Shown piece after piece: positions 1-64,000 of a stretch of 64,000 nucleotides of DNA (position 1 is the first letter of the stretch; the number at the start of each line of letters is the position of its first letter). Below the pieces are notes generated by a model, which was not told the origin of the DNA, did not search any database, and was given only the letters and a program-made list of their open reading frames with translations. The stretch is from NCBI RefSeq assembly GCF_024700885.2, contig NZ_CP117016.1. The stretch is one strand, 5' to 3'. This DNA is from Escherichia coli. GTDB taxonomy: Bacteria > Pseudomonadota > Gammaproteobacteria > Enterobacterales > Enterobacteriaceae. A program made the position numbers and the translations under genes.

Positions 1-12
1 TGGGAACCGTAA

Positions 13-663
13 TCAGAAAATGCGCTCCTGATGCACCCATACCGCTGCTTCCACGCGAGACTTGAGCTTCATTTTCTTCAGCATGTGCTTGACGTGCACT
101 TTTACTGTGCTTTCGGTGATGTCCAGGCGGCGGGCAATCATCTTGTTCGGCAAACCCTGGGCAATCAGCTTGAGAATATCGCGCTCGCGTGGGGTTAACT
201 GGTTAACATCGCGTTCAGTCGTGGCACGGTTAGCGCGCAAGCTGGCGGCCAGAACCGGCGTTAATGCTTCGCTTAATACCATTTCGCCAGCAGCTGCCTG
301 ATGCAATGCTTTCAGCAGATCTTCCGGCTCCATATCTTTTAACAGATAGCCATCCGCGCCGCGTTTCAGTGCGGTGACCACATCTTCTTCATGGTTAGAG
401 ACGCTGAATACCACAATGCGCCCGGAGAGGGACTTTTCGCGCAGTTTATCCAGCGTTTCCAGACCATTCATGCCGGGCATATTGAGATCTAACAGGATCA
501 GATCGGGATCAAGAGATTCCGCCAGTTCAATACCCTGTTCGCCATTACTCGCTTCGCCAACCACGGTGATATCTGGTGCCATACTGATAAGCTGTTTTAC
601 GCCAGTTCGCAGCATCGGGTGATCGTCGATCAGCAGGATAGTAGCCGGTTCCTGATTACTCAT
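13..663 (-). CDS. narL: nitrate/nitrite response regulator NarL
   Basis: ORF 13..777(-); from the internal Met ([19 protein letters not shown]...) it is a 216-aa receiver + LuxR-type HTH protein recognised as NarL. Confidence 0.93.
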
Positions 664-2452
664 GGGTATCTCCTTGGACGTCTGTGAAAGTTTTTTCGGG
701 AATAAAGGTGACAACCACTTCGGTGCCACCTGATTCACGACGGCGGACGCGGCAATCGCCTCGTAAACTTTGCGCACGGTCGCGCATTATTATCATGCCG
801 TAGTGATTGCTGCGGATGGCATTTTCAGGCACGCCGCAGCCGTTATCCTGGACGGTCAGTTTGACCTGATTATCGTTTTGCGCCACCGTCACCACGACCT
901 CACTCGCTTGCGAATGTTTGAGGGCGTTACTTAATGCCTCACGGGCAATTTGCAACAAGTGGATTGCCTGATGCGAAGGCACCAGACGAGGCGGCAATTG
1001 ATAATCCAGCTTCACCGGGAAGCCAAATTTGGCGCTGTACTCTTCGCAACTCGCCTCCAGCGCTGGACGTAATCCAGGCTCGGTGAGCTGCAAGCGGAAT
1101 GTGGTGAGCAATTCACGCAACTGCGCCCAGGATGCATTCAGTTCGTTACGGATCTGACTTAACAGTTCGCGGCTGCTTTCTGGCAGCGCATCGCCCTGCA
1201 TCTGTAAACAACTCACCTGCATCTTCATGCAAGAGAGAGATTGGGCAATAGAATCATGCAGTTCGCGCGCAATGGTGGCACGCTCTTCCATCACGATCAA
1301 CTGTTGCTGACGTTCCTGATGGCGATCCAACGCCAGCGTGGCGGTGAGTTGTTCAACCAGGGTATCCACCAGTTGTTGTTGATCATGGCTAAGATGACGC
1401 CCCTGCGGCAGGGTCGCCAGCAAAATACCGTACTGCGTATGAGAGTCAGCCAGCCGCCACTTCAGGGTTGTGCCGCGATCGCCAACGGGTAATACGCCGC
1501 GCGGGCAGAGCTGGCAGCCTTTATCATCACAAGTCATATCTGGCTGGCAGGTAAACTCCTGATGATTCTCTTCATCATCAGTGTCATACACCCGCAGTTC
1601 AATATCACGTAGCAGGGTCAAATTCTGTAAGCCGTTGAGTACAGGTGACAGGCGTTCACACAGCGGGGCGCGGGAATGCAATCGGCGGTTGGCCTGCCAT
1701 AAAAAAGAGAGGATCTGATTTTTATGCTCCAGCCCGGCGGTTTTCTCCTGAACCCGCTGCTCAAGTACGGCATAACTTTCGGCCAGTTCTGCAGACATAT
1801 TGTTCAATGCAGTTCCAAGCATCGCCATTTCGTTGCGCCCGCTGATGTTTGCGCGTTGGGTAAAATCGCGATGGCTGACGGCACTCGCCATTGCCAGCAG
1901 TTGCCGCCACGGTTGTAGCAGTCGCGCCCGCAACCAGATAATAGTGAACACCAGTAAAAGTGCCATAAATACCGCCATTACCCGATGGACCAGTACCACT
2001 GTCTCAATGCGCATTTCCGTGGTGCGGTCAAAACCAGATACCAGCTGATCAAGCCCGGCAACAAACTGGCTGACATCCGCTGACACCGTTTCGCGGTTTT
2101 GTGCACGCATCAGCGCAGGGATCAGTTCATTACGCCAGTAATCTTGTAAACCCTGTAATTGCGCCAGTTGTCCGTCTCGTTCCGCTGCTCGAGTCAACTC
2201 GGCGCTAAATGCCGTTTGTTCCATTTCTTTAATTAAGGGCTTGTCTTTCTCGCTTAATGGCACTGCCGCCAACAGACGATAACTTTGCATGCGCAGCGAT
2301 CCCGCTTTGTTGATCGCATGGGCGCTACCCTGAACGCCTTGCACCAGCCAGCCAGAAACTGCCATCCCTGCCAGTCCAATAGCAGTAGAAAGCAACACAA
2401 TAAGCGCAACCTGATTAACCAGGGTGAGCGGAGAGAGACAACGTTTAAGCAT
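656..2452 (-). CDS. narX: nitrate/nitrite sensor histidine kinase NarX
   Basis: 598-aa ORF with TM segments, HAMP and histidine kinase motifs (ELHDSIAQ...); directly upstream of narL with a short overlap. Confidence 0.93.
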
Positions 2453-2548
2453 GTAAACCTCTTCCTTCAGGCTTTAAATGAGCAATAACCTTAATGAATG
2501 TGACGATACATTCTGGAATGGCAGTATTCTCGGCTATTGGCTGAAGTA

Positions 2549-2575
2549 TACCCATACCCGGAAAGAGTTACTCCT
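2549..2575. promoter_or_regulatory. NarL heptamer-like sites (TACCCAT, TACTCCT) upstream of narK
   Basis: Matches to the TACYYMT heptamer consensus at 2549-2555 and 2569-2575 in the narX-narK intergenic region. Confidence 0.35.
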
Positions 2576-2717
2576 TATTTGCCGTGTGGTTAGTCGCTTT
2601 ACATCGGTAAGGGTAGGGATTTTACAGCACCGTGAAAAATCTCATAATTTTTATGAAATCACTGTACTCACTATGGGTAATGATAAATATCAATGATAGA
2701 TAAAGTTATCTTATCGT

Positions 2718-2731
2718 TTGATTTACATCAA
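2718..2731 (+). promoter_or_regulatory. FNR box of the narK promoter
   Basis: TTGAT-N4-ATCAA (ttgatttacatcaa) about 60-70 bp upstream of the narK ATG. Confidence 0.6.
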
Positions 2732-2790
2732 ATTGCCTTTAGCTACAGACACTAAGGTGGCAGACATCGAAACGAGTATCAGAGGTGTCT

Positions 2791-4182
2791 ATGAGTCACT
2801 CATCCGCCCCCGAAAGGGCTACTGGAGCTGTCATTACAGATTGGCGACCGGAAGATCCTGCGTTCTGGCAACAACGCGGTCAACGTATTGCCAGCCGCAA
2901 CCTGTGGATTTCCGTTCCCTGTCTGCTGCTGGCGTTTTGCGTATGGATGTTGTTCAGCGCTGTTGCGGTGAACTTACCGAAAGTCGGTTTTAATTTTACG
3001 ACCGATCAGCTATTTATGTTGACTGCGCTGCCTTCGGTTTCTGGCGCGTTATTACGTGTTCCATACTCCTTTATGGTTCCTATCTTCGGTGGTCGTCGCT
3101 GGACGGCGTTCAGCACCGGTATTCTGATTATTCCTTGCGTCTGGCTGGGTTTTGCCGTGCAGGATACCTCCACGCCTTATAGCGTCTTCATCATCATCTC
3201 TCTGCTGTGCGGCTTTGCTGGCGCGAACTTCGCTTCCAGTATGGCAAACATCAGTTTCTTCTTTCCGAAACAGAAGCAGGGTGGCGCGCTGGGTCTGAAT
3301 GGTGGTCTGGGCAACATGGGCGTCAGCGTCATGCAGTTGGTTGCTCCGCTGGTGGTATCACTGTCGATTTTCGCAGTATTTGGTAGCCAGGGTGTCAAAC
3401 AGCCGGATGGGACTGAGCTGTATCTGGCGAATGCGTCCTGGGTATGGGTGCCGTTCCTTGCCATCTTCACCATTGCGGCGTGGTTTGGCATGAACGATCT
3501 TGCTACCTCGAAAGCCTCCATCAAGGAGCAGTTGCCGGTACTCAAACGGGGTCATCTGTGGATTATGAGCCTGCTGTATCTGGCAACCTTCGGCTCCTTC
3601 ATCGGCTTCTCCGCAGGCTTTGCGATGCTGTCAAAAACGCAGTTCCCGGATGTTCAGATTCTGCAATACGCTTTCTTCGGGCCGTTTATTGGTGCGCTGG
3701 CGCGTTCTGCAGGTGGTGCATTATCTGACCGTCTGGGCGGAACTCGTGTCACACTGGTGAACTTTATCCTGATGGCGATTTTCAGCGGCCTGCTGTTCCT
3801 GACCTTACCGACTGACGGGCAGGGCGGAAGCTTCATGGCGTTCTTCGCAGTATTCCTGGCGCTGTTCCTGACAGCTGGGCTGGGTAGTGGTTCCACTTTC
3901 CAGATGATTTCCGTGATCTTCCGTAAACTGACAATGGATCGCGTGAAAGCAGAAGGGGGTTCTGACGAACGTGCGATGCGTGAAGCGGCAACCGACACGG
4001 CGGCGGCGCTGGGTTTCATCTCTGCGATTGGCGCGATTGGTGGCTTCTTTATCCCGAAAGCGTTCGGTAGCTCGCTGGCATTAACGGGTTCGCCAGTCGG
4101 CGCAATGAAAGTATTTTTGATTTTCTATATCGCCTGCGTAGTGATTACCTGGGCGGTATACGGTCGGCATTCTAAAAAATAA
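2791..4182 (+). CDS. narK: nitrate/nitrite antiporter NarK (MFS)
   Basis: ORF 2785..4182; ATG at 2791 gives a 463-aa polytopic membrane protein (MSHSSAPERATGAVITDWRPEDPAFW...) recognised as NarK. Confidence 0.93.
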   Translation: MSHSSAPERATGAVITDWRPEDPAFWQQRGQRIASRNLWISVPCLLLAFCVWMLFSAVAVNLPKVGFNFTTDQLFMLTALPSVSGALLRVPYSFMVPIFGGRRWTAFSTGILIIPCVWLGFAVQDTSTPYSVFIIISLLCGFAGANFASSMANISFFFPKQKQGGALGLNGGLGNMGVSVMQLVAPLVVSLSIFAVFGSQGVKQPDGTELYLANASWVWVPFLAIFTIAAWFGMNDLATSKASIKEQLPVLKRGHLWIMSLLYLATFGSFIGFSAGFAMLSKTQFPDVQILQYAFFGPFIGALARSAGGALSDRLGGTRVTLVNFILMAIFSGLLFLTLPTDGQGGSFMAFFAVFLALFLTAGLGSGSTFQMISVIFRKLTMDRVKAEGGSDERAMREAATDTAAALGFISAIGAIGGFFIPKAFGSSLALTGSPVGAMKVFLIFYIACVVITWAVYGRHSKK

Positions 4183-4319
4183 ATCTTAATATTTGATTAT
4201 CCTTTGCGCGGCATGATGTCGCGCTTTTTTTATGCATCATTTAGTTACAACATACTAATGTTATATGGCTTATTTCGCCGGATTTCATTAAGAGCCATTA
4301 ATATGTTACCCATGGGGAA

Positions 4320-4432
4320 TACTCCTTAATACCCATCTGCATAAAAATCTTAATAGTTTAAATAACTACAGGTATAAAATGCCTTAATTTACAGTCTTTT
4401 ATGCTGTAACTGTTAATTATCCTAAAGGGGTA
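4320..4432. promoter_or_regulatory. NarL heptamer sites upstream of narG
   Basis: TACTCCT (4320-4326), TACCCAT (4330-4336) and inverted TACCCCT (4426-4432); spacing to the FNR box fits the recalled narG -195/-185/-89 NarL sites. Confidence 0.5.
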
Positions 4433-4469
4433 TCTTAGGAATTTACTTTATTTTTCATCCCCATCACTC

Positions 4470-4483
4470 TTGATCGTTATCAA
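4470..4483 (+). promoter_or_regulatory. FNR box of the narG promoter
   Basis: TTGAT-N4-ATCAA (ttgatcgttatcaa) about 95 bp upstream of the narG ATG. Confidence 0.65.
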
Positions 4484-4574
4484 TTCCCACGCTGTTTCAG
4501 AGCGTTACCTTGCCCTTAAACATTAGCAATGTCGATTTATCAGAGGGCCGACAGGCTCCCACAGGAGAAAACCG

Positions 4575-7500
4575 ATGAGTAAATTCCTGGACCGGTTTCG
4601 CTACTTCAAACAGAAGGGTGAAACCTTTGCCGATGGGCATGGCCAGCTTCTCAATACCAACCGTGACTGGGAGGATGGATATCGCCAGCGTTGGCAGCAT
4701 GACAAAATCGTCCGCTCTACCCACGGGGTAAACTGCACCGGCTCCTGCAGCTGGAAAATCTACGTCAAAAACGGTCTGGTCACCTGGGAAACCCAGCAGA
4801 CTGACTATCCTCGTACCCGCCCGGACCTGCCAAACCATGAACCTCGCGGCTGCCCGCGCGGTGCCAGCTACTCCTGGTATCTTTACAGTGCCAACCGCCT
4901 GAAATACCCGATGATGCGCAAACGCCTGATGAAAATGTGGCGTGAAGCGAAGGCGCTGCATAGCGATCCGGTTGAGGCATGGGCTTCTATCATTGAAGAC
5001 GCCGATAAAGCGAAAAGCTTTAAGCAGGCGCGTGGACGCGGTGGTTTTGTTCGTTCTTCCTGGCAGGAAGTGAACGAACTGATCGCCGCATCTAACGTTT
5101 ACACCATCAAAAACTACGGCCCGGACCGTGTCGCTGGCTTCTCGCCAATTCCGGCAATGTCGATGGTTTCTTACGCGTCGGGTGCGCGTTATCTTTCGCT
5201 GCTTGGCGGTACTTGCTTAAGCTTCTACGACTGGTACTGCGATCTGCCTCCTGCGTCTCCGCAAACCTGGGGCGAGCAAACTGACGTACCGGAATCTGCT
5301 GACTGGTACAACTCCAGCTACATCATCGCCTGGGGGTCAAACGTGCCGCAGACGCGTACTCCGGATGCTCACTTCTTTACTGAAGTGCGTTACAAAGGCA
5401 CCAAAACTGTTGCCGTCACACCGGACTACGCTGAAATCGCCAAACTGTGCGATCTGTGGCTGGCACCGAAACAGGGCACCGACGCAGCAATGGCGCTGGC
5501 GATGGGCCACGTAATGCTGCGTGAATTCCACCTCGACAACCCAAGCCAGTATTTCACCGACTATGTGCGTCGCTACACCGACATGCCGATGCTGGTGATG
5601 CTGGAAGAACGCGACGGTTACTACGCTGCGGGTCGTATGCTGCGCGCTGCTGATCTGGTGGATGCGCTGGGCCAGGAAAACAATCCGGAATGGAAAACTG
5701 TCGCCTTTAATACCAACGGCGAAATGGTTGCGCCGAACGGTTCTATTGGCTTCCGCTGGGGCGAGAAGGGCAAATGGAATCTTGAACAGCGCGACGGCAA
5801 AACTGGCGAAGAAACCGAGCTGCAACTGAGCCTGCTGGGTAGCCAGGATGAGATCGCTGAGGTGGGCTTCCCGTACTTTGGTGGCGACGGCACGGAACAC
5901 TTCAACAAAGTGGAACTGGAAAACGTGCTGCTGCACAAGCTGCCGGTGAAACGCCTGCAACTGGCTGATGGCAGCACCGCCCTGGTGACCACCGTTTATG
6001 ATCTGACGCTGGCAAACTACGGTCTGGAACGTGGCCTGAACGACGTTAACTGTGCAACCAGCTATGACGATGTGAAAGCTTACACCCCTGCCTGGGCCGA
6101 GCAAATCACTGGCGTTTCTCGCAGCCAGATTATCCGTATTGCCCGTGAATTTGCCGACAATGCTGATAAAACGCACGGTCGTTCGATGATTATCGTCGGC
6201 GCGGGGCTGAACCACTGGTATCACCTCGATATGAACTATCGTGGTCTGATCAACATGCTGATTTTCTGCGGCTGTGTAGGTCAGAGCGGTGGTGGCTGGG
6301 CGCACTATGTAGGTCAGGAAAAACTGCGTCCGCAAACCGGCTGGCAGCCGCTGGCGTTTGCCCTTGACTGGCAGCGTCCGGCGCGTCACATGAACAGCAC
6401 CTCTTATTTCTATAATCACTCCAGCCAGTGGCGTTATGAAACCGTGACCGCAGAAGAGTTGTTGTCGCCGATGGCGGATAAATCCCGTTATACCGGACAT
6501 CTGATCGACTTTAACGTCCGTGCAGAACGTATGGGTTGGCTGCCGTCTGCGCCGCAGTTAGGCACTAACCCGCTGACTATCGCTCGCGAAGCGGAAAAAG
6601 CGGGCATGAATCCGGTGGATTACACCGTGAAATCTCTGAAAGAGGGTTCTATCCGTTTTGCGGCAGAACAACCAGAAAACGGTAAAAACCACCCGCGTAA
6701 CCTGTTCATCTGGCGTTCTAACCTGCTCGGTTCTTCCGGTAAAGGTCATGAGTTTATGCTCAAGTACCTGCTGGGGACGGAGCACGGTATCCAGGGTAAA
6801 GATCTGGGGCAGCAGGGCGGCGTGAAGCCGGAAGAAGTGGACTGGCAGGACAATGGTCTGGAAGGCAAGCTGGATCTGGTGGTGACGCTGGACTTCCGTC
6901 TGTCGAGCACCTGTCTCTATTCCGACATCATTTTGCCGACGGCGACCTGGTACGAAAAAGACGACATGAATACTTCGGATATGCATCCGTTTATTCACCC
7001 GCTGTCTGCGGCGGTCGATCCGGCCTGGAAAGCGAAAAGCGACTGGGAAATCTACAAAGCCATCGCGAAGAAATTCTCCGAAGTGTGCGTTGGTCATCTG
7101 GGTAAAGAAACTGACATCGTCACGCTGCCTATCCAGCACGACTCTGCCGCTGAACTGGCGCAGCCGCTGGATGTGAAAGACTGGAAAAAAGGCGAATGCG
7201 ACCTGATCCCAGGTAAAACTGCACCGCACATTATGGTCGTAGAGCGCGATTATCCGGCAACTTACGAACGCTTTACCTCTATCGGCCCGCTGATGGAGAA
7301 AATCGGTAACGGCGGTAAAGGGATTGCCTGGAACACCCAGAGTGAGATGGATCTGCTGCGTAAGCTCAACTACACCAAAGCGGAAGGTCCGGCAAAAGGT
7401 CAGCCGATGCTCAATACCGCAATTGATGCGGCAGAGATGATCCTGACGCTGGCACCGGAAACCAATGGTCAGGTAGCTGTAAAAGCCTGGGCTGCCCTGA

Positions 7501-8318
7501 GCGAGTTTACCGGTCGTGACCATACGCATCTGGCGCTGAATAAAGAAGACGAGAAGATTCGCTTCCGCGATATTCAGGCACAGCCGCGCAAAATCATCTC
7601 CAGCCCGACCTGGTCTGGCCTTGAAGATGAACACGTTTCTTACAACGCCGGTTACACCAACGTTCACGAGCTGATCCCGTGGCGTACGCTCTCTGGCCGT
7701 CAGCAGCTGTATCAGGATCACCAATGGATGCGTGATTTCGGTGAAAGCTTGCTGGTTTATCGTCCGCCGATCGACACCCGTTCGGTGAAAGAAGTGATGG
7801 GCCAGAAATCTAATGGCAACCCGGAAAAAGCGCTCAACTTCCTGACGCCGCACCAGAAGTGGGGTATCCACTCCACTTACAGCGACAACCTGCTGATGCT
7901 GACTTTAGGTCGCGGTGGTCCGGTGGTCTGGTTGAGTGAAGCCGATGCCAAAGAGCTGGGTATCGCCGATAACGACTGGATTGAAGTCTTCAACAGCAAC
8001 GGTGCACTGACTGCCCGTGCGGTTGTCAGCCAGCGTGTTCCGGCAGGGATGACCATGATGTACCACGCGCAGGAACGTATCGTTAACCTGCCTGGTTCAG
8101 AAATCACCAGCCAGCGCGGCGGTATTCATAACTCGGTCACCCGTATCACGCCGAAACCGACGCATATGATCGGTGGCTATGCCCATCTGGCATACGGCTT
8201 TAACTACTACGGCACCGTAGGTTCTAACCGCGATGAGTTTGTTGTGGTGCGTAAGATGAAGAACATTGACTGGTTAGATGGCGAAGGCAATGACCAGGTA
8301 CAGGAGAGCGTAAAATGA
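4575..8318 (+). CDS. narG: respiratory nitrate reductase A alpha subunit
   Basis: 1247-aa ORF with N-terminal Cys cluster (HGVNCTGSCSWKIY) and molybdopterin oxidoreductase hallmarks; operon position. Confidence 0.95.
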   Translation: MSKFLDRFRYFKQKGETFADGHGQLLNTNRDWEDGYRQRWQHDKIVRSTHGVNCTGSCSWKIYVKNGLVTWETQQTDYPRTRPDLPNHEPRGCPRGASYSWYLYSANRLKYPMMRKRLMKMWREAKALHSDPVEAWASIIEDADKAKSFKQARGRGGFVRSSWQEVNELIAASNVYTIKNYGPDRVAGFSPIPAMSMVSYASGARYLSLLGGTCLSFYDWYCDLPPASPQTWGEQTDVPESADWYNSSYIIAWGSNVPQTRTPDAHFFTEVRYKGTKTVAVTPDYAEIAKLCDLWLAPKQGTDAAMALAMGHVMLREFHLDNPSQYFTDYVRRYTDMPMLVMLEERDGYYAAGRMLRAADLVDALGQENNPEWKTVAFNTNGEMVAPNGSIGFRWGEKGKWNLEQRDGKTGEETELQLSLLGSQDEIAEVGFPYFGGDGTEHFNKVELENVLLHKLPVKRLQLADGSTALVTTVYDLTLANYGLERGLNDVNCATSYDDVKAYTPAWAEQITGVSRSQIIRIAREFADNADKTHGRSMIIVGAGLNHWYHLDMNYRGLINMLIFCGCVGQSGGGWAHYVGQEKLRPQTGWQPLAFALDWQRPARHMNSTSYFYNHSSQWRYETVTAEELLSPMADKSRYTGHLIDFNVRAERMGWLPSAPQLGTNPLTIAREAEKAGMNPVDYTVKSLKEGSIRFAAEQPENGKNHPRNLFIWRSNLLGSSGKGHEFMLKYLLGTEHGIQGKDLGQQGGVKPEEVDWQDNGLEGKLDLVVTLDFRLSSTCLYSDIILPTATWYEKDDMNTSDMHPFIHPLSAAVDPAWKAKSDWEIYKAIAKKFSEVCVGHLGKETDIVTLPIQHDSAAELAQPLDVKDWKKGECDLIPGKTAPHIMVVERDYPATYERFTSIGPLMEKIGNGGKGIAWNTQSEMDLLRKLNYTKAEGPAKGQPMLNTAIDAAEMILTLAPETNGQVAVKAWAALSEFTGRDHTHLALNKEDEKIRFRDIQAQPRKIISSPTWSGLEDEHVSYNAGYTNVHELIPWRTLSGRQQLYQDHQWMRDFGESLLVYRPPIDTRSVKEVMGQKSNGNPEKALNFLTPHQKWGIHSTYSDNLLMLTLGRGGPVVWLSEADAKELGIADNDWIEVFNSNGALTARAVVSQRVPAGMTMMYHAQERIVNLPGSEITSQRGGIHNSVTRITPKPTHMIGGYAHLAYGFNYYGTVGSNRDEFVVVRKMKNIDWLDGEGNDQVQESVK

Positions 8319-9853
8319 AAATTCGTTCACAAGTCGGCATGGTGCTGAATCTCGATAAGTGCATCGGCTGCCACACCTGTTCAGTTACCTGTAAAAACGT
8401 CTGGACCAGCCGCGAAGGTGTGGAATACGCGTGGTTCAACAACGTGGAAACCAAGCCGGGCCAGGGCTTCCCGACTGACTGGGAAAACCAGGAAAAATAC
8501 AAAGGCGGCTGGATCCGTAAAATCAACGGCAAACTGCAGCCGCGCATGGGTAACCGCGCCATGCTGCTGGGTAAAATCTTTGCTAACCCGCATCTGCCGG
8601 GTATCGACGATTATTACGAGCCGTTCGATTTTGATTATCAGAACCTGCATACCGCGCCGGAAGGCAGCAAATCGCAGCCGATTGCCCGTCCGCGTTCGCT
8701 GATTACCGGCGAACGGATGGCGAAAATCGAAAAAGGGCCGAACTGGGAAGATGACCTGGGCGGTGAGTTTGACAAGCTGGCGAAAGACAAGAACTTCGAC
8801 AACATCCAGAAGGCGATGTATAGCCAGTTCGAAAACACCTTCATGATGTATTTGCCGCGCCTGTGCGAACACTGCCTGAACCCGGCATGTGTGGCGACCT
8901 GCCCGAGTGGTGCGATTTACAAGCGTGAAGAAGATGGCATCGTCCTGATCGACCAGGATAAATGCCGTGGCTGGCGTATGTGCATCACCGGATGCCCGTA
9001 CAAAAAAATCTACTTCAACTGGAAGAGCGGTAAGTCTGAGAAGTGCATCTTCTGCTATCCGCGTATTGAAGCCGGTCAGCCGACGGTATGCTCTGAAACC
9101 TGTGTCGGTCGTATCCGTTATCTCGGCGTGCTGCTGTACGATGCGGACGCCATTGAACGTGCAGCCAGCACCGAGAACGAGAAAGATCTCTACCAGCGTC
9201 AGCTGGAGGTGTTCCTCGATCCGAACGATCCGAAAGTCATCGAGCAGGCAATTAAAGACGGTATTCCGCTGAGCGTTATTGAAGCCGCACAGCAGTCGCC
9301 GGTTTATAAAATGGCGATGGAATGGAAACTGGCGCTGCCGCTGCATCCGGAATATCGCACACTGCCGATGGTCTGGTACGTGCCGCCTCTGTCTCCGATT
9401 CAGTCTGCAGCAGATGCGGGCGAGCTGGGCAGCAACGGAATTCTGCCAGACGTCGAAAGCTTGCGTATTCCGGTACAGTATCTGGCGAATCTGCTGACCG
9501 CCGGTGATACCAAACCGGTACTGCGCGCGCTGAAACGTATGCTGGCGATGCGTCATTACAAACGTGCTGAAACCGTTGACGGTAAAGTTGATACCCGTGC
9601 GCTGGAAGAGGTCGGTCTGACCGAAGCCCAGGCACAGGAGATGTACCGTTATCTGGCGATTGCTAACTACGAAGATCGCTTTGTGGTGCCGAGTAGTCAT
9701 CGTGAACTGGCACGGGAAGCCTTCCCGGAGAAAAATGGCTGCGGCTTTACCTTTGGTGATGGCTGCCACGGTTCAGATACCAAATTCAATCTGTTCAACA
9801 GCCGTCGTATCGATGCCATCGATGTGACCAGCAAAACGGAGCCGCATCCATGA
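8315..9853 (+). CDS. narH: respiratory nitrate reductase A beta subunit (Fe-S)
   Basis: 512-aa ORF with multiple CxxCxxCxxxC ferredoxin motifs; start overlaps narG stop. Confidence 0.95.
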   Translation: MKIRSQVGMVLNLDKCIGCHTCSVTCKNVWTSREGVEYAWFNNVETKPGQGFPTDWENQEKYKGGWIRKINGKLQPRMGNRAMLLGKIFANPHLPGIDDYYEPFDFDYQNLHTAPEGSKSQPIARPRSLITGERMAKIEKGPNWEDDLGGEFDKLAKDKNFDNIQKAMYSQFENTFMMYLPRLCEHCLNPACVATCPSGAIYKREEDGIVLIDQDKCRGWRMCITGCPYKKIYFNWKSGKSEKCIFCYPRIEAGQPTVCSETCVGRIRYLGVLLYDADAIERAASTENEKDLYQRQLEVFLDPNDPKVIEQAIKDGIPLSVIEAAQQSPVYKMAMEWKLALPLHPEYRTLPMVWYVPPLSPIQSAADAGELGSNGILPDVESLRIPVQYLANLLTAGDTKPVLRALKRMLAMRHYKRAETVDGKVDTRALEEVGLTEAQAQEMYRYLAIANYEDRFVVPSSHRELAREAFPEKNGCGFTFGDGCHGSDTKFNLFNSRRIDAIDVTSKTEPHP

Positions 9854-10560
9854 TCGAACTCGTGATTGTATCGCGTCTCCTTGAATATCCGGATGCTGCC
9901 TTATGGCAGCATCAACAAGAGATGTTTGAGGCGATTGCCGCGTCGAAAAATCTGCCAAAAGAGGATGCCCACGCGCTGGGCATTTTCCTGCGCGATTTAA
10001 CGGCGATGGATCCGCTCGATGCTCAGGCCCAGTACAGCGAACTGTTCGACCGTGGCCGCGCCACGTCGTTGTTGCTGTTTGAACATGTGCACGGCGAATC
10101 CCGCGACCGCGGTCAGGCGATGGTAGACCTGCTGGCGCAGTATGAGCAGCACGGTTTGCAGTTAAACAGCCGCGAATTGCCGGACCATCTGCCGCTGTAT
10201 CTGGAGTACCTGGCGCAGCTGCCGCAAAGCGAAGCCGTGGAGGGTTTGAAAGATATTGCGCCGATTCTGGCATTGCTGAGTGCGCGTCTGCAACAGCGTG
10301 AAAGCCGTTATGCCGTGCTGTTTGATCTGCTGCTGAAACTGGCGAATACCGCAATCGACAGCGACAAAGTGGCGGAAAAAATTGCCGACGAAGCGCGCGA
10401 CGATACGCCGCAGGCGCTGGATGCTGTCTGGGAAGAAGAGCAGGTTAAATTCTTTGCTGACAAAGGCTGCGGTGATTCAGCAATCACTGCCCATCAACGT
10501 CGCTTTGCCGGTGCCGTCGCGCCGCAATATCTGAATATCACCACCGGAGGACAGCACTAA
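9850..10560 (+). CDS. narJ: nitrate reductase assembly chaperone
   Basis: 236-aa ORF translationally coupled between narH and narI. Confidence 0.9.
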
Positions 10561-11237
10561 TGCAATTCCTGAATATGTTCTTCTTTGATATCTACCCGTA
10601 CATAGCCGGGGCGGTCTTCCTGATTGGTAGCTGGCTGCGTTATGACTACGGGCAGTATACCTGGCGCGCGGCGTCCAGCCAGATGCTGGATCGCAAAGGG
10701 ATGAACCTGGCGTCGAACCTGTTCCATATCGGTATTCTGGGGATTTTTGTCGGTCACTTCTTCGGTATGCTGACGCCGCACTGGATGTATGAAGCCTGGC
10801 TGCCGATTGAAGTGAAACAGAAAATGGCGATGTTTGCTGGTGGTGCCAGCGGCGTGCTGTGTCTGATTGGCGGCGTACTGTTGCTGAAACGTCGTCTGTT
10901 CAGCCCACGCGTGCGTGCAACGACTACCGGAGCGGATATCCTGATCCTGTCGCTGCTCGTTATCCAGTGCGCACTCGGCCTGCTGACCATTCCTTTCTCC
11001 GCCCAGCATATGGATGGTAGCGAGATGATGAAACTGGTTGGCTGGGCGCAGTCGGTGGTGACCTTCCACGGTGGTGCTTCTCAACACCTTGATGGCGTGG
11101 CGTTTATCTTCCGTCTGCACCTGGTACTGGGGATGACGTTATTCCTGCTGTTCCCGTTCTCACGTCTGGTGCACATCTGGAGCGTACCGGTGGAGTATCT
11201 GACACGTAAGTATCAGCTGGTGCGCGCTCGTCACTAA
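10560..11237 (+). CDS. narI: respiratory nitrate reductase A gamma subunit (cytochrome b)
   Basis: 225-aa polytopic membrane ORF, last gene of narGHJI. Confidence 0.93.
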
Positions 11238-11257
11238 GCGAATTTTAGTTTGCATAG

Positions 11258-11282
11258 ACCCCGCTTCGGCGGGGTTTTTTTA
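11258..11282 (+). terminator. rho-independent terminator of narGHJI
   Basis: GC stem accccgc/gcggggt with ttcg loop followed by a T-run, 20 bp after the narI stop. Confidence 0.8.
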
Positions 11283-11303
11283 TGGGCACGGTACGGGGTG
11301 AGT

Positions 11304-11357
11304 TGTCGGATGCGCTTCGCTTATCCGACCTACAGGGGAGGATATTGTAGGTCCGGT
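11304..11357. repeat. REP/BIME-like palindromic element
   Basis: gtcggatgcgcttcgcttatccgacctaca resembles the REP consensus (GCCGGATG...TTATCCGGCCTAC), followed by a partial inverted copy. Confidence 0.6.
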
Positions 11358-11417
11358 AAACGCGGTGCCATTGGGCAGAATTAGCTCGGAGTAACAGGTT
11401 TTGAGTATTTACAGGAA

Positions 11418-12132
11418 GTGATGGTGGTGGGGGAAGGATTACTCAGCGCTGCGCGCTTCACCCTTCGGGTCGTTGCCTGCGGCAACGCTTTCTCGCTGGC
11501 GCTCGAGTCGCACCTTGGTCGAAGCTTCTCATCCTTCCCCGCATGGGCAGAATATTTAATTGCGGATTCGTTTGAGAGTTCACGGACTTTTGAAAAGTGA
11601 TGGTGGTGGGGGAAGGATTACTCAGCGCTGCGCGCTTCGCCCTTCGGGTCGTTGCCTGCGGCAACGCTCTCTCGCTGGCGCTCGAGTCGAACCTTGGTCG
11701 AAGCTTCTCATCCTTCCCCGCATGGGCAGAATATTTAATCGCGGATTCGTTTGAGAGTTCACGGACTTTTGAAAGTGATGGTGGTGGGGGAAGGATTACT
11801 CAGCGCTGCGCGCTTCGCCCTTCGGGTCGTTGCCTGCGGCCACGCTCTCTCGTTGGCGCTCGAGTCGAACCTTGGTCGAAGCTTCTCATCCTTCCCCCGC
11901 TTGGGCAGAATATTTAATTACGGATTCGTTTGAGAGTTCAGGGACTTTTGAAAGTGATGGTGGTGGGGGAAGGATTACTCAGCGCTGCGCGCTTCGCCCT
12001 TCGGGTCGTTGCCTGCGGCCACGCTCTCTCGCTGGCGCTCGAGTCGAACCTTGGTCGAAGCTTCTCATCCTTCCCCGCATGGGCAGAATATTTAATCGCG
12101 GATTCGTTTGAGAGTTCACGGACTTTTGAAAG
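11418..12132 (-). repeat. rtT: rtT tandem repeats downstream of tyrV (four ~178-179-bp units, each ending in the tRNA-Tyr 3' segment)
   Basis: Unit starts at 11418, 11597, 11775, 11954 (next unit is tyrV at 12133), plus a degenerate partial unit at ~11340-11417; an Arg-rich small ORF ([24 protein letters not shown], ~11458-11532, -) resembles the recalled protamine-like Tpr. Confidence 0.8.
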
Positions 12133-12135
12133 TGA

Positions 12136-12220
<85 letters not shown>

Positions 12221-12254
12221 AGGGGTAATTCAAATTTTGAGGTAATGCTTGAGA

Positions 12255-12339
<85 letters not shown>

Positions 12340-12384
12340 ACGGGGTAATGCTTTTTACTGGCCTGCTCCCTTATCGGGAAGCGG

Positions 12385-12420
12385 GGCGCATCATATCAAA
12401 TGACGCGCCGCTGTAAAGTG
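12385..12420 (-). promoter_or_regulatory. tyrT promoter (-35 TTTACA, -10 TATGAT, GC-rich discriminator)
   Basis: On the minus strand TTTACA (12412-12417) and TATGAT (12390-12395) with 16-bp spacer and GCGCCCCGC discriminator; matches the recalled classic stringently controlled tyrT promoter. Confidence 0.8.
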
Positions 12421-12498
12421 TTACGTTGAGAAAAATGAACTGGTTGCGTAATTTTCACCCGTAACGGATTAAAGGTAACCAGTTATTTTTGCTGGCGA

Positions 12499-13341
12499 TT
12501 AAAGAATAATCGTCCGATTACCGTAAACAAAGACGCGCTGCGCCAGTACTTTGTAGAGTGCGCGACTTAAGACGTTTTTCTCGACGTCACGACCTGCGCG
12601 CATCATATCTTCAGCTGTGTAGGTATGATCGACATGAATAACGTCCTGCATGATGATTGGACCTTCGTCCAGATTGTCATTCACATAGTGAGCGGTTGCG
12701 CCAATAATCTTCACGCCACGTTCATAGGCCTGGTGATAAGGACGTGCGCCGATAAACGCTGGCAGGAATGAATGGTGAATATTGATGATCTTATTCGGGA
12801 AGCGTGCCACAAATTCTGGCGTTAATACCCGCATATACTTCGCCAGCACCACGTAGTCAGGCTGATAAGCATCAATGGCATCCGCCATCTTTTGATCGTG
12901 CTCGTTGCGGCTTAACCCTTCATGGCTTACCAGCTCAAACGGAATATCAAAACGCTCAACCAGAGAACGTAAAGTATCGTGGTTACCAATAACTGCCGCG
13001 ATTTCGACATCCAGGCCGCCGTAATTGGCTTTCATCAACAAATCGCCGAGGCAATGCGCCTCTTTAGTGACCAGAATCACTATCCGGCGACGACCGGCAG
13101 GATTCAGCTCACGTACGGAGCCTTCTGGCAATGCGCTGTCGAGATCCGCCAGCAGGGTGGAATCATTAAAAATTCCTTCCAGTTCCGTGCGCATAAAAAA
13201 GCGCCCGGTACGGTGATCAACAAATTCATTGTTCTGTACGATATTTAACTCGTGCTTGTAGCAAATATTGGTAATACGTGCGATCAGACCTTTTTGGTCC
13301 GGACAAATAGTACGCAGAACTTTACGTTGGAGTGAATGCAT
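12499..13341 (-). CDS. purU: formyltetrahydrofolate deformylase
   Basis: 280-aa ORF with N-terminal ACT-like domain and formyltransferase core. Confidence 0.93.
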   Translation of the reverse strand: MHSLQRKVLRTICPDQKGLIARITNICYKHELNIVQNNEFVDHRTGRFFMRTELEGIFNDSTLLADLDSALPEGSVRELNPAGRRRIVILVTKEAHCLGDLLMKANYGGLDVEIAAVIGNHDTLRSLVERFDIPFELVSHEGLSRNEHDQKMADAIDAYQPDYVVLAKYMRVLTPEFVARFPNKIINIHHSFLPAFIGARPYHQAYERGVKIIGATAHYVNDNLDEGPIIMQDVIHVDHTYTAEDMMRAGRDVEKNVLSRALYKVLAQRVFVYGNRTIIL

Positions 13342-13390
13342 TGCTGGAAAAACCTTGTTGAGAGTGTTTGCTAAACCGTACCGTCAACCA

Positions 13391-13849
13391 TTATTGGCCG
13401 CAGCACTTTTTAAATTTTTTACCTGAACCACAAGGGCAGGGATCGTTGCGGCCAAACTGCGGACGTGTACCGTCAATATAGTACCATTGACCGTTTTCTT
13501 TCAAAAATCGCGAACGTTCAATTATTGCACCTGTTTTGCCACCTTCGGTAAATCGCGCAACAAAACTGACAAATCCGATATTGTCGCCGTCCTGCCAACA
13601 ATGTTCAAATACGGTCAATCCCAACCATTCAGTATGCGCAAATCCGGCAATCAATTCGGCACGTAACGCCGCCGCTCCACAAGATGGATGCCAGGTCTTT
13701 ATTAAATAATCTGCGTCTTGCATCACAAAAGCGCAGTAACGCGAACGCATGAGATGTTCTGGATCAGGTGCAACCTTTTCACCAGACACATAAGGGTGGC
13801 AACATAGGCTATACTCGACAGCACTACCACAGGGACAAAGCTGAGACAC
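13391..13849 (-). CDS. ychJ: UPF0225 protein YchJ (SEC-C motif)
   Basis: ORF 13391..13870; GTG start gives 152 aa with N- and C-terminal CPCGSG/CxC motifs. Confidence 0.85.
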
Positions 13850-13961
13850 AAATAATCTCCCTGGAAACAATAACGGCGTATTAACCGCCTGAGTAGCACT
13901 ATGTTAACCGAGCAGTAGCGATGTTGCTACGATTGCATTCCAGGGGAATCTTGCGGGAATA

Positions 13962-14867
13962 ATGAGAAAGATAAAAATAGGGCTGGCGCTGGGATCTGGC
14001 GCGGCGAGAGGTTGGTCGCATATTGGCGTTATTAATGCGCTAAAAAAAGTGGGTATTGAAATTGATATCGTTGCAGGATGTTCAATTGGTTCGCTGGTGG
14101 GCGCTGCCTATGCATGCGATCGATTATCTGCGCTGGAAGATTGGGTGACCTCTTTCAGTTATTGGGATGTTTTACGCCTGATGGATCTCTCCTGGCAGCG
14201 CGGTGGGTTACTGCGCGGCGAGCGTGTCTTCAATCAATATCGCGAAATAATGCCGGAAACAGAGATCGAAAATTGTTCCCGTCGCTTCGCGGCTGTTGCC
14301 ACCAATTTAAGTACTGGGCGCGAATTATGGTTTACTGAAGGCGATCTCCATCTTGCTATTCGTGCATCATGCAGTATTCCAGGACTAATGGCACCCGTTG
14401 CGCATAACGGCTACTGGCTGGTTGATGGCGCTGTAGTTAACCCAATTCCTATTTCGCTCACGCGTGCATTGGGTGCTGATATTGTGATAGCGGTCGACCT
14501 GCAGCACGATGCTCATTTGATGCAACAAGATCTGCTCTCCTTTAATGTCAGTGAAGAAAATAGCGAGAATGGTGATTCTCTGCCGTGGCATGCGCGTCTG
14601 AAAGAAAGGTTGGGCAGCATAACGACACGTCGGGCGGTGACAGCGCCAACGGCAACAGAGATTATGACCACTTCTATCCAGGTGCTGGAGAACCGCCTTA
14701 AAAGGAACCGCATGGCAGGTGATCCGCCCGATATTCTGATTCAACCTGTTTGCCCGCAAATATCTACGCTTGATTTCCATCGCGCGCACGCTGCCATTGC
14801 GGCTGGGCAGCTGGCAGTGGAAAAGAAAATGGACGAACTTTTGCCGTTGGTACGCACCAACATTTGA
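13962..14867 (+). CDS. rssA: patatin-like phospholipase RssA
   Basis: 301-aa ORF with GxGxxG (GSGAARGWSHIGV) and GCSIGS nucleophile-elbow motifs. Confidence 0.9.
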   Translation: MRKIKIGLALGSGAARGWSHIGVINALKKVGIEIDIVAGCSIGSLVGAAYACDRLSALEDWVTSFSYWDVLRLMDLSWQRGGLLRGERVFNQYREIMPETEIENCSRRFAAVATNLSTGRELWFTEGDLHLAIRASCSIPGLMAPVAHNGYWLVDGAVVNPIPISLTRALGADIVIAVDLQHDAHLMQQDLLSFNVSEENSENGDSLPWHARLKERLGSITTRRAVTAPTATEIMTTSIQVLENRLKRNRMAGDPPDILIQPVCPQISTLDFHRAHAAIAAGQLAVEKKMDELLPLVRTNI

Positions 14868-14958
14868 CCAGAATTTTTATCTACACTTAAGTTAATTCTG
14901 ACAGGCGCAGGTGGCAATAGCATGCCACTATTGAGTAAAGCCAGTCAGGGGAGAGAAC

Positions 14959-15972
14959 ATGACGCAGCCATTGGTCGGAAAACAGATTCTCATTGTTGAA
15001 GATGAGCAGGTATTTCGCTCGCTTCTGGATTCGTGGTTTTCCTCATTGGGAGCGACAACGGTACTGGCGGCTGATGGGGTGGATGCCCTTGAGTTGCTGG
15101 GAGGTTTCACTCCAGACCTGATGATATGTGATATCGCGATGCCACGAATGAACGGGCTTAAACTGCTGGAACATATACGCAACAGAGGTGACCAGACACC
15201 GGTTCTGGTGATATCTGCCACTGAAAATATGGCAGATATTGCCAAAGCGTTACGTCTGGGCGTTGAAGATGTTTTGCTGAAACCAGTTAAAGATCTGAAT
15301 CGCTTGCGCGAGATGGTTTTTGCCTGTCTCTATCCCAGCATGTTTAATTCCCGCGTTGAGGAAGAGGAAAGGCTTTTTCGCGACTGGGATGCAATGGTTG
15401 ATAACCCTGCCGCAGCGGCGAAATTATTACAGGAACTACAACCGCCGGTTCAGCAGGTGATTTCCCATTGCCGGGTTAATTATCGTCAATTGGTTGCCGC
15501 GGACAAACCCGGCCTGGTGCTTGATATTGCCGCACTTTCGGAAAACGATCTGGCATTTTATTGCCTTGATGTCACCCGAGCTGGACATAATGGCGTACTT
15601 GCTGCCTTGTTATTACGCGCATTGTTTAACGGATTATTACAGGAACAGCTTGCACACCAAAATCAACGGTTGCCAGAGTTGGGCGCGTTATTGAAGCAGG
15701 TAAACCATTTACTCCGTCAGGCCAATCTGCCGGGGCAGTTTCCGCTATTAGTTGGCTATTATCATCGCGAACTGAAAAATCTCATTCTGGTTTCTGCGGG
15801 GCTGAATGCGACGTTAAATACCGGCGAACACCAGGTGCAAATCAGTAATGGTGTTCCGTTAGGCACTTTAGGTAACGCTTATTTGAATCAATTGAGCCAG
15901 CGATGCGATGCCTGGCAATGCCAAATATGGGGAACCGGTGGTCGGCTGCGCTTGATGTTGTCTGCAGAATGA
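14959..15972 (+). CDS. rssB: RpoS proteolysis adaptor/response regulator RssB (SprE)
   Basis: 337-aa ORF with N-terminal receiver domain (ILIVEDEQVFRSLL...ICDIAMPRMNG). Confidence 0.92.
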   Translation: MTQPLVGKQILIVEDEQVFRSLLDSWFSSLGATTVLAADGVDALELLGGFTPDLMICDIAMPRMNGLKLLEHIRNRGDQTPVLVISATENMADIAKALRLGVEDVLLKPVKDLNRLREMVFACLYPSMFNSRVEEEERLFRDWDAMVDNPAAAAKLLQELQPPVQQVISHCRVNYRQLVAADKPGLVLDIAALSENDLAFYCLDVTRAGHNGVLAALLLRALFNGLLQEQLAHQNQRLPELGALLKQVNHLLRQANLPGQFPLLVGYYHRELKNLILVSAGLNATLNTGEHQVQISNGVPLGTLGNAYLNQLSQRCDAWQCQIWGTGGRLRLMLSAE

Positions 15973-16173
15973 GCAAACGATAACGCGGGCTAAATTTGCA
16001 TTACCAGCTAATGTCGGCTGGTGGTACTATCGTCGCCATTCGTATAAGTAATTGTCTTAATTATGCTAACTCGCATCCTTTTCAGAACTTAGCCCCTTCG
16101 GGGTGCTGATATACTGGGATGCGATCCAGAAATATGAACACGTTCAAAACACGAACAGTCCAGGAGAATTTAA

Positions 16174-17082
16174 ATGGCTGCCATTAATACGAAAGTCAAA
16201 AAAGCCGTTATCCCCGTTGCGGGATTAGGAACCAGGATGTTGCCGGCGACGAAAGCCATCCCGAAAGAGATGCTGCCACTTGTCGATAAGCCATTAATTC
16301 AATACGTCGTGAATGAATGTATTGCGGCTGGCATTACTGAAATTGTGCTGGTTACTCACTCATCTAAAAACTCTATTGAAAACCACTTTGATACCAGTTT
16401 TGAACTGGAAGCAATGCTGGAAAAACGTGTAAAACGTCAACTGCTTGATGAAGTGCAGTCTATTTGTCCGCCGCACGTGACTATTATGCAAGTTCGTCAG
16501 GGGCTGGCGAAAGGCCTGGGACACGCGGTATTGTGTGCTCACCCGGTAGTGGGTGATGAACCTGTGGCTGTTATTTTGCCTGACGTTATTCTGGATGAAT
16601 ATGAATCCGATTTGTCACAGGATAACCTGGCAGAGATGATCCGCCGCTTTGATGAAACGGGTCATAGCCAGATCATGGTTGAACCGGTTGCTGATGTGAC
16701 CGCATATGGCGTTGTGGATTGCAAAGGCGTTGAATTAGCGCCGGGTGAAAGCGTACCGATGGTTGGCGTGGTTGAAAAACCAAAAGCGGATGTTGCGCCG
16801 TCTAATCTCGCTATTGTGGGTCGTTACGTTCTTAGCGCGGATATTTGGCCGTTGCTGGCGAAAACACCTCCGGGTGCTGGTGATGAAATTCAGCTCACCG
16901 ACGCAATTGATATGCTGATCGAAAAAGAAACGGTGGAAGCCTATCATATGAAAGGGAAGAGCCATGACTGCGGTAATAAATTAGGTTACATGCAGGCCTT
17001 CGTTGAATACGGAATTCGTCATAACACCCTTGGCACGGAATTTAAAGCCTGGCTTGAAGAAGAGATGGGCATTAAGAAGTAA
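16174..17082 (+). CDS. galU: UTP--glucose-1-phosphate uridylyltransferase
   Basis: 302-aa ORF, nucleotidyltransferase signature [24 protein letters not shown]. Confidence 0.95.
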
Positions 17083-17105
17083 CTTCTGTATCGGTGTTAT
17101 CCACG

Positions 17106-17138
17106 AAACGGCGTTGAGCAATCGACGCCGTTTTTTTA
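17106..17138 (+). terminator. galU rho-independent terminator
   Basis: Stem acggcgt/gacgccgt followed by TTTTTTT. Confidence 0.7.
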
Positions 17139-17175
17139 TAGCTTATTCTTATTAAATTGTCTTAAACCGGACAAT

Positions 17176-17202
17176 AAAAAATCCCGCCGATGGCGGGATT
17201 TT
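17176..17202 (-). terminator. hns rho-independent terminator
   Basis: On the minus strand, stem atcccgcc/ggcgggat followed by a T-run, just downstream of the hns stop. Confidence 0.75.
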
Positions 17203-17225
17203 AAGCAAGTGTAATCTACAAAAGA

Positions 17226-17639
17226 TTATTGCTTGATCAGGAAATCGTCGAGGGATTTACCTTGCTCATCCATTGCTTTTTTGATTACAGCTGGAGTACG
17301 GCCCTGGCCAGTCCAGGTTTTAGTTTCGCCGTTTTCGTCAACGTAGCTATATTTTGCCGGACGCTGAGCACGTTTAGCTTTGGTGCCAGATTTAACGGCA
17401 GCAAGGCTATTCAGCAGTTCGTTCGGGTCAATACCGTCAGCGATCAGCATTTCGCGATATTGCTGCAGTTTACGAGTGCGCTCTTCAACTTCAGCAGCAG
17501 CCGCGCTTTCTTCTTCGCGACGTTCGTTAACAACAACTTCTAATTTTTCCAGCATTTCTTCCAGCGTTTCAAGTGTACATTCTCTTGCCTGCGCACGAAG
17601 AGTACGGATGTTGTTCAGAATTTTAAGTGCTTCGCTCAT
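17226..17639 (-). CDS. hns: nucleoid-associated protein H-NS
   Basis: 137-aa [44 protein letters not shown]...TWTGQGRTP. Confidence 0.97.
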
Positions 17640-18242
17640 TGTAGTAATCTCAAACTTATATTGGGGTGGTTTGTTGAGGTAATAATAGAGCCTTAAATTC
17701 AGTTGTGCAATAGCCAGGAATGTAAGGAATTCAAAATTGTTCTTTATTTTGTGCCGCCAATAAATATCTTTTCATAAAATTAGCCAGAAAAGACGCGGCA
17801 TATAGCCCTATTTGCGCCGATGATTTCGCAGCACGTGAGGTTAAAACTTCCTGATTCATGTCACATTTTATGGGGAGATTATCGTAGGCTGACGACCTTT
17901 CAGTCTTCTGTATTAGTCGTGTTTACGAGAATTCCCTATTAAGCGAATGATGAAAAGTAGAACAGTCGCAATAAGAGCAGGGACTTAGTATTGCACTATC
18001 TCCAGGAGGTCAACAGAGGGCTATTACTTGCACAACAGGTTAAAGATTGTGAATAGTTACCAGCAGTCATTTACCCGCTTATAACAAGCGAGGCAGTTGT
18101 AATGATAGCTCAGAAGGATTATGCAAGGCTTCGTAAGGGAGAACGCATATACTACTTCTATGCATACTGTTGAGCTGAAAAACTGACGAATTATGATAAA
18201 CTCCAGCCAACTTTAATTCATATCATTGAGGGCCTGTGGCTG

Positions 18243-18860
18243 ATGGCACAGCTATATTTCTACTATTCCGCAATGAATGCGGGTAAGTCTACAGCATTGT
18301 TGCAATCTTCATACAATTACCAGGAACGCGGCATGCGCACTGTCGTATATACGGCAGAAATTGACGATCGCTTTGGTGCCGGGAAAGTCAGTTCGCGTAT
18401 AGGTTTGTCATCGCCTGCAAAATTATTTAACCAAAATTCATCATTATTTGATGAGATTCGTGCGGAACATGAACAGCAGGCAATTCATTGCGTACTGGTT
18501 GATGAATGCCAGTTTTTAACCAGACAACAAGTATATGAATTATCGGAGGTTGTCGATCAACTCGATATACCCGTACTTTGTTATGGTTTACGTACCGATT
18601 TTCGAGGTGAGTTATTTATTGGCAGCCAATACTTACTGGCATGGTCCGACAAACTGGTTGAATTAAAAACCATCTGTTTTTGTGGCCGCAAAGCAAGCAT
18701 GGTGCTGCGTCTTGATCAAGCAGGCAGACCTTATAACGAAGGTGAGCAGGTGGTTATTGGTGGTAATGAACGCTACGTTTCTGTATGCCGTAAACACTAT
18801 AAAGAGGCGTTAGAAGTCGGCTCATTAACGGCTATTCAGGAAAGGCATCGCCACGATTAA
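18243..18860 (+). CDS. tdk: thymidine kinase
   Basis: 205-aa ORF with P-loop (MNAGKST) and C-terminal zinc-ribbon cysteines. Confidence 0.95.
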
Positions 18861-19102
18861 TAAGAATTTCTTTACTGACAGGGTGAGCAGGGCGCTTTTA
18901 TCCTGTCAGTTCGTTTTACTCACTTCATCCGGTGTATATACCCTTCTCGACAGTTCTTTAACGCTACTATACCCCTCACAGAGCGCTTTACAGTGACGTT
19001 GACTTGTGACCTGTAAAGTACAATATCGCTGTGTGTAGGCGTTATACATCGCCGTAAATATGATGAAGGCAAATGCTGTCGGTTTATGGGAAAGTTGCTT
19101 TG

Positions 19103-19140
19103 GGTAAAACAAAAAAACGGCCCCAGAAGGGACCGTTTAT
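19103..19140 (-). terminator. adhE rho-independent terminator
   Basis: On the minus strand, stem aaacggtccc/ggggccgttt followed by a T-run, ~20 bp after the adhE stop. Confidence 0.7.
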
Positions 19141-19161
19141 GTTGCCAGACAGCGCTACTGA

Positions 19162-21837
19162 TTAAGCGGATTTCTTCGCTTTTTTCTCAGCTTTAGCCGG
19201 AGCGGCTTCTTTTTTCGCTGCAGTTTCACCTTCTACATAATCACGACCGTAGTAGGTATCCAGCAGAATCTGTTTCAGCTCGGAGATCAGTGGGTAACGC
19301 GGGTTAGCACCGGTGCACTGGTCATCGAATGCATCTTCAGACAGTTTATCCACATTCGCCAGGAAGTCTGCTTCCTGAACGCCAGCTTCACGGATAGATT
19401 TCGGAATACCCAGTTCAGCTTTCAGCGTTTCCAGCCATGCCAGCAGTTTCTCGATCTTAGCAGCAGTACGGTCGCCCGGTGCGCTCAGACCCAGGTGGTC
19501 AGCAATTTCAGCATAACGACGGCGAGCCTGCGGACGGTCATACTGGCTGAATGCAGTCTGCTTGGTCGGGTTGTCATTCGCGTTGTAGCGAATAACGTTA
19601 CAAATCAGCAGGGCGTTTGCCAGACCGTGCGGAATATGGAACTGGGAACCCAGTTTGTGCGCCATTGAGTGACATACACCCAGGAAGGCGTTCGCAAACG
19701 CGATACCCGCGATAGTTGCTGCACTGTGAACACGTTCACGCGCTACCGGATTTTTAGATCCTTCGTGGTAGGACGCTGGCAGATATTCTTTCAGCAGTTT
19801 CAGCGCCTGCAGAGCCTGACCATCAGAGAACTCAGATGCCAGTACAGAAACATAAGCTTCCATGGCGTGAGTTACTGCGTCCAGACCACCGAAAGCACAC
19901 AGGGACTTCGGCATGTCCATAACCAGGTTGGCATCGACAATCGCCATATCCGGGGTCAGCGCATAGTCTGCCAGCGGATATTTCTGACCAGTAGCGTCGT
20001 CAGTTACAACCGCAAACGGAGTGACTTCAGAACCTGTACCAGAAGTGGTGGTGACAGCGATCATTTTCGCTTTCACGCCCATTTTCGGGAACTTGTAGAT
20101 ACGTTTACGGATATCCATAAAGCGCAGCGCCAGTTCTTCGAAGTGAGTTTCCGGATGTTCGTACATGACCCACATGATCTTCGCGGCGTCCATCGGGGAA
20201 CCACCACCCAGCGCGATAATCACGTCTGGTTTGAAGGAGTTTGCCAGTTCTGCACCTTTACGAACGATGCTCAGGGTCGGGTCAGCTTCTACTTCGAAGA
20301 AGACTTCAGTTTCAACGCCTGCTGCTTTCAGTACGGAAGTGATCTGATCAGCATAACCATTGTTGAACAGGAAGCGGTCAGTCACGATGAGCGCACGTTT
20401 GTGGCCATCAGTAATCACTTCATCCAGCGCGATTGGCAGAGAGCCACGGCGGAAGTAGATAGATTTCGGAAGTTTGTGCCACAACATGTTTTCAGCTCGC
20501 TTAGCAACGGTTTTCTTGTTGATCAGGTGTTTCGGACCAACGTTTTCAGAGATGGAGTTACCACCCCAGGAACCACAACCCAGAGTCAGGGAAGGTGCGA
20601 GTTTGAAGTTATACAGGTCACCGATACCACCCTGAGAAGCCGGGGTGTTAATCAGGATACGAGCCGTTTTCATTTTCTGACCGAAGTAAGAAACGCGAGC
20701 CGGTTGGTTATCCTGGTCAGTGTACAGGCAAGAGGTATGACCGATACCGCCCATAGCTACCAGTTTCTCTGCTTTTTCTACCGCGTCTTCGAAATCTTTA
20801 GCGCGGTACATTGCCAGAGTTGGGGACAGTTTTTCATGTGCGAACGGTTCGCTTTCATCAACAACGGTCACTTCACCGATCAGAATCTTGGTGTTTTCTG
20901 GTACAGAGAAGCCTGCCAGTTCAGCAATTTTATAGGCTGGCTGACCAACGATAGCCGCGTTCAGCGCACCGTTTTTCAGGATAACATCCTGAACAGCTTT
21001 CAGCTCTTTACCCTGCAACAGATAGCCGCCGTGGGTTGCGAAACGTTCACGTACTGCGTCATAAACAGAGTCAACAACAACAACAGACTGTTCAGACGCA
21101 CATATTACGCCGTTGTCGAAGGTTTTGGACATCAGCACAGATGCAACTGCACGTTTGATATCAGCAGTTTCATCGATAACAACTGGCGTGTTACCCGCGC
21201 CTACACCGATAGCTGGTTTACCGGAGCTGTATGCGGCTTTAACCATGCCCGGACCACCAGTCGCGAGGATCAGGTTGATGTCTGGGTGGTGCATCAGTGC
21301 GTTAGACAGTTCAACAGAAGGTTGATCGATCCAGCCGATCAGATCTTTCGGAGCACCGGCAGCGATAGCAGCCTGCAGAACGATATCAGCCGCTTTGTTG
21401 GTTGCATCTTTTGCACGCGGGTGCGGGGAGAAGATAATGGCGTTACGGGTCTTCAGGCTGATCAGCGATTTGAAGATAGCAGTTGAAGTCGGGTTAGTGG
21501 TCGGAACGATACCGCAAATAATACCGATTGGTTCAGCGATAGTGATGGTACCAAAAGTGTCGTCTTCAGACAGAACACCACAGGTTTTTTCATCTTTATA
21601 GGCGTTATAGATATATTCAGAAGCAAAGTGGTTTTTGATCACTTTATCTTCGACGATACCCATGCCGGATTCGGCAACGGCCATTTTCGCGAGTGGGATT
21701 CGAGCATCTGCAGCAGCCAGAGCGGCGGCGCGGAAGATTTTGTCTACTTGCTCTTGAGTGAAACTGGCATATTCACGCTGGGCTTTTTTTACACGCTCTA
21801 CGAGTGCGTTAAGTTCAGCGACATTAGTAACAGCCAT
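19162..21837 (-). CDS. adhE: bifunctional acetaldehyde-CoA/alcohol dehydrogenase
   Basis: 891-aa ORF with N-terminal aldehyde dehydrogenase and C-terminal iron-ADH domains ([20 protein letters not shown]...). Confidence 0.97.
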
Positions 21838-22313
21838 AATGCTCTCCTGATAATGTTAAACTTTTTTAGTAAATCATCTGCTCGAATACGAGAGTATAGT
21901 CAGTGCGGTGATGATTTGCTTAACCGATGAAAATCAAAAGCTTACTCGCGCTCACACTCACTGTGATTTACTAAAAGAGTTTAAACATTAGAGTTATTAT
22001 CTCTAATGCGTCACTTCCAGGTGGCGTAAGCAAGATTACTCACTTCTGGGTACTGATTACGTGATCCAAATCAAATTTTTGCAAAGCTGACACCTTTCAG
22101 CATCGCTTTTCGCCATTATAGCTAACAGTTAATAAATTGTAGTATGATTTGTTGGCTACATTATCATGTTTTGCACAACTAGATAACAATAACGAATGAT
22201 AGCAATTTTAAGTAGTTAGGAGGTGAAAAATGCTGTCAAAAGGCGTATTGTCAGCGCGTCTTTTTAACCTTATTTATGGCTAACATTATCCGGCTTTTGC
22301 TTCGGAGCTAACC

Positions 22314-22961
22314 GTGATTCAGACCCTTTTTGATTTTCCCGTTTACTTCAAATTTTTCATCGGGTTATTTGCGCTGGTCAACCCGGTAGGGATTATTCCC
22401 GTCTTTATCAGCATGACCAGTTATCAGACAGCGGCAGCGCGAAACAAAACGAACCTTACAGCCAACCTGTCTGTGGCTATTATCTTGTGGATCTCGCTTT
22501 TTCTCGGCGACACGATTCTGCAACTTTTTGGTATATCAATTGATTCGTTCCGTATCGCCGGGGGCATCCTGGTGGTGACGATAGCGATGTCGATGATCAG
22601 CGGCAAGCTTGGCGAGGATAAACAGAACAAGCAAGAAAAATCAGAAACCGCGGTACGTGAAAGCATTGGTGTGGTGCCACTGGCGTTGCCGTTGATGGCG
22701 GGGCCAGGGGCGATCAGTTCTACCATCGTCTGGGGTACGCGTTATCACAGCATTAGCTATCTGTTTGGTTTCTTTGTGGCTATTGCATTGTTCGCTTTAT
22801 GTTGCTGGGGATTGTTCCGCATGGCACCGTGGCTGGTACGGGTTTTACGCCAAACCGGCATCAACGTGATCACGCGTATTATGGGGCTATTGCTGATGGC
22901 ATTGGGGATTGAATTTATCGTTACTGGTATTAAGGGGATTTTCCCCGGCCTGCTTAATTAA
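22314..22961 (+). CDS. ychE: MarC-family inner membrane protein YchE
   Basis: 215-aa polytopic membrane ORF at the expected position between adhE and oppA. Confidence 0.85.
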   Translation: MIQTLFDFPVYFKFFIGLFALVNPVGIIPVFISMTSYQTAAARNKTNLTANLSVAIILWISLFLGDTILQLFGISIDSFRIAGGILVVTIAMSMISGKLGEDKQNKQEKSETAVRESIGVVPLALPLMAGPGAISSTIVWGTRYHSISYLFGFFVAIALFALCCWGLFRMAPWLVRVLRQTGINVITRIMGLLLMALGIEFIVTGIKGIFPGLLN

Positions 22962-23698
22962 TTCCTTTCAAATGAAACGGAGCTGCCATGCTCCGTTTAC
23001 TTCGTCATTATTTTTACTTTGTACCCGCGCAGTTATCAAAAGCAAAAGGAATAGGTAAAAATATTCTTCTCAAATTACAGTTAGTTATAAGGATTTCCTT
23101 AACTGCTTCTCCTCACCATCATGTTATTTTCGCCACATCATAATCCTGGGCTTGCTGAAGAATAATTGAAATGATATTAGTAATTCCACTGCCTTTGGTA
23201 GAGGAAAGTGCTAAATAATAATCAATTGTTAAATTATTGTGCATTTCACTACTGGAACTGTAATCAGAAAAGAGAGACATGCTTAACCAATCTCTATTTG
23301 ATTGAATTAAAAGATGTTTGTTAAGACATGGATGCAAGCTATAGATTCTGATACGGTCAATAAAAGAGAATTGCTTAACAATTTTGCAAAATGTATTGGC
23401 GAGTAAGAAGCGCATTTGGTACTTTCCGGGCAACCGCCAGACGATTCTTTATTGGTAATGAGAATAATTAACAATTAAAGAGCGTCGCGAAAGAATAATG
23501 TGTCTCGACAGGGGAGACACAGTACGAATCGACATAAGGTGATCGTCTGAATCACCAGAATAAATAAAGTCGGTGATAGTAATACGTAACGATAAAGTAA
23601 CCTGACAGCAGAAAGTCTCCGAGCCTGTGCAGGGTCCCAATCCGGGATTACACATGCTGGTTAATACCAGTAATTATAATGAGGGAGTCCAAAAAACA

Positions 23699-25330
23699 AT
23701 GACCAACATCACCAAGAGAAGTTTAGTAGCAGCTGGCGTTTTGGCTGCGCTTATGGCAGGGAATGTCGCGCTGGCAGCTGATGTACCCGCAGGCGTCACA
23801 CTGGCGGAAAAACAAACGCTGGTACGTAACAATGGTTCAGAAGTTCAGTCATTAGATCCGCACAAAATTGAAGGTGTTCCGGAGTCTAATATCAGCCGAG
23901 ACCTGTTTGAAGGCTTACTGGTTAGCGATCTTGACGGCCATCCGGAACCTGGCGTCGCTGAATCCTGGGATAATAAAGACGCGAAAGTCTGGACCTTCCA
24001 TTTGCGTAAAGATGCGAAATGGTCTGATGGCACGCCAGTCACAGCACAAGACTTTGTGTATAGCTGGCAACGTTCTGTTGATCCGAACACTGCTTCTCCG
24101 TATGCCAGTTATCTGCAATATGGGCATATCGCCGGTATTGATGAAATTCTTGAAGGGAAAAAACCGATTACCGATCTCGGCGTGAAAGCTATTGATGATC
24201 ACACACTAGAAGTTACCTTAAGTGAACCCGTTCCGTACTTCTATAAATTACTTGTTCACCCATCAACTTCACCGGTGCCAAAAGCCGCTATCGAGAAATT
24301 CGGCGAAAAATGGACCCAGCCTGGTAATATCGTCACCAACGGTGCCTATACCTTAAAAGATTGGGTCGTAAACGAACGAATCGTTCTTGAACGCAGCCCG
24401 ACCTACTGGAACAACACGAAAACCGTTATTAACCAGGTAACCTATTTGCCTATTGCTTCTGAAGTTACCGATGTCAATCGCTACCGTAGTGGTGAAATCG
24501 ACATGACTTATAACAACATGCCGATCGAATTGTTCCAGAAGCTGAAAAAAGAGATCCCGGACGAAGTTCACGTTGATCCATACCTGTGCACTTATTATTA
24601 CGAAATTAACAACCAGAAACCGCCATTTAACGATGTACGTGTGCGTACCGCACTGAAACTGGGTATGGACCGCGATATCATTGTTAATAAAGTGAAAGCG
24701 CAGGGCGACATGCCCGCCTATGGTTACACTCCACCGTATACTGATGGCGCAAAATTGACTCAGCCGGAATGGTTTGGCTGGAGCCAGGAAAAACGTAACG
24801 AAGAAGCGAAAAAACTGCTGGCTGAAGCGGGTTATACCGCAGACAAACCGTTAACCATCAACCTGTTGTATAACACCTCCGATCTGCATAAAAAGCTGGC
24901 GATTGCTGCCTCTTCATTGTGGAAGAAAAACATTGGTGTAAACGTCAAACTGGTTAACCAGGAGTGGAAAACATTTCTCGACACCCGTCACCAGGGCACT
25001 TTTGATGTGGCCCGTGCAGGCTGGTGTGCAGACTACAACGAACCAACTTCCTTCCTGAACACCATGCTGTCGAACAGCTCGATGAATACCGCGCATTATA
25101 AGAGCCCGGCCTTTGACAGCATTATGGCGGAAACGCTGAAAGCGACTGACGAGGCGCAGCGCACAGCTCTGTACACTAAAGCAGAACAACAGCTGGATAA
25201 GGATTCGGCCATTGTTCCTGTTTATTACTACGTGAATGCGCGTCTGGTGAAACCGTGGGTTGGTGGCTATACCGGCAAAGATCCGCTGGATAATACCTAC
25301 ACCCGGAATATGTACATTGTGAAGCACTAA
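23699..25330 (+). CDS. oppA: periplasmic oligopeptide-binding protein OppA
   Basis: ORF 23627..25330; ATG at 23699 gives 543 aa with signal peptide MTNITKRSLVAAGVLAALMAGNVALA. Confidence 0.95.
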   Translation: MTNITKRSLVAAGVLAALMAGNVALAADVPAGVTLAEKQTLVRNNGSEVQSLDPHKIEGVPESNISRDLFEGLLVSDLDGHPEPGVAESWDNKDAKVWTFHLRKDAKWSDGTPVTAQDFVYSWQRSVDPNTASPYASYLQYGHIAGIDEILEGKKPITDLGVKAIDDHTLEVTLSEPVPYFYKLLVHPSTSPVPKAAIEKFGEKWTQPGNIVTNGAYTLKDWVVNERIVLERSPTYWNNTKTVINQVTYLPIASEVTDVNRYRSGEIDMTYNNMPIELFQKLKKEIPDEVHVDPYLCTYYYEINNQKPPFNDVRVRTALKLGMDRDIIVNKVKAQGDMPAYGYTPPYTDGAKLTQPEWFGWSQEKRNEEAKKLLAEAGYTADKPLTINLLYNTSDLHKKLAIAASSLWKKNIGVNVKLVNQEWKTFLDTRHQGTFDVARAGWCADYNEPTSFLNTMLSNSSMNTAHYKSPAFDSIMAETLKATDEAQRTALYTKAEQQLDKDSAIVPVYYYVNARLVKPWVGGYTGKDPLDNTYTRNMYIVKH

Positions 25331-25415
25331 TGGCAATACGTGGGGCAGGCGTGTCCTGCTCCACGGTGTCTGATTTTTATCGCATTACAGAAGGCACAGG
25401 CCAGAAGGTAGGGCA

Positions 25416-26336
25416 ATGTTAAAATTTATTCTACGTCGCTGTCTGGAAGCGATTCCGACGCTATTTATTCTTATTACTATTTCGTTCTTTATGATGCGCC
25501 TCGCGCCGGGAAGCCCTTTTACCGGCGAACGTACTTTACCGCCGGAAGTGATGGCCAATATCGAAGCGAAATATCATCTTAATGATCCGATCATGACACA
25601 GTATTTCAGCTACCTGAAACAACTGGCGCATGGCGATTTCGGTCCATCGTTTAAATATAAAGATTATTCGGTCAACGACCTGGTTGCATCCAGTTTTCCC
25701 GTTTCTGCCAAACTGGGAGCCGCAGCATTTTTCCTTGCGGTAATACTGGGTGTTAGTGCTGGCGTTATTGCCGCATTAAAACAAAACACCAAATGGGACT
25801 ATACCGTGATGGGGCTGGCAATGACCGGGGTTGTTATCCCCAGTTTTGTGGTTGCGCCATTATTAGTCATGATATTTGCGATCATTTTGCATTGGCTGCC
25901 GGGCGGTGGCTGGAATGGTGGGGCGCTTAAATTCATGATATTGCCGATGGTGGCGTTGTCACTCGCCTATATCGCCAGTATTGCGCGTATTACCCGTGGC
26001 TCTATGATTGAGGTTTTACACTCCAACTTTATTCGTACTGCCCGGGCGAAAGGGTTACCTATGCGGCGGATCATTTTACGCCACGCATTAAAACCTGCTC
26101 TGTTACCCGTGCTCTCCTATATGGGCCCCGCATTTGTCGGCATTATTACCGGTTCTATGGTTATCGAAACCATTTATGGTTTGCCGGGGATTGGGCAACT
26201 GTTCGTTAATGGCGCATTGAACCGTGACTATTCCTTAGTGTTAAGCCTGACTATCCTGGTTGGTGCGTTAACCATTTTGTTTAATGCCATTGTCGATGTG
26301 CTATATGCGGTTATCGACCCGAAAATCCGTTACTGA
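25416..26336 (+). CDS. oppB: oligopeptide ABC transporter permease OppB
   Basis: 306-aa polytopic permease ORF. Confidence 0.93.
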   Translation: MLKFILRRCLEAIPTLFILITISFFMMRLAPGSPFTGERTLPPEVMANIEAKYHLNDPIMTQYFSYLKQLAHGDFGPSFKYKDYSVNDLVASSFPVSAKLGAAAFFLAVILGVSAGVIAALKQNTKWDYTVMGLAMTGVVIPSFVVAPLLVMIFAIILHWLPGGGWNGGALKFMILPMVALSLAYIASIARITRGSMIEVLHSNFIRTARAKGLPMRRIILRHALKPALLPVLSYMGPAFVGIITGSMVIETIYGLPGIGQLFVNGALNRDYSLVLSLTILVGALTILFNAIVDVLYAVIDPKIRY

Positions 26337-26350
26337 TACTGGAGCTCGCG

Positions 26351-27259
26351 ATGATGTTAAGTAAGAAAAACAGCGAGACGCTGGAAAATTTCAGTGAAAA
26401 GCTGGAGGTCGAAGGGCGCAGCTTGTGGCAGGACGCACGTCGACGTTTTATGCATAACCGTGCGGCGGTTGTCAGTCTGATAGTGCTGGTGCTGATCGCG
26501 TTATTTGTAATCCTGGCACCGATGCTTTCGCAGTTTGCCTATGACGATACTGACTGGGCGATGATGTCCAGTGCCCCGGATATGGAGTCCGGTCACTACT
26601 TTGGTACTGACTCATCCGGTCGCGACCTGCTTGTGCGTGTTGCGATTGGCGGGCGTATCTCACTCATGGTCGGTGTTGCTGCGGCACTGGTGGCTGTGGT
26701 CGTCGGGACACTTTATGGTTCGCTTTCCGGTTATCTGGGCGGTAAAGTGGATTCGGTAATGATGCGTCTGCTGGAAATCCTCAACTCCTTCCCATTCATG
26801 TTCTTCGTCATTTTGCTGGTGACCTTTTTCGGTCAAAACATCCTGCTGATTTTCGTGGCGATTGGCATGGTTTCCTGGCTGGATATGGCTCGTATTGTGC
26901 GTGGGCAAACCCTGAGTCTGAAGCGTAAAGAGTTTATTGAGGCGGCACAAGTTGGCGGTGTATCGACGTCGGGCATTGTTATTCGCCACATTGTGCCGAA
27001 TGTACTCGGTGTGGTGGTGGTCTACGCATCACTTCTGGTGCCCAGCATGATCCTCTTTGAATCTTTCCTTAGCTTCCTGGGGTTGGGTACGCAAGAGCCG
27101 TTAAGCAGCTGGGGTGCATTGCTGAGTGATGGCGCGAACTCGATGGAAGTCTCTCCATGGTTATTGTTGTTCCCAGCGGGATTCCTCGTGGTGACACTGT
27201 TTTGTTTCAACTTTATCGGCGATGGCTTGCGTGATGCCCTCGACCCGAAAGATCGTTAA
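26351..27259 (+). CDS. oppC: oligopeptide ABC transporter permease OppC
   Basis: 302-aa polytopic permease ORF. Confidence 0.93.
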   Translation: MMLSKKNSETLENFSEKLEVEGRSLWQDARRRFMHNRAAVVSLIVLVLIALFVILAPMLSQFAYDDTDWAMMSSAPDMESGHYFGTDSSGRDLLVRVAIGGRISLMVGVAAALVAVVVGTLYGSLSGYLGGKVDSVMMRLLEILNSFPFMFFVILLVTFFGQNILLIFVAIGMVSWLDMARIVRGQTLSLKRKEFIEAAQVGGVSTSGIVIRHIVPNVLGVVVVYASLLVPSMILFESFLSFLGLGTQEPLSSWGALLSDGANSMEVSPWLLLFPAGFLVVTLFCFNFIGDGLRDALDPKDR

Positions 27260-27270
27260 GGAGTGCAGCC

Positions 27271-28284
27271 ATGAGCGTAATTGAAACTGCAACTGTGCCG
27301 CTCGCACAACAACAGGCTGACGCACTTCTGAACGTGAAAGATTTGCGTGTCACCTTTAGTACCCCGGACGGCGACGTCACGGCGGTCAATGATTTGAATT
27401 TTTCCCTACGTGCCGGAGAAACGCTGGGCATTGTAGGTGAGTCTGGTTCGGGTAAATCGCAAACTGCATTTGCGTTGATGGGCCTGTTGGCTGCCAACGG
27501 ACGTATTGGCGGATCGGCAACCTTCAATGGGCGTGAAATCCTCAATTTGCCAGAGCGTGAACTCAATAAACTGCGCGCTGAACAAATCTCAATGATTTTT
27601 CAGGACCCAATGACTTCGTTGAATCCCTATATGCGCGTCGGTGAGCAGTTGATGGAAGTGCTGATGCTGCATAAGAACATGAGCAAAGCTGAGGCGTTTG
27701 AAGAGTCGGTGCGGATGCTCGATGCGGTAAAAATGCCGGAAGCGCGTAAACGCATGAAAATGTACCCGCACGAATTTTCTGGCGGCATGCGTCAGCGAGT
27801 TATGATTGCGATGGCATTGCTATGTCGACCTAAGCTGCTGATTGCGGATGAACCCACTACTGCGCTGGACGTCACCGTACAGGCGCAGATCATGACGCTA
27901 TTGAATGAACTGAAGCGGGAATTTAATACCGCCATCATTATGATCACCCACGATCTTGGCGTGGTTGCGGGGATCTGCGACAAAGTGCTGGTAATGTACG
28001 CCGGGCGCACGATGGAATATGGCAACGCGCGCGATGTCTTTTATCAACCCGTTCATCCTTATTCTATCGGTTTACTCAACGCGGTGCCGCGTCTCGATGC
28101 GGAAGGTGAAACAATGTTGACCATCCCGGGTAATCCGCCAAACCTGTTGCGATTACCGAAAGGTTGCCCGTTCCAGCCACGTTGTCCGCATGCGATGGAA
28201 ATTTGTAGTAGCGCACCGCCGCTGGAAGAGTTTACGCCTGGCCGTCTGCGTGCTTGCTTTAAACCGGTGGAGGAACTGTTATGA
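27271..28284 (+). CDS. oppD: oligopeptide ABC transporter ATPase OppD
   Basis: 337-aa ORF with Walker A (GESGSGKS), ABC signature (FSGGMRQR) and Walker B (LLIADE). Confidence 0.95.
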   Translation: MSVIETATVPLAQQQADALLNVKDLRVTFSTPDGDVTAVNDLNFSLRAGETLGIVGESGSGKSQTAFALMGLLAANGRIGGSATFNGREILNLPERELNKLRAEQISMIFQDPMTSLNPYMRVGEQLMEVLMLHKNMSKAEAFEESVRMLDAVKMPEARKRMKMYPHEFSGGMRQRVMIAMALLCRPKLLIADEPTTALDVTVQAQIMTLLNELKREFNTAIIMITHDLGVVAGICDKVLVMYAGRTMEYGNARDVFYQPVHPYSIGLLNAVPRLDAEGETMLTIPGNPPNLLRLPKGCPFQPRCPHAMEICSSAPPLEEFTPGRLRACFKPVEELL

Positions 28285-29285
28285 ATGCTGTAACCGAAGG
28301 AAGAAAAGTCCTCCTCGAAATCGCCGATCTGAAAGTGCACTTTGAAATCAAAGATGGCAAACAGTGGTTCTGGCAACCGCCGAAAACGCTCAAAGCCGTC
28401 GATGGTGTCACTCTTCGCCTGTATGAAGGGGAAACATTAGGTGTGGTAGGGGAATCGGGATGCGGTAAGTCCACCTTTGCTCGCGCCATCATTGGTTTGG
28501 TCAAGGCGACCGACGGTCATGTTGCCTGGTTAGGTAAAGAGTTGCTGGGCATGAAGCCCGATGAATGGCGTGCCGTTCGCAGTGATATTCAGATGATTTT
28601 CCAGGATCCATTGGCATCGCTTAACCCGCGTATGACCATCGGCGAGATTATCGCTGAACCGCTGCGTACCTATCATCCGAAAATGTCACGCCAGGAAGTT
28701 CGCGAGCGCGTGAAGGCGATGATGCTGAAAGTCGGGTTATTGCCTAACCTGATTAACCGCTATCCGCATGAGTTCTCTGGTGGGCAGTGCCAGCGTATCG
28801 GGATTGCTCGTGCTCTTATTCTTGAACCGAAGCTGATTATCTGTGATGAGCCGGTGTCGGCGCTGGACGTGTCAATTCAGGCGCAGGTGGTCAACCTGCT
28901 CCAGCAGCTGCAACGCGAGATGGGATTGTCATTAATTTTTATCGCTCACGACCTGGCCGTGGTAAAACACATTTCCGATCGTGTGCTGGTGATGTATCTC
29001 GGCCATGCGGTAGAACTGGGGACCTATGATGAGGTCTATCACAATCCGCTACATCCTTACACCAGGGCATTGATGTCGGCAGTCCCCATACCTGATCCGG
29101 ATCTGGAGAAGAACAAAACCATCCAGTTACTGGAAGGGGAATTACCGTCGCCGATCAACCCGCCTTCCGGTTGTGTTTTCCGTACCCGTTGCCCGATTGC
29201 CGGTCCGGAGTGTGCCAAAACACGTCCTGTGCTGGAGGGGAGTTTCAGACACGCTGTTTCTTGCCTGAAAGTCGATCCGCTTTAA
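28281..29285 (+). CDS. oppF: oligopeptide ABC transporter ATPase OppF
   Basis: 334-aa ORF with Walker A (GESGCGKST), signature (FSGGQCQR) and Walker B (LIICDE). Confidence 0.95.
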   Translation: MNAVTEGRKVLLEIADLKVHFEIKDGKQWFWQPPKTLKAVDGVTLRLYEGETLGVVGESGCGKSTFARAIIGLVKATDGHVAWLGKELLGMKPDEWRAVRSDIQMIFQDPLASLNPRMTIGEIIAEPLRTYHPKMSRQEVRERVKAMMLKVGLLPNLINRYPHEFSGGQCQRIGIARALILEPKLIICDEPVSALDVSIQAQVVNLLQQLQREMGLSLIFIAHDLAVVKHISDRVLVMYLGHAVELGTYDEVYHNPLHPYTRALMSAVPIPDPDLEKNKTIQLLEGELPSPINPPSGCVFRTRCPIAGPECAKTRPVLEGSFRHAVSCLKVDPL

Positions 29286-29294
29286 ACACAATAA

Positions 29295-29320
29295 GGGCTG
29301 ACAGTTGTCAGCCCTTTTTC
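29295..29320. terminator. opp operon terminator hairpin (possibly bidirectional with yciU)
   Basis: Stem gggctgaca/tgtcagccc followed by TTTTT. Confidence 0.75.
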
Positions 29321-29337
29321 ACGCCAAAAGCGATTAT

Positions 29338-31162
<1,825 letters not shown>

Positions 31163-31532
31163 AGATTAGAAATCCTTTTGAAAGCGCATTGTTATGAGTT
31201 TACGCATATGGATTCATCTGGCAAATAAAAACGCGGGAAAAGCACTGGTCAGCGTCGGGGGTGGGGGTATAATGACCATTCTGTTATTGCATAGAGTAGT
31301 TAACATGAAGCGGAGTAGAACGGAAGTGGGGCGCTGGCGCATGCAGCGTCAGGCTAGCCGACGTAAATCGCGTTGGCTTGAGGGGCAGTCGCGCCGAAAT
31401 ATGCGTATCCACAGCATCAGGAAGTGCATTCTAAACAAACAGCGTAACTCGTTATTGTTTGCGATCTACAATATCTAAATGTACTGGGCACCATTGCGGT
31501 GCCCAATAAGTTTACTCTTCCGTCTTTAAAGT

Positions 31533-32786
31533 CTATTTTTGCGCCGATTCTTTATTGTCAGCTTTCGTTTCTTGTTCATCGTTATCGCTGAAAATACCAT
31601 GACCGGAGTTCAACAACATTGAAACGAGCATATCATTATTAATCTCTTCACCATTTAAAACTCGCGCCAGAATTTCGCTGCCAAACAGTTGCGGTGAGAG
31701 AATGATATCCGGATGTACCATCTTAATCTTATTCAGGTTTTTGCTATCACTGACGGCGAGAACTGTTTTGACATCACTGCTCATATCTTTTGCCGAGAGT
31801 ACAACAAACGCGTTATCTGCATCGTTATCACTCAGCGCCAGAATGGCCCGGCATCGATCGATTCCCGCTTTCTTTAATACTGAACTGTCATTACTGTCAC
31901 CGGGGATAACATCAGCGTTATCGCCTAAGCGTTGCTCAAGTTGCTTGATATCATCTTCAGGCAAGTTGCTGATAACCGTTACGTTTTGTCCGCGTTGATT
32001 CAGTTGCAGGATCGTATTGATGGCGAGAATCGAATGTCCGCAAACAATAAAATGATCTTTACGATGCATTGTATGATTGTTTCCTTTTACAAGTTTGTTG
32101 AATCCCCCGCGGATAAGCGGACCAAAAATTGAGGTCATAGAGGTGGCAAAAACGGTAATGCCGGAAATAATGACCGAAATAGTGAACAATCGTGCTGATT
32201 CAGAAACAGGGACAATATCGCCATAGCCGACGGTTGACATGGTTTCTATCGAAAAATAGAACGCGGTCATCAAACTTTCTATTCGCGGATTAAAACCTTC
32301 GCTTAAATAAAGCGCACCGTAGGTGGAGTAAAACAGTAACGTCGTGAAACTAATAAATGCGAAAATTGTCCCGGCTGCGGCGCTACTGTGGGAGAAGTCT
32401 TTGCGCAGTATCAGCAAAAACACCAGCGTAAAAATGCAAAATCCAATACTAAATTTCAGCCAGGGATAAAAATGCAGGGTGTAAATTAGCGCTATCAACA
32501 ACAAAATGATACTGATTGCCCATGCGAGCTTTGCCCGGAACAGTAAGCCAATGGAGTTCAGGACAAGAAAGACGCCGAGCATAAATAGTGGGGCGTTTGC
32601 CAGCAAGGAGAGATCCAACTCTGAAAATGCTTTGATATGGAAAATATCAAGCAAATTGACCGACATACCATAGATTGTTTTAAAAATAAGCAATCCATTT
32701 AAAAAGACGGCCAGCGCGAGAATGTCGTGCCGTAGGGTCACCCATAAATTTGTTGCTGTTTGTTTGAATGTAGCCCAGTGACTCAC
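31533..32786 (-). CDS. kch: voltage-gated potassium channel Kch
   Basis: ORF 31533..32804; GTG at 32786 gives 417 aa; K+ selectivity filter TVGYGD and C-terminal RCK/TrkA domain. Confidence 0.9.
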   Translation of the reverse strand: MSHWATFKQTATNLWVTLRHDILALAVFLNGLLIFKTIYGMSVNLLDIFHIKAFSELDLSLLANAPLFMLGVFLVLNSIGLLFRAKLAWAISIILLLIALIYTLHFYPWLKFSIGFCIFTLVFLLILRKDFSHSSAAAGTIFAFISFTTLLFYSTYGALYLSEGFNPRIESLMTAFYFSIETMSTVGYGDIVPVSESARLFTISVIISGITVFATSMTSIFGPLIRGGFNKLVKGNNHTMHRKDHFIVCGHSILAINTILQLNQRGQNVTVISNLPEDDIKQLEQRLGDNADVIPGDSNDSSVLKKAGIDRCRAILALSDNDADNAFVVLSAKDMSSDVKTVLAVSDSKNLNKIKMVHPDIILSPQLFGSEILARVLNGEEINNDMLVSMLLNSGHGIFSDNDEQETKADNKESAQK

Positions 32787-33086
32787 TGATACCTCTGTAA
32801 CCACAATTTTGTTTAATTATCTCAACGTGCACATTTTCTGAACATACATGCGGCACGTGAATGTGTTAAACAATAGTAGATGACTTTATCCGCAGTAATC
32901 AAAGGTTTTGAGTGAGCAACTCTGCGTCAGGAAAGGGCATTTTTCCTGAATATGCTCACATCATATAAAGAAATACAGATAAAGTTATTATCTGCTTGTG
33001 GGGGTGAATGCACTGACCGACCTATAAGGAAAGGCCAAACAAGAACACGGTTGCAAAAACCGTGCCCTTAAATATTGAATCTCTAT

Positions 33087-33383
33087 TCAGAACACTTTCT
33101 TAAATGGTTTCACTGAAACGTGTTCATAGACTCCTGCCGCTACGTACGGGTCAGCATCGGCCCAGGCCTGAGCTGCTTCCAGCGATTCAAATTCAGCAAT
33201 AACGGTTGAGCCAGTAAATCCCGCAGCCCCTGGATCGTTACTGTCTACCGCTGGCATTGGACCAGCTGTCAACAAACGACCTTCATCATGCAGTAACTGT
33301 AAACGTGCTAAATGTGCCGGACGAACGGAAAGGCGTTTTTCGAGGCTATCAGCTTTGTCTTGAGCGTAAATAACATACAACAC
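33087..33383 (-). CDS. yciI: YciI-like protein
   Basis: ORF 33087..33479; GTG start gives 98 aa ([17 protein letters not shown]...). Confidence 0.85.
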
Positions 33384-33529
33384 GGGCACAACTCCTTGTT
33401 CGGGAAAGTTGTAAAGTACGTTATTTGAAAGGGCGAAGATCTGCAACGGAAAGATGATGTCTTTGTTAAGACCATGCATAAAGTAAGGTCAATTACGCCA
33501 AAAATGACATTTTCACTGATCCTGATCGT

Positions 33530-33575
33530 CTTGCCTTATTGAATATGATTGCTATTTGCATTTAAAATCGAGACC
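33530..33575 (+). promoter_or_regulatory. tonB promoter with Fur box
   Basis: ttgaatatgattgctatttgcatt resembles the Fur consensus (GATAATGATAATCATTATC) immediately upstream of tonB. Confidence 0.5.
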
Positions 33576-33606
33576 TGGTTTTTCTACTGAAATGATTATG
33601 ACTTCA

Positions 33607-34326
33607 ATGACCCTTGATTTACCTCGCCGCTTCCCCTGGCCGACGTTACTTTCGGTCTGCATTCATGGTGCTGTTGTGGCGGGTCTGCTCTATACCTCGG
33701 TACATCAGGTTATTGAACTACCTGCGCCTGCGCAGCCAATTTCTGTCACGATGGTTGCGCCTGCGGATCTCGAACCGCCACAAGCCGTTCAGCCGCCACC
33801 GGAGCCGGTGGTAGAGCCAGAACCGGAACCTGAGCCGATCCCCGAACCGCCAAAAGAAGCACCGGTGGTCATTGAAAAGCCGAAGCCGAAACCTAAGCCA
33901 AAACCGAAGCCGGTGAAAAAGGTACAGGAGCAGCCAAAACGCGATGTCAAACCCGTAGAGTCGCGTCCGGCATCACCGTTTGAAAATACGGCACCGGCAC
34001 GCCCGACATCAAGTACAGCAACGGCTGCAACCAGCAAGCCGGTTACCAGTGTGGCTTCAGGACCACGCGCATTAAGCCGTAATCAGCCGCAGTATCCGGC
34101 ACGAGCACAGGCATTGCGCATTGAAGGGCAGGTTAAAGTTAAATTTGACGTCACGCCGGATGGTCGCGTGGATAACGTACAAATCCTCTCAGCCAAGCCT
34201 GCGAATATGTTTGAGCGTGAGGTGAAAAATGCGATGCGCAGATGGCGTTATGAGCCGGGTAAGCCAGGCAGTGGGATTGTGGTGAATATCCTGTTTAAAA
34301 TTAACGGCACCACCGAAATTCAGTAA
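33607..34326 (+). CDS. tonB: energy transducer TonB
   Basis: ORF 33556..34326; ATG at 33607 gives 239 aa; EP/KP proline-rich repeats ([24 protein letters not shown]) and C-terminal domain. Confidence 0.97.
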
Positions 34327-34331
34327 GCATA

Positions 34332-34364
34332 AAGTCAAAAGCCTCCGACCGGAGGCTTTTGACT
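34332..34364. terminator. bidirectional terminator between tonB and yciA
   Basis: Hairpin aagtcaaaagcctccg/cggaggcttttgactt flanked by A/T runs on both sides. Confidence 0.8.
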
Positions 34365-34365
34365 A

Positions 34366-34764
34366 TTACTCAACAGGTAAGGCGCGAGGTTTTCCTTCAG
34401 GATCAACCGCGACATACTTAAATAATGCTTCTGTCGCTTTATAGCGTTGCCCGATGGGTTCAGACGCGACTTTTTTCACCCACACTTCAATATTAATGCT
34501 GACCGATGTCGTCCCTTTCTGGACACAGCGTGCATAGCAGCACACCACATCGCCGACCGCAACCGGCCGTAAGAAAGTCATTCCTTCAACCCGCACGGTC
34601 ACTACGCGACCGTGGGCAATTTCTTTCGCCAGAATAGCGCCGCCAATATCCATTTGTGACATTAACCAACCACCAAAGATGTCACCATTGGCATTGGTAT
34701 CGGCGGGCATGGCTAAAGTACGTAAAACAAGATCGCCCTGAGGGACGTTATGTGTTGTAGACAT
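34366..34764 (-). CDS. yciA: acyl-CoA thioesterase YciA
   Basis: 132-aa hotdog-fold ORF. Confidence 0.9.
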   Translation of the reverse strand: MSTTHNVPQGDLVLRTLAMPADTNANGDIFGGWLMSQMDIGGAILAKEIAHGRVVTVRVEGMTFLRPVAVGDVVCCYARCVQKGTTSVSINIEVWVKKVASEPIGQRYKATEALFKYVAVDPEGKPRALPVE

Positions 34765-34868
34765 GGTAAAACCGACTTAAAAGGAAAATCACAGGCGCGA
34801 TGCTACTATGATTTTCCTGAGGAGAACAGAGGAGATACAGCGCCAGCCCCGAAGGACTGGCAGTCTGG

Positions 34869-35408
34869 TTAGGATTTATCTTCCTGCGGCATGTGGCGGT
34901 AGATATAGATACCGCTTAACAATGTGAAGATTAAGGTAAGGGCGGTCAGGCCAAAGACTTTAAAGTTGACCCAAATATTTTGCGGCAGCCAGAATGCGAT
35001 GTAGATGTTTGCCAGACCGCAAAGGATAAAGAAAACAGCCCAGGCCAGATTCAGCTTCGACCATACCGGTTGCGGCAGCGTGAGTTCTTTACCCAGCATC
35101 CGCTGAATTAGCGGCTTTTTCATCACCCATTGGCTGACTAACAGGGCTCCCGCAAACAGAGCATAAATGACTGTAACCTTCCATTTAATAAACTCATCAT
35201 TGTGGAAGAACAGCGTCAAGCCACCGAAGACGACCACCAGAACAAAAGTGATCAGGGCCATCTTCTCAACCTTACGAAAGCGAACCCAGCTATATATAAG
35301 CACAATCGCCGTGGCGACGATCAGCGCCGCAGTAGCCGCATAGATGTCATAAATCTTGTAAAACGCGAAAAAGACAACCAGCGGTAAAAAATCAAGAAAC
35401 TGCTTCAT
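34869..35408 (-). CDS. yciB: inner membrane protein YciB (intracellular septation protein A family)
   Basis: 179-aa polytopic membrane ORF. Confidence 0.9.
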
Positions 35409-35437
35409 TTTACGATTCCGTAATCAAATGCTTAAGG

Positions 35438-36181
35438 TTATTGGCGAATCAACATATACAGGCGGAACAGATAGATGAGCAGTACGGCTGAAATCAGGTT
35501 GCTCAAGGTGTTCGCCAGTACGGCACCAATTTCCGGGGTTAATGCGGCAAAAGAAGAGGCAAAAAGCAGCAACAGTGTCTTTGCCAGCAACCAGCTCAGT
35601 ACTGCGGGTGCCACCAGACGCATATTCGCCCAAGTCAGCCGCATACTGCTACGCATCGAGGCAAAAACGCCCATTTTGTCCTGTACCAACATCACCGGTG
35701 CCAGAGCCAGTAAAATGGCCATGATAATTCCCGGAACGACCACCAGCATGATGCCAATCTGTACTAAAAGGGTAGTCAGAAAAATCAGAATAAATAACTT
35801 TGGCAATATCGGCGCACTGGCACCAATAGCTCGAAGCGCACTGACTCTCTGACCCGCAGACACCAGCTGGATAATTAATATTACGCCTCCGGCGAGAATG
35901 GCGTTACCGATTAATCCTGAAAAAGTGGACGCCGCTGAAGCCTGCAGCAAAATTTGTTGCTGTTCCGGTGACATATTCTGAACCAGGTCGAACAACCCAC
36001 TACTGCCGCTAACGGGCACGCCGTCATTGAGCTGCGCAAGCTGTGCATCACTGGGTGAGAAAACATGCCCTAACACCACTGTGATAAACGCACATAGCAA
36101 CGATACCAACAGAATGGTCATAAATTGATTACGGAAGAAATTTCCGGTGTCACGGTATACGGACTGCGCCGTGATAGACAT
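35438..36181 (-). CDS. yciC: UPF0259 membrane protein YciC
   Basis: 247-aa polytopic membrane ORF. Confidence 0.9.
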
Positions 36182-36375
36182 GCACTCTCCTTGAGTTTTA
36201 TGCAGGTGTTAATTAGCGGGCAATTGTACCCTGGTTAAGCCTCGGGTGGCAGCATCAGGTCTTGTATGGAAAAGCATATCTTTGTAAAGCGGAGGTAATT
36301 GCTGGCCTTCAGGCGTGGGCAAACCGCTGCAAGTGGCGAGCGAGTTAATATTTGCGTAGCGAAAATATGTAAAAA

Positions 36376-36389
36376 TTGATTTAAATCAC
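36376..36389 (+). promoter_or_regulatory. FNR-like box upstream of ompW
   Basis: TTGAT-N4-ATCAC (ttgatttaaatcac) ~150 bp upstream of the ompW ATG; ompW is recalled to be FNR-activated. Confidence 0.5.
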
Positions 36390-36537
36390 ATTAACCAGGA
36401 TTTTCAATGCAACTTCTAAATTAATCCAGATCAATAAAGGGTGAATTATCATATGTAATGTGATCTATGTAGGATCATTTGTTACTCCAATGTAGGTATA
36501 TTCGTCACGTTTTTATAACCATAACGACGGAGCGGAT

Positions 36538-37176
36538 ATGAAAAAGTTAACAGTGGCGGCTTTGGCAGTAACAACTCTTCTCTCTGGCAGTGCCTTTGCG
36601 CATGAAGCAGGCGAATTTTTTATGCGTGCAGGTTCTGCAACCGTACGTCCAACAGAAGGTGCTGGTGGTACGTTAGGAAGTCTGGGTGGATTCAGCGTGA
36701 CCAATAACACTCAACTGGGCCTGACGTTTACTTATATGGCGACCGACAACATTGGTGTGGAATTACTGGCAGCGACGCCGTTCCGCCATAAAATCGGCAC
36801 CAGGGCGACCGGCGATATTGCAACCGTTCATCATCTGCCGCCAACACTGATGGCGCAGTGGTATTTTGGTGATGCCAGCAGCAAATTCCGTCCTTATGTT
36901 GGGGCAGGCATCAACTACACCACCTTCTTTGATAATGGATTTAACGATCATGGCAAAGAGGCGGGGCTTTCCGATCTCAGTCTGAAAGATTCCTGGGGAG
37001 CTGCCGGGCAGGTGGGGGTTGATTATCTGATTAACCGTGACTGGTTGGTTAACATGTCAGTGTGGTACATGGATATCGATACCACGGCTAAGTACAAATC
37101 TGGTGTTACTACCGTAAAAGACTCGGTACGACTGGATCCGTGGGTGTTTATGTTCTCCGCAGGATATCGTTTTTAA
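36538..37176 (+). CDS. ompW: outer membrane protein W
   Basis: 212-aa ORF with signal peptide MKKLTVAALAVTTLLSGSAFA and beta-barrel ending in F. Confidence 0.95.
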   Translation: MKKLTVAALAVTTLLSGSAFAHEAGEFFMRAGSATVRPTEGAGGTLGSLGGFSVTNNTQLGLTFTYMATDNIGVELLAATPFRHKIGTRATGDIATVHHLPPTLMAQWYFGDASSKFRPYVGAGINYTTFFDNGFNDHGKEAGLSDLSLKDSWGAAGQVGVDYLINRDWLVNMSVWYMDIDTTAKYKSGVTTVKDSVRLDPWVFMFSAGYRF

Positions 37177-37180
37177 TTTT

Positions 37181-37239
37181 CTCTGCAAAACCTCTGCAAA
37201 ACCCCTCTGCAAAACTGGTCATCAAATGACCAGTTTTTT
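37181..37239. other. putative attL region: 3 x CTCTGCAAAAC tandem repeat plus ompW terminator hairpin overlapping the int stop codon
   Basis: Repeats at 37181-37191, 37192-37202, 37205-37215; hairpin ctggtcat/atgaccag (37215-37233) followed by TTTTTT; int stop codon lies inside the hairpin. Confidence 0.5.
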
Positions 37240-38352
37240 CCATTCCTTACCGCGTGCATCGTTATAAATATCGGTCATTTTTTGATTCGAATGGCCTAGC
37301 AAAATTTTGGTATCAACCCCCTGCTCTCTGAACAATCGCTCTGATAAAGATCTCTGCTCATGGAAAGAGGGTGGGGTGCCATTAGCACGCCAGTTGTAAT
37401 CCACAGAATCCCGGGCTTTTTTAAATGCAACGGTTAATGTTGCTGGCTTAACCATCCCGCCGCGCTTAGCTGTCCCTTTCGCGTGATGGTGGTGCAATAG
37501 CCACGGACTAAGAACGCAATCGCGGCAGGATGACACTACATCATCCAGGGTGAGATTTAATTTATCGCAACGCAGAGCCAGAGGGATGGCAATCCGGGTT
37601 CCTGTTTTTTGCTGTTCGACATGAAGATAACCATCCCGGATATCCGAAAATTGCATTTTGCAAATATCTGAAAGGCGCTGGCCTGTCATCAGTGCCAGCA
37701 GCATACCGCGCTGTAAAAAGTAACCATCCTTTTCCGCTGCGTTATAAATCATCATCCACTCATCAAAAGTCAGTCGCTGTCTTGATATCCGCACCTGCGG
37801 TTTTTTTGCCGATTCTGCAGGGTTAAAGCCTGGCGGGACATCGCCCGTTTGCTGAGCTTCCCGGAAAACATCGATCAGTACTTTCCTGAAAATTTGTCCC
37901 ATTCTGTTATGTCCTCTGGCCTTGTACTCTTCCAGTACTGATACCACATCTTTTACGGTTATGGCATCTAACGGTCTGGTGCCAAAACGTTCATCAAATA
38001 CCCTGAGAGGGGCCGCTTTCTGTTTCAGCGTGTTGAGTTTGATCTCGCCGTTTTCATATCTTTCCTGTTGAATTTTTCTGTAATTATTCAGAAAAATGGT
38101 AACGGTTGATGAACCGCCGGTATCACTAATAATTTTCTCCTGCAGACTGAGCATTTGTTCCATTTGCTGCCGGGCAAGACGGCTGTTCGCTTCTGCTGCA
38201 ATAGTTTCTGCCAGTTTCTGGTCAATACTGCCGAGACCGTGATTTTTGCCTGTTATGGGATGCCTGTAACGCCAGTAAACTTTGTTATTTCTTTTGTCAA
38301 AATACGGAGATAATCCCGGAACATCGGTTTTATATTTTCGCGGGCGCGCCAT
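37222..38352 (-). CDS. int: tyrosine-type site-specific integrase
   Basis: 376-aa ORF; the C-terminal HxxR...Y catalytic region typical of phage integrases is inferred, not aligned. Confidence 0.9.
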   Translation of the reverse strand: MARPRKYKTDVPGLSPYFDKRNNKVYWRYRHPITGKNHGLGSIDQKLAETIAAEANSRLARQQMEQMLSLQEKIISDTGGSSTVTIFLNNYRKIQQERYENGEIKLNTLKQKAAPLRVFDERFGTRPLDAITVKDVVSVLEEYKARGHNRMGQIFRKVLIDVFREAQQTGDVPPGFNPAESAKKPQVRISRQRLTFDEWMMIYNAAEKDGYFLQRGMLLALMTGQRLSDICKMQFSDIRDGYLHVEQQKTGTRIAIPLALRCDKLNLTLDDVVSSCRDCVLSPWLLHHHHAKGTAKRGGMVKPATLTVAFKKARDSVDYNWRANGTPPSFHEQRSLSERLFREQGVDTKILLGHSNQKMTDIYNDARGKEWKKLVI

Positions 38353-38578
38353 CTTCCAGTATCCTCTTCAAAGCAGGGTGATCTGTGGCGATCACCTCCG
38401 GCTTGTTTACCATTCCGACAAAGCGAGCTTGCGGATCCACTCGCCAGCGTCTTCCAACTTTTTTGGGGAGAGGAAATATCATTCCGGCTTTAGCGTATTT
38501 ACTTAACGTACTCGGAGTAGGGACCGGTTCACTGAATTCCTCTTTTGCCCACTCAGTGAGCAGAATAAGTCTTGCCAT
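38330..38578 (-). CDS. xis: excisionase
   Basis: 82-aa ORF overlapping the int start; winged-helix Xis-like sequence (MIFPLPKKVGRRWRV). Confidence 0.8.
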   Translation of the reverse strand: MARLILLTEWAKEEFSEPVPTPSTLSKYAKAGMIFPLPKKVGRRWRVDPQARFVGMVNKPEVIATDHPALKRILEDGAPAKI

Positions 38579-38642
38579 GAGCGTCGTTCGCTAATCATGG
38601 TCGCCGCCACTATAGCTGGTGGGCAACGACCGGGGTTGAACA

Positions 38643-41087
38643 TTAAAAATCAGCCTGATTCGGGATCAGTTTTTGCCAGATAACTGAAACGTATTTTGCC
38701 TGGTAACGGGCGTCATCAAGTGCATTATGGCGCTCACCTTCGAATGGAATAGCCGTTCTGGCATCGAAGTCTATGGCTTTCCCCAGCTCAACGATTGTGC
38801 GTACATCTCGATCGTTGTAGTAACGCCACGGGCAGGGGATCCCCTGCCGTTCGTATGAACGGCGCAAAATCGTGTTGTCGAAGTTGGCTCCATTTCCCCA
38901 GACCTGAACAAAAAATTCACCGGAGTTTTCGTCGATAAATTCCCGCAATTGTAACAGTGCATCATCTAACGGGATTTCATCGGTCATAATGGCAGATTGC
39001 GCTTCGCGTGATTGCTTAAGCCACCATTTAATGGTGTCCCGATCAATGACCCCGCCAGCAGTTTCCAGATCGATAGTCTTACTAAATTCCGGTCCCATAT
39101 CTCCGGTTTGCGGATCGAAAAATATTGCACCTATTGAGATGATCGGGGCATCAGGATTTTTTCCCATGGTTTCAAGGTCGATCATTAGATGGTCACACGT
39201 CCTGCTGGTGGATGTGATAATGTAATGATCGTTCACCGTAATTAAGGGATCTGCCGTCTCGCCAGTTTCACTATCGCTGGCGTGATCCTGAGCGCTGCCA
39301 GCATTCTCCTTGTGTGGATGTTCAGCGCCTTCCATTTCCTTCGGATCATTTTCCTGAACTTCAACCTGATTCTCTTCATCGAATGTTTCCTGGTATGTTG
39401 CGTCGCCCATCACCGCGCCACAATCAGGGCAGTTACCGCCGCCGGTCTGACCGCAGGCGGTGCAGACTTTTTCCACTTCCTGTTGCGCCACTGGTTCAGG
39501 CTGTTTCGTTTCTGGCTCGTTTTGTTGCGTATTTGGGCTGTTTTGTTCCGCTTTCTGGTCGTTCTGTTCCGATTCTTGCTGGTTCTGGTTTACAGAATCG
39601 CGGGTTTCAATCCCCTTTACCCATTTCGGATCATTCGGGTCGCTAATCCCTGCAACAAATTCTCCGCGAGAGGCAGCCAGTAATTTGTCTGCATCGACAG
39701 GATTTTTGGGCGGAATGTTTTTCCGGGCTTCATAGAGTTCTGCCCGCAGTTTCTGATATTTCGCATCAACAGAATTTACCTGTGACTGAGCATCCAGCGG
39801 CTGCGTGTCCTGATGATGTTCAGTTGCATCCGGTTCCACTGTTTCAGCCGTTGCCTGTTCATCTGCCATTGCGCAAGATGGTTGCAGTTTTTCTTCATCA
39901 TCCTGTTTTTCTTCTTCTGTTACACGCTGCGGCATCGGGGCAGAGGAACGACCGCAGGCAATATCCACGATTTCTGGATCAGGGTTGGCATGATCAGTTT
40001 CAGTCAGTACTTTGTTAAGATATTCAGTGACGTGTGCGGGGATAACCTCGATCCCAATTGGTGCTTCTTTTACGGACGCAACCACGATGGCGCGGGAATA
40101 ATCCAGCCCGCCAGGCATGGTGATGAATTTGTCGCGGAAAACAGAAAAGGGCGGTTTATTTTCAGCGATAATTTCCTCGACACGTTTAGCGTGTGCCGGA
40201 TGAAGGTTATAAATGTCCACGTCCATTGAACGAGCCAGTACGCCAGTGGCTACGTCGCGCGCCAGTGACGTCAGATCGTGAACGAAACCTTCGCCGCGAT
40301 CGGTGAGGTTCCCGCCGCCAGCATTAGCGCCGGAAGCCGTGCGCGTGATGCGTGAAACACGATTTCCTTTCATCCACTCTTTTGTCAGCAGACCGCGATC
40401 GGTGTAGTCTGCGTCCAGGTATGCTTCGAAAAAAGCAGTCATCAGCCCCAGGCTTGAATTGCCTGGATTAGGGAAAACTCTGTCAGTATCACGCACCAGT
40501 TTGTGGAGATCGCGAATTTCCAGCGGGTCGAGCAGGCTGGTTTTGTGGGAAACAGCCAGGGCAGTAACAGCTGGTAGTTCTTCAGCTCGTGCAATGTGTA
40601 ATGCCTGTAGTTCGTTGCGTGAAACGTGCGTTACCGGTTTTTCGCTGCCGTGTTGAGCAAGCCAGCGAATGGGCAGCTCCTGACCGGAAATCGGGAGTAG
40701 CATATTCTCCTCAATCTCCGTCATGTCTTCGCCATTAACATTGGTATTGTCAGTGCTGGCTGGCTTGTCCTGCGCAGAGGATGAGGGCGCGATAAATACC
40801 ATTGTGATGCCATCTTCCCCGCCTTTTTCGTAACGGTTGCAGAATTCCGTATCAAATACGCCTTCTGGTGGAAGGTCATCAACAACGGGCAAATTGACGC
40901 GAACAGGTTTTTTAAAGTCATCTTCATCGTAGCCAGCATCGTCAATCGCAACAGCACCACGATAGATGGCAATGGATAATTTTTTCGCTTCAGCCCAGTA
41001 GAAACCGCCTTTAATACCGAGACGTTTTCTTACTTTGTCATTTTTTGCTTCGTAATACAGTGGGTAAACTTGTTTATCGGTGCTCAT
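38643..41087 (-). CDS. large phage exonuclease with C-terminal DEDD-type 3'-5' exonuclease domain
   Basis: 814-aa ORF; C-terminus has DnaQ-like motifs (MIDLETMG...WGNGANFD...HNALDDA); central CxxC...CxxC zinc ribbon; position after xis matches 'exonuclease VIII-like' genes of lambdoid prophages. Confidence 0.6.
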
Positions 41088-41186
41088 TGCTTTTTAACCT
41101 CAACTCAGATTAAAATTAATGCGAGTGATGAATAAATGTCCCAGGTTCTTCACTCAGGCCTGCACAGTGTGCAGGCTTTCTTTTTT

Positions 41187-41462
41187 TCAGATTTCACCTT
41201 TTAATTTCATTGCAATCAGAGTTGCCAGAAATTCGGCTTTTTTTTCTGCGGGCAGATTCTTTCCTATGTGCACCAGACACATTTTTTTAACACCATCGTT
41301 AAGTGTTTTAACGTTGCCTGTTGAACTGTCGATATCAACCACAGTGAATGGGGTTTCTTTATTTTCTGTTTTAATCACGTAGCCAATACGTTTTCCCTCC
41401 AGGATAACTTCGAGCACAATGCCATCAGTAGTAACAATGGTGGCTTCATAACTGTTAATCAT
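41187..41462 (-). CDS. hypothetical phage protein
   Basis: ORF 41187..41510; Met at 41462 (MINSYEATIV...) has a strong AAGGAG Shine-Dalgarno. Confidence 0.55.
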   Translation of the reverse strand: MINSYEATIVTTDGIVLEVILEGKRIGYVIKTENKETPFTVVDIDSSTGNVKTLNDGVKKMCLVHIGKNLPAEKKAEFLATLIAMKLKGEI

Positions 41463-41536
41463 GTTTTTCTCCTTAATTAAGGTTGAGCGAATCTCTGCCA
41501 TTGCTGGCATAAATTCAGTTTTGAATAGTCAGTTAA

Positions 41537-41824
41537 TTAAAGTTCGTGTGCCATCTGGTATTTTTCGGCGCATTGCTTACAGCAGTATTTATGCTCCTTA
41601 CGTGCAATAAGGGAACCGTGCATATAAATAATTTCAGCGGTAAAGGCTTTTTCAGGTTCAATTTGTTTATTACAGAGCGTATATGCACAGGGAATTAAAT
41701 CCGGGTCACCCTTTTGCTGGAGGATTTTTCTGATTCTCCACAGCCATTTTTTAATTCCGGTGTGACTGATGGTCTGCCTGGAGGCAGGCGTAAAACAATA
41801 ATCAAGCATGGGGTTCATATCCAT
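41537..41824 (-). CDS. hypothetical protein with C-terminal CxxC...CxxC zinc-ribbon-like motif
   Basis: 95-aa ORF; cysteine pairs CAYTLC and CCKQC. Confidence 0.5.
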   Translation of the reverse strand: MDMNPMLDYCFTPASRQTISHTGIKKWLWRIRKILQQKGDPDLIPCAYTLCNKQIEPEKAFTAEIIYMHGSLIARKEHKYCCKQCAEKYQMAHEL

Positions 41825-41834
41825 AGCTCCATTT

Positions 41835-42389
41835 TTATTTTAAGGAAAGCAACTGCTCTACGGTCATATTTTTAATTGCGCTCCGGTTTACAAGAGTCCA
41901 GCCTTGTTGCTCCAGATAAAACAGGAAGGTATCCAGGGTGCAGACCATTGCGCCGTCAGGAACGGTTTCAGTGAATTTGATATTGCCGTGTTCGTCGAGA
42001 CGGATAACCAGGGTGCGTCCGTCCCCGTGAATCATTTTGTCGGGAGACGGGGCGTTATTCTGGCGCAGTTCAGCTTCCATGCGGTCGAACTCAGCAATGT
42101 ATGCCTCTTTAAATGCAGCGGCTTTTTTGCCAGTGAAGCCCATCACCAGGAAAACGAAGCCGTTTTTGGTGATTTGGTACATTGGGAGTTTGCGCCCGGT
42201 TGAGTCGGTGTATTCGCTCGACACAAAATTGTGCTCAGTGAATTTTGCTGAACAGTCCAGATTGCGAATTTTATCCAACACTCGTTCGTGGCGTTTGCCA
42301 AAGAACTCGGCGATCGCAACAGACGTAGTGACAGCGCGACCATTTTCGATGGTTACGTCAGGGTGAGAAAGGGTAAGGATAGTAGCCAT
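41835..42389 (-). CDS. Rha-family phage regulatory protein
   Basis: ORF 41835..42686; the segment from the Met at 42389 (MATILTLSHPDVTIENGRAVTTSVAIAEFFGKRHERVLDKIRNL...) resembles the Rha family; the N-terminal extension in the ORF track is probably not translated. Confidence 0.65.
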   Translation of the reverse strand: MATILTLSHPDVTIENGRAVTTSVAIAEFFGKRHERVLDKIRNLDCSAKFTEHNFVSSEYTDSTGRKLPMYQITKNGFVFLVMGFTGKKAAAFKEAYIAEFDRMEAELRQNNAPSPDKMIHGDGRTLVIRLDEHGNIKFTETVPDGAMVCTLDTFLFYLEQQGWTLVNRSAIKNMTVEQLLSLK

Positions 42390-43253
42390 GATGGCAGCCT
42401 CCGCGATGAATTTGATTAACTCACCACCGAGGTTTTCCACGACCATAAGGGTGGTGAGACGTACAGGGGTGGAAATACCGGTCATCACGGAACCCGGCCA
42501 GCCTTGCGGCTGCCCTGCACGCCCCACCATAATGCGAATGTGGCTGTGCTTAACGCATAAAAAAACCGCCTGAGCGCGGTTATGCGCCGTGAATGATTTC
42601 GGGTTTCCACGCCCGGCACCCGTTTTATGAGGTGCAGGTGCACTATAATTCCACCCGTTCTGGTTTTCAATAGCTACATTCAACATTTTCTCTACCTTTC
42701 ATCACCGAAGTGAACTTTGTTGATGCGGTGCCTGGTGCCTCCAGGTGATGTTAACCAGTTAACAATTAACGCCGGATACAGAGAATCCACCCATAACACT
42801 GTTTTTGGTTTTAACTGTTCCGCGTGCGCTGAGCCGCATTCACCGCATCACAAAATTCACTTTAAAAAGGGCGGCAGAGCAGTCACGGAGTAAAACTGAT
42901 ACCGCCAAAAGTCACCAGAAAATTGATAACAGAGGGCGTTGCAGCGGAGTTGTCACTTAAGCGTATGGTCAACCTGACAACCCGGTGTCCTCAACGGGGG
43001 AAGGAATAACCCCGCCATACTTACCGCCGCGCCATTTCGCGGAGTGCCACAACCGGAAGCGCACGGTCGAACTAAATTTAACGACACCGTACAGAGAGAC
43101 CAATTTCGCCGTGCGCTTTCGCGTTATGCCCTGACTTTTCAGGGACATATCCTTTCAGTAAACTGTCAGTGCCGGATGTTCACCCGTGTCCGGCGCACGC
43201 ACTCCACCTGACCCGTGGAGAACTCCTTAATTACCAACCCTCAGGAGGGTGAA

Positions 43254-43532
43254 ATGGATAAAAAGCAAATTGAGGCCCTGCAATCTATTATTGAAAAACA
43301 AGATGAAGCTATCAGGATTCTTTCATATCGCACTGATATGATACTAAATATGCTTTCTGCATTAACGGCTGCGCTTGGTGGTACAAAAACAAACGTATAC
43401 CGCGAAGTTGTTATTCAACAGATAGATAAATTTGAAAAAACCATACCAGGTATTAATGCTCATCTTGCAGAACAAGAGAAAGACCATGCTCTTATGGCAA
43501 TTTCTTCAGTAGCTCTCCCGAAAGTTGAGTAG
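43254..43532 (+). CDS. hypothetical protein, oriented against the early-left operon
   Basis: ORF 43215..43532; ATG at 43254 preceded by AGGAGG; 93 aa, predicted helical. Confidence 0.5.
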   Translation: MDKKQIEALQSIIEKQDEAIRILSYRTDMILNMLSALTAALGGTKTNVYREVVIQQIDKFEKTIPGINAHLAEQEKDHALMAISSVALPKVE

Positions 43533-43905
43533 TTTTAATTGTTGTTTTGAAATAATCACTGCTTTCACATTTGAGTGATTTCATGGCAATCCAAATGCGG
43601 GCCTCTGTGCCTGCATTTGGTTCCAGTTGCTGTAGACGTTTTGCGTCTTCCAAAAGTAAGGCGATAATGTGTTTCAGCTTCTCATCATTTGCTTGATTCT
43701 TGTTTTCAGGCGAATTCTGTCCGCCGAATAGGCGCTTCTCTTCATACAGACCTATAAAGGCACGACGCACGTTACCGGATATAGTATCGATGGTTTCCTT
43801 TTCTACAGTACTCAGGTCAAGAGTCGCCAGTTGAGAGCGAACCACATTCGATGCCATTTCCTGGAATGGTACTGGTAAATCTTTAAATTCCATCGTCAAC
43901 CTCAT
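43492..43905 (-). CDS. hypothetical early-left protein
   Basis: 137-aa ORF, start overlaps the stop of the upstream gene (ATGA coupling); 3' end overlaps the convergent 43254..43532 gene by ~40 bp. Confidence 0.5.
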   Translation of the reverse strand: MRLTMEFKDLPVPFQEMASNVVRSQLATLDLSTVEKETIDTISGNVRRAFIGLYEEKRLFGGQNSPENKNQANDEKLKHIIALLLEDAKRLQQLEPNAGTEARIWIAMKSLKCESSDYFKTTIKTTQLSGELLKKLP

Positions 43906-44138
43906 CAGTCAGTGTTTCTGGTTAACCAGCGACGTGCGCCAGCTTCAGTTTTAAACGTTTTGCTTCTGGTATATGTCATCGCGGTAAACGTGCCGTCCTG
44001 GTTGGGAAACACGCCGCATACCAGAGATTCGTTGTTGCCAAGCTCGATAGTATCCATGCTGACCTCATTTCCCCTTAACGCCGGGGTAGCGGAACAAAAA
44101 CCTGCTGCATAGTTATTAAAGTTGAACCCTGCCGTCAT
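43905..44138 (-). CDS. hypothetical early-left protein (first gene downstream of the putative PL)
   Basis: 77-aa ORF directly downstream of the operator-containing promoter region. Confidence 0.5.
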   Translation of the reverse strand: MTAGFNFNNYAAGFCSATPALRGNEVSMDTIELGNNESLVCGVFPNQDGTFTAMTYTRSKTFKTEAGARRWLTRNTD

Positions 44139-44239
44139 GTTCTTACGCCTCGGGCTGGCTACTTACCCCCTGACCACTGCTTGGTAACTCGAAGTATTGC
44201 CCGGCGTTCTGTGGGGCGGGGTGGGTTGGTATGTTGTTA

Positions 44240-44270
44240 AGGTAACAAGAGTTACCTTTCGAGTCAATAC
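44240..44270 (-). promoter_or_regulatory. putative PL/OL: -35 TTGACT with operator palindrome GGTAAC-N4-GTTACC
   Basis: On the minus strand TTGACT (44262-44267) followed by palindrome ggtaacaagagttacc (44241-44256); same half-site as the operators at the cI-cro junction. Confidence 0.45.
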
Positions 44271-44297
44271 AATGTTGCAAAAGGTACATTTGAGGGC

Positions 44298-44325
44298 ATA
44301 AAAAACCCGCAATGAATGCGGGTTC
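44298..44325 (-). terminator. terminator immediately downstream of the repressor gene
   Basis: On the minus strand, stem aacccgcattcattgcgggtt followed by TTTTTTAT. Confidence 0.65.
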
Positions 44326-44329
44326 TGAC

Positions 44330-45004
44330 TCAGTCTAAGTATTGATGTATTTGTGAAACTTTACCTTTAATGGTGTAACCACCATTCAGTTCGATGGGTT
44401 TGTAAAGCGGATTCAGTGACAACAGATAGATGTTTGGTCCGTCAATCGCAACTTTTTTTAGTGTTACGTTTGGCGTTCCTTCCAATTGGATTAAGATTAT
44501 TTTTCCCACCAGTTCTCTAATGTTACTTGAGCATGGTGTGATCAGCACGGTAGATCCGTCGGGGATGGTTGGGAGGCCGTTAGAGTTTGTCATCGCATCT
44601 CCCTCAACATGCAATAAAAAAGAGTTTTCAGCGGTTTTTGTCATGACATCAACCCAGTTCTTAATACCAGGAATCTTGGTTACTGGACAACTCATATCCC
44701 AATAACCAGCCTGTTCCCACGTTAAAACGGGCAACCGGGCGATGTTGTCACTAATGTAAGGGTACTGATTCAGACGCAGATCATCGGTTTTATCGTGACC
44801 GTCCTTTCCATAAAGAATCCATTCAGGAGATTTGGAAAGCAATTTTGACAGTAGATACAAATTCTCACCGTCAGGTTTTGAAGAGCCATTTTCCCATTTT
44901 GTTACGGATACACGAGATATGCCGATTGCTTTCGCAACCTGCTGTTGGGTTAATCCAACGTCTTTTCGACGATTCCGAATACGTTCGCTGATAGTGTTTT
45001 TCAT
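44330..45004 (-). CDS. cI: CI-like prophage repressor (HTH-XRE + S24 LexA-like peptidase domain)
   Basis: ORF 44330..45103; HTH (VGLTQQQVAKAIGISRVSVTKWENG) and C-terminal autocleavage domain; start placed at the Met at 45004 so operators stay intergenic (alternative Met at 45046). Confidence 0.75.
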   Translation of the reverse strand: MKNTISERIRNRRKDVGLTQQQVAKAIGISRVSVTKWENGSSKPDGENLYLLSKLLSKSPEWILYGKDGHDKTDDLRLNQYPYISDNIARLPVLTWEQAGYWDMSCPVTKIPGIKNWVDVMTKTAENSFLLHVEGDAMTNSNGLPTIPDGSTVLITPCSSNIRELVGKIILIQLEGTPNVTLKKVAIDGPNIYLLSLNPLYKPIELNGGYTIKGKVSQIHQYLD

Positions 45005-45068
45005 GTAACCAATGTTACTACCAAGTGATGTTGCTATGGTTGACATTGTTATGTAACTATTGTTACCC
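45005..45068. promoter_or_regulatory. putative OR/PR/PRM region with GTAAC-N4-GTTAC operators
   Basis: Palindromes gtaaccaatgttac (45005-45018) and gtaactattgttac (45053-45066); perfect -35 TTGACA at 45040-45045 facing the cro-like gene. Confidence 0.5.
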
Positions 45069-45095
45069 TTCTGCTCGAAATAACAGGAGAGTTTT

Positions 45096-45311
45096 ATGTT
45101 CAAAGATGATGTTCTGCGCTATTTCAAAAAAAAGCGACTAGTAGCTGAGGCTCTTGGAATTTCACATGTGGCTGTTGTGCGGTGGAAAGCAGTTATTCCC
45201 AAACTTCGCGCAATGGAACTGGATGAAATTACTAACGGTGAATTGAAATACAACCCAGAACTTTACAAGAAGCAGGATAGCACCTCGAACGAAGGAAAGA
45301 ATGATTCATGA
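45096..45311 (+). CDS. Cro-like HTH regulator
   Basis: 71-aa ORF with AGGAGA Shine-Dalgarno; HTH (KKRLVAEALGISHVAVVRWK); divergent from the repressor. Confidence 0.65.
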   Translation: MFKDDVLRYFKKKRLVAEALGISHVAVVRWKAVIPKLRAMELDEITNGELKYNPELYKKQDSTSNEGKNDS

Positions 45312-45733
45312 AAATCAAGCATGAACACATCCGCATGGCGATGAATGCCTGGGCGCATCCGGACGGCGAAAAAGTACCGGCTGCGAAAATTACCAAAGCG
45401 TATTTCGAGCTGGGAATGACGTTCCCGGAACTGTATGACGACAGCCATCCGGAAGCCCTGGCCCGTAATACCCAGAAAATTTTCCGTTGGCTGGATAAAG
45501 ACACCCCTGATGCTGTTGAAAAAATGCAGGCTCTGTTACCGGCGATCGAAAAGGCGATGCCGCCTTTGCTGGTGGCCCGTATGCGCAGCCACAGTTCTGA
45601 ATATTACCGTGAGATCGTCGAACGGAGGGATCGGCTGGTGAAGGATGTCGATGATTTTGTTGCGTCAGCGGTTGTTTTGTATGACCAGATGAATCGCGGC
45701 GGCCCGGCAGGGAATGCTGTGGTGATGCACTAA
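45308..45733 (+). CDS. hypothetical early protein at the cII position (possibly YdaT-like)
   Basis: 141-aa ORF translationally coupled to the cro-like gene; family assignment is from memory only. Confidence 0.4.
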   Translation: MKIKHEHIRMAMNAWAHPDGEKVPAAKITKAYFELGMTFPELYDDSHPEALARNTQKIFRWLDKDTPDAVEKMQALLPAIEKAMPPLLVARMRSHSSEYYREIVERRDRLVKDVDDFVASAVVLYDQMNRGGPAGNAVVMH

Positions 45734-45755
45734 AAGCACGGTGTTCGGGGGTTTT

Positions 45756-46718
45756 ATGAGCAGCAAGCTTCATGGTCTTGTCTGGGAAGGGTGCGCCTTC
45801 ACCGGCATGATCTTATCCAGGGTGGCGGTTATGGCCCGTCTTGCAGACTACAGCAATGACGAGGGCGTGTCATGGCCTGCCATTGAAACTATCCGGCGTC
45901 AGATCGGTGCAAGAAGTGAATCCACAGTGAAATCGGCTATTGCAGAACTGGCGAAAGAGGGCTGGCTGACGAAGGAAGAGCGTAAGGTCGGTGGGCGTAA
46001 TGTAAGCAATATCTATCGGCTTAATGTGGAAAAACTCGAAGCAGCTGCGGCGGCGGCGCGTGAGTCATATAAACCGAAAAGAAAAATTAGCCCGGCAAAA
46101 AATGACCCGTTAACAGTTGACCCGTCAAATATTGACCCCTCAACGGTTGACCCGTCAAATTTTGATGGATCAACTGTTGATAAAAAACTGCCGATTAGGG
46201 GGCCGATGATTGACCCCGATCCGTCAGTATTAAAACCTGATCCGTCAGATAAAAGATCTTCTTGTCCGGACGCTTCGCAACCGGACCCGCAGACGGCTGA
46301 ACAGGATTTTTTAACCCGACACCCTGACGCGGTTGTGTTCAGTGCGAAAAAACGCCAGTGGGGAAGTCAGGAAGATTTGGTGTGCGCACAGTGGATCTGG
46401 GGACGAATCGTGAGTCTTTACGAGCAGGCGGCCAGCTATGATGGCGAGATCACTAGACCGAAAGAACCCAACTGGACAGCATGGGCCAATGACGTTCGCA
46501 CAATGCGGATGCTGGATGGCAGAACTCACAGACAAATTTGTGAAATGTTTGGGCGTCTCCAGCGGGATTCGTTCTGGGTAAAAAACATCATGAGTCCGGC
46601 AAAACTCCGGGAAAAATGGGATGAACTGGTTATCCGCCTGGGGCGTTCGCCTGCGCAGCGTTGCGTGAATCACATTTCTGAACCGGACACTGAAATACCG
46701 CCGGGATTCAGGGGGTGA
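45756..46718 (+). CDS. replication initiator (phage O-like, N-terminal HTH)
   Basis: ORF 45741..46718; ATG at 45756; N-terminal HTH; contains internal iterons (next feature). Confidence 0.7.
   Translation: MSSKLHGLVWEGCAFTGMILSRVAVMARLADYSNDEGVSWPAIETIRRQIGARSESTVKSAIAELAKEGWLTKEERKVGGRNVSNIYRLNVEKLEAAAAAARESYKPKRKISPAKNDPLTVDPSNIDPSTVDPSNFDGSTVDKKLPIRGPMIDPDPSVLKPDPSDKRSSCPDASQPDPQTAEQDFLTRHPDAVVFSAKKRQWGSQEDLVCAQWIWGRIVSLYEQAASYDGEITRPKEPNWTAWANDVRTMRMLDGRTHRQICEMFGRLQRDSFWVKNIMSPAKLREKWDELVIRLGRSPAQRCVNHISEPDTEIPPGFRG
46100..46180 (+). repeat. candidate origin iterons inside the O-like gene
   Basis: Four ~18-bp direct repeats (ccgttaacagttgac / ccgtcaaatattgac / ccctcaacggttgac / ccgtcaaattttgat) followed by an A/T-rich stretch; encode the peptide repeat DPLTVDPSNIDPSTVDPSNFD. 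Confidence 0.65.
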
Positions 46719-46724
46719 CGTGTC

Positions 46725-47471
46725 ATGAAAAACATTGCGGCAGTTGGGGTTCTTGAACGTATTCGCAGACTTGCACCACAGGGGTCGGTTCCACCGTACC
46801 GGACGGTGGAGGAGTGGCGGGAATGGCAACTTGCTGAAGGACGAAAACGCAGCGAGGAGATTAACCGCCAGAATCGCCAGTTGCGGGTGGAAAAAATCCT
46901 GAATCGTTCGGGCATCCAGCCTCTGCACAGCAAATGCTCGTTTGCAAATTATCAGGTGCAGAACGACGGGCAAAAATACGCGCTGAGCCAGGCCAAATCC
47001 ATAGCTGACGAACTGATGACCGGGTGCACGAATTTTGTGTTCAGCGGTAAAACCGGCACCGGGAAAAATCACCTTGCAGCGGCGATGGGCAACCGGCTGA
47101 TGGTGAAGGGGCGCAGCGTGATTATCGTCACCGTGTCTGACGTCATGAGCGTGTTGCATGACAGCTACGACAACGGCAAATCCGGGGAAAAATTTTTACA
47201 GGAGCTTTGCGGGGTTGATTTGCTGGTCCTGGATGAAATAGGCGTTCAGCGGGAGACGAAAAACGAGCAGGTGGTATTGCACCAGATAATTGATCGCCGG
47301 ACAGCATCACTGTGCAGTGTCGGGATGTTAACAAACCTGAATCATGCCGCAATGAGTACGCTTCTTGGTGAGAGGATTATGGACCGCATGACCATGAACG
47401 GTGGTCGATGGGTGACGTTTAACTGGGATAGCTGGCGTCCAAATGTCAGCAATATGAGGGTTGTGAAGTAA
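46725..47471 (+). CDS. DnaC/IstB-like AAA+ helicase loader
   Basis: 248-aa ORF with Walker A (GKTGTGKNHLAAA) and Walker B (LLVLDEIG). Confidence 0.8.
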   Translation: MKNIAAVGVLERIRRLAPQGSVPPYRTVEEWREWQLAEGRKRSEEINRQNRQLRVEKILNRSGIQPLHSKCSFANYQVQNDGQKYALSQAKSIADELMTGCTNFVFSGKTGTGKNHLAAAMGNRLMVKGRSVIIVTVSDVMSVLHDSYDNGKSGEKFLQELCGVDLLVLDEIGVQRETKNEQVVLHQIIDRRTASLCSVGMLTNLNHAAMSTLLGERIMDRMTMNGGRWVTFNWDSWRPNVSNMRVVK

Positions 47472-47492
47472 TTTTGTCCGGAGGAAATTTTA

Positions 47493-48263
47493 ATGGAAAC
47501 CGTATCTGACGCACTGAAAGCACTGAAAAAAGCCTCTTCACATGTGGTGGCAGCTCGCCTTGGAATCAGTCGTGAAGAGGCTGTCAACGAGCTGTGGGAA
47601 CTCAAAAGAAATGGCGTCGTTGATAAAACTGGTCACACCTGGTTTCTGGCTGGCGAAGGTGAATCCCGGGTAACCGAAGAGCGGCCAGTAAAATCTGAAG
47701 CACAGGATATGCTGACCGGGGAGGTCGAACAAAAAGTTACCGCAGACATGATGATTGAGTTTATCGGTCAGGATGGGGCTAAAACGTGTGAGGAACTGGC
47801 GGGTAAGTTCGGTGTCAGTACTCGCAAGGTTGCTTCCACGCTGGCGGTGGTAACCGCAACGGGGCGGCTGGCACGCGTTAATCAGAACGGTAAATTTCGT
47901 TACTGCATGCCGGGCGATAATTTACCAGCAGAGCCGAAAGCCGCGCTGGTAACGGAAAGTGATGGTAAGGCCTTTCCTCAGCCAGCAGGTGCTGCGTTAC
48001 CAGTCCGGGAAGCCGCAACACAGGAAGAAATTAAAACAGAAACTGTGGCGGACATTGTGCAGCCGTTGCCATCGTTTACCGAAACGCAAGCAGATGAGCT
48101 GATTTTTCCGTCCCTTCGCAGGGCAAACCTGGCGCTGCGCAGGGCGAAAAGTGATGTTCAGAAGTGGGAGCGAGTCTGCGCCGCGCTGCGGGAGCTGAAC
48201 AAGCACCGGGATATTGTTCGACAGATTACTGATTCTTCCCGCCGTGTTGTATCGGAAAAGTGA
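47493..48263 (+). CDS. hypothetical phage protein
   Basis: 256-aa ORF with N-terminal winged-helix-like segment; nin-region position. Confidence 0.5.
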   Translation: METVSDALKALKKASSHVVAARLGISREEAVNELWELKRNGVVDKTGHTWFLAGEGESRVTEERPVKSEAQDMLTGEVEQKVTADMMIEFIGQDGAKTCEELAGKFGVSTRKVASTLAVVTATGRLARVNQNGKFRYCMPGDNLPAEPKAALVTESDGKAFPQPAGAALPVREAATQEEIKTETVADIVQPLPSFTETQADELIFPSLRRANLALRRAKSDVQKWERVCAALRELNKHRDIVRQITDSSRRVVSEK

Positions 48264-48278
48264 TTGCCGGAGGCGCTT

Positions 48279-48701
48279 ATGGCAAAAGTATTTACACAAG
48301 AAGAGCGGGAAAAAATTAAAGGGCAGGTTGTTGAACTTGTACGTCTGAGCGGTCGCGAGACGTTGCGGCAACTGGAAGCCAAGACAGGTGCGACAAGATA
48401 TCTGATGAGTGTTCTCGCCAGAGAGCTGGTTGCCAGTGGCGATGTATACAACTCTGTTTACGGGTTATTCCCGTCTGAACAGGCGCGTAAGGACTGGCAA
48501 AACGCCCGCAAAAAACTCTCAAGGGCAAATCTGAAGAAACCATCTGTGGTTGATCCTGACCTTATCTGGACATTACCCGACGGAGAAATACGCCGCTACG
48601 ACAGGCGTATGAACATAATCTGTCGCGAGTGCCGGAAGAGTGAAGTTATGCAGCGCATATTGTCGTTTTATCAGGGTGATGTTCGGTATTTATTGAAGTG
48701 A
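48279..48701 (+). CDS. hypothetical phage protein
   Basis: ORF 48264..48701; ATG at 48279 preceded by GGAGG; C-terminal CxxC (ICRECRK). Confidence 0.5.
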   Translation: MAKVFTQEEREKIKGQVVELVRLSGRETLRQLEAKTGATRYLMSVLARELVASGDVYNSVYGLFPSEQARKDWQNARKKLSRANLKKPSVVDPDLIWTLPDGEIRRYDRRMNIICRECRKSEVMQRILSFYQGDVRYLLK

Positions 48702-48868
48702 CGAGATTAAAGTGCATTAGTTCAGATGCAAATTGACATTTTGTGGCACAGGGTAGAGCTAGCGTGGTTGTCCGCTTTGTGCCAGAAGCGGACATAGCAG
48801 GTGCCAGATGCATTTGTTATTCTTCATTGAATTGAGCAGTATCCTTAACAGGAACTCTGAATACATAA

Positions 48869-49507
48869 ATGAAGATGAAAAACATGTCTGAAGTGTTGAC
48901 CCAAGAAAAGCTTATTTTTGTTGCCCAGAGACTAAATGCCCTCGCGCAGTCAGGCCTGACCTATTCAAAAGACGTCTTTGACAAGGAACGCTATGAAGCC
49001 TTGCGTGAAATTGCCGCTGGACTGCTGAGTTCGCAGTTTGATATTAGCCGCAATGATTTGTTTCATGTATCGGAAACGGGTTACGCGACGCCCAAAACAG
49101 ATGTGCGTGCGTTTATCCTGCGTAATAATCGTATTCTGATGGTGAAAGAGGCTGCAGATGGATTATGGAGTCTTCCTGGCGGATGGGCAGATGTTGGAGA
49201 TACACCTTCTGAAGCTGTGCGTCGAGAGGTCGAAGAAGAAACCGGATTAAAAGTCAGAGTGACTAAACTATTGGGAGTTTGGGATCGTAATCTTCACGGC
49301 CATCCGCCTTTACCCTGGCATGTTTACAAGCTGATTTTTCTCTGTGAAGAAGTAGGTGGCAGCCTGTCAATCAGCCATGAGTCACTCGATGCTGATTTTT
49401 TTGATGTCAACGACCTGCCTGAATTGTCGCTTTCAAGAATTGTGCCTGAGCAGATTGCTGTCAGCCTGAGAGTAGCGAAAGGTGATGAAAAAACATGGTT
49501 TGATTAA
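48869..49507 (+). CDS. NUDIX hydrolase with N-terminal extension
   Basis: 212-aa ORF with canonical Nudix box GGWADVGDTPSEAVRREVEEETGL (GX5EX7REUXEEXGU). Confidence 0.8.
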   Translation: MKMKNMSEVLTQEKLIFVAQRLNALAQSGLTYSKDVFDKERYEALREIAAGLLSSQFDISRNDLFHVSETGYATPKTDVRAFILRNNRILMVKEAADGLWSLPGGWADVGDTPSEAVRREVEEETGLKVRVTKLLGVWDRNLHGHPPLPWHVYKLIFLCEEVGGSLSISHESLDADFFDVNDLPELSLSRIVPEQIAVSLRVAKGDEKTWFD

Positions 49508-49530
49508 CTTTCTTCTGCAACCATTAAGGA

Positions 49531-50175
49531 ATGGCAATGATATTCAACGCTAAGGGTTTTTTATTCGATATGGACGGTACGCTGGTTGATTCAACAGCCG
49601 TAGTGGAAAGCGTCTGGAGAGATTTTTGTGCAGAATACGGTCTTGATACTCAGGCTGTGATTGCTTACGCACACGGGCGGCAAACGATTGATACACTGAC
49701 GCATTTTATTGGTGCAGGTGAGAAAACCAATAAAATCGCGGCCTCACTCGAAGAGGTTGAAATCAACACGACAGAAGGCGTTACTGAAGTAAAAGGGGCC
49801 GCTGCACTCTTATCAAAACTGCCACCGGATAGCTGGGCACTTGTTACTTCTGCAGGCAGAATGCTTGCCGAAAACAGGATGAAAGCGGCTAATCTCCCCT
49901 TACCCATAGTAATGGTGTGTGCAGAAGATGTAATGACGGGAAAACCAAGTCCCGAGGGTTACATCAAAGCAGCTTTGGCTTTGGGCCTTGAGCCTGGTGA
50001 ATGCGTGGTATTTGAGGATGCATCTGCGGGTATAAAAGCAGGGCTGGCAAGTGGAGCTTCGGTAATAGCTGTTCAGCCTGACGCTCTGGGATCATCTGAA
50101 GCCCATGCCGTCAGCGAGCTGTCTGACATTATGGTCAAGATTTCCGGAGAACGTTTCAATATCATCTGTGGTTAA
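49531..50175 (+). CDS. HAD-superfamily phosphatase
   Basis: 214-aa ORF with motif I FDMDGTLVDS and downstream HAD motifs; AAGGA Shine-Dalgarno. Confidence 0.8.
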   Translation: MAMIFNAKGFLFDMDGTLVDSTAVVESVWRDFCAEYGLDTQAVIAYAHGRQTIDTLTHFIGAGEKTNKIAASLEEVEINTTEGVTEVKGAAALLSKLPPDSWALVTSAGRMLAENRMKAANLPLPIVMVCAEDVMTGKPSPEGYIKAALALGLEPGECVVFEDASAGIKAGLASGASVIAVQPDALGSSEAHAVSELSDIMVKISGERFNIICG

Positions 50176-50438
50176 TCACGTTACACAATACGCATCAATG
50201 GACGCTGAGTAGTTCGCGAGTTTTAAACTTCCAACGTCCGCTTTTCGCTCAAAGCGGACTAGAAGGTTAGCTTGCGTCGGACTTGGCGTATTTAAAGAAG
50301 TGCTGGTGGTGACTGGTTGTTGTGTTCCATTTCTACAGAACAAAATCACAGAAACTATACCCAATAGTTGTATTGAATCACTGACGAGACAGCCTCATAT
50401 TTATCAGGACTGGTGTACGTCCAATACAGGAGGTTGTG

Positions 50439-50528
50439 GTGCTGGTTCTCAAATGTGCGCTGGCTATTGCTGCTGTAATGGCAATTTATTGCCTTGCTGT
50501 TGTTCTTATGGATCGCCTTTCTGATTGA
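50439..50528 (+). CDS. candidate small hydrophobic peptide (29 aa)
   Basis: AGGAGG (50428-50433) followed by GTG at 50439; MLVLKCALAIAAVMAIYCLAVVLMDRLSD; one predicted TM helix; not in the ORF track (below length cutoff). Confidence 0.25.
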   Translation: MLVLKCALAIAAVMAIYCLAVVLMDRLSD

Positions 50529-50739
50529 TTTCATATTGGCGAGGTGACGGGAGTTAAGTAGAATGGCTGCGGGTGCTTGAGGCTATCTGTCTCAGGCATG
50601 AACACCAAAGGCAGATAGAGAAAAGCCCCAGTTAACATTACGCGTCCTGCAAGACGCTTAACATTAATCTGAGGCCATATCTATGCTCTACACACGTAGG
50701 TTAGCCTCTTACGTGCCGAAAGGCAAGGAGAAGCAGGCT

Positions 50740-50895
50740 ATGAAGCAGCAAAAGGCGATGCTAATCGCCCTGATCGTCATCTGTTTAACCGTCATGGTGA
50801 CGGCACTGGTAACGAGGAAAGACCTCTGCGAGGTACGAATCCGAACCGGCCAGACGGAGGTCGCTGTCTTCACAGCTTACGAACCTGAGGAGTAA
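50740..50895 (+). CDS. hok: Hok/Gef-family type I toxin
   Basis: MKQQKAMLIALIVICLTVMVTALVTRKDLCEVRIRTGQTEVAVFTAYEPEE (51 aa) with AAGGAG Shine-Dalgarno; the in-frame upstream extension from 50683 may be a mok-like leader frame. Confidence 0.85.
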   Translation: MKQQKAMLIALIVICLTVMVTALVTRKDLCEVRIRTGQTEVAVFTAYEPEE

Positions 50896-50965
50896 GAGAC
50901 CCGGCGGGGGAGAAATCCCTCGCCACCGCTGATGTGTCAGGCATCCTCAACGCACCCGCACTTAA

Positions 50966-50990
50966 CCCGCTTCGGCGGGTTTTGTTTTTT
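50966..50990 (+). terminator. terminator downstream of hok
   Basis: Stem cccgc/gcggg with ttcg loop followed by a T-rich run. Confidence 0.65.
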
Positions 50991-51062
50991 CTGGTCGTTC
51001 TGGTTTACAATCCATCCGTCAGCCTGAACAACTGGCACCTGCTGCGCCAGCAGAGAAAACAG

Positions 51063-51341
51063 ATGGCGCACGATACCAAATTTTACAATTCGGATAACTC
51101 TGCCGCCCCTGCCAGCAGGCACGGGCGGCGTTCTCATGCATTCAAATCTGACTGGTATCAGCACGACCCCTGCACCGAAGAACAGGCTGAATGGCTCATT
51201 CAGTGTTACCGCAGGCGCGGATGCGAGGTTAAAAAAGCCCTTAGCCTCGACTACCGTCACTGGATAATCTCCGTCAGGCTCCCTTACTCAGAACGGCCAG
51301 CGCGTCCGTCCCGCACATTCCAGCAACGGATCTGGAGGTAA
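51063..51341 (+). CDS. hypothetical phage protein
   Basis: ORF 50934..51341; the Met at 51063 lies after the terminator; 92 aa. Confidence 0.4.
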   Translation: MAHDTKFYNSDNSAAPASRHGRRSHAFKSDWYQHDPCTEEQAEWLIQCYRRRGCEVKKALSLDYRHWIISVRLPYSERPARPSRTFQQRIWR

Positions 51342-51342
51342 T

Positions 51343-52401
51343 GTGCGGGTATTACTTCGACCTGTTCTGGTACCGGAACTCGGTCTGGTTATCGTTAAGC
51401 CAGGCCGTGAATCAATGTCAGCATTCCATAACGGCAGAATACTGGTGGAGCCGGAACCAAAAAGCATGCGTAATCTGCCGTCCGGGGTCGTTCCTGCCGC
51501 TCGCCAGCCGCTGGTGGAAGACAAAACATTGCTGCCGTTTTTCAGTAACGCACGGGTGATTCGTGCTGCTGGTGGTGCTGGTGCATTGTCTGACTGGCTG
51601 TTGCGCCATATTAAATCCTGCCAGTGGCCACACGGCGATTATCATCACAGCGAAACCGTCATTCACCGTTATGGTACCGGCGCAATGGTGTTGTGCTGGC
51701 ACTGCGACAACCAGCTGCGTGACCAGACATCCGAATCACTCGGGCAACTTGCTCATCAAAACCTGTCAGCATGGATGATTGACGTCATCGGTCACGCAAT
51801 AAGCGGTACGCAGGAGCGTGAATTATCTCTGGCTGAATTATCCTGGTGGGCGGTCCGCAATCAGGTGGCGGACGCGCTACCGGAAGCGGTATTACGTCGT
51901 TCGCTGGGGTTGCGTGCGGAAAAAATTCGCTCTGTGTACAGTGAAAGCGACATCATACCGGGAGAGCAGACCGCCACCAGCATACTGAAGCAGCGCACAA
52001 AAAATATTGCGTTACTGCCTCACGTCCACCAGCAACAGAACCCACCACAGGAAAAGACGGTGGTCAGCATTGCCGTTGATCCGGAGTCACCGGCTCAGTA
52101 TCTCCAGCGCCAGAAATCACAACGGGAAGAGATGCCTGTATACACGCGCTGGGTAAAAACGCAGAAATGCATGACGTGTGGCAATCAGGCAGATGATCCG
52201 CATCACATCATTGGTCATGGACTGGGAGGGATGGGAACAAAGGCTGATGATTTGTTTGTTATTCCGTTATGCCGTAAATGCCGTAACGAACTACATGCCG
52301 GAGTAAAAGATTTTGAAGAGAAACACGGCAGTCAGCTGTTGTTGCTGATTCGTTTTTTAATGCACGCGAGAAATTCGGGTGTTCTGAAGTGGAAAGCATA
52401 A
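51343..52401 (+). CDS. DUF968-family protein (YdfU-like) with C-terminal HNH-like Cys/His motif
   Basis: 352-aa ORF, GTG start with GGAGG; C-terminus KCMTCGNQADDPHHIIGHG...CRKCRNELH. Confidence 0.6.
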   Translation: MRVLLRPVLVPELGLVIVKPGRESMSAFHNGRILVEPEPKSMRNLPSGVVPAARQPLVEDKTLLPFFSNARVIRAAGGAGALSDWLLRHIKSCQWPHGDYHHSETVIHRYGTGAMVLCWHCDNQLRDQTSESLGQLAHQNLSAWMIDVIGHAISGTQERELSLAELSWWAVRNQVADALPEAVLRRSLGLRAEKIRSVYSESDIIPGEQTATSILKQRTKNIALLPHVHQQQNPPQEKTVVSIAVDPESPAQYLQRQKSQREEMPVYTRWVKTQKCMTCGNQADDPHHIIGHGLGGMGTKADDLFVIPLCRKCRNELHAGVKDFEEKHGSQLLLLIRFLMHARNSGVLKWKA

Positions 52402-52782
52402 ATGACCGAGCGCATAGAATTTGTTTTACCTTACCCGCCGACGGTGAACACTTACTGGCGACGCCGTGGCAGCACATATTTTATCTCGGAGGAGGGAAAG
52501 CGTTATCGCCGGGCTGTGGCGCTTATTGTTCGCCAGCAGCGGCTGAAATTAAGCCTGTCCGGAAGGCTGGCGATAAAGGTGATTGCAGAGCCACCGGATA
52601 AGCGTCGTCGCGACCTGGACAATATCCTGAAAGCACCGCTGGATGCGCTGACGCATGCGGGAGTGTTAATGGACGATGAGCAGTTTGATGAAATCAATAT
52701 CGTTCGTGGTCAGCCAGTATCTGGTGGACGTCTGGGGGTGAAGATTTACCCCATAATGCATGAAGAGCAGGTCAAAAAATGA
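52402..52782 (+). CDS. rusA: Holliday junction resolvase RusA
   Basis: 126-aa ORF with the RusA-like pattern (LPYPPTVNTYWRRRG...RRRDLDN...). Confidence 0.8.
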   Translation: MTERIEFVLPYPPTVNTYWRRRGSTYFISEEGKRYRRAVALIVRQQRLKLSLSGRLAIKVIAEPPDKRRRDLDNILKAPLDALTHAGVLMDDEQFDEINIVRGQPVSGGRLGVKIYPIMHEEQVKK

Positions 52783-53600
52783 AACTGGAAGATTTACCGA
52801 AATACTACTCCCCAAAATCCCCTGGCCTGACCGATGCATCGGCCTCAACGTCAAAAGATGCGCTGAGTATCACTGATGTGATGGCCGCGCAGGGCATGAC
52901 ACAGAATCGGGCTGAGATGGGGTTTTCTGCGTTCCTGGGGAAAATGGGCATCAGTATGAATGACAGGGCGCGGGCAACAGAATTACTGGCAGATTATGCA
53001 CTCAGTCGGTGCGATCGTGTGGCGGCGTTGAGAAAACTTCCGGCAGAAATAAAACCGGTAGTGATGCGCATTATGGCTTCGTACGCTTTTGAGGATTATG
53101 CCCGCAGCGCAGCGAGTAAAAAGCAGTGCCCCTGTTGCCGAGGGGAAAAATTTATTGAAGGCGAAGTTTTTACAAACAAGGTTCAGTATCCGGATGGCAA
53201 GCCGCCAGTATGGGCAAAGTGTACGAAAGGTGTGTATCCGTCTTACTGGGAAGAATGGAAAAAAATTCGGGAGGTGGTGAAAGTTTCTTGTCCTGAATGT
53301 AAAGGGAAGGGGGAGATTTCCACTGCCTGTAAAGACTGCCGTGGGCGTGGTGTTGCCATTCATCGTGAAGAGTCGGTAAAACGTGGTATGCCTGTTATCA
53401 GAGACTGCCAGCGTTGTGGTGGTCGTGGCTGTGAAAGACTACCATCAACGGAGGCATTTAATGCCATACGCAAAGTGACGAGTGCTATCACGCTTGATAC
53501 GTGGAAAAAATCAGTGAAACGCTTTTACGATACGTTGGTGGTTCGGTTTGACATTGAAGAGGCATGGGCGGAGCGGCAGTTAAAGAGGGTAACGCGATAG
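52779..53600 (+). CDS. putative late-gene antiterminator Q (large, multi-CxxC type)
   Basis: 273-aa ORF with several CxxC pairs, immediately upstream of a PR'/tR'-like promoter-terminator pair. Confidence 0.55.
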   Translation: MKLEDLPKYYSPKSPGLTDASASTSKDALSITDVMAAQGMTQNRAEMGFSAFLGKMGISMNDRARATELLADYALSRCDRVAALRKLPAEIKPVVMRIMASYAFEDYARSAASKKQCPCCRGEKFIEGEVFTNKVQYPDGKPPVWAKCTKGVYPSYWEEWKKIREVVKVSCPECKGKGEISTACKDCRGRGVAIHREESVKRGMPVIRDCQRCGGRGCERLPSTEAFNAIRKVTSAITLDTWKKSVKRFYDTLVVRFDIEEAWAERQLKRVTR

Positions 53601-53605
53601 TGTTG

Positions 53606-53634
53606 TTGATTTTTCCCGAATCTGTGGTAAATTT
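53606..53634 (+). promoter_or_regulatory. putative late promoter PR'
   Basis: TTGATT (53606-53611), 16-bp spacer, TAAATT; located between Q and the tR'-like terminator. Confidence 0.45.
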
Positions 53635-53681
53635 GCTCTAACGATGGGCGTTTTATGCCTGACGTTAGAAGATTTTTTACA

Positions 53682-53705
53682 CCCCGCCGCCTGGCGGGTT
53701 TTTTA
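53682..53705 (+). terminator. tR'-like terminator downstream of PR'
   Basis: Stem ccccgcc/ggcggg followed by TTTTTTAT. Confidence 0.7.
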
Positions 53706-53826
53706 TGACTGAAATCGCGTCAGTACAGTAAACGCGCTGGTGGCGGTGAATACCTGTCTTTCAGCTTGCTGGCTTTTTCGACAAGAGTTATTGGTGTGTC
53801 ACGTTAACCGGAAAAGGGAAAAAGAC

Positions 53827-54024
53827 ATGCTAAAACAGCAGGATATGACAGAAACCGCCAGAGTGGTGTTTAATGAATTAAGCGTTACCGAACCGGCGAC
53901 AGTCGGGGAGATAGCGCAGAATACTTACCTTTCACGCGAACGCTGCCAGTTAATACTGACCCAGCTGGTTATGGCGGGTCTGGCAGACTATCAGTTCGGT
54001 TGTTACAGACGCCTTCAGTCCTGA
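53827..54024 (+). CDS. small winged-helix protein (possibly FaeA/PapI-like)
   Basis: ORF 53740..54024; Met at 53827 gives 65 aa with an HTH-like segment (ATVGEIAQNTYLSRERCQLILTQL). Confidence 0.4.
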   Translation: MLKQQDMTETARVVFNELSVTEPATVGEIAQNTYLSRERCQLILTQLVMAGLADYQFGCYRRLQS

Positions 54025-54035
54025 AGGCTTTTTTA
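54011..54035 (+). terminator. rho-independent terminator
   Basis: Stem gccttca/tgaaggc with gtcc loop followed by TTTTTT. Confidence 0.65.
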
Positions 54036-54174
54036 TTTGTGGTAAATGGGCGGCTGGTGGGTGTTAGGGGCACCCACCAGCCATCTGCTCATGCGTTGGG
54101 TTCACAAGCAAACCTCAGGCCCACTGCTTTGCGCAAAAGCAGAATGAGCCTATCAGAGACAGGCTTAATGATCC

Positions 54175-55224
54175 ATGCTTAATACTGTAAAAATATCCAG
54201 TTGTGAGTTAATCAACGCCGACTGCCTGGAATTTATCCGGTCGTTACCCGAAAATTCTGTTGACCTGATAGTCACGGACCCGCCGTACTTTAAAGTGAAG
54301 CCTGAGGGCTGGGATAACCAGTGGAAGGGCGACGATGATTACCTGAAGTGGCTGGACCAGTGTCTGGCGCAGTTCTGGCGGGTGCTGAAACCTGCCGGAA
54401 GTCTTTACCTGTTCTGTGGTCATCGCCTGGCATCTGATATCGAAATCATGATGCGTGAACGCTTCAGTGTGCTGAACCATATTATCTGGGCGAAGCCGTC
54501 CGGACGCTGGAACGGATGCAACAAGGAAAGCCTGCGGGCGTATTTCCCCGCCACAGAGCGCATTCTGTTCGCGGAACATTATCAGGGGCCGTATCGTCCG
54601 AAAGATGCCGGGTATGCGGCGAAGGGCAGTGCACTGAAACAGCATGTGATGGCCCCGCTGATTTCTTACTTTCGTGATGCGCGCGCGGCCCTGGGGATAA
54701 CGGCAAAACAGATTGCAGATGCCACAGGAAAGAAAAACATGGTGTCGCACTGGTTCAGTGCCAGTCAGTGGCAGCTACCGAATGAAAGCGATTATCTGAA
54801 ATTACAGGCGCTGTTTGCCCGGGTGGCAGAAGAGAAGCATCGGCGTGGTGAACTGGAAAAGCTCCACCACCAGCTGGTGGATACGTATACCTCACTGAAC
54901 CGGCAGTATGCGGAGCTGCTGAGTGAATATAAACATCTGCGGCGGTATTTTGGCGTGACGGTGCAGGTGCCGTATACCGATGTGTGGACGCATAAACCGG
55001 TGCAGTTCTATCCCGGGAAACATCTGTGCGAAAAACCGGCAGAAATGCTGCAGCAGATAATCAGCGCAAGCAGTCGTCCGGGTGACCTGGTTGCAGATTT
55101 TTTCATGGGGTCGGGTTCAACGGTAAAAGCGGCGATGGCACTGGGGCGTCGTGCGATTGGCGTTGAACTGGAGACCGGACGTTTTGAGCAGACAGTCAGG
55201 GAAGTTCAGGATTTAATCGTTTGA
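54175..55224 (+). CDS. orphan DNA N6-adenine/N4-cytosine methyltransferase (DPPY motif)
   Basis: 349-aa ORF with catalytic IVTDPPYF near the N-terminus and AdoMet-binding FFMGSGST near the C-terminus; no adjacent restriction endonuclease ORF. Confidence 0.8.
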   Translation: MLNTVKISSCELINADCLEFIRSLPENSVDLIVTDPPYFKVKPEGWDNQWKGDDDYLKWLDQCLAQFWRVLKPAGSLYLFCGHRLASDIEIMMRERFSVLNHIIWAKPSGRWNGCNKESLRAYFPATERILFAEHYQGPYRPKDAGYAAKGSALKQHVMAPLISYFRDARAALGITAKQIADATGKKNMVSHWFSASQWQLPNESDYLKLQALFARVAEEKHRRGELEKLHHQLVDTYTSLNRQYAELLSEYKHLRRYFGVTVQVPYTDVWTHKPVQFYPGKHLCEKPAEMLQQIISASSRPGDLVADFFMGSGSTVKAAMALGRRAIGVELETGRFEQTVREVQDLIV

Positions 55225-55273
55225 AACGGATGAGATTGCAGAATTAATTACGCACCATTATTATTCTGCTTCC

Positions 55274-55349
55274 GGCCCTTTAGCTCAGTGGTGAGAGCGA
55301 GCGACTCATAATCGCCAGGTCGCTGGTTCAAATCCAGCAAGGGCCACCA
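55274..55349 (+). tRNA. tRNA-Ile (anticodon CAU, ileZ-like) or tRNA-Met
   Basis: 76 nt; perfect 7-bp acceptor stem (GGCCCTT/AAGGGCC), D and T arms, anticodon loop CTCATAA, 3' CCA. Confidence 0.85.
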
Positions 55350-55449
55350 TCACAAACCGCCATTAGCTTATCAGGAAGAGCAGACGACACGATAACAGGG
55401 TTGTTGGTGCGGGGGCGGGTCCCCGATGGCGGTCCATTATCGGTATTCA

Positions 55450-55526
55450 GCGTTGTTAGCTCAGCCGGACAGAGCAATTGCCTTCTAAGCAATCGGTCAC
55501 TGGTTCGAATCCAGTACAGCGCGCCA
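55450..55526 (+). tRNA. tRNA-Arg (anticodon UCU, argN/argO-like)
   Basis: 77 nt; acceptor stem GCGTTGT/ACAGCGC, anticodon loop CTTCTAA, T loop TTCGAAT, 3' CCA. Confidence 0.85.
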
Positions 55527-55633
55527 TATTCATTCTTCCAGATTCCTTTCGGCAGAGCCTTATACTGAAATATACCTGGCTCAGGATATTGTTGAAAATA
55601 TTATATGTTTGTCAAAAATAAAAGTTCTGTTAA

Positions 55634-55990
55634 GTGTTGATTGAGTGTTTGTTATACGGTCTAATGGTTTTTTCAGCATTAAATATTTATCATTCATATG
55701 GTGTGGGTAGAGTGAATATTGATGAGGCGTCGGGGTGTTTCATCCTTAGGCAGCGTATTGATATAGTCAATGCAGAACGAGCAAAGGCCTTCAGCCGTTT
55801 GACAGTTTTGTTCTGTACTCCTGATCGTCTTTCGGGAAGAGACGTTATTATTCTGAATAGTGATGCTATACAGAGGGTTTGCGATGAGTTCATGGTGGCT
55901 AATTCAGAATTATTTGCTCTTGTTCAGGAGTACAACAGAATAGCCAGGACCTGTGGTATGGATGAACTTCGGATTACTCATCTGGGGTAG
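55634..55990 (+). CDS. hypothetical cargo protein in the AT-rich slot downstream of the phage tRNAs
   Basis: 118-aa ORF (GTG start; internal ATG alternatives); no recognisable motif. Confidence 0.4.
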   Translation: MLIECLLYGLMVFSALNIYHSYGVGRVNIDEASGCFILRQRIDIVNAERAKAFSRLTVLFCTPDRLSGRDVIILNSDAIQRVCDEFMVANSELFALVQEYNRIARTCGMDELRITHLG

Positions 55991-56437
55991 ATACATATCT
56001 GGATTATCACCGGTTACGGTAAAAAGTGATTGCTTACTGTTTTTGTGAATGGCATTGCAGCAGCCGGATAATGTCAGTGCTGGCTGACGGTGTGCTGGTG
56101 GCGGGTGTGGTGGTTGCTGCTTTCCCGTTGCTGAAAAAGAAAACGCCAGACTGTTAGCCGGGTATCAGTTAGCGGGAGAAATTTTTAAATACTTCACAAT
56201 TCAGGCGGTTGACTGTTGTCTGGTTTGCGGGGAGTTTGTTAAAAGAAACTGGCATGGTGAATCCCCCTGTGCGGAGGGGCAATCAGCGAGTAGGTATATG
56301 GGATAATCGCGGATTCAGGTGCTGGTACTGAATTCACCGGGAGGCACCCGGCACCATGCAATGGCACATAGCGCCACTCTCCAGCCCCTCTCCGGAGGGG
56401 CTGTTTATATTGATTTTGTCAGATGTGAGTAAACTCC

Positions 56438-56773
56438 TTATGGACTTTGTTGTTTTAGCCCATAAGGACATATTTGCAGAGTGCAACGGTTATTAAAGCA
56501 TTCATTCAATACGTTATCTGTATTTGTAGGGCATTCCTGGCTGTTTTTGATTAAATTCCAGAATGTTTTATTGAATGGTACTACGTTGTAAATGGTTACA
56601 GGCAGCACTTTGTTATTGAGCATGATGCCTGTGTGAGTCAGTGTAAATATACTTTCAGGAGGTAAGAAAGCATCCGATTGATACCAGATTATTAATTTTA
56701 TTTTACTCCATATGACTGAAAAAGATATTCCGCATGATGGCTGGATAACTGTATCAATCACAATCCACTTCAT
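56438..56773 (-). CDS. hypothetical cargo protein (Cys-containing C-terminus)
   Basis: 111-aa ORF on the minus strand with AGGAAA Shine-Dalgarno; AT-rich context. Confidence 0.4.
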
Positions 56774-57033
56774 TTAGTTTCCTTGTTTATGCCTTGCTGG
56801 TGATGTTCTGAAAAGTATAAATGATATTTTTGATTGTAAACCATAGAGCAGAATTATTTTTCTGATGTTGTTTATTGTTTATTTAAATGCAGGGTGGTTT
56901 ATATCTCGTCTTGTAGTTTATCCATGCATATCTGCTTGATGATGAGGTTTTTAATTAAGGTATGGTTTTGTGTTTTTTCTGTATTACATGTCAGGTATTT
57001 TAAAGAATCATTTTTCAGATGGTGGAAAGAACC

Positions 57034-58890
57034 ATGGCATTTAAACACTATGATGTTGTCAGGGCGGCGTCGCCGTCAGATCTTGCGGAAAAGCTGACAC
57101 ATAAAATGAAAGAGGGCTGGCAGCCGTTTGGTAGTCCGGTGGCCATAACCCCTTATACCCTGATGCAGGCGATTGCAGCAGAAGGTGATGTGGTCGTCAG
57201 TGGTGCAACTGAGCCGGAGTGGTACTACGTCATCGTACTGGCCGGGCAATCCAATGCCATGGCTTACGGTGAAGGGCTTCCGCTTCCGGATTCTTACGAT
57301 GCGCCCCACCCACGCATTAAGCAACTGGCCCGTCGCAACACAGTGACTCCCGGTGGTAAAGCATGCGCATTTAACGACATCATTCCGGCAGACCACTGCC
57401 TGCATGATGTTCAGGATATGAGCGCACTGAATCATCCGAAGGCAGACCTGAGCAAAGGGCAGTACGGCTGTGTCGGCCAGGGCTTACATATTGCCAAAAA
57501 ACTGCTTCCGTATATCCCGAATAACGCGGGGATCCTGCTGGTACCATGCTGTCGTGGTGGTTCGGCATTCACCCAGGGCGCGGAGGGGACATTCAGTGCG
57601 GACACGGGGGCCAGCCAGGATTCGGCACGCTGGGGTGTGGGTAAACCGTTATATCAGGACCTGATCGCACGCACCAAAGCGGCATTACAGAAGAACCCGA
57701 AAAATGTGTTGCTGGCGGTGTGCTGGATGCAGGGCGAATTTGACATGAGCGCTGCCACCTACGCACAGCAACCGGACCTGTTCACGGCCATGCTGAAGCA
57801 GTTCCGTACTGACCTTTCCGGATTTAACGCGCAGTGCCATGGCGGCAGTGCTGCAGTTGTACCGTGGATTTGTGGCGACACGACGTATTACTGGAAAAAC
57901 ACATACGGCACACAGTATGACTCCGTCTACGGCGCGTACAAAAACAGGGAGAGCGACAACGTTTTCTTTGTGCCGTTCATGACCGACGGTAACGGCAACA
58001 ACACGCCCACCAACTTACCGGCAGAAGACCCGGATATTGCTGATGCAGGTTATTACGGCGCGCAATCCCGTAGTAATGGTAATTGGGTATCGTCAAATCG
58101 TCCGACACATTTCAGTTCATGGGCGCGCAGGGGCATTATTTCGGATCGCCTGGCAACCGCTATTCTGAACGCAGTTGGTCGAACCAGCGCCTTCATCAGC
58201 GGTACCGCACCGGAGATTAAACCCTCGCCCGGCGGCGACACGCCATCGGGGCCGTCTGATGGTGACACATCCGTTCGTACAGTCTCCCTGCTGCCGACAG
58301 CCGGAGAGGCTGCTGCGCAGGGCTGGACCATCACCGGCGGCAGTGTTGCGCTGGAAGATGGTGTGTTTAAGGTTACCAAGCAGAGCAATAAAACCTGGTC
58401 CCTGATGCATCCGGTGGATGACGCGGTCTCCCTGCTGACACGGGGTGGCAGACTGAGCTGTAAGTTTCGACTGTCAGGCGCACTGACCAACAACCAGTTC
58501 GGTCTGGGAATTTATCTGTATACCGATGTAGCGTTACCTGACGTCGTGGCGATGACCGGGACTGGTAACCCGTTCCTGATGTCGTTCTTCACCCAGACCA
58601 CAGACGGCAAACTGAATCTGATGCATCACAAGAAAGCCGGAAACACAAAGTTGGGCGAGTTCGGGAATTACAGTAACGACTGGCAGACGCTGGAGCTGGT
58701 GTTCACCGCCGGCAGTGCCACGGTTACTCCGAAACTGAATGGAGTGGCTGGCCCGGCATTCCAGGTCATAAAAGACAGTCTGACACTGGGGCTGAATGCG
58801 CTGACGCTGACGGATATTACCAAAAATGCAGCGTATGGCGTTGAGATAGAAAGTCTGGTGCTGGAGATAAATGCACCGGCATCATCATAA
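57034..58890 (+). CDS. NanS-p-like esterase (N-terminal DUF1737-like + SGNH/sialate O-acetylesterase-like domain)
   Basis: ORF 57019..58890; ATG at 57034 with GGTGGA Shine-Dalgarno; N-terminus MAFKHYDVVRAASPSDLAEKLTHKMKEGWQPFGSPVA; same position as the large esterase downstream of stx in Stx phages. Confidence 0.6.
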   Translation: MAFKHYDVVRAASPSDLAEKLTHKMKEGWQPFGSPVAITPYTLMQAIAAEGDVVVSGATEPEWYYVIVLAGQSNAMAYGEGLPLPDSYDAPHPRIKQLARRNTVTPGGKACAFNDIIPADHCLHDVQDMSALNHPKADLSKGQYGCVGQGLHIAKKLLPYIPNNAGILLVPCCRGGSAFTQGAEGTFSADTGASQDSARWGVGKPLYQDLIARTKAALQKNPKNVLLAVCWMQGEFDMSAATYAQQPDLFTAMLKQFRTDLSGFNAQCHGGSAAVVPWICGDTTYYWKNTYGTQYDSVYGAYKNRESDNVFFVPFMTDGNGNNTPTNLPAEDPDIADAGYYGAQSRSNGNWVSSNRPTHFSSWARRGIISDRLATAILNAVGRTSAFISGTAPEIKPSPGGDTPSGPSDGDTSVRTVSLLPTAGEAAAQGWTITGGSVALEDGVFKVTKQSNKTWSLMHPVDDAVSLLTRGGRLSCKFRLSGALTNNQFGLGIYLYTDVALPDVVAMTGTGNPFLMSFFTQTTDGKLNLMHHKKAGNTKLGEFGNYSNDWQTLELVFTAGSATVTPKLNGVAGPAFQVIKDSLTLGLNALTLTDITKNAAYGVEIESLVLEINAPASS

Positions 58891-59040
58891 AAAGTGAGCC
58901 AGTCAAATGGAAGGTATCGTTAAACTCACCGGTAGTGTCAGTGGGTCGTCTGAGATGCCTGCATGAGTTATCAGAGCCATCAGTACTTAACTGGTGGCTT
59001 TTTTTATTGTTGTCAGCTTCCGGATAACGGGAGACGGGGT

Positions 59041-59256
59041 ATGTACCAGATGGAAAAAATCACAACAGGTGTGTCATACACCACGTCAGCGGTGGGAACG
59101 GGCTACTGGTTCCTGCAGTTGCTGGACAGGGTTTCCCCGTCTCAGTGGGCGGCAATAGGCGTGCTGGGGAGTCTGCTGTTTGGGCTGCTGACATATCTGA
59201 CTAACCTGTATTTCAAAATCAGAGAGGACCGTCGTAAGGCTGCACGGGGAGAGTAA
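59041..59256 (+). CDS. phage-21-type pinholin (class II holin, dual-start motif)
   Basis: ORF 58963..59256; [71 protein letters not shown] (71 aa), two Met starts three codons apart. Confidence 0.8.
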
Positions 59257-59302
59257 TTCAATGACTCAAAACTATGAACTGATTGTGGGTAATGACTCCA
59301 AC

Positions 59303-59806
59303 TTATTGATAGTGTTTTATGTTCAGATAATGCCCGATGACTTTGTCATGCAGCTCCACCGATTTTGAGAACGACAGCGACTTCCGTCCCAGCCGTGCCA
59401 GGTGCTGCCTCAGATTCAGGTTATGCCGCTCAATTCGCTGCGTATATCGCTTGCTGATTACGTGCAGCTTTCCCTTCAGGCGGGATTCATACAGCGGCCA
59501 GCCATCCGTCATCCATATCACCACGTCAAAGGGTGACAGCAGGCTCATAAGACGCCCCAGCGTCGCCATAGTGCGTTCACCGAATACGTGCGCAACAACC
59601 GTCTTCCGGAGCCTGTCATACGCGTAAAACAGCCAGCGCTGGCGCGATTTAGCCCCGACGTATCCCCACTGTTCGTCCATTTCCGCGCAGACGATGACGT
59701 CACTGCCCGGCTGTATGCGCGAGGTTACCGACTGCGGCCTGAGTTTTTTAAATGGCGGAAAATCGTGTTGAGGCCAACGCCCATAATGCGGGCGGTTGCC
59801 CGGCAT
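59303..59806 (-). CDS. insB: IS1 transposase InsB
   Basis: 167-aa [53 protein letters not shown]... Confidence 0.95.
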
Positions 59807-60000
59807 CCAACGCCATTCATGGCCATATCAATGATTTTCTGGTGCGTACCGGGTTGAGAAGCGGTGTAAGTGAACTGCAGTTGCCATGTTTTACGGCAGT
59901 GAGAGCAGAGATAGCGCTGATGTCCGGCGGTGCTTTTGCCGTTACGCACCACCCCGTCAGTAGCTGAACAGGAGGGACAGCTGATAGAAACAGAAGCCAC
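59725..60000 (-). CDS. insA: IS1 protein InsA
   Basis: 91-aa [46 protein letters not shown]... Confidence 0.95.
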
Positions 60001-60451
60001 TGGAGCACCTCAAAAACACCATCATACACTAAATCAGTAAGTTGGCAGCATCACCCTGATTGTGAAAGGGATCCGCAATTTTGAGAATAAAGTTACGGTA
60101 ACTTTAGCGTTACGGGACAAAAAACGCTTTGACGGTGAAATTTTTGACCTGGACATCTCGCTGGACCGTGTTGAAGGTGCCACGCTGGAGTTTTATGAGG
60201 CAGCAGCCAGAAGGAGCATCAGACAGGTCTTCCTGGATGTTGCTGCCGGGTTATGTGAAGGGGATGAGCAGTCGCCGGAAAAGCGCCCCGTAATTTTAGA
60301 GGCGCAGAATGTATGGATAACCTACAAAGGAAAGCTACCGGGAATAATTACTGGTTCTCTGAAGACTCCTCCGGAATCACAACCTTAAGTCACTGACCGG
60401 AACAGATAAACCTGTCCGTGGGCAGAAACCGATAAATCCTGATAAATATCC

Positions 60452-60985
60452 ATGAACACCAAAATCAAATACGGCCTGTCGGCTGCCGTTCTGGCGCTGA
60501 TTGCCGCTGGTGCGCCTGCGCCTGACATTCTCGACCAGTTTCTGGATGAAAAGGAAGGTAACCACACCACGGCATACCGTGATGGCGCGGGTATCTGGAC
60601 CATCTGCCGCGGTGCCATCCTGGTGGATGGCAAACCTGTCGTTCCTGGCATGAAGTTGTCGAAGGAAAAATGCGACCGGGTTAACGCCATTGAGCGTGAT
60701 AAGGCGCTGGCATGGGTGGAGAAAAACATCAGAGTGCCATTGAGTGAACCCCAGAAAGCGGGGATCGCGTCATTCTGTCCGTACAACATTGGCCCCGGTA
60801 AGTGTTTTCCGTCGACGTTTTATAAACGAATTAATGCAGGTGATCGCAGGGGAGCGTGTGAGGCGATTCGCTGGTGGATTAAGGACGGTGGCAGGGACTG
60901 CCGTATTCGCTCAAATAACTGTTACGGTCAGGTATCCCGTCGTGACCAGGAGAGCGCGCTGGCGTGCTGGGGAATCGACAGATAA
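60452..60985 (+). CDS. SAR (signal-anchor-release) endolysin, phage-21 R-type lysozyme
   Basis: 177-aa ORF with N-terminal hydrophobic SAR segment (GLSAAVLALIAAGAPAP) and lysozyme catalytic region (E...D...T). Confidence 0.85.
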   Translation: MNTKIKYGLSAAVLALIAAGAPAPDILDQFLDEKEGNHTTAYRDGAGIWTICRGAILVDGKPVVPGMKLSKEKCDRVNAIERDKALAWVEKNIRVPLSEPQKAGIASFCPYNIGPGKCFPSTFYKRINAGDRRGACEAIRWWIKDGGRDCRIRSNNCYGQVSRRDQESALACWGIDR

Positions 60986-61076
60986 GCAGAATATTTTGCT
61001 AATAAATGACGTTGGCCAAGGCGGATGGATAACACGAAATCCTGCGAACTGGCAAAATGTAAGTGAATAAAAGTAA

Positions 61077-61115
61077 AAACCCCGTTTGTTGGCAGCAAGC
61101 GGGGTTTTGTTTTTA
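61077..61115 (+). terminator. terminator-like hairpin downstream of the endolysin
   Basis: Stem aaccccg/cggggtt with 15-nt loop followed by TTGTTTTT. Confidence 0.5.
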
Positions 61116-61179
61116 TGGCAGTAAGCTATGGGAGGCTGCCTTGATTGATTTTAGCAAACTGATTAGGGAGTTGCGACTC

Positions 61180-61275
61180 ATGATTAGTCAATTACCAAAC
61201 TGGAAATTTTTGCTGGTCTGGAGCATCCCTTTTTTATGGGTAGTATCCCAGTTAATTGTGGCAATTAAGGGGTAG
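61180..61275 (+). CDS. candidate small membrane peptide (31 aa)
   Basis: AGGGAG then ATG; MISQLPNWKFLLVWSIPFLWVVSQLIVAIKG. Confidence 0.3.
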   Translation: MISQLPNWKFLLVWSIPFLWVVSQLIVAIKG

Positions 61276-61277
61276 CT

Positions 61278-61409
61278 ATGTCAGACAAACTCATAACGCC
61301 GGCAAAGGTCCTGTGTGTGATTGTCGGTATTTCATTTTCACTAATGCTGGTTGCTCTTTTTCTGTCCTTCGCCTGGGTGATGTTGTCTTCGTCGGGGCTG
61401 CTGGGGTGA
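61278..61409 (+). CDS. candidate small membrane peptide (43 aa)
   Basis: AAGGGG then ATG; MSDKLITPAKVLCVIVGISFSLMLVALFLSFAWVMLSSSGLLG. Confidence 0.3.
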   Translation: MSDKLITPAKVLCVIVGISFSLMLVALFLSFAWVMLSSSGLLG

Positions 61410-61528
61410 CAGTGACTGATGACATCAGCAGAGCGCTGGCTTTTGCTATTAAGTGGGTGGCTGTTGGTATTGCTGTGTCTCCGATGCTGTATGGGCTGGC
61501 AAAACTGGTCATTGCGCTGAAATCGTGA
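61406..61528 (+). CDS. candidate small membrane peptide (40 aa)
   Basis: GTG start overlapping the previous stop (GTGA); VTVTDDISRALAFAIKWVAVGIAVSPMLYGLAKLVIALKS; similar to the next peptide. Confidence 0.3.
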   Translation: MTVTDDISRALAFAIKWVAVGIAVSPMLYGLAKLVIALKS

Positions 61529-61539
61529 ACTTTAAAAAG

Positions 61540-61626
61540 ATGAGTGCTGAACTTATTCGGGCAATGGCATTTGCCATTCGTATTGTGGCCATTGCTGTTC
61601 TGGTCTGGGCAATCCGTTGGTGGTGA
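61540..61626 (+). CDS. candidate small membrane peptide (28 aa)
   Basis: [28 protein letters not shown]; stop 1 nt before the Rz start. Confidence 0.3.
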
Positions 61627-61627
61627 T

Positions 61628-62122
61628 ATGAACCGTGTTCTGTGTGTGGTGATTATTGTCCTGCTGGTAGCCTGTGGTGTGCTTAGTCTGGGGCTGAATC
61701 ATTACCGCGATAACGCCATCACCTACAAAGCGCAGCGCGATAAAAAAGTCAGTGAGCTGAAACTGGCGAATGCCACTATTACTGACATGCAGCAGCGCCA
61801 GCGAGATGTCGCTGCGCTTGATGCCAGATACACGAAGGAATTAGCCGATGCGAGAGCTGAAAATGAAACTCTGCGCGCTGATGTTGCCGCTGGTCGTAAG
61901 CGCCTGCGGGTCAACGCCACCTGCCCCGGTACCGTGCGTGAAGCCACCGGCACCTCCAGCGTGGATAATGCAACCGGCCCCCGACTGGCAGACACCGCTG
62001 AACGGGATTATTTCATCCTCAGAGAACGGTTGATGACAATGCAGAAGCAGCTGGAAGGGGCGCAGGAATATATCCGCACTCAGTGCACTAAGCTGGCTTT
62101 TTATTATCCGGAGGATACATGA
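61628..62122 (+). CDS. i-spanin Rz
   Basis: ORF 61544..62122; Met at 61628 gives 164 aa with N-terminal TM helix and coiled-coil periplasmic domain; embedded Rz1 frame. Confidence 0.8.
61863..62033 (+). CDS. o-spanin Rz1 (lipoprotein embedded in Rz in the +1 frame)
   Basis: [15 protein letters not shown] lipobox followed by a proline-rich mature peptide, entirely inside Rz. Confidence 0.8.
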
Positions 62123-62343
62123 AGAAATTACGGGTAACCGTAGAACCTTTTCAGGGAACAATTCCGTTCCGTATTTTGCAGCGTGGTCGTGTTCTTGTTG
62201 AAGGTTCGTTCAGTGGTAAATGTACGCAATTACACTCCCGGACCTTTCAGGTGAATGCCACGAATGAAGAGCTAACCGTGGAGTGTACGATGAATGCCGC
62301 TAAATGCCGCATGGTATCCGCTGCATTACAGCCAGTGTGTTGA
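62119..62343 (+). CDS. hypothetical protein translationally coupled to Rz
   Basis: 74-aa ORF, ATG overlaps the Rz stop (ATGA), GGAGGA Shine-Dalgarno. Confidence 0.45.
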
Positions 62344-62541
62344 GCGACCTTATTATCCATGCGCGGTATTGTCGCCGTATTCCTGCATTAACAGAGACCG
62401 CAGCCCGACAGGGAGACTCCTCTGCGCGAGTGTGCGGGGATAATCAAAAACGATACACACCGGGGTTTACCGCGTTAACGGAGCGCGGCGTTGTCCCCTC
62501 ATAGTCGCCTGTCCGGTGCGATGGTGGAAGAAACCGAACGT

Positions 62542-62742
62542 TCATTTCTCGTTATTTGTCATGCTGGCCGGGCGCAGATGCGTTGCATCTGTTGCCAGCC
62601 TTCTCCTGCAGGCTTCAATAACCCACGCTGAAAAGTTACCGGACCCTTTATGCTCAAGGGCGATGTTGATCTGTTCAATTATGTGATTGGGGAAACGGAT
62701 ATTGCGGGTTGTGGTTCTGCGGGTACGGTTTTTCGATGACAT
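62542..62742 (-). CDS. small ribbon-helix-helix-like DNA-binding protein (YlcI-like)
   Basis: ORF 62542..62802; Met at 62742 with AAGGAAA Shine-Dalgarno; MSSKNRTRRTTTRNIRFPNHIIEQINIALEHKGSGNFSAWVIEACRRRL. Confidence 0.5.
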   Translation of the reverse strand: MSSKNRTRRTTTRNIRFPNHIIEQINIALEHKGSGNFSAWVIEACRRRLATDATHLRPASMTNNEK

Positions 62743-62783
62743 ATTTATTTCCTTTACTGATTGCCATATGACGGGGATTTTAC

Positions 62784-63149
62784 ATGGCTGAGCTTCGTAC
62801 ACTCCAGAGCAGAATCAAAACACTGAATACCCGACGGGTGAATATTCTGAAGGGTGAACAGCGTCGTGTCAGTGGCAGTGCACGTGTTTCCCTCAAGCGT
62901 CATATCTGGCTCAGGGACGCCGGGCAGTGCCGTCTCTGTGGTCGTGTGGTTGACCTCTGTGACAGTGAACTCGATCACCGAATTGCACTTCAGTTCGGTG
63001 GTGGTAATGAGGAGACGAATCTCTGGACGCTCTGTACCGAATGCCATCGACAAAAGTCTGCTCGTGAAGCGGCGAGTGGTATGCCGGACCCGACGCTGCC
63101 GGAGGTGTCCGGAGGTAGTGGCAGAGAGGACGACATCATCGGACTGTAA
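62784..63149 (+). CDS. HNH endonuclease (terminase-associated)
   Basis: 121-aa ORF with HNH zinc-binding motif (CRLCGRVV...DHRIALQFGG...NLWTLCTECHRQK) directly upstream of the terminase. Confidence 0.8.
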   Translation: MAELRTLQSRIKTLNTRRVNILKGEQRRVSGSARVSLKRHIWLRDAGQCRLCGRVVDLCDSELDHRIALQFGGGNEETNLWTLCTECHRQKSAREAASGMPDPTLPEVSGGSGREDDIIGL

Positions 63150-63242
63150 CCCAACCCGGGGGGGGGTATCATCCGGCGTAAAAAACGATCGCTTTGGACA
63201 CCGCGCCCCCTCTCACGCAGAGAAAAAATTCCCGTTTCAGGG

Positions 63243-63366
63243 CAGTTAACATGTTAACTGGCTGCCCGGGCATTTTTGCGGTTTTTATCTTTATTATTCA
63301 GTTTGTTGTGCGGAAAAAATGTTAACAGGCTTTTTCAGCAAATGTTAACCAGGCAGCAGTTAACAT
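63243..63366. repeat. GTTAACAT repeat cluster (18-bp perfect palindrome plus three more copies), candidate cos/terminase-binding region
   Basis: cagttaacatgttaactg (63243-63260), atgttaac at 63319-63326 and 63342-63349, inverted gttaacat at 63359-63366, with an A/T-rich spacer. Confidence 0.5.
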
Positions 63367-63440
63367 TTGCGGCATGAGACGCCGGGAAAAATGGGCTGAA
63401 CCATACCCGGCTGAGTGCGTTCTGGACCCGGGAGGAGGCT

Positions 63441-64000
63441 GTGCTGACAACGCAAAAACGAAAATTTGCGCTGGCGCTCATGTCCGGGAAAAACAAAACA
63501 GCGTCAGCCATTGCCGCCGGTTATTCGGCGAAGACCGCCAGGGTTAAAGGCTCGCAGCTGGCAAAAGATCCGGAGGTGCTTGCGTTTATAGCCCGTAAAC
63601 AATGCGAGACGGTGGAGGTGGATGAGGTTCCTGTTTACCGGCAGAAAAAATCAGAGCAGGAGGATAAACCCCGTCGCCGTGAGGCGGCTGCAATACCACA
63701 GCCGGACGAAAACAATCCGGAGATGCCACCGTCCGCGGTGATGTCTCCTGGTATTGAATATATGGAGGATGGTCTTCCCGATCCGGTGAAAGCCATGGGG
63801 CGGATCCTGGTGGAAAACCTCTGCATTGATCCGAAACTGGCACTGGATGCGGCCTGGCGTCTGGCGCAGTTCACGCACCATAAAAAAGGGGATACCGGGA
63901 AAAAATCGGCAAAAGGTGATGCCGCGAAAAAAGCGGCTAACCGTTTTGCGGTGCCACCGCCACCCCGACTGGTGGTGAATAACGATAATGAGGGCAACGG
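63441..64000 (+). CDS. terminase small subunit (5' partial; runs off the window end)
   Basis: GTG at 63441 preceded by GGAGGAGG; the frame is open to position 64000 (VLTTQKRKFALALMSGKNKTASAIAAGYSAKTARVKGSQLAKDPEV...); not in the ORF track because no stop lies within the window. Confidence 0.7.
   Translation, partial: MLTTQKRKFALALMSGKNKTASAIAAGYSAKTARVKGSQLAKDPEVLAFIARKQCETVEVDEVPVYRQKKSEQEDKPRRREAAAIPQPDENNPEMPPSAVMSPGIEYMEDGLPDPVKAMGRILVENLCIDPKLALDAAWRLAQFTHHKKGDTGKKSAKGDAAKKAANRFAVPPPPRLVVNNDNEGN

Follow-up and report, generated by a model that had tools for sequence, protein, structure and literature searches.

The 64,000-nt stretch of Escherichia coli DNA analysed here (the window) has the gene order narI / rtT / tyrV / tyrT / purU, which it shares with K-12, and between narI and tyrV it carries four tandem rtT units of 178/179 bp (11422-12135, minus strand) that lie directly downstream of tyrV (Table 1). 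Tandem Repeats Finder (TRF) reported 11416-12154 as one tandem array with a period of 179, 4.1 copies and 96% matches, and the Rfam family RF00391 (RtT) matched four times on the minus strand over model positions 1-130, with scores of 123-137.5 bits where the gathering score of the family is 45 bits. Beyond these four units, Rfam gave no RtT match in the 64 kb. A 20-mer anchor, ATGGTGGTGGGGGAAGGATT, which from its second base on reads as the tRNA-Tyr 3′ end (last 19 nt) in reverse complement, occurs at the four unit starts (11421, 11600, 11778 and 11957) and again at the ends of tyrV (12135) and tyrT (12254), so that start-to-start spacings along the array are 179/178/179/178 bp. The 19-nt sequence TGGTGGTGGGGGAAGGATT (plus strand) is exact in all four units and in both tRNA genes, and divergence begins right past it. 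A preliminary description made from the sequence had proposed four full units of about 178 bp after tyrV, each with the 3′ end of tRNA-Tyr, and TRF, Rfam and the anchors agree with it on both points; its limits of 11418-12132 span the four units, with a phase shifted by 3 nt and an end off by 1 nt, which are immaterial.

Table 1. Positions, strands and evidence for the features of the rtT locus and of the putative prophage in the window
Feature	Position	Strand	Basis	Remarks
narI ORF	10560-11237	+	ORF list	
narI intrinsic terminator hairpin	11256..11277	+	Terminator scan	Distal edge of intergenic region
Possible degenerate partial unit	11370..11421	-	Weak in-register similarity	Distal array end; in K-12 too
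rtT unit d4 (distal)	11422..11600	-	Rfam RtT 11422-11553, 131.2 bits	179 nt
Truncated Tpr-like ORF in d4	11458..11532	-	Translation	24 aa, premature stop
rtT unit d3	11601..11778	-	Rfam RtT 11601-11732, 137.5 bits	178 nt
Tpr ORF in d3	11622..11711	-	Translation compared with K-12	29 aa, identical to K-12 Tpr b1229
rtT unit d2	11779..11957	-	Rfam RtT 11779-11910, 123 bits	179 nt; most divergent of the four
Tpr-like ORF in d2	11800..11889	-	Translation	29 aa; A13T and C17G relative to K-12 Tpr
rtT unit d1 (proximal)	11958..12135	-	Rfam RtT 11958-12089, 131.6 bits; anchor 11957	178 nt; ends in AAUCCUUCCCCCACCACCA
Tpr-like ORF in d1	11979..12068	-	Translation	29 aa; C17G relative to K-12 Tpr
tyrV, tRNA-Tyr(GTA)	12136..12220	-	ARAGORN	Identical to tyrT
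tyrT-tyrV spacer	12221..12254	-	Sequence compared with K-12; no RtT match in Rfam	34 bp, without RtT unit
tyrT, tRNA-Tyr(GTA)	12255..12339	-	ARAGORN; Rfam tRNA 53.4 bits	
tyrT operon promoter	12390..12417	-	Consensus scan, 10/12 matches	TTTACA, 16-nt spacer, TATGAT, TG upstream
purU	12499-13341	-	ORF list	
Integrase-sized ORF	37222-38352	-		Putative prophage
C4, isrK and DicF RNAs	42447-42920			Putative prophage
sok	50571-50745			Putative prophage
tRNA-Met and tRNA-Arg(TCT)	55274-55526			Putative prophage
STnc100	56223-56412			Putative prophage

At the distal end of the array, a degenerate partial unit had also been proposed. Global in-register alignment of 11370-11421 with the last ~55 nt of a unit (plus strand) showed a weak similarity, with a score that was reached by 12 of 1000 shuffles, and a stricter local alignment over ~11370-11420 found a 10-nt match only, which is within the shuffle range and not significant; the partial unit is thus retained as a weak candidate. 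The ‘0.14 unit’ of the classical description is the tRNA 3′ end itself (12136-12154).

The four units are not equally related to one another. Only 1 nt separates d1 from d3, while d2 differs from the other units at 6-10 positions (6-7 from d1 and d3, and 10 from d4). TRF also gives a period of 357 bp for the array, but simple duplication of a two-unit block was rejected because d4 and d2 differ at 10 positions and d3 and d1 at 1. Upstream of the array, tyrT and tyrV form a 92-nt direct repeat of 99% identity; its single mismatch lies in the flank 5′ of the 85-nt gene. The consensus scan found a promoter-like site only upstream of tyrT, at a position that we take to be that of the classical tyrT promoter.

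When compared with K-12 MG1655 (NC_000913.3 1285500-1289000), the window has the rtT/rttR array of that strain (RF00391; b4425, tpr b1229) at the same locus and in the same synteny, with the same 178-bp unit (94-97% identity per unit) and with every unit ending in the 19 nt of the tRNA-Tyr 3′ end. For K-12, TRF puts the 178-bp unit at 3.1 copies, and three unit anchors, at 1210, 1388 and 1566 of the extracted segment, are followed by tyrV; the count of ~3.14 that had been given for the reference was therefore right by the same tools. The comparison drawn from that count stands for the one additional downstream unit in the window, but it missed a fourth, divergent RtT unit (175 bp, 132.9 bits in Rfam) located in the 209-bp tyrT-tyrV spacer of K-12, which spans 1830-2038 of the extracted segment; this unit has about 46-51 differences from the canonical units. 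The 34-bp spacer of the window is what remains of the K-12 spacer when precisely the stretch from one copy of the 19-nt tRNA end to the other is taken out. The arrangement is thus 4+0 in the window and 3+1 in K-12 with a total of four RtT units in each, and the narI-purU intergenic lengths, 1261 bp and 1255 bp respectively, are only 6 bp apart. In summary, the window differs from K-12 in having four downstream units instead of three, no RtT unit in the spacer, and three intact Tpr ORFs instead of one. The K-12 annotation includes a 171-nt rttR.

Among complete E. coli genomes, 19 carry the same 1,501 bp around the array at 99.9-100% identity, and in those 19 the first 25 kb of the window, array included, is 100% identical. 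Their sources include strain 1190 (dog), elppa4, O166:H15 isolates, chicken GPEC strains, human, lake water and seawater, and the RefSeq annotation of strain 1190 lists ‘RtT sRNA’ four times. In three more genomes the 25 kb is about 100% identical, and the rtT/tRNA locus is the sole difference from the window. S1-SRL-01-C is shorter by 357 bp and retains d4 and d3; isolate 3702594 is shorter by 476 bp and retains d2, d1 and one tRNA gene; and GPEC1337, shorter by 119 bp, has four units and one tRNA gene. Within the lineage, 357 bp has thus been lost in two different ways, and tyrT and tyrV have fused at least once. Two records of the near-identical lineage, NZ_CM142779.1 and NZ_CM182088.1, each have one tRNA-Tyr through a 119-bp tyrT/tyrV fusion, possibly by assembly collapse; on these records, tRNA gene dosage varies within the clone. 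In general, some of the assemblies labeled complete could have collapsed repeats.

All deletion endpoints fall in the longest identical direct repeats available (the d1/d3 pair, the pair of tRNA genes, and d2/d4 over their first ~39 nt), as expected for unequal homologous recombination or slippage. The occurrence of such variants in near-identical genomes points to ongoing repeat-mediated recombination, and the rate of rearrangement at rtT is high even within one clone. The pattern suggests that four units are the parental state of this lineage and that the two-unit and one-tRNA forms are derived from it by deletion, a direction (four to two) based on the majority state and the unit identities rather than on a rooted tree. 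The more distant E. coli 042 (98.9% identity) has exactly d4 and d3, and the two-unit form may therefore be old or have arisen more than once. The two-unit alleles of 042 and S1-SRL-01-C resemble the window in their 34-bp spacer, in flanks of 98.9-100% identity and in units identical to d4 and d3; they lack 357 bp, corresponding to d2 and one of the near-identical d1/d3 pair. Unit d3 is identical to the proximal unit of both alleles, and d4 is identical to the distal unit of both and of one other locus (L004).

These relationships bear on the origin of the four-unit array. It could have arisen recently from a K-12-like array of three units that gained one, given its four downstream units compared with three in K-12 and the single difference between d1 and d3, a near-identity suggestive of recent duplication, or of gene conversion, within the array. 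However, every unit of the window differs from every unit of K-12 at 5-11 positions, the tyrT-tyrV spacers differ as well (34 bp and 209 bp), and d2, with its 6-7 differences, sits between d1 and d3, an order that simple tandem duplication cannot give. Moreover, the nearest relatives hold d4 and d3 or d2 and d1, which are subsets of the four-unit array and not K-12-like. Judged by these unit-to-unit differences, neither the addition of one copy to the K-12 array nor the clean duplication of two units as a block accounts for the array, and we consider a K-12 expansion very unlikely.

To place the allele within the species, we searched 5,426 complete E. coli genomes by BLAST with a 148-bp single unit. 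The canonical rtT unit was found in 4,719 of the 5,426, at 10,061 places, leaving 707 genomes with no canonical unit, and the number per genome ranges from 0 to 9 (median 2 among unit-bearing genomes, maximum 9). The distribution of copies was taken from two evenly spaced samples of 60 unit-bearing records each, in which 1, 2, 3, 4, 5 and 6 copies were present in 20, 13, 21, 3, 2 and 1 records of the first sample and in 23, 14, 20, 1, 2 and 0 of the second, with the three-copy class inflated by many K-12 laboratory derivatives. The four-unit state is thus a minority form, at roughly 3% of the 120 sampled unit-bearing genomes. Of the 5,426 genomes, 1,922 (35%) have the K-12-type spacer unit. 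The extremes are represented by GF66.2, with six units and a spacer unit, and by ST131 EC958, with no rtT unit and a single tRNA-Tyr. Flank-to-flank BLAST coverage was unusable for counting alleles, since overlapping pieces are joined and two-unit genomes also reach 100% coverage.

This range, together with the deletions among near-identical genomes, bears out the earlier proposal of a copy-number variant in a recombination-prone array. The count does differ from that of the reference, as had been expected, but the four-unit allele is not unique: 19 genomes are identical and other lineages have four or more units. K-12, at 3+1, is accordingly unrepresentative of a locus that is 4+0 in the window and has 0-9 units species-wide. 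Full-text literature searches found no paper surveying rtT copy-number variation, which is plainly visible in public annotations. The four-unit form is an ordinary, already known allele of a known and highly recombinogenic locus.

Several records in the census deserve separate mention. In EC958 (NZ_HG941718.1 1409393-1412143), genes of the fatty-acid desaturase and sterol desaturase families lie downstream, in the place that narI occupies elsewhere, so the whole neighborhood of tRNA-Tyr differs in ST131. Matches on records labeled as plasmids account for 18 of the 10,061 canonical-unit matches and could be F-prime-like captures or mislabeled replicons. The record NZ_CP026085.1 (‘E. coli DH5alpha’) has 4.83 Mb and one rtT unit with 93.9% identity to that of K-12, where K-12 derivatives have three units at about 100%; this suggests a mislabeled strain.

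Outside the species, a scan with a degenerate 33-nt core pattern located RtT units in 38 DNA stretches (37 contigs, about 35 species) of Enterobacterales, a comparison based on one genome per species. No Escherichia or Shigella representative was among the matches listed, though K-12 and the window match the pattern exactly. At 15 representative loci examined with Rfam, tRNA-Tyr is followed by one to three RtT units, and the tRNA-Tyr genes form a pair in 12, are single in two and are absent within the locus in one; unlike the window, these genomes have at most three downstream units. Spacing between RtT units is like that of the window, at ~172-178 bp, in Citrobacter, Salmonella arizonae, Enterobacter, Klebsiella, Superficieibacter and others, and the start-to-start spacing of the two tRNA genes (119 bp in the window) is 107-121 bp in Salmonella enterica subsp. 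arizonae, Citrobacter, Enterobacter and Superficieibacter. Klebsiella indica (3+1) and K. spallanzanii (2+1) have the K-12 layout, with an RtT unit in the spacer. Because both spacer layouts are found in other Enterobacterales, both are old or recurrent, and the short spacer, as in the window, is the commoner form.

Repeats of this kind belong to the tRNA-linked repeats (TLRs; Egan & Landy 1978 and Rudd 1999, as summarized in PMC8144298). [quoted passage not shown] Like rtT, the rrA, rrB and rrF elements that follow 5S rRNA lie inside stable-RNA operons and copy the upstream 3′ end in their last 18-19 nt, and the TLRs described in PMC8144298 are co-transcribed and processed. Unlike rtT, however, RrA/B/F occur once per operon, between two terminators, and bind both Hfq and CsrA; the TLRs of tRNA operons, rtT included, have a CsrA-binding score below 0.01 and no assigned function (PMC8144298). 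TLRs are described there as repeats that ‘have no known function’ (PMC8144298).

Features specific to RtT are also present in the window, namely the RF00391 scores, the tandem units of ~178 bp and the same-strand site after tRNA-Tyr in the narI-purU interval. We therefore read the region, with a probability of about 0.9, as an rtT array of the TLR class that closes the tyrT-tyrV operon, in a 4+0 allele whose copy number varies in a VNTR-like manner by recombination or slippage.

RNAalifold was applied to 11 units from three strains and gave an Rfam-like fold, with an outer helix of 10 bp (GGGGAAGGAU / AUCCUUCCCC) that is invariant in all 11 and is followed by an unpaired CACCACCA tail. With this helix and single-stranded tail, the predicted 3′ end of RtT would look like a tRNA acceptor end. 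Compensatory change was seen in two pairs only, the units being too similar for covariation, and a single-sequence comparison with shuffles gave no sign of excess fold stability (MFE z-score -0.19); support for the structure thus comes mainly from the curated Rfam model.

Each unit also carries the Arg-rich, Tpr-like small ORF noted in the preliminary description, intact in three units and truncated in one. Tpr (protamine-like protein) goes back to Altman et al. 1981 as that work is cited in PMC11623569. The three intact ORFs of the window compare with one in K-12, where only that of the proximal unit is intact and the other two are cut short after 5 and 9 codons; the K-12 ORF with which that of d3 was compared lies at 1588-1677 of the extracted segment. 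The five substitutions among the Tpr ORFs of the window are without exception non-synonymous or nonsense, and since every one of them changes or truncates the peptide, we see no sign of constraint on it. PGAP annotates no tpr in the identical strain 1190. On the plus strand, ORFs of 60, 106, 93 and 157 aa run across the repeats (11418-12403; e.g. 11597-11917, 106 aa), as counterparts of K-12 ‘ychS’ (b1228); these are most likely by-products of the repeat and not genes.

On the strength of published K-12 work, transcription from the tyrT promoter would cover the units along with the tRNAs, and the tRNA-like 3′ ends of the units would allow the tRNA end-processing machinery to release RtT RNAs of ~170 nt. 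Rho-dependent termination within the array, again going by the K-12 work, should leave the distal units less expressed. The ‘3.14 repeats’ and Rho-dependent termination within them are said to have been described by Rossi et al. 1981 and Kupper et al. 1978, and Bosl & Kersten 1991, together with the former two, reportedly covered transcription, processing and termination of K-12 rtT. Copy number would shift by unequal homologous recombination or replication slippage between near-identical units, for which the d1/d3 pair, with its 1-nt difference, offers a long stretch of homology for deletion, and recombination may also occur between the two tRNA genes, 119 bp apart. As no function is established for the RtT RNA or the Tpr peptide, selection most likely acts little or not at all on the copy-number difference.

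Copy number might instead be functional, with more units or tpr ORFs raising RtT/Tpr dosage or altering termination and processing of the tyrT operon, and with selection maintaining the variation. The three intact 29-aa Tpr ORFs compared with one in K-12, the frequent change inside one clonal lineage, the conservation of RtT arrays beside tRNA-Tyr genes across Enterobacterales and the reported stress-responsive behavior of rttR in transcriptome and mobilome surveys are all in line with such a role. Against it, no TLR of a tRNA operon has a known function and the sole phenotype claimed for rtT, in the stringent response, was retracted (PMC8144298), the 707 genomes without a canonical unit include ST131 EC958, purifying selection on Tpr is not evident in the five substitutions, and the repeat structure alone predicts frequent change. 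We regard a functional copy number as highly improbable. A stronger form, in which rtT is a fast-switching contingency locus whose unit number and intact tpr count tune termination and processing of the tRNA-Tyr operon or RtT/Tpr dosage around selected, lineage-specific set-points, has in our estimate an even slimmer chance. That the fourth unit is an artefact of assembly is barely credible, because although 178-bp tandem repeats as similar as these (94-99% identity) are notorious for causing assembly errors and lengths differ in three genomes of the same lineage, an identical array in 19 independently sequenced complete genomes (25 kb at 100%) excludes a mis-expansion specific to the window, the 1-10 differences between units allow reads to be placed unambiguously, and unrelated haplotypes (L004, GF66.2) also have four or more units.

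The four-unit form matters little beyond bookkeeping, since the array is textbook knowledge on the tyrT operon. What RtT and Tpr do is an old and minor question, which this allele makes no more testable than existing natural variants do. Rearrangement is fast enough for genomes that are otherwise identical to differ here, which could make the locus useful as a VNTR marker at fine scale and a place to check in assemblies.

In the remainder of the window, collinearity with strain 1190 stops just after ompW (ORF 36538-37176). The segment at 37179-64000, which is absent from strain 1190 at the same site, looks like a lambdoid prophage, with an integrase-sized ORF near its start and the RNA genes listed in Table 1.

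Follow-up and report, generated by a model that had tools for sequence, protein, structure and literature searches.

The window, a stretch of 64,000 nucleotides of Escherichia coli DNA, runs through the chromosomal genes nar to tonB-yciABC-ompW. Beyond these come int, xis and the whole of a lambdoid early, regulatory and lysis region, and the window breaks off inside a small terminase gene (Table 1). An earlier note had read the chromosomal gene order from the letters, and this order is confirmed by the RefSeq annotation of strain MLI114 (NZ_CP117013.1), which shows a single mismatch (one SNP in the chromosomal flank) over positions 1-37913. The note was also right that a phage integrase directly follows ompW and that only the left end of the element is in view; an excisionase gene and about 26 kb of phage genes come after the integrase gene. 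Its statements on K-12 were accurate: in MG1655, yciE and yciF lie directly after ompW, and an ISZ/insZ element lies between tdk and adhE. The insZ element is missing here, where tdk (18243-18860) and adhE (19162-21837) are separated by 301 bp. The IS5 that lies between ychE and oppA in K-12 is likewise absent from the window.

Every functional module in the window received a PHROG assignment. The int and xis genes stand beside one att end, a CI-type repressor gene and cro are divergent, with a CII-like gene and then O/P-type replication genes behind them, and Q is located upstream of a holin-endolysin-Rz cassette that an IS1 element interrupts between holin and endolysin. From the late operon expected of a lambdoid phage, with terminase, portal, capsid, a lambda-like non-contractile tail and J, only the start of the small terminase gene falls in the window, and the full set is annotated in MLI114. 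The prophage is a mosaic whose lambdoid regulatory circuit (cI/cro/cII-like, O/P, Q) is complete and which has a lysis cassette. The earlier view that the prophage is lambdoid and its host an E. coli other than K-12 is supported.

Table 1. Coordinates of ompW, the attachment site and the prophage features in the window
Feature	Position	Strand	Basis or remark
Chimeric ompW, 212 aa	36538-37176	+	36538-37085 chromosomal, 37086-37176 phage-borne
attL, 121-bp imperfect att duplication of PPompW phages	37058-37178	+	121/121 identical to LC567822 repeat_region
Exact 28-bp core CAGTGTGGTACATGGATATCGATACCAC	37058-37085	+	Common to attL, attR and K-12 attB (three-way comparison)
Phage-borne substitute ompW 3' end, last 30 codons and stop	37086-37176	+	DNA diverges from K-12 and attR
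Three direct TCTGCAAAAC repeats	37182-37215 (at 37182, 37193, 37206)	+	Exact copies, none else in the 64-kb window
Hairpin with A-tract and T-tract flanks	37211-37239		RNA fold -17 kcal/mol, z = -5.2 vs shuffles
Integrase, lambda-Int-type tyrosine recombinase	37222-38352	-	Pfam Arm-DNA-bind_1, Phage_int_M, Phage_integrase
Excisionase	38330-38578	-	phrog_629, E = 3.7e-35; RefSeq
Exonuclease VIII (RecE-like), 814 aa	38643-41087	-	phrog_607, E = 1e-276
Rha/antirepressor-like regulator, overlapped by C4 and IsrK RNA matches	41835-42686	-	PHROGs, Rfam
dicB remnant, 84 bp	42716-42799	-	RefSeq
DicF sRNA	42869-42920	-	Rfam, RefSeq
CI/LexA-type repressor	44330-45046	-	PHROGs; immunity region 44330-45733 (phrog_4, phrog_409, phrog_163)
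Cro	45096-45311	+	PHROGs; immunity region
CII-like/YdaT	45308-45733	+	PHROGs; immunity region
Replication genes: O-like initiator, DnaC-like helicase loader	45756-47471	+	phrog_391, phrog_50
Accessory block: DUF1627, Ren-like, NUDIX hydrolase, HAD phosphatase, hok/sok	47493-50895	+	PHROGs, NCBIfam, Rfam sok, RefSeq hokD
DUF968/YdfU, RusA resolvase, Q antiterminator	51343-53600	+	phrog_96, phrog_34, phrog_127
DNA methyltransferase, tRNA(CAU), tRNA-Arg(UCU)	54175-55526	+	phrog_6025/67, PADLOC MTase_II; ARAGORN, Rfam
Moron region (stx position of Stx phages): STnc100 sRNA, iraM, DUF6645	56223-58890		Rfam, NCBIfam IraM, phrog_143, RefSeq, ORF list
iraM	56438-56773	-	NCBIfam IraM
DUF6645 protein	57034-58890	+	Moron region
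Class II holin	59041-59256	+	phrog_9876/20
IS1, 768 bp	59288-60055	-	Terminal inverted repeats; empty site in otherwise identical MLI114
Endolysin	60452-60985	+	PHROGs (with Rz: phrog_7, phrog_13)
Rz spanin	61628-62122	+	PHROGs (with endolysin: phrog_7, phrog_13)
HNH endonuclease	62784-63149	+	PHROGs (with terminase: phrog_589, phrog_641), RefSeq
Small terminase subunit, cut by window end	63441-64000	+	PHROGs (with HNH: phrog_589, phrog_641), RefSeq

In Stx-converting phages, stxA and stxB lie between Q or the tRNA genes and the lysis genes. In the corresponding interval (55527-59040), we found neither stxA, stxB nor other toxin cargo, only DUF3927, STnc100, iraM and DUF6645. The tRNA(CAU) preceding this interval is named Ile in RefSeq. 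A PADLOC defence scan of ten accessory proteins returned only an orphan-type match for the methyltransferase and a weak match of the NUDIX protein to the candidate system PDC-S07.

The host-phage junction inside ompW

The phage-derived DNA begins at position 37086, inside ompW. The integration site is in the last 120 bases of this gene: the phage entered the coding sequence at a point 91 bp short of the stop codon, and the 3' end of the gene was replaced. The earlier placement of the prophage at ompW stands, but its position "immediately downstream" does not. The product of the chimeric gene scored 402 bits against the NCBIfam OmpW equivalog (cut-off 287). In the substitute end the last 17 codons show synonymous differences only, and seven residues are changed in the preceding nine-residue stretch. 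Automated boundary calls at the ompW stop codon are misplaced by about 90-120 bp because the boundary lies within the gene.

The attL site is 82% identical to the attR of MLI114. To the left of the 28-bp core, attR consists of phage-specific sequence; to the right of it, attL and attB part ways. We infer from this that strand exchange must have fallen within the core. A lambda-type Int with an arm-binding N-domain would have recombined attP with the ompW 3' site, the exchange taking place within 37058-37085. The attP carries its own copy, 81-82% identical, of the last ~90 bp of ompW, so that a full-length ompW is rebuilt at attL, ending in phage-encoded residues. The same event would place a phage-borne hairpin terminator after the rebuilt gene, and the native 3' end of ompW would come to lie at attR, some 53 kb off and beside yciE. 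Excision by Int and Xis would reverse the integration.

The integrase matched full-length lambda Int (5J0N/1Z1G) with E = 8.5e-56, and the R, K, H-x-x-R, H and Y positions are conserved, so that domain architecture and catalytic residues both agree with lambda. As in lambda, xis overlaps int, three tandem candidate sites lie by int in the P' arm, and the P arm has one candidate at a distance of about 129 bp. Arm motif and core sequence are unlike those of lambda. The TCTGCAAAAC repeats are candidate P'-arm Int arm-type binding sites: the integrase has the lambda arm-DNA-binding domain, and the P arm of the MLI114 attR holds a fourth exact copy, at -129 relative to the core. The P' arm sites of lambda are closer to the core than these candidates, which lie 124-157 bp from the core start; they are further out because the ~90-bp ompW substitute intervenes.

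The hairpin behind the repeats overlaps the int stop codon and, from its predicted fold, probably serves as an intrinsic terminator in both directions, for ompW as well as for int. A simple consensus terminator scan did not call it at 37211-37239; RNA folding shows it clearly.

A sister genome, relatives and alternative readings

Among complete RefSeq E. coli genomes MLI114 was the best match, covering 97% of the query. It is 100% identical to window positions 34913-59287 and 60056-64000, and the two prophages have the same sequence outside the IS1, which the window has in addition, together with a 9-bp duplication. The MLI114 element measures 52.9 kb (52,855 bp from core to core) and contains terminase, portal, capsid, tail, J and fibre genes. 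It ends at attR, where a displaced ompW remnant of 126 bp borders on yciE-yciF-yciG-trpA. Its terminase, portal, capsid, tape measure and J genes are intact, while pseudogenes near attR include tail-fibre-assembly fragments and a 60-aa recombinase fragment. Since the right end of the prophage lies outside the window, attR and the late genes of the window strain are deduced from this sister genome. If the unseen right half matches MLI114, the prophage would be about 53.6 kb long, the excess over 52.9 kb being due to the extra IS1. A further ompW prophage, in strain 600029, shows 99.7% identity over 93% of the query.

The ompW gene has been described as a hot spot of prophage integration (PMC3603311, PMC8112680), and lambda-like prophages in ompW have been named PPompW (Nakamura et al. 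2021, PMC8112680), for example PPompW_132418 (LC567822), O145:H28 P08. Circularised phage DNA was used to define their att site experimentally, as a stretch of 121 bp within ompW (PMC8112680). Relative to K-12, ompW and yciE are split by the insertion in the window strain, and its 121-bp att and integrase are 100% identical to those of PPompW_132418. The latter comparison, made with IntE (376/376 residues), lies well inside the limits of >90% identity over >90% length that PMC8112680 used as a search criterion with the reference gene EC112648_1574. The P-arm layout is also shared, with a conserved CTGCAAAAC motif at -129 (CCTGCAAAAC at this offset in PPompW_132418), as are the int-xis-exonuclease order and the lambdoid organisation. 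Outside this module the two phages differ: only ~24% of the 24.9-kb query aligns with PPompW_132418, at 93% identity, the immunity region is of the CI/LexA type in the window and of the dicA/dicC type in PPompW_132418, and replication genes and morons are different. The lysis cassette is present here and deleted in the O145 PPompWs. Positions 37086-64000 are very probably the left half of a temperate, lambda-like prophage that belongs to the PPompW family and was integrated by Int in the 3' end of ompW. A prophage of this kind at ompW is already known, its integration module being the published one.

Phage 21 and e14 in icd follow the same principle, as they use the 3' end of a coding gene and carry a substitute end that keeps the ORF length (PMC3603311); target gene and integrase specificity differ. 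The same study listed ompW as "disrupted", whereas the ORF in the window is restored to its full 212 aa.

Three other readings of the locus were weighed. The earlier note had taken 37181-37239 as the att core, with the phage wholly downstream of an untouched ompW. The ompW ORF is indeed of full length, and the repeats and hairpin follow its stop codon. However, 37181-37239 consists of three 10-bp repeats and the hairpin, and no more than one 10-mer of it recurs at attR, at -129. The duplicated att is 37058-37178, ompW differs over its final 91 bp from both K-12 and the attR copy, and the native 3' end was found at attR; we regard the reading of the note as practically negligible. A composite of two or more elements, either tandem prophages or a prophage within a prophage as in STEC PPompW, is suggested by the frequent presence of a second phage within PPompWs, integrated at an internal attB of 21 bp (PMC8112680). 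This attB-in-PP_1 gave no match with up to three mismatches in the window and the right half of MLI114, and the 52.9 kb of MLI114 contain a single integrase, immunity region, lysis cassette and structural gene set, which makes a composite very unlikely. The element does not belong to the PPompW subgroup whose right end carries attB-in-PP_1 in linkage with T3SS effector genes: no effectors are annotated at the MLI114 right end either. More improbable still is a decayed genomic island, for which the earlier note had named a missing attR or missing structural genes as the signs. The position of the right end outside the window is the sole point in its favour; the small terminase gene starts within the window, and MLI114, identical over all shared sequence, carries both a matching attR and a full late region, so that neither sign is present there.

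The PPompW prophage cannot be called strain-specific at this locus, as the earlier note had it; the term is misleading. The same ompW-int junction was present in 1715 of the 5426 complete E. coli genomes, O157:H7 included, and an uninterrupted ompW-yciE arrangement in 3434. At least 80% of positions 39100-64000 was recovered in only two of the 5426. The particular gene mosaic is therefore rare, while about a third of genomes have an occupied site. For the prophage itself the finding matters little beyond correct annotation. Prophages in ompW have also been reported in O157:H7 Sakai and EPEC E2348/69.

Prophage activity and a possible OmpW surface allele

The IS1 is flanked by a 9-bp target duplication, CTGATTGTG, at 59279-59287 and 60056-64, and splits a ydfR-like gene between holin and endolysin. 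An IS1 at this position was absent from all complete RefSeq E. coli genomes searched. Because of this location, virion production in the window strain may be impaired. Q-modified RNA polymerase, as known from lambda, passes through terminators, and IS1 polarity may therefore be limited. Together with the truncated dicB and the pseudogenes near attR in MLI114, the IS1 suggests some decay.

Such decay raises the question whether the element is a cryptic, defective prophage that may excise but can neither lyse the cell nor package DNA, and persists as a fixed island. This would concern its activity and not its identity, and is compatible with a PPompW prophage. The IS1 orientation opposite to late transcription, the dicB remnant and the MLI114 right-end pseudogenes point in this direction, as does the fact that every PPompW examined by Nakamura et al. 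was packaging-defective (PMC8112680). On the other hand, the ORFs for int, xis, cI, cro, O, P, Q, holin, endolysin and Rz are intact in the window, the main late genes are intact in MLI114, and the O145:H28 PPompWs, by contrast, combine the deleted lysis cassette with a frameshifted portal. We consider a defective state slightly less likely than not. Compared with the defective PPompWs described to date, this copy looks more complete, and a strain without the IS1, such as MLI114, is a possible source of an active phage that integrates in ompW.

The replaced ompW end also affects the protein. Over 191 residues aligned to PDB 2F1T/2MHL the sole difference is ANYKLGGAQQHD versus AKYKSGVTTVKD, and in this alignment the changed stretch sits between the last two beta-strands. 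Since an AlphaFold2 single-sequence model of the chimeric OmpW (pLDDT 28) was useless for placing the altered residues, their predicted location in surface loop L4 rests on the PDB alignment and the standard eight-strand barrel topology (PMC2993939). OmpW is the receptor of colicin S4 (PMC2649078). It is conceivable, though unlikely, that the change from NYKLGGAQQH to KYKSGVTTVK in this surface loop alters the sensitivity to colicin S4 or OmpW-dependent phages, which would amount to lysogenic conversion by att-site allele replacement. Among the papers searched that name ompW, prophage and colicin S4 together, no title on such a conversion was found. If true, roughly one E. coli strain in three would expose an OmpW surface allele encoded by a phage. 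The ompW gene at an occupied site is in any case a host-phage chimera, which bears on OmpW typing and on vaccine-antigen and colicin S4 receptor comparisons.

Insertion of the prophage inside ompW

The earlier note had placed a lambdoid prophage immediately downstream of ompW. The prophage is real and of the kind described (int, xis and a full lambdoid layout), but its insertion point moved into the gene when the window junction was compared with the K-12 empty site and with the right junction of the sister genome E. coli MLI114 (NZ_CP117013.1; human stool, Mali). All three contain CAGTGTGGTACATGGATATCGATACCAC, a block of 28 identical bases; left of this block the MLI114 right junction consists of phage DNA, and right of it the window departs from K-12. 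Because of this arrangement we place the exchange inside ompW, 91 bp ahead of the stop codon, so that 37086-37176 is a phage-borne replacement of the end of the gene. Measured from the block to a point shortly beyond the stop codon (121-122 bp), the window and the native copy at attR, the right phage-host junction, agree at 82% of positions. The chimeric ORF keeps its length of 212 aa, and its product still scores as OmpW in the curated NCBIfam model. Its last 17 residues are those of K-12, with only synonymous DNA differences, while just ahead of them ANYKLGGAQQHD is replaced by AKYKSGVTTVKD. Whereas ompW has been described as disrupted through phage integration (Bobay et al., PMC3603311), here and in the records of the PPompW prophage family the phage restores a full-length ORF of 212 aa. 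A tentative idea is that the phage-encoded tail might alter what barrel topology suggests is surface loop L4, and with it recognition by colicin S4 or phages.

The att core had been sought at 37181-37239, which was misplaced: the core is the 28-bp block, and the stretch itself consists of repeats and a hairpin. TCTGCAAAAC occurs three times as a direct repeat (at 37182, 37193 and 37206), followed by a hairpin with a 12-bp stem and A and T runs on either side (-17 kcal/mol, z = -5.2 by RNA folding), which overlaps the int stop codon. No further copy of this 10-mer occurs across the 64-kb window; one exact copy lies in the P arm of the MLI114 attR, at a distance of 129 bp from the core, and PPompW_132418, with a P arm otherwise conserved only across its last ~150 bp, carries CCTGCAAAAC at the same offset. 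The integrase, which carries a lambda Arm-DNA-binding domain, can be aligned with lambda Int from end to end and keeps its catalytic residues (R, K, H-x-x-R, H and Y). From the repeat positions, the P-arm copy, this domain and the alignment, we infer that the repeats are candidate arm-type Int sites, with the lambda-like arrangement of three sites in P' and one or more in P. The hairpin is a putative terminator for both the ompW and int transcripts.

The nar-to-ompW flank was described correctly, as was its relation to K-12. In MG1655, yciE-yciF-yciG-trpA lie directly 3' of ompW, an ISZ/insZ element lies between tdk and adhE, and IS5 between ychE and oppA. The window is 98.3-98.8% identical to this stretch and lacks both elements; its tdk-adhE gap is 301 bp (~300 bp in the earlier note).

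Features of the window
Feature	Position	Strand	Remark
Four tandem RtT repeats	11422-12339	-	after tyrT-tyrV; agrees with annotation of near-identical genome MLI114
Empty site of K-12 ISZ	19122-19131		between tdk and adhE; insertion absent here
Empty site of K-12 IS5	23211-23214		between ychE and oppA; insertion absent here
ompW	36538-37176	+	ORF calls
28-bp block	37058-37085
Integrase, 376 aa	37222-38352	-	directly after ompW
Excisionase	38330-38578	-	PHROG scan
RecE-like exonuclease, 814 aa	38643-41087	-	PHROG scan
Rha/antirepressor ORF	41835-42686	-	annotated as 283 aa
C4 antisense RNA and IsrK	42447-42635	-	Rfam, 81.9 and 67.7 bits
DicF sRNA and dicB remnant	42716-42920	-	DicF, 75.8 bits; adjoining dicB remnant, 84 bp
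NUDIX and HAD genes	48869-50175	+	nin-equivalent region
hok/sok (hokD-like)	50571-50895	+	type I toxin-antitoxin module
tRNA-to-iraM interval	55274-56773		downstream of Q and methyltransferase
IS1, 768 bp	59288-60055		9-bp target duplication CTGATTGTG

Gene content of the prophage

The layout is textbook lambdoid. Right of the exonuclease, PHROG, NCBIfam and Rfam scans identified a Rha/antirepressor-like gene with DicF and a dicB remnant, a CI/LexA-type repressor divergent from Cro and a CII-like gene, an O-like initiator and a DnaC-like loader, an accessory block (DUF1627, Ren-like, NUDIX, HAD, hok/sok), and DUF968, RusA and the Q antiterminator. A DNA methyltransferase and two tRNAs come next, then STnc100, iraM and a DUF6645 protein ahead of the lysis genes (holin, endolysin, Rz). 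At the right edge an HNH endonuclease precedes the start of the small terminase gene, cut by the window end. The same scans found no stx in the prophage part within the window.

The C4 and IsrK matches fall in the first ~85 codons of the Rha/antirepressor gene, so that either the true start codon lies further downstream than annotated or the regulatory RNA shares its sequence with the coding region. DicF is retained and the division-inhibitor gene dicB is truncated. The NUDIX protein, whose neighbour is a HAD sugar-phosphatase-like gene, weakly matches the PADLOC candidate defence family PDC-S07 (E = 7e-10). The interval ending with iraM, which encodes an anti-adaptor (an RssB/RpoS regulator), corresponds to that in which Stx phages carry stx downstream of Q. 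It holds tRNA-Arg(UCU), the STnc100 sRNA and a CAU-anticodon tRNA, Met according to ARAGORN but Ile according to RefSeq.

Family membership and frequency

A search of phage records returned 'Enterobacteria phage PPompW_*' entries from O145:H28. Window positions 37058-37178 are identical (121/121) to the 121-bp 'duplication due to insertion' annotated in LC567822, and the integrase is identical to that of PPompW (376/376). That 121-bp att was defined through sequencing attP of circularised phage DNA (Nakamura et al., PMC8112680). By these matches the element belongs to a family already on record, and RefSeq holds an essentially identical copy.

The locus had been read as strain-specific; it is instead a common hot spot, the same attL (left) junction occurring in 1715 of 5426 complete genomes (31.6%), O157:H7 strains included. 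The ompW-int-xis-exo arrangement is found in 1704 and an uninterrupted ompW-yciE in 3434 of these 5426. PPompW was reported in 44% of 767 complete E. coli genomes and 92 serotypes (PMC8112680), and ompW as one of the most occupied integration hot spots (PMC3603311). As a gene mosaic the element is rare: MLI114 and strain 600029 were the only genomes with 80% or more of 39100-64000, while 75% of this stretch, at 96% identity, is common to many other genomes, ST131 strains among them. The PPompW records share ~24% of it. Stx phages can insert into PPompW through a 21-bp internal attB (PMC8112680); this site was absent from the window and the MLI114 right half.

State of the prophage

MLI114 differs from window 1-37913 by one mismatch, is 100% identical to 34913-59287 and 60056-64000, and carries the whole element, with 52,855 bp from core to core. 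Its head genes comprise both terminase subunits, major capsid protein, portal and head-tail connectors; its tail genes comprise major tail protein, tape measure, minor tail proteins (including L), J, Lom and tail fibres, the tail-fibre end including an invertible-segment remnant. At its right end a 126-bp 'OmpW family, missing N-terminus' pseudogene is followed by yciE, yciF, yciG and trpA. A decayed island, which the earlier note had linked to a missing attR or missing structural genes, is therefore not what these late genes and attR describe; both are seen in this sister genome rather than in the window's own right flank, and the reading as a prophage holds.

All PPompWs examined by Nakamura et al. 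were packaging-defective (PMC8112680). Core genes of the O145 PPompWs are not all intact, whereas every core gene visible here is. The IS1, missing in MLI114 and found at this position in no complete RefSeq E. coli genome, interrupts a small ydfR-like gene that separates the holin and endolysin genes; together with the dicB remnant and the right-end pseudogenes of MLI114 it points to some decay. Outside the window, the right end of the MLI114 prophage (17231-21173 of the MLI114 sequence L001) holds tail-fibre-assembly genes in opposite orientations, several fragments, the remnant of a recombinase (60 aa) and a class I SAM methyltransferase, and has the look of an invertible host-range segment that has decayed.

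What the first reader, a model, noticed from the sequence alone, without database searches (positions are those of the whole stretch)
37181..37239. Triple 11-bp tandem repeat and terminator hairpin at the ompW-prophage junction
CTCTGCAAAAC occurs three times in tandem between the ompW stop and a terminator hairpin whose stem contains the integrase stop codon. The phage therefore reconstitutes the ompW terminator, and the repeats or hairpin are candidates for the att core. Whether the repeats are host- or phage-derived cannot be decided from this window alone.
Basis: seen in the sequence. Interest (0 to 1): 0.3.

Follow-up and report, generated by a model that had tools for sequence, protein, structure and literature searches.

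The report
Prophage integrase arm-binding sites beside ompW
The three short repeats next to ompW belong to the prophage and are most likely the docking sites for one end of its integrase, as in phages lambda and 21, while the actual crossover point lies about 100 bases upstream inside ompW; this is ordinary lambdoid-phage anatomy.

Summary
CTCTGCAAAAC occurs three times (37181-91, 37192-202, 37205-15; a CC spacer precedes copy 3). A strong hairpin plus T-run follows, with the integrase stop codon at its stem/loop boundary.

The att-core idea is wrong. Comparing attL (window), an empty K-12 site and attR of a strain identical to the window puts the shared core at 37058-37085, inside the ompW coding sequence. 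Everything to its right is phage DNA: a substitute ompW 3' end of 30 codons, the repeats and the hairpin. This matches the published 121-bp att of "PPompW" prophages (37058-37178).

The repeats are best read as the P'1-P'3 arm-type binding sites of a heterobivalent integrase:
- The Int has the lambda Arm-DNA-binding domain and is 50% identical to phage 21 Int.
- Phage 21 has three annotated sites (YYTTCCCCAAAA) in the same position.
- A fourth copy lies about 130 bp left of the core in the P arm, as in phage 21.
- Seven other lineages with different target genes carry such triplets; six share the 11/13-bp spacing and phage 21 has 12/13.
- Motif type tracks the Int N-terminal domain.

The hairpin replaces, rather than reconstitutes, the native ompW terminator. 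This is a new member of a known kind, of low interest. A side observation is that the phage-borne segment rewrites OmpW's last surface loop.

The parts
36538..37176 (+). ompW coding sequence, chimeric in the lysogen: host DNA up to the crossover within 37058-37085 and phage-borne DNA from 37086 at the latest
   Evidence: ORF list; alignment with the empty K-12 site and with attR; annotated as ompW in the identical strain MLI114
37058..37085 (.). Common core: the only block identical in attL, attB and attR, so strand exchange happened here. It contains inverted hexamers GTGGTA (37062-37067) and TACCAC (37080-37085) around a 12-bp spacer; reading these as core-type Int sites is inference.
   Evidence: Three-way alignment. 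attP-type junctions in IMG/VR contigs L101, L106 and L123; L101 narrows the identity to 37063-37085.
37058..37178 (.). 121-bp imperfect duplication (att sequence of PPompW prophages): the phage copy of the ompW 3' end
   Evidence: repeat_region annotation in LC567822.1, mapped onto the window; PMC8112680
37086..37176 (+). Phage-borne substitute for the last 30 codons of ompW. It keeps the final beta-strand (VRLDPWVFMFSAGYRF) but changes the preceding loop from NYKLGGAQQHDS to KYKSGVTTVKDS.
37181..37191 (+). Repeat 1 (CTCTGCAAAAC): proposed arm-type Int site P'1
   Evidence: homologous position to the annotated phage 21 P' sites
37192..37202 (+). Repeat 2 (CTCTGCAAAAC): proposed arm-type Int site P'2
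37205..37215 (+). Repeat 3 (CTCTGCAAAAC): proposed arm-type Int site P'3. Its last 5 nt overlap the hairpin stem.
37211..37239 (.). Hairpin (12-bp stem, CAA loop) flanked by an A-run and a T-run: a terminator-like element for ompW on the + strand and for int on the - strand. The 3' arm and T-run encode the Int C-terminus KKLVI.
   Evidence: Fold z = -5.2 (+ strand) and -3.6 (- strand). Compensatory change C>T / G>A in strain DG341 and a loop-only change in L082.
37222..38352 (-). Integrase: lambda-type heterobivalent tyrosine recombinase with an N-terminal arm-binding domain
   Evidence: Pfam PF09003 E = 7e-22 and PF00589 E = 1e-16; 50.5% identical to phage 21 Int and 36% to lambda Int
38330..38578 (-). 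Excisionase (Xis)
   Evidence: Pfam PF07825 E = 1e-7; annotated as excisionase in MLI114 and PPompW records

Best explanation
The window holds attL of a lambdoid "PPompW"-type prophage that integrated inside the 3' end of ompW. Strand exchange took place in the 28-bp core at 37058-37085. All DNA to the right of it is phage DNA, the P' arm of attP.

That arm carries, in order:
1. A substitute ompW 3' end that keeps the gene intact.
2. Three copies of TCTGCAAAAC spaced 11 and 13 bp apart, about one helical turn. I interpret these as arm-type sites P'1-P'3, bound by the N-terminal arm-binding domain of the phage integrase.
3. A hairpin with flanking A- and T-runs that terminates ompW transcription in one direction and probably int transcription in the other.

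The C-terminal domains of the same Int protomers bind the core. IHF bending lets Int bridge arm and core; a conserved IHF consensus lies in the P arm. A fourth arm site (TTCTGCAAAAC) lies about 130 bp left of the core in the P arm, which sits at attR outside this window.

Shown here: the position of the core, the phage origin of the repeats, the Int domain content, the homology of the layout to phage 21, and the family-wide conservation. Inferred: actual Int binding to the repeats, the core-type sites, and terminator activity.
For: 1. Core mapping. The alignment of attL, attB and attR and the empty-site alignment place the shared block at 37058-37085. attL carries the non-host version of 37086-37135 and attR the host version, so the crossover lies left of 37086. 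The window is 100% identical to strain MLI114 across the prophage apart from one IS1, so MLI114's attR is a valid proxy.
2. Agreement with published data. The 121-bp duplication annotated in PPompW records equals 37058-37178. PPompW has an Int of identical amino-acid sequence, and it excises and circularises on mitomycin C (PMC8112680).
3. Int domains. Int has the lambda Arm-DNA-binding domain (PF09003, E = 7e-22).
4. Phage 21. The closest characterised Int is that of phage 21 (50.5% identity). Its GenBank record annotates, directly after the int stop, "attP ... 3 subsites P1P2P3; consensus YYTTCCCCAAAA", then a terminator and the icd 3' pseudogene. The sequences are near-superimposable: phage 21 has TCTTCCCCAAAAC TTTCCCCAAAAC CC TTCCCCAAAAC TGG, and the window has TT CTCTGCAAAAC CTCTGCAAAAC CC CTCTGCAAAAC TGG.
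5. Fourth copy. In the reconstructed attP the motif hits at -130 (1 mismatch), +123, +134 and +147. Phage 21 hits at -128, +232, +244 and +257. The window holds only one other hit with up to 1 mismatch in 128 kb of strand, which gives an expectation of about 0.002 for a 300-nt arm.
6. P-arm boundary. A diverged P arm (O145 type) keeps CTGCAAAAC at the same place, and similarity between the two P-arm types begins at that site. An IHF consensus lies at -101..-89 in both types and at -99..-87 in phage 21.
7. Other lineages. Seven other lineages with 44-54% identical Ints and other target genes have a triple repeat ending in CAAAA(C) between the int stop and the target gene. The 11/13 spacing is found in 7 of the 8 lineages including this one; phage 21 has 12/13.
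8. Motif tracks the N-domain. The PPompW N-domain is 59-65% identical to those of the three other CTGCAAAAC phages, against 51% for the rest of the protein. Phage 21 versus L170, both CCCCAAAA type, gives 79% against 62%.
9. Conservation. Within PPompW relatives, TCTGCAAAA is invariant in every copy while the adjacent ompW loop region varies strongly.
10. Hairpin. Fold z = -5.2. A compensatory double change occurs in DG341, where a synonymous change in int is matched by a change in the non-coding arm.
Against: - No binding or mutational data exist for these repeats; the assignment rests on homology and comparative anatomy.
- Only one P-arm copy was found, whereas lambda has two.
- No IHF consensus lies between the core and the repeats.
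- One relative (L153, 57% Int identity) has AT-rich cargo and no repeats within 700 bp of int.
- One natural variant (MFDS1006657) has only two copies, so three may not be strictly required, or that prophage may be crippled.
- The consensus terminator scan did not list the hairpin. This is probably because the maximally extended stem uses up four of the six T's.
- The primary paper on phage 21 arm sites (Wang et al. 1997, J Bacteriol 179:5705) could not be retrieved. It is cited from memory only.
Confidence: 0.85

Rival explanations
1. The repeats or the hairpin are the att core, the site of strand exchange.
For: They lie at the visible boundary between an intact-looking ompW and the integrase gene. 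Homology to empty sites ends at 37178, only 3 bp before the repeats.
Against: attR contains neither the repeats nor the hairpin next to the host ompW remnant. The block common to attL, attB and attR is 37058-37085. attL carries the phage version and attR the host version of 37086-37135, so the crossover was upstream of 37086. The experimentally defined att is the 121 bp ending at 37178. attP-type junctions in IMG/VR contigs join the P arm directly to 37058.
Confidence: 0.01
2. The triple repeat is a functionless slippage product, a small minisatellite in phage non-coding DNA.
For: Copy number varies: one genome has two copies. Short tandem repeats can arise by replication slippage.
Against: Triplets are conserved in eight phage lineages with 44-54% identical integrases and different target genes; seven of the eight share the 11/13-bp spacing and phage 21 has 12/13. 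A non-adjacent fourth copy lies at a conserved distance on the other side of the core. Motif type co-varies with the Int N-domain. TCTGCAAAA is invariant amid variable flanks.
Confidence: 0.04
3. The repeats act at the RNA level, either as part of the ompW 3' UTR in lysogens (for example Hfq, sRNA or stability elements) or as a sib-like retro-regulatory element of the int mRNA.
For: In this phage, unlike phage 21 and most relatives, no terminator lies between the ompW stop and the repeats, so they are transcribed with ompW. On the minus strand the repeats can form a second small hairpin.
Against: In phage 21, Kp4865-4, L161, L166 and L167 the homologous repeats lie beyond the target gene's terminator, so they are not part of that mRNA. 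No Rfam family matches the region. A sib-type switch needs the element to be separated from int by integration, but these repeats stay linked to int in the prophage. An RNA role would not explain the P-arm copy.
Confidence: 0.05
4. The repeats bind a different protein, such as Xis, Fis, IHF or a host regulator, rather than the Int N-domain.
For: attP regions carry several accessory-protein sites. Binding was not tested.
Against: The repeats do not match the IHF consensus. In lambda the Xis and Fis sites lie in the P arm, not next to int (established knowledge). The motif co-varies with the Int N-terminal domain. The homologous phage 21 repeats are annotated as attP subsites.
Confidence: 0.05

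Closest known systems
Phage 21 attP (P' arm dodecamers YYTTCCCCAAAA x3; integration into icd)
   Same: The Int is a homologue (50.5% identity). Three direct repeats lie immediately 3' of the int stop, with a CC spacer before copy 3, followed by CTGG. A single P-arm copy lies about 130 bp left of the core, with an IHF consensus about 100 bp left. Integration is inside the 3' end of a protein-coding gene, with a phage-borne substitute 3' end and a phage-borne terminator.
   Different: The target gene is ompW, not icd. The motif is CTCTGCAAAAC, not TTCCCCAAAAC (3 of 11 positions differ). The substitute 3' end is 121 bp, against about 165-209 bp. Here the terminator lies after the repeats and overlaps the int stop, whereas in phage 21 it lies between the gene and the repeats. 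Here the substitute changes 7 amino acids, whereas the phage 21 icd copy is annotated as 99% identical in protein.
Phage lambda attP arm-type sites P'1, P'2, P'3 (and P1, P2)
   Same: A heterobivalent Int with the PF09003 arm-binding domain. Three direct repeats of about 10-11 bp, about one helical turn apart, lie in the arm next to the int gene's 3' end. Further copy or copies lie in the other arm, and IHF sites are present (established knowledge: Landy 1989 review).
   Different: Int is only 36% identical. The arm motif is unrelated (lambda consensus C/AAGTCACTAT). The repeats are +123 to +157 from the start of the core rather than about +50 to +85, because a gene fragment is intercalated. 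Only one P-arm copy was detected. Lambda attB is intergenic.
PPompW prophages of STEC O145:H28 and O157:H7 (Nakamura et al. 2021, PMC8112680)
   Same: The int-xis-att region is the same element family (99.7% DNA identity, Int 100% identical in amino acids). It has the same 121-bp att and the same ompW target.
   Different: That work defines the att duplication and prophage-in-prophage integration. The term "arm-type" does not occur in the paper. The window's prophage has a different P arm and cargo from the O145 type.
e14 element / icd and other integrative elements that restore the 3' end of their target gene
   Same: Integration within a coding sequence, with an element-borne replacement of the displaced 3' end and a pseudogene remnant left at the far junction (PMC6379469; the ompW remnant is annotated at attR).
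   Different: The target differs. Here the replacement is non-conservative in one surface loop.

Membership tests
Arm-type sites of a lambda-type (heterobivalent) tyrosine integrase attP | The adjacent integrase has an N-terminal arm-DNA-binding domain in addition to its catalytic domain | tested here: met
   PF09003 Arm-DNA-bind_1 at residues 2-71, E = 7e-22; PF00589 at residues 193-367
Arm-type sites of a lambda-type (heterobivalent) tyrosine integrase attP | Several direct repeats of about 10-12 bp in the arm next to int, distinct in sequence from the core | tested here: met
   Three exact 11-mers at 37181-37215. The core at 37058-37085 has no similarity to them.
Arm-type sites of a lambda-type (heterobivalent) tyrosine integrase attP | Copies of the same motif in the other arm, across the core | tested here: met
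   TTCTGCAAAAC at -130 in the MLI114 P arm and CTGCAAAAC at the same place in the O145-type P arm. Only one copy was found.
Arm-type sites of a lambda-type (heterobivalent) tyrosine integrase attP | IHF (bending-protein) sites between arm sites and core | tested here: inconclusive
   The consensus WATCAANNNNTTR occurs at -101..-89 in the P arm (perfect in the O145 type, 1 mismatch in the MLI114 type). No match lies between the core and the P' repeats.
Arm-type sites of a lambda-type (heterobivalent) tyrosine integrase attP | Direct binding by the Int N-domain, and a requirement for the sites in recombination | not testable with these tools
   Needs EMSA or footprinting and attP mutagenesis
Phage 21-type integration module | Int is a homologue of phage 21 Int | tested here: met
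   50.5% identity over 98% of the length; alignment A5
Phage 21-type integration module | A triplet of pyrimidine-rich repeats ending in CAAAA(C), with spacing of about 11-13 bp, directly 3' of int | tested here: met
   also present in six further relatives
Phage 21-type integration module | Crossover inside a protein-coding gene, with a phage-borne substitute 3' end that keeps the ORF intact | tested here: met
   ompW remains 212 codons long. The remnant at attR is annotated as an OmpW pseudogene.
Phage 21-type integration module | Target is icd and the arm consensus is YYTTCCCCAAAA (phage 21 specificity itself) | tested here: not met
   The target is ompW and the motif is CTCTGCAAAAC. This is a relative with a different specificity, not phage 21.
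att core (site of strand exchange) | Sequence present in attL, attR, attB and attP | tested here: not met
   The repeats and hairpin are absent from attB and attR. The shared block is 37058-37085.
Intrinsic (rho-independent) terminator | A stable stem-loop followed by a U-run on the transcribed strand | tested here: met
   A 12-bp stem (8 bp without the A:U extension) followed by T6; z = -5.2. The consensus scan did not list it.
Intrinsic (rho-independent) terminator | Pairing maintained by compensatory change | tested here: met
   DG341 has CTGGTTAT/ATAACCAG against CTGGTCAT/ATGACCAG here. L082 changes only a loop base. This rests on a single compensatory event.
Intrinsic (rho-independent) terminator | Transcripts end there in vivo | not testable with these tools
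   Needs 3'-end mapping in a lysogen

The most novel reading that the evidence does not exclude
The phage-borne piece between the core and the repeats (37086-37176) may be more than a neutral patch that keeps ompW intact. It may be a variable cassette that rewrites the last extracellular loop (L4) of OmpW in every lysogen. The three prophage-free strains checked share NYKLGGAQQHDS. PPompW-family prophages supply at least four different versions, including one that is 5 residues longer, while the flanking strands, the arm sites and the hairpin stay conserved. About 30% of complete E. coli genomes carry the int-proximal segment. OmpW is a receptor for T-even-type phage RB68 (bioRxiv 10.64898/2026.04.02.716166), for the TraN-alpha conjugation adhesin of R100-1 (PMC10833342) and for colicin S4 (my own knowledge). 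This could therefore be lysogenic conversion of a surface receptor, giving superinfection, colicin or conjugation exclusion. A secondary point: in this phage the three arm sites are transcribed as the ompW 3' UTR.
Probability: 0.2. Interest if true: 0.55.

Novelty: new member of a known kind. Interest (0 to 1): 0.2.

Why it matters
It settles the anatomy of a very common E. coli prophage junction, present in about 30% of complete genomes. The crossover lies inside ompW, the repeats are the integrase's probable arm sites, and the terminator is phage-supplied. This helps annotators place attL and attR correctly, 96-120 bp away from where the visible gene boundary suggests. It also gives the arm-site motif and spacing for a whole clade of phage-21-like integrases, which is useful for anyone building integration vectors on these recombinases. 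Mechanistically it adds nothing new to the lambda/phage 21 paradigm. The only lead with wider interest is the phage-imposed change of an OmpW surface loop.

Tried and rejected
- I looked for attR inside the window using direct repeats over 36500-64000. None was found, because the prophage runs past the window's end. I used strain MLI114 instead, after showing 100% identity apart from an IS1.
- I tried to retrieve the primary phage 21/e14 attP paper by PubMed id and by a guessed PMC id and by three text searches. It is not held. I relied on the phage 21 GenBank annotation and on memory.
- Most IMG/VR contigs are trimmed exactly at the int stop, so only a handful gave downstream sequence.
- L153 has cargo DNA and no repeats within 700 bp of int.
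- I found no second P-arm site and no IHF site in the P' arm.
- Rfam gave nothing at the finding.
- The consensus terminator scan did not flag the hairpin.
- I decided against the expensive genome-contig scan, because eight independent lineages already showed the pattern.
- I considered a sib-like retro-regulator and rejected it, because the hairpin and repeats stay linked to int after integration.

Full report
**1. What is in the sequence**

ompW occupies 36538-37176 on the + strand. A 376-aa ORF on the - strand (37222..38352) is followed by an 82-aa ORF (38330..38578).

Between the two stop codons lie three exact copies of CTCTGCAAAAC, at 37181-91, 37192-202 and 37205-15. Start-to-start spacing is 11 and 13 bp, because a CC dinucleotide precedes copy 3. 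Tandem Repeats Finder calls the array. The window contains no other exact copy, and only one further hit with one mismatch.

A hairpin follows: AAAACTGGTCAT / CAA / ATGACCAGTTTT at 37211-37237, with a T-run to 37239. As RNA it folds far better than shuffled controls on both strands (z = -5.2 and -3.6). The int stop codon is the complement of 37222-37224, at the stem/loop boundary. The 3' arm and T-run encode the Int C-terminus KKLVI.

**2. Where the attachment core really is**

Prophage-free E. coli genomes match the window only up to 37178. The alignment with K-12 is a mosaic:
- Essentially identical up to 37085.
- About 50% identical from 37086 to 37135.
- Nearly identical again from 37136 to 37178.
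- Unrelated after that.

The window is 100% identical to strain MLI114 through the prophage, apart from a 768-bp IS1 insertion. I therefore used MLI114 to find the far end. There, an annotated 126-bp "OmpW family" pseudogene fragment lies next to yciE.

The three-way alignment (sequence) shows phage DNA joined to CAGTGTGGTACATGGATATCGATACCAC, followed by the host-type ompW 3' end. That 28-mer, window 37058-37085, is the only block shared by attL, attB and attR. attL carries the non-host version of the divergent stretch and attR the host version, so the exchange happened left of 37086.

IMG/VR contigs that hold attP-type junctions (L101, L106, L123) join a P arm directly to this block. One of them narrows the identity to 37063-37085.

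The block contains inverted hexamers GTGGTA and TACCAC 12 bp apart. These would suit core-type sites around a central overlap, but that is my inference.

**3. Agreement with published work**

The int-xis-att region is 99.7% identical to the "PPompW" prophages of STEC. Their records annotate a 121-bp "duplication due to insertion", which maps to window 37058-37178. Nakamura et al. (PMC8112680) sequenced attP from circles excised after mitomycin C and define the att as these 121 bp, 81% identical to ompW.

The repeats begin 3 bp beyond this att. The term "arm-type" does not occur in that paper.

**4. Host or phage?**

The 84-bp segment holding the repeats and hairpin occurs in 1648 of 5426 complete E. 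coli genomes. In all 40 rows sampled evenly down the ranking it lies over an integrase gene. The empty sites inspected lack it. The repeats are phage DNA.

**5. What the repeats are**

The integrase has the lambda Arm-DNA-binding domain (PF09003, E = 7e-22) as well as the catalytic domain. The small ORF is an excisionase.

The closest characterised relative is phage 21 Int (50.5% identity); lambda and HK022 are at 36-37%. In the annotated phage 21 genome the int stop is followed by [quoted passage not shown], then a terminator, then a 165-bp icd 3' pseudogene. Read in the sense of the target gene, the two phages compare as follows:

| Phage | Sequence |
|---|---|
| Phage 21 | TCTTCCCCAAAAC TTTCCCCAAAAC CC TTCCCCAAAAC TGG |
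| Window | TT CTCTGCAAAAC CTCTGCAAAAC CC CTCTGCAAAAC TGG |

The layout is the same and 8 of 11 motif positions agree.

In the attP reconstructed from the MLI114 P arm plus the window, the motif occurs at -130 (TTCTGCAAAAC), +123, +134 and +147 relative to the first core base. In phage 21 it occurs at -128, +232, +244 and +257. From the background rate in the window, the expectation for such a hit in a 300-nt arm is about 0.002.

A second, diverged PPompW P arm (O145 type) keeps CTGCAAAAC at the same place. Similarity between the two P-arm types starts at that site, as expected for the outer limit of a functional attP. An IHF consensus lies about 100 bp left of the core in both types and in phage 21.

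**6. Family-wide pattern**

Seven other lineages carry a triplet of repeats ending in CAAAA(C) between int and the target gene. Their Ints are 44-54% identical to this one and their target genes differ.

| Lineage | Repeat motif | Spacing (bp) |
|---|---|---|
| PPompW (window) | CTCTGCAAAAC | 11/13 |
| Phage 21 | TTCCCCAAAAC | 12/13 |
| vB_EcoS-813R8 (next to potC) | TYTCYCCAAAA | 11/13 (read by eye) |
| Klebsiella phage Kp4865-4 | TTATCAAAAC | 11/13 |
| IMG/VR L161 | YYCTGCAAAAC | 11/13 |
| IMG/VR L166 | YYCTGCAAAAC | 11/13 |
| IMG/VR L167 | YYCTGCAAAAC | 11/13 |
| IMG/VR L170 | CCCCAAAA type | 11/13 |

Spacings are unless noted.

Motif type follows the Int N-terminal domain:
- The PPompW N-domain (residues 1-70) is 59-65% identical to those of the three other CTGCAAAAC phages, while the rest of the protein is 51% identical.
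- Phage 21 and L170, both CCCCAAAA type, are 79% identical in the N-domain against 62% elsewhere.

Among PPompW relatives, TCTGCAAAA is invariant in every copy.

Together this makes arm-type (P'1-P'3) sites by far the best reading. From memory, Wang et al. 1997 (J Bacteriol 179:5705) reported that phage 21 attP is unusually long because it must include the icd homology, and that its outer limits include the repeated dodecamers proposed as arm sites. I could not retrieve that paper.

**7. The hairpin**

In phage 21 and most relatives a separate terminator lies between the target gene and the arm sites. Here none does, so the first terminator-like structure after ompW is the hairpin at 37211-37239. 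It also closes the int gene in the opposite direction.

It is unrelated to the native ompW/yciE hairpin, which stays at attR. The phage therefore replaces the terminator rather than reconstituting it.

In strain DG341 a synonymous GTC>GTT change in int is matched by a change in the non-coding arm that keeps the pair. L082 changes only a loop base, turning the stop from TGA to TAA. The consensus scan missed the hairpin, probably because the extended stem absorbs four of the six T's.

**8. Exceptions and limits**

- Only one P-arm copy was found.
- No IHF match lies in the P' arm.
- One relative has cargo genes instead of repeats next to int.
- One genome has two copies.
- Nothing here tests binding.

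**9. Side observation**

The phage-borne 30 codons keep the last beta-strand but change the preceding loop. By the topology of the 8-stranded barrel, in which loop 1 joins strands 1 and 2 (PMC10833342), this is extracellular loop 4.

| Source | Loop sequence |
|---|---|
| Three empty-site strains | NYKLGGAQQHDS |
| Window | KYKSGVTTVKDS |
| DG341 / L123 | SYKFNGTPVKDA |
| L082 | SYKLNGAPVKDS |
| Strain 10 | KYKSDGRKLAKGSYSDN |

OmpW is a receptor for phage RB68 and for TraN-alpha. Whether the change is selected is unknown.

**10. Verdict**

The repeats are the probable arm-type sites of a phage-21-like integrase in a published prophage family. This is a new member of a known kind, of low interest.

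Noticed in passing
window 37086-37176 (also L008, L082, L123, L174): The phage-borne ompW 3' end changes only the last extracellular loop of OmpW (host NYKLGGAQQHDS, window KYKSGVTTVKDS). At least four different phage-borne versions exist, one of them 5 residues longer. The three prophage-free strains inspected share one host version. This may be lysogenic conversion of a receptor for phage RB68, TraN-alpha and colicin S4.
   Followed up: partly
window 59288-60055: A 768-bp insertion relative to the otherwise identical prophage of strain MLI114, with a 9-bp overlap of the flanks. It encodes InsA and InsB, so it is an IS1 copy on the minus strand. It interrupts the ydfR-like gene next to the holin gene.
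   Followed up: partly
L173 (NZ_CP073589.1, strain MFDS1006657), equivalent to window 37181-37215: A natural variant with only two repeat copies (13-bp deletion). It could serve as a natural test of how many P' sites are needed.
   Followed up: no
L101, L106, L123 (IMG/VR contigs): attP-type junctions in which a P arm is joined to the core plus the phage-type ompW 3' end. They indicate tandem PPompW prophages or circular forms. L123 and L130 are two int copies on one 97.9-kb contig.
   Followed up: partly
L177 (NZ_CM142814.1, strain GPEC172): An ompW with yet another C-terminal loop (EVKYKSNGAVLPAGRYSDN) and its own terminator, lying directly next to trpA with no yciE/F/G and no integrase. This may be a scar of a prophage-associated deletion.
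   Followed up: no
window 46082-46156: Four to five 15-bp direct repeats (consensus about AANNNTTGACCCGTC). They look like replication-origin iterons of the prophage.
   Followed up: no
window 11422-12339; 42447-42920; 50571-50745; 55274-55523; 56223-56412: Rfam hits: four RtT repeats with two tRNAs (host); C4 antisense RNA, isrK and DicF; sok antitoxin next to hokD; two prophage tRNAs; STnc100.
   Followed up: no
window about 36210-36300 (L001 1172-1261): RefSeq annotates a partial YkgJ-family pseudogene between yciC and ompW in all strains inspected. Nakamura et al. trace another prophage-borne attB (attB-in-PP_2) to the ykgJ-ecpE region. Any connection was not examined.
   Followed up: no
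L153 (IMG/VR, Int 57% identical): The int gene is followed by at least 700 bp of AT-rich DNA with no arm-type triplet. The attP of this relative must lie further away or be organised differently.
   Followed up: partly

Follow-up and report, generated by a model that had tools for sequence, protein, structure and literature searches.

RecE is a workhorse of recombineering. Its nuclease domain comprises residues 564-866, and the N-terminal ~590 residues have been described as "of unknown function", with a boost of linear-linear recombination as their only known effect (PMC11611040). A second relevant enzyme is the DNA exonuclease DexA of T4 (PMC12153337). It has a stand-alone homologue in E. 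coli, EcD, which was reported to cleave T4 DNA while leaving unmodified dsDNA uncut and to confer protection from T4 even without induction (Kang et al. 2025, PMC12153337). Proteins of the kind described here that occur in O157 prophages have been classed under the name of Exo VIII-type recombination system (PMC2669165). A study of Gifsy-1 and RtcR (PMC9879122) deals with other genes.

Against this background, we analyzed a gene at 38643..41087 on the minus strand of a 64,000-nt stretch of Escherichia coli DNA (the window; contig NZ_CP117016.1). It runs from an ATG through 814 codons and a stop, and its product carries the RefSeq name "exonuclease" (WP_032279702.1). In our preferred reading, to which we assign a probability of roughly 0.7 on the basis of sequence comparison and structure prediction, this protein is a domain-swapped relative of Rac RecE that would be produced upon induction and act by itself as a tethered 3'-5' DNA exonuclease, not as a RecET-type recombinase.

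The gene and its RecE-type N-terminal module

The open reading frame at 38643-41087 is confirmed as a real gene and not a chance occurrence, since the annotated gene of E. coli MLI114 (WP_032279702.1) is 100% identical and copies are found in 1,242 of 5,426 complete E. coli genomes when a copy is defined as covering at least 80% of the gene. By direct reading of the sequence, a GAGG ribosome-binding site lies at 41098..41101 (-), 10 nt upstream of the ATG at 41087. The combination of a RecE-type N-terminal region with a DEDD exonuclease is common and already catalogued, under the annotation "exonuclease". The original prediction of an 814-aa multidomain fusion holds, and its parts are a RecE-type N-terminal module, a tether and a DEDDh exonuclease.

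With respect to the first of these parts, BLASTP aligned aa 48-616 with residues 40-591 of Rac RecE at 79% identity over 569 aa, and identity to RecE exceeds 90% after about aa 110. The N-terminal region is therefore that of RecE and not orphan sequence. In contrast, residues 592-866 of RecE gave no significant BLASTP alignment to the 814-aa protein, and homology to RecE, as judged by alignment, stops at residue 591, at the boundary of the RecE nuclease domain. Profile searches gave a matching picture. Specifically, Pfam PF06630 (Exonuc_VIII region) was detected in the N-terminal region at 129 bits (cutoff 25), and no Pfam match to a DUF3799-type PD-(D/E)XK nuclease domain was found anywhere in the protein. 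Membership in the NCBIfam RecE equivalog (NF007259) was taken to require both the curated cutoff of at least 1269 bits and full-length coverage of the model; the 814-aa protein scored 1171 bits over model positions 1-603 of 877 only, as compared with 1830 bits over positions 1-877 for K-12 RecE. The comparison with RecE that had been suggested at the outset was thus informative, in that the N-terminal part matches RecE and the nuclease end does not. A full-length RecE alignment, which would have contradicted the earlier description, was not what we observed. The further statement that the N-terminal ~600 aa have no assignable function is half right: the region has a clear homologue in RecE residues 40-591, but no function is known for that part of RecE (PMC11611040).

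AlphaFold2 folded this module confidently at aa 1-100 and 120-395, with a mean pLDDT of 89. The first segment (aa 1-100, 40788..41087, minus strand) is predicted to be a small alpha/beta subdomain with pLDDT of 82-97 that lies partly within PF06630. It is the part that varies most between alleles, yet it is under purifying selection, with dN/dS of about 0.10-0.12. It is followed by the mostly helical, conserved core of the RecE N-terminal module (aa 114-396, 39900..40748, minus strand), which is 96% identical in amino acid sequence to K-12 RecE and contains the conserved motifs EW..G, RT.SG.NAGGG..TDR (aa 249-264), MD(F/V)DIY, PG(G/I)LDYSRA (aa 325-333) and LTE.DH..P. Across aa 1-396, dN/dS values of 0.08-0.32 show that the module as a whole is under purifying selection. 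A search of BFVD with the N-terminal AlphaFold2 model returned no fold match at E 1e-3 or better, and the model yielded no informative structural relative.

The tether and the DEDDh exonuclease domain

The N-terminal module is followed by an acidic tether of ~230 aa that is mostly predicted to be disordered, with pLDDT below 50 in the AlphaFold2 model. Its first segment (aa 397-438, 39774..39899, minus strand) is an acidic, predicted-disordered linker with 11 D/E against 1 K/R, pLDDT below 50 and dN/dS of about 1. Two short helices and a conserved segment occupy aa 439-492 (39612..39773, minus strand), and from about aa 465 onward the sequence is common to K-12 RecE and the YdfE-type exonuclease of strain EC958. 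The remainder (aa 493-627, 39207..39611, minus strand) is rich in Q, E, D and N, predicted to be disordered, and acidic over aa 557-627 (18 D/E against 2 K/R). The acidic low-complexity stretch noted in the original prediction accordingly corresponds to two segments, aa 397-438 and 557-627. Of the "zinc ribbon" proposed in the same place, the CxxC...CxxC pattern itself is present at aa 542-556 (39420..39464, minus strand). However, just 6 of the 77 long family representatives have this Cys4 motif, and it lies, at low pLDDT and not confidently folded, within the disordered tether. We therefore rejected it as a conserved zinc-ribbon DNA-binding domain and regard it as a lineage-specific motif inside a predicted disordered tether.

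The C-terminal part (aa 628-814, 38646..39206, minus strand) is a predicted DEDDh 3'-5' exonuclease domain of the Rv2179c-like/T4 DexA-like type. Pfam PF16473 (Rv2179c-like) matches aa 633-804 at 226.3 bits (cutoff 27; E 2.8e-67) across model positions 2-177 of 177. All five DEDDh residues are present, and they are invariant in an alignment with stand-alone phage homologues and DexA: D637 (codon at 39177-39179), E639 (39171-39173), D737 (38877-38879), H787 (38727-38729) and D792 (38712-38714), all on the minus strand. With the AlphaFold2 model as query, the top Foldseek matches in the PDB were DexA, RNase T, REXO2 and Orn, each at a probability of 1.00, with DexA (8kel) best at E 2.3e-7 and the other three at E around 1e-5. 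These results bear out the assignment of a C-terminal DnaQ-like DEDD 3'-5' exonuclease with a predicted DexA-like fold. Translation of this domain by itself from an internal start at M635 was considered and rejected, as no suitably spaced Shine-Dalgarno sequence is present.

The same domain arrangement, a RecE-type N-terminal region with a DEDD domain, recurs in 13 separate 50%-identity clusters, with identity within the domain falling to 54%. The five catalytic residues are retained in 11 of the 13 cluster representatives; one of the others is truncated within the domain, and the other (P0175) lacks two of the residues. This distribution bears on whether the protein is simply a non-functional mosaic, that is, a decaying chimera produced by illegitimate recombination between recE and a stand-alone phage exonuclease gene. 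Broken copies do exist, such as that of ECL27977, which is a split pseudogene, and K-12 Qin ydfE is a truncated remnant; one representative carries catalytic substitutions, as noted, and dS varies in a strongly mosaic fashion over the length of the gene. Nonetheless, about 1,240 complete E. coli genomes have an intact reading frame, the catalytic residues are kept in all complete domains but one across the separate clusters, and the folded parts show dN/dS values well under 1, although the value for the DEDD part rests on very little divergence (dS 0.03-0.05). The mosaic reading is already largely refuted by this conservation, and we consider it highly improbable. What the decayed copies (the split ECL27977 gene and the representative with two catalytic substitutions) do show is that the function is dispensable for the host.

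Prophage setting, recombination and defence

The gene is the last early-left gene before xis and int in a lambdoid prophage located at ompW (36538-37176), which abuts the prophage end. The excisionase gene xis (38330..38578, minus strand) lies directly downstream, followed by int, which encodes a lambda-type integrase (37222..38352, minus strand), so the recombination-gene slot adjoining xis was correctly recognized in the original prediction. Directly upstream is a RacC-like gene (41187..41510, minus strand) whose product is 88% identical to K-12 RacC. In this locus, no recT, ralR or rcbA is present between the exonuclease gene and xis, and no annealase is annotated anywhere in the ompW prophage. 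Inspection of further loci revealed a consistent association between nuclease type and recT. All six DEDD-type loci inspected (this window, EC958, P0151, P0162, P0165 and P0219) lack recT, the next genes being xis/int or, at P0165, int only, whereas in all three PD-(D/E)XK-type loci inspected (K-12, P0177 and P0133) the nuclease gene is followed by recT.

These observations are relevant to the view, implied by the Exo VIII-type grouping of the O157 prophage proteins (PMC2669165), that the protein is a functional analogue of RecE, resecting ends for homologous recombination with an annealase drawn from the host or another prophage. The N-terminal 590 aa are the same as in RecE, the gene occupies the genomic slot of Rac recE with the same upstream neighbours (kilR/dicB, ydaE and racC), and RusA is encoded by the same prophage. 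An annealase could also be supplied in trans from another prophage. However, the catalytic domain is of an unrelated fold and predicted to be of opposite polarity, no annealase is annotated in the prophage, and recT is absent from every DEDD-type locus inspected while present at every PD-(D/E)XK-type one. Moreover, a 3'-5' exonuclease strongly antagonizes RecET and Red reactions, as deletion of ExoI raises linear-DNA assembly by both systems about 65-70-fold (PMC13048471). A RecE-like role is thus improbable. More generally, because a 3'-5' nuclease would destroy the 3' tails needed by RecT, Beta and RecA, and because no RecT is encoded, the 814-aa protein is unlikely to serve as a single-strand-annealing recombinase of the RecET type.

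In terms of expression, a consensus promoter scan of the gene's own strand found no sigma-70-like site upstream of it. This is weak evidence, and on the strength of this weak negative a dedicated promoter for expression in the lysogen was set aside. The protein would thus be produced upon prophage induction or infection and not in the lysogen; lysogens could, however, show leaky or independent expression. Timing of this kind matters for the suggestion that the protein is a prophage defence nuclease of the HREX type, with its DEDD domain degrading the modified (5hmC) DNA of incoming T-even phages so that the lysogen is protected. EcD provides a precedent (PMC12153337), and the C-terminal domain considered here is likewise a DexA homologue with all catalytic residues, in which an aromatic residue is kept at the position of DexA W152 (as Y757). 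At other positions the correspondence is poorer. The equivalent of DexA D169, the proposed hydroxymethyl reader, is not clearly conserved, being an Ala in a region of uncertain alignment, and D90, a residue of the DexA tetramer that EcD replaces with Ala, is matched by Asp in this protein (D709) and in most representatives. In addition, the gene is part of the repressed early-left operon and has no promoter-like site to itself, no defence-protein family of PADLOC-DB v2 was matched at E 0.01 or better (although this database predates HREX), and the RecE-type N-terminal module would be left unexplained. On balance, we regard a defence role of this type as unlikely. A 23-mer taken from the EcD primers had no match in viral or metagenome contigs, and the EcD gene may be synthetic or rare.

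A related alternative is that the nuclease acts in anti-defence, or more broadly on RNA or oligonucleotides in the manner of Orn, REXO2 or Rv2179c, degrading an immune signal, retron msDNA or short RNA or DNA so that the induced phage escapes host systems. Rv2179c, after which PF16473 is named, is an RNase according to the Pfam description. An RNA or oligonucleotide substrate is possible because of this exoribonuclease namesake and because the closest folds after DexA, at the Foldseek E-values given above, are RNase T, Orn and REXO2. Phage counter-defence genes are typically located in early operons, as this gene is, and the attachment of the N-terminal module to variable C-terminal effectors would also suit such a role. 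Yet DexA, to which the domain is closest among solved structures in sequence as well as in fold, is a DNA exonuclease, and no phage anti-defence protein with a DEDD domain of the PF16473 family turned up in a literature search. We therefore give this alternative little credence. The earlier proposal that proteins in this position combine recombination with anti-defence received no direct support, as there is neither an annealase partner nor a PADLOC match.

Proposed role and relation to known systems

Under our preferred reading of a domain-swapped RecE relative, the protein would consist of a folded RecE-family N-terminal module (aa 1-396), an acidic and mostly disordered ~230-aa tether carrying a lineage-specific Cys4 knuckle, and a DEDDh exonuclease of the Rv2179c/T4 DexA family in place of the PD-(D/E)XK 5'-3' nuclease of RecE. 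The DEDDh domain would remove nucleotides at free 3'-OH ends by two-metal catalysis, and by analogy with DexA and in view of the phage context, DNA is its likelier substrate. Host DNA fragments, competitor DNA and recombination intermediates are all possible biological targets. The N-terminal module, for its part, may be a constant carrier, targeting or oligomerization part to which evolution has attached interchangeable C-terminal effectors, and the DEDD cassette has probably been exchanged horizontally in recent times. Indeed, the C-terminal partners seen with RecE-type N-terminal modules include the PD-(D/E)XK 5'-3' nuclease (with RecT), the DEDDh 3'-5' nuclease (without RecT) and short non-nuclease tails. 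A stronger version, in which the module is an autonomous conserved carrier that brings these effectors to one common target, such as DNA ends, the replisome or a host nuclease, is offered tentatively and is, in our estimation, doubtful. If it were true, the DEDD version would be an anti-recombination, anti-competitor or counter-defence nuclease and not a recombinase, and comparison of the natural swaps would show the role of the 590 N-terminal residues of RecE.

The significance of this locus lies in the natural experiment that it provides, in which the RecE N-terminal module is found on a nuclease of opposite predicted polarity and unrelated fold, with no RecT in the inspected loci. This pairing argues that the role of the module is independent of 5'-3' resection and annealase loading, and the natural swaps offer ready-made constructs with which the binding partners of the module could be sought. 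There is also a consequence for annotation, as the DEDD subtype of the "exodeoxyribonuclease VIII" or "Exo VIII-type" proteins of EHEC prophages would not be Exo VIII enzymes, and the recombination proficiency of a prophage should not be read from that label. The protein itself is common and catalogued, and the gain here is a sharper hypothesis and not a discovery.

Taken together, the protein resembles several known systems in part. With RecE (Rac, K-12) it has the N-terminal ~590 aa in common, among them the PF06630 region and helical core as well as the acidic, Cys4-bearing tether. It differs in that RecE ends in a PD-(D/E)XK 5'-3' nuclease while the 814-aa protein ends in a predicted DEDDh 3'-5' nuclease, and in that its gene is not followed by recT, ralR or rcbA. 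Among solved structures, T4 DexA (PDB 8KEL/8KEN) comes closest to aa 633-810 in both sequence (E 1.6e-6) and fold, with all DEDDh catalytic residues in common and W152 aligned to a Tyr; identity is only 28%, however, and DexA is a 227-aa stand-alone enzyme with extra loops, whereas the domain here forms the C-terminus of a much longer protein. Host ExoI (SbcB/XonA) and ExoX share the expected polarity, and ExoX belongs to the DEDD superfamily, but both are housekeeping enzymes without a RecE-type N-terminal module. Closer in sequence are the stand-alone DEDD exonucleases of temperate coliphages (for example PhiR55_1 XSB43120, 190 aa), which show 60% and 53% identity over the full DEDD domain and whose genes also map to the early region close to int or cI. 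Neither these enzymes nor EcD/HREX possess the N-terminal module or the tether, and since EcD (GenBank HAK9828821.1) starts with MIDTET and ends with TIPETYD, it represents a different allele from the DEDD domain described here. The YdfE-type exonuclease of Qin-like prophages (EC958 WP_023363203, 823 aa) differs in its N-terminal 460 aa, which form a distantly related version of the module (families YdfE_N and YdfE_C in newer Pfam releases), but matches aa 465-814 at 86-97% identity through the tether, the Cys4 motif and the DEDD domain, and its gene, too, has xis/int directly downstream.

RecE homology and a DexA-like nuclease in one polypeptide

The exonuclease gene reads as originally described, an 814-aa ORF with an ATG start at 38643-41087 on the minus strand, preceded 10 nt upstream on that strand by a GAGG ribosome-binding site. 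Its N-terminal ~600 aa, to which the original prediction assigned no function, are not an orphan: residues 48-616 align with residues 40-591 of K-12 RecE at 79% identity (BLASTP), aa 114-396 share 96% amino-acid identity with it, and aa 53-189 match PF06630 ("Exonuc_VIII", Pfam). Core conserved motifs include RT.SG.NAGGG..TDR and PG(I/G)LDYSRA. A full-length RecE-family alignment, named beforehand as evidence against the prediction, was not obtained. Instead, the homology halts at the start of the RecE nuclease domain, and the match to NCBIfam's RecE equivalog covers model positions 1-603 of 877 only, at 1171 bits versus a cutoff of 1269. The supposedly unknown region is therefore the well-known part of RecE that is itself functionally unexplained, and RecE stimulates linear-linear recombination only in its full-length form (PMC11611040).

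The predicted C-terminal DEDD motifs were borne out. Specifically, residues 633-804 score 226 bits against PF16473 (Pfam's Rv2179c-like 3'-5' exoribonuclease domain), and residues D637, E639, D737, H787 and D792 are invariant when the domain is aligned with DexA (28% identity) and with exonucleases that coliphages encode as stand-alone proteins (60% and 53%). By sequence, the sole relative with a solved structure is T4 DexA (PDB 8KEL/8KEN), a 3'-5' DNA exonuclease (PMC12153337). These five catalytic residues are also retained, down to 54% identity, in all but one complete domain among 13 DEDD-type family representatives. Representative P0175 (752 aa, DEDD-type) has Lys and Ala at the equivalents of E639 and D737, and to judge from these substitutions is probably a dead nuclease with the rest of the protein kept.

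The domain-level AlphaFold check that had been suggested gave a full-length AlphaFold2 model (97-sequence alignment, mean pLDDT 77) with a predicted alpha/beta block at aa 1-100, a mostly helical block at aa 120-395 and the DEDD domain at aa 633-810, all confident. Two short helices are predicted at aa 439-456 and 466-473, and pLDDT falls below 50 at aa 103-113, 397-437, 493-541, 548-552 and 557-627. For the C-terminal part, the best Foldseek PDB match was DexA (E 2.3e-7), followed by RNase T, REXO2 and Orn. The N-terminal module modelled alone reached a mean pLDDT of 89, and a BFVD fold search returned no informative structural relative for it at E 1e-3 or better. The strongly acidic stretches noted earlier were recovered. 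Of the proposed zinc ribbon, the cysteines stand but the domain does not: the 15-residue Cys4 motif (aa 542-556) lies inside the low-confidence tether, recurs in just 6 of the 77 long representatives of the family, and is thus a lineage-specific knuckle rather than a conserved domain.

A constant module with exchangeable C-termini

With aa 1-616 as the query, a search of 1.84 billion cluster representatives yielded matches (E 1e-3 or better) in only 238 clusters, so the family is small. C-termini were classified for the 77 representatives that reach 450 aa: 18 carry the RecE-type PD-(D/E)XK domain, 13 the DEDD domain and 46 neither (for example P0122, P0127 and P0164), although low-complexity linkers may inflate the clustering of this last set. 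Within it, a short tail, ...LTIAAxxGLCANPA..., is common to 29, and another 6 make up a "YdfE_N + YdfE_C" group, with a Sipho_Gp157 gene next (P0186, at 3501-5726 of retrieved locus L015). A Pfam scan of 68 of the 77 agrees in outline (PF06630, 48; DUF3799, 16; Rv2179c-like, 13; RecT, 2). The two RecT domains lie inside the same polypeptide (family alignment A2) and could be recE-recT fusions or merged gene calls. A third architecture, found in Qin-like prophages such as that of EC958 (823 aa), has a different, distantly related N-terminus, but the tether, the Cys4 motif and the DEDD domain are shared from aa 465 onward. Across these architectures, the N-terminal module thus stays constant and the effector at the C-terminus is exchangeable.

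Set against recE and two homologues from E. coli, the gene gave dN/dS values of 0.08-0.32 for aa 114-396 versus about 1 for the acidic stretch (aa 397-465), which places the folded N-terminal module under purifying selection. Conservation contradicts a reading of the protein as a decaying chimera. In E. coli ECL27977, the homologous gene in the same ompW slot (locus L018, 3001-5382) survives as two pseudogene fragments, one bearing the annotation "RecE family exodeoxyribonuclease" and the other "3'-5' exonuclease"; the gene thus decays in some lineages, and annotation pipelines name its halves differently.

Prophage setting and the missing annealase

The gene occupies the recombination-gene position ascribed to it, as the last before xis (38330-38578, minus strand) and int (37222-38352, minus strand) in a lambdoid prophage of ~50 kb that adjoins ompW and whose head, tail and lysis modules look complete. 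In E. coli MLI114 (NZ_CP117013.1), which matches positions 26643-53087 at 100% identity, the gene is annotated WP_032279702.1, "exonuclease"; the nearest phage record, "PPompW_EH2246", is 98% identical across the C-terminal domain. Upstream lie a RacC homologue (88% identity) and a YdaE-family gene, as precede recE in Rac, and the exonuclease gene has no promoter-like site of its own within this operon placement.

Several neighbouring features were also observed. Between the racC-like and exonuclease genes, a G+C-rich hairpin of 10 bp and the T-run after it (41156-41178) look like an intrinsic terminator on the plus strand, antisense to the early-left operon. The Cys-rich YdaE-family protein (41537-41824, minus strand) has 95 aa, compared with 56 in K-12 YdaE, and weakly matches the Rtr1/RPAP2 zinc-finger family. 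A 283-aa protein with an N-terminal Ash domain (PF10554) and a Rha regulatory domain (PF09669) is encoded at 41835-42686 (minus strand), with a DicB remnant just upstream (about 42716-42799). In the nin-like region, neighbouring NUDIX and HAD hydrolase genes together with hokD, at 48869-50175 and 50740-50895 (coordinates converted from the MLI114 annotation), are possible accessory or moron genes.

With respect to recombination, recT is absent from all six DEDD-type loci (this window, EC958, P0151, P0162, P0165 and P0219), which continue directly into xis/int or into int, and is present downstream in all three PD-(D/E)XK-type loci (K-12 Rac, P0177 and P0133), a split that is perfect in this small sample. 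No annealase is annotated elsewhere in the ompW prophage. A RecE-like recombination role, in keeping with an earlier study (PMC2669165) that assigned such O157 prophage genes to a recombination system of "Exo VIII-type", is disfavored by the missing recT and by the opposite nuclease polarity. The protein would not be a RecET-type recombinase, since annealases make use of 3' tails, which a 3'-5' nuclease removes, and since deleting ExoI, the host 3'-5' exonuclease, increases linear assembly by Red and RecET some 65-70-fold (PMC13048471).

Proposed function and relation to known systems

Firm points are the protein's architecture, its intact two-metal DEDDh site, the absence of an annealase partner and the placement in the operon. 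In the mechanism we propose, the protein would be made upon induction, from the early-left transcript, and would digest nucleic acids starting at free 3' ends, with DNA the likelier substrate because the closest characterized relative is DexA; an RNA, oligonucleotide or anti-defence role is a less likely alternative. The N-terminal module probably targets, tethers or oligomerizes the effector, regardless of nuclease polarity. Also less likely is an HREX-type defence nuclease like EcD, a stand-alone E. coli DexA homologue reported to cut 5hmC T4 DNA and protect cells (Kang et al. 2025): the proposed 5hmC-reading Asp lacks clear conservation here, the DexA tetramer Asp is kept, the gene sits in a repressed operon, and EcD is a different allele whose termini, read from its primers, differ.

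The PF06630 + PF16473 architecture is present in all of the best 120 database matches, a near-full-length copy occurs in about 1,240 of 5,426 complete E. coli genomes, and PHROG families already exist for it, yet our literature search found no paper describing the nuclease swap or testing such a protein, which makes it a catalogued but uncharacterized variant. Its value lies mainly in what this naturally occurring swap of domains says about RecE's unexplained N-terminal region, and in correcting the Exo VIII label. On three counts the protein falls outside RecE/Exo VIII: its catalytic domain, its curated score and its partner gene. With RecE it has the latter's N-terminal 590 aa in common, and at the C-terminus it clearly belongs to the Rv2179c/DexA DEDDh family.

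Follow-up and report, generated by a model that had tools for sequence, protein, structure and literature searches.

The interval at positions 42690-43253 of the window, by which we mean the whole 64,000-nucleotide stretch of Escherichia coli DNA that was analysed, is very probably the untranslated DicF module of the early-left operon of a lambdoid prophage, lying on the minus strand and processed as in K-12. The apparently empty gap of 0.56 kb (really ~0.86 kb) holds three curated RNA genes, i.e., DicF, IsrK and C4. Judged by its sequence, the DicF region is probably functional, but it is already known, and current understanding is unchanged. The transcription and processing of the corresponding untranslated region of the K-12 prophage Qin have been published (PMC10448788, PMC5069750), and for dicF and its "long untranslated region" in the Qin dicBF operon Faubladier 1990 is cited as well. 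The window holds a further copy of a well-studied prophage regulator, in an arrangement of DicF with IsrK-C4-Rha that is common (314 genomes). Identity, homology, conservation and predicted structure were computed here; transcription, enzymes and targets are taken from the K-12 Qin literature. By analogy, we infer that the K-12 pathway operates in this prophage, and its exact cleavage positions and promoter are placed on the same footing.

DicF and the conserved block around it

Rfam models were run in a permissive scan of 38-48 kb and then over the whole window at gathering thresholds, and DicF, isrK and C4 passed both. The DicF model (RF00039) matches 42869-42920 over its full length (model positions 1-52) at 75.8 bits (E = 1e-15; gathering score 48). 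The gene (Table 1) is identical to K-12 dicF (b1574) at 52 of 53 bases, the sole change being G12U, which lies in the single-stranded 5′ part of DicF, whereas the 3′ part is the same as in K-12. The 100 sequences compared have G (85), A (11) or T (4) at this position (42910). RNAfold gives −15.9 kcal/mol for the 53-mer, and the 3′ end of the 53-nt form is made by Rho-independent termination (PMC5069750).

Mature K-12 DicF is an Hfq-dependent base-pairing sRNA, which represses ftsZ via its 3′ part and xylR via its 5′ part, as well as pykA and manX, as described in the K-12 literature. Since G12U falls in the 5′ pairing region, the 5′-end targets of this DicF allele may differ. The duplex of the window DicF with the ftsZ leader was calculated at −37.1 kcal/mol, a value not separated from that of shuffles (−32.3 ± 4.1).

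The interval aligns end to end with the ydfC-dicF-dicB untranslated region of K-12 Qin (minus strand), with ~94% identity over ~525 bp. The order is the same in both, i.e., hairpin I, 126-nt body, 53-nt DicF with its terminator, and helix II domain, and so is the place in the early-left operon, downstream of the DUF1391 (ydfA-like) gene. The assignment to DicF is carried by the score, the identity to K-12, the terminator with its U tract, and the embedding between RNase III-type helices, all of which were found. Relative to K-12 Qin, the window has G12U in DicF and another loop allele in hairpin I; in place of ydfB and ydfC it has a 137-aa gene and a 92-aa gene on the opposite strand; the IsrK-C4-Rha antirepressor module is present instead of dicB and ydfD; and the repressor is a LexA/S24-type CI rather than DicA.

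In a megablast search against phage genomes, window ~42711-43253 was found as a block of ~94% identity in many Escherichia and Stx phages, and phage Tritos has DicF annotated at the same spot. Among complete E. coli genomes, 4622 of 5426 have a match, and the whole 881-bp arrangement (DicF + IsrK-C4-Rha) is present in 314, one of them, strain MLI114, at 100% identity. RefSeq/PGAP annotates none of DicF, IsrK and C4 in this identical genome, where the calls in the region are limited to a spurious "DicB" fragment and a Rha ORF that is too long. A scan of genome contigs with the DicF core gave only 2 matches, both in MAGs with unlikely taxonomic labels, and so added no diversity across species.

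Table 1. Coordinates of the RNA, DNA and coding features in and around the interval, with the evidence used for each
Feature	Position	Strand	Basis
Rha-family antirepressor CDS	41835..42390	-	Pfam, ATG/Shine-Dalgarno, codon periodicity
C4-type antisense RNA (P1/P7 immI-like)	42447..42534	-	Rfam RF01695, 81.9 bits vs gathering score 45
IsrK sRNA gene (42559-42635) and promoter-like site	42559..42670	-	Rfam RF01394, promoter/terminator scan
Structured domain, 155 nt, downstream of DicF terminator	42708..42862	-	MFE, shuffles, arm comparison
Hairpin CCUGG-AGGCA-CCAGG, GGAGG within and next to the loop	42731..42745	-	Fold, motif comparison
Perfect palindrome TGTTAAC-NN-GTTAACA (ATGTTAACcAGTTAACA)	42749..42764	-	Inverted repeat, alignment, fold
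DicF Rho-independent terminator, stem GGCGG...GCCGCC (42870-42906) then U5 (42864-42868)	42864..42906	-	Rfam structure line, RNAfold
DicF sRNA gene, 53 nt by K-12 annotation	42869..42921	-	Rfam RF00039 and K-12 identity
Conserved body of 190-nt precursor, 126 nt	42922..43047	-	93-99% column identity, 20-nt bins, 99 loci
Hairpin I, ~21 bp, three single-base interruptions	43048..43128	-	Inverted repeat, folds, z
Hypervariable apical segment of hairpin I, ~20 nt	43086..43105	-	Allele classes
5′ part of conserved untranslated block	43129..43235	-	Alignment, fold test
92-aa gene (PHROG 18692, function not assigned), abutting the block	43254..43532	+	Locus comparison

An IMG/VR scan with the DicF core gave at least 120 stretches, and 99 distinct 900-nt DicF loci (from among the matches listed and other fetched loci) were aligned with the window. 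The conservation that the original prediction had proposed to look for across related prophages was found, the block 42708-43235 being present in all 99 DicF loci compared, with flanks that vary. In 20-nt bins, identity to the window is 0.93-1.00 between ~43128 and 42730, apart from a variable stretch at 43071-43109, and 0.79-0.89 across 43230-43130 (99 loci, among the matches listed); it drops to 0.3-0.4 past ~43240 and past ~42710 in the same 99 loci. On the downstream side, 86 loci carry dicB and 8 carry kil, and the IsrK-Rha type is seen in 5, which include the window; the upstream flank is ydfC in 39 of 99, with a dozen other sequences in the remainder. A conserved block between interchangeable flanks is therefore best read as a discrete, mobile, conserved non-coding module. 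The 126-nt body sits between the putative RNase III hairpin and the DicF 5′ end that RNase E generates in K-12. The 5′ part (43129-43235) has the window form in 66 of 99 loci, related variants in 17 and unrelated sequence in 16, and its fold is not above chance when compared with shuffles (z = −0.84).

The two helices that bracket DicF and the processing expected from K-12

The original prediction held that the interval could encode a structured RNA, and this is borne out by the DicF sRNA gene, its intrinsic terminator, and two long RNase III-type helices. The proposed search with structure prediction and Rfam placed DicF above its gathering score and found two structures that exceed chance, i.e., the hairpin at 43048-43128 and the domain closed by the 42841-42862/42708-42730 helix. 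Neither of these structures appeared in the original prediction, nor were DicF, IsrK and C4 named in it.

Hairpin I, upstream of DicF, consists of a 5′ arm (43106-43128), a loop (43071-43105) and a 3′ arm (43048-43070), and its fold has z = −2.44 relative to shuffles. The stem forms in 41 of 41 distinct alleles folded, each stem pair being paired in 36-41 of them. The changes seen in the stem are one-sided, wobble-compatible or mismatches, with no double compensatory changes, so that the stem is marked by conservation rather than covariation. In K-12, the long DicF species is 190 nt, with an RNase III-dependent 5′ end (PMC10448788). Counting 190 nt back from the K-12 dicF 3′ end leads to the junction between GACCGUGCG and CUUCCGG in the 3′ arm of hairpin I, at ~43059, suggesting by analogy that hairpin I is the RNase III site that makes the 5′ end of this species. 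Cut sites were placed by such length arithmetic from K-12, to within a few nucleotides on either side; the published "813/814" cleavage coordinate could not be matched to the sequence, and the 190-nt and 72-nt lengths were used instead.

Helix II, downstream of the terminator, is a 22-bp long-range helix between a 5′ arm at 42841-42862 and a 3′ arm at 42708-42730, with one bulge at 42721. The domain that it closes has a minimum free energy of −60.8 kcal/mol (z = −4.80), with 0 of 200 shuffles as good. Each of the 18 arm combinations seen, with flanks of the dicB, kil and IsrK types, forms a helix of 20-22 bp; at one position C-G, U-G and U-A are all seen, and the conserved module ends exactly at the helix base. 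A 72-nt form of DicF is made by RNase III in K-12 (PMC5069750), and its expected 3′ end here, ~42850, falls inside the 5′ arm of helix II, which makes this helix, by analogy, the likely second RNase III site.

Two smaller elements lie within the helix II domain. The palindrome at 42749-42764 is invariant in all loci compared (identity 1.00 over 42750-42769) and is predicted to form a 6-bp hairpin in the domain. It was also tried as an operator by looking for repeats of it in the immunity region, and this reading is without support: the only close copy (193-208) is in unrelated DNA, and the palindrome of the pL region, GGTAACTCTTGTTACC, differs from it. The motif of the hairpin at 42731-42745 is also present, with a compensatory change, in the STnc100 element at 56.2 kb. 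Membership of 42716-42857 (minus strand) in STnc100 (RF02076) was rejected, since it scores 32.3 bits where the gathering score is 47 and resembles the full copy at 56223-56412 in no more than one 22-nt hairpin motif, TCACCNGGAGGCACCNGGCACC.

Should the K-12 pathway hold here, induction would lead to transcription, most likely from a pL-like promoter downstream of the cI-like gene, at ~44240-44270. This promoter was read by eye because a consensus promoter scan near 44240-44270 found none there. The transcript would pass the DUF1391 (ydfA-like) gene, the 137-aa gene and then the DicF module, where RNase III would cut hairpin I to give a ~190-nt species, which RNase E would trim to the 53-nt DicF, with the 3′ end set by the intrinsic terminator. 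The 53-nt form is indeed RNase E-dependent in K-12 (PMC10448788). Read-through transcripts would be recut by RNase III in helix II, giving the 72-nt form and parting DicF from the downstream RNA. On induction, the DicF so made would be expected to block host cell division and alter metabolism, rewiring that of sugars. For work on DicF biogenesis, the module offers ready constructs, with its two bracketing helices, sharp borders, hypervariable loop and adjacent antisense gene slot.

The hypervariable segment at the apex of hairpin I falls into at least six unrelated allele classes, with sizes of 65, 32, 9, 9, 5 and 2 among 122 loci, unlike the 3′ half of the loop (GUCGUUAAAUUU), which is conserved; outside the segment, the block is conserved at 94-100%. 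It is conceivable, though quite improbable, that RNase III excises the apical stem-loop and that its loop gives the DicF module a second, lineage-specific RNA function. If so, the loop would be a specificity determinant or a separate small regulatory RNA, e.g., a kissing-loop or antisense element that tells apart co-resident DicF prophages or hits different host transcripts. No second copy of the loop was found in the window. In an ungapped scan for partners with Watson-Crick and G-U pairs over 78 loci, the mean score was 28.9 when a locus was scanned with its own allele and 27.3 when it was scanned with others, which gives no partner signal for the loop.

Composition, reading frames and signals of the interval

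The original prediction described the interval as GC-rich DNA with inverted repeats and without a gene. Its GC content is 51.4%, higher than that of all compared neighbours (36.9-49.1% over the flanking genes), with 48.9% for the Rha CDS, 36.9% for the plus-strand gene and 42.5% for the 137-aa gene, and the ORFs inside 42690-43253 are of 35-59 aa only, with no conserved ORF. The repeats are also in place: CGCATAAAAAAACCGCCTGAGCGCGGTTATGCG at 42554-42586 (42553-42585 had been given, one base off), CCGGATGTTCACCCGTGTCCGG at 43172-43193, and the pair ATGTTAACCAGTTAACA at 42748-42764, within which 42749-42755 and 42758-42764 form a perfect 7+7 inverted repeat. The repeats, the GC content and the small ORFs therefore confirm the observation. 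As examples of hairpins, the first repeat is the IsrK terminator and stands as such; the segment of the second is no better than shuffles, and the minimum-free-energy fold of 43129-43235 does not use the hairpin. The placement between the Rha gene and the early-left genes needs adjustment at both borders. The left border at 42690 is that of an over-extended ORF, arising because a 283-aa ORF reaches 42686, and the right neighbour is a plus-strand gene, not an early-left gene. Since the IsrK and C4 RNA genes continue to 42391, the non-coding stretch is ~860 bp rather than ~560 bp.

A genuine coding gene, the discovery of which would refute the original prediction by its own terms, was looked for, and the ORFs have starts or frames that are mostly not conserved and no third-position excess. 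Of 99 loci, 3, 14 and 36 retain the starts of three interval ORFs, the loci differ by a 1-nt indel at 43000 (48 vs 47), and a third-codon-position excess was found in none of the interval ORFs. The candidates for a small protein are a "DicB" fragment at 42716-42799 (minus strand), called by PGAP in the 100%-identical genome with its C-terminus missing, and a plus-strand ORF at 43044-43211. The ORF at 42692-42799 on the minus strand is open in 85 of 99 loci, and the plus-strand ORF, although it spans the variable loop, in 75. However, the ORFs stay open because the DNA is near-invariant, and the variable alleles show a flat distribution over the three codon positions (13/14/21 in the minus-strand ORF; 50/61/58 in the plus-strand one, where the loop alleles would give unrelated residues). 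The "DicB" fragment, moreover, matches only 35 codons that are open in frame upstream of the K-12 dicB ATG (VLWVDSLYPALIVNWLTSPGGTRH...), lies inside the RNA domain with z = −4.8, and lacks a Shine-Dalgarno sequence; the 62-aa DicB coding sequence is absent in this phage, so that homology to DicB itself was not found. The PGAP call is an artefact of the in-frame extension upstream of dicB. A hidden coding gene is rejected on the mostly non-conserved starts and frames, the 1-nt indel and the lack of codon periodicity, and the chance that either candidate encodes a genuine protein is extremely small.

The original prediction also offered nut-like antitermination and termination signals, of which the second holds in part, with the DicF terminator inside the interval and the terminator of the neighbouring IsrK sRNA at 42554-42586. 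Nut-like signals, i.e., a boxA and a boxB hairpin, would carry early-left transcription past these terminators, which do lie within the operon, ahead of genes (Rha, exonuclease) whose expression is still required. The interval likewise resembles lambda nutL/nutR in being untranslated and rich in hairpins and in its early place in a leftward phage operon, and CCCUGAAAAGUCAGGG at ~43128-43143 is faintly like the 5′ half of the lambda boxB. However, boxA (YGCTCTTTA) has no match on the minus strand inside 42690-43253; the nearest boxA-like match, with one mismatch, is just outside (43259-43267), and such matches are at chance level window-wide (25 found, 24.5 expected). The boxB-like stem CCCUGAAAAG...CAGGG (CCCUGA/UCAGGG) is cut to 4 bp in the commonest allele, and its segment, at z = −0.84, is no better than shuffles, so that neither boxA nor a conserved boxB-type stem-loop is at hand, in contrast to lambda. 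Among the early-left products scanned, there was no match to an N-type family; Pfam gave DUF1391 for one product and no match for the 137-aa and 92-aa products, although a factor of a new family may escape such a scan. In K-12, downstream expression is explained by partial read-through (PMC10448788). The nut-like reading was rejected on the chance-level boxA and the non-conserved boxB-like stem, and its probability is close to nil.

The block is adjoined by a plus-strand gene in ~36 of 99 loci compared. The 92-aa gene of the window is one of at least six unrelated small genes of 64-92 aa that occupy this slot. Five of the six belong to PHROG families of unknown function, and all are preceded by a ribosome-binding region of the GGAGG type, which reads CTCAGGAGGGTGAA-ATG in four and CAATGGAGGATAAA-ATG in two. 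It is possible, but unlikely, that the 5′ part of the block (~43129-43253, plus strand) is a common promoter or leader for interchangeable antisense genes, whose transcripts would overlap the DicF precursor. This would fit with the start of the interchangeable genes behind a common GGAGG-type region, with the conservation of the sequence upstream of them across cargo types, and with a plus-strand promoter-like site TTAACA-16-GAGAAT at 42759-42786, in the invariant part. However, this site matches at 9 of 12 positions, and such sites are no more frequent than expected by chance (3 found, 3.3 expected); a scan of plus-strand 42921-43253 found no promoter-like site with 9/12 or more matches. The block sequence is likewise kept in the 39 ydfC-type loci that lack the plus-strand gene, and a K-12 study, in which the sense strand was examined, reported no additional promoter in the operon (PMC10448788). 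Even if correct, an antisense leader would add to the DicF explanation of the interval and not replace it.

The IsrK-C4-Rha module and its relatives

The IsrK-C4 module lies mostly outside 42690-43253, and of the hairpins named in the original prediction only the first (42554-42586) belongs to it. The isrK model (RF01394) scores 67.7 bits against a gathering score of 50. The promoter-like site TTGAAA-17-TATAGT at 42642-42670 is correctly placed for the IsrK 5′ end, and the promoter and terminator scan gave a Rho-independent terminator with a stem at 42564-42581 and U7. The C4 RNA follows between IsrK and the antirepressor gene, and the two RNAs are in tandem in 8 of 8 other phage loci (68-84% identity), i.e., 9 of 9 with the window. 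The annotations of these eight loci disagree, showing long sense ORFs, antisense ORFs or nothing.

Across the nine loci, compensatory changes are seen in IsrK hairpin 1, the IsrK terminator and the C4 stems, and some of the indels in the IsrK-C4 leader have lengths that are not multiples of three. The scores, the tandem order and this RNA-type evolution all identify 42447-42670 as an immI-like IsrK-C4 module. The 283-aa ORF to 42686, which PGAP calls as well, runs across both RNAs; because the leader has an open frame joined to that of rha, a single 283-aa protein is annotated. The Pfam Phage_pRha match begins only at aa 120 of this ORF. Counted by codon position, the pairwise differences show a flat profile in the leader (263/276/231) and a strongly periodic one after the ATG at 42390 (80/39/127), and this ATG is conserved together with a preceding GGAGG in 7 of 9 loci. 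On the flat leader, the periodic coding sequence and the conserved ATG and GGAGG, Rha most likely starts at ATG 42390. A longer Rha isoform may start from ATG 42531, which corresponds to the position of orf45 in Gifsy-1 (PMC4825925).

Two known systems, IsrK-orf45-AnrP of the Salmonella prophage Gifsy-1 (RF01394; PMC4825925) and immI of P1/P7 (c4-icd-ant; RF01695, RF03163), resemble this part of the operon, in which a promoter is followed by IsrK and its terminator, then by a C4-like RNA and an antirepressor gene. In contrast to both, the IsrK-C4 module here directly follows the DicF module, as it does in 314 of 5426 complete E. coli genomes.

The Rha leader, its annotation and its insertion

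The leader of the antirepressor gene, at 42391-42686 (-), is included in the 283-aa open reading frame annotated by PGAP as "Rha"; it contains the C4 RNA as well as IsrK together with both its promoter and its terminator. The Pfam match of this frame to Phage_ASH (PF10554) spans aa 14-109 (60.8 bits), which is exactly this leader. Compensatory stem changes and the absence of codon periodicity show that the leader evolves as RNA does, and yet one open frame across isrK and C4 is retained in 8 of 9 loci. The coincidence of the Phage_ASH match with a leader that evolves like RNA suggests that the Ash "protein family" may, at least here, be the conceptual translation of an RNA locus.

None of the three RNAs (DicF, IsrK and C4) is annotated in the RefSeq/PGAP record of the identical genome, which places a pseudogene, "DicB, missing C-terminus", at 42716-42799 (-). 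This assignment to DicB was rejected, as the interval equals instead an in-frame open extension 5′ of the K-12 dicB ATG.

In E. coli 042 (locus L004), DicF and IsrK-C4-Rha are arranged as in the window and are followed by intact dicB and a DUF1482 gene, whereas in the window IsrK-C4-Rha is followed by YdaE-family and hypothetical genes. Given the intact dicB beyond IsrK-C4-Rha in E. coli 042, the antirepressor module appears to have been inserted between dicB and the DicF domain.

Variation and relatives of the DicF module

Within the DicF module, which is otherwise 94-100% conserved around it, the apical loop segment of hairpin I (the predicted RNase III hairpin) at 43086-43105 (-) is hypervariable, falling into at least six unrelated allele classes; a search in cis for a complementary partner of this loop found none. 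Position 12 of DicF (window 42910, -) is U here, as in 4 of 100 sequences, with G in 85 and A in 11. This position lies within the 5′ single-stranded part, and the 3′ ftsZ-pairing part is unaltered. In K-12 DicF, the 5′ single-stranded part is used for xylR-type targets.

The full STnc100 element of the late region has only one hairpin, TCACC(U/G)GGAGGCACC(A/C)GGCACC, in common with the DicF-downstream domain (42724-42747, -), and the stem of this hairpin shows a compensatory change. The sequence GGTTAACTGGTTAACA at 193-208 (+) is identical at 15 of 16 positions to the invariant palindrome of the same domain; it sits near the beginning of the window, where the DNA is unrelated, and was judged coincidental.

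In a collection of one genome per species, the DicF core gave only two matches (L006 and L007), both in MAGs (one from soil, labelled "Proteobacteria bacterium", the other labelled "Lachnospiraceae bacterium"), which are probably mis-binned enterobacterial prophage contigs. The E. coli representative genome of that collection contained no exact match to the core.

Neighbouring genes, other RNAs and a candidate pL

Directly abutting the DicF block is a slot whose occupants, oriented opposite to the early-left operon, are interchangeable: genes for at least six unrelated small proteins of 64-92 aa. Five belong to PHROG families of unknown function, and no Pfam match was obtained among the at least six unrelated types. 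A GGAGG-type ribosome-binding region is common to the slot genes (CTCAGGAGGGTGAA-ATG in four, CAATGGAGGATAAA-ATG in two), and no promoter was identified for them. The slot resembles a hotspot for morons or accessory genes. Elsewhere in the window, the sok match implies that the prophage would carry a hok/sok-type module.

Slot gene and Rfam matches in the window
Feature	Position	Strand	Score (bits)	Remarks
Slot gene	43254-43532	+		Window copy; other occupants in loci L002, L012, L015, L022, L026, L078 and others
STnc100, full element	56223-56412	+	132	Late region; 3′ of two tRNA genes
sok antitoxin RNA	50571-50745	+	114.7	Rfam
Four RtT repeats and two tRNA matches	11422-12339	-		Rfam; tyrT-like locus
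Two further tRNA genes	55274-55523	+		Rfam; 5′ of STnc100

A terminator-like hairpin and its U tract (~44299-44323, -) lie downstream of the cI-like gene and precede a candidate pL recognized by eye, with TTGACT (44262-44267), a 17-nt spacer and TACCTT (44239-44244); a consensus promoter scan reported none at 44239-44323 (-). The palindrome GGTAAC-TCTT-GTTACC (44241-44256), located in the spacer of this candidate, is a likely operator.
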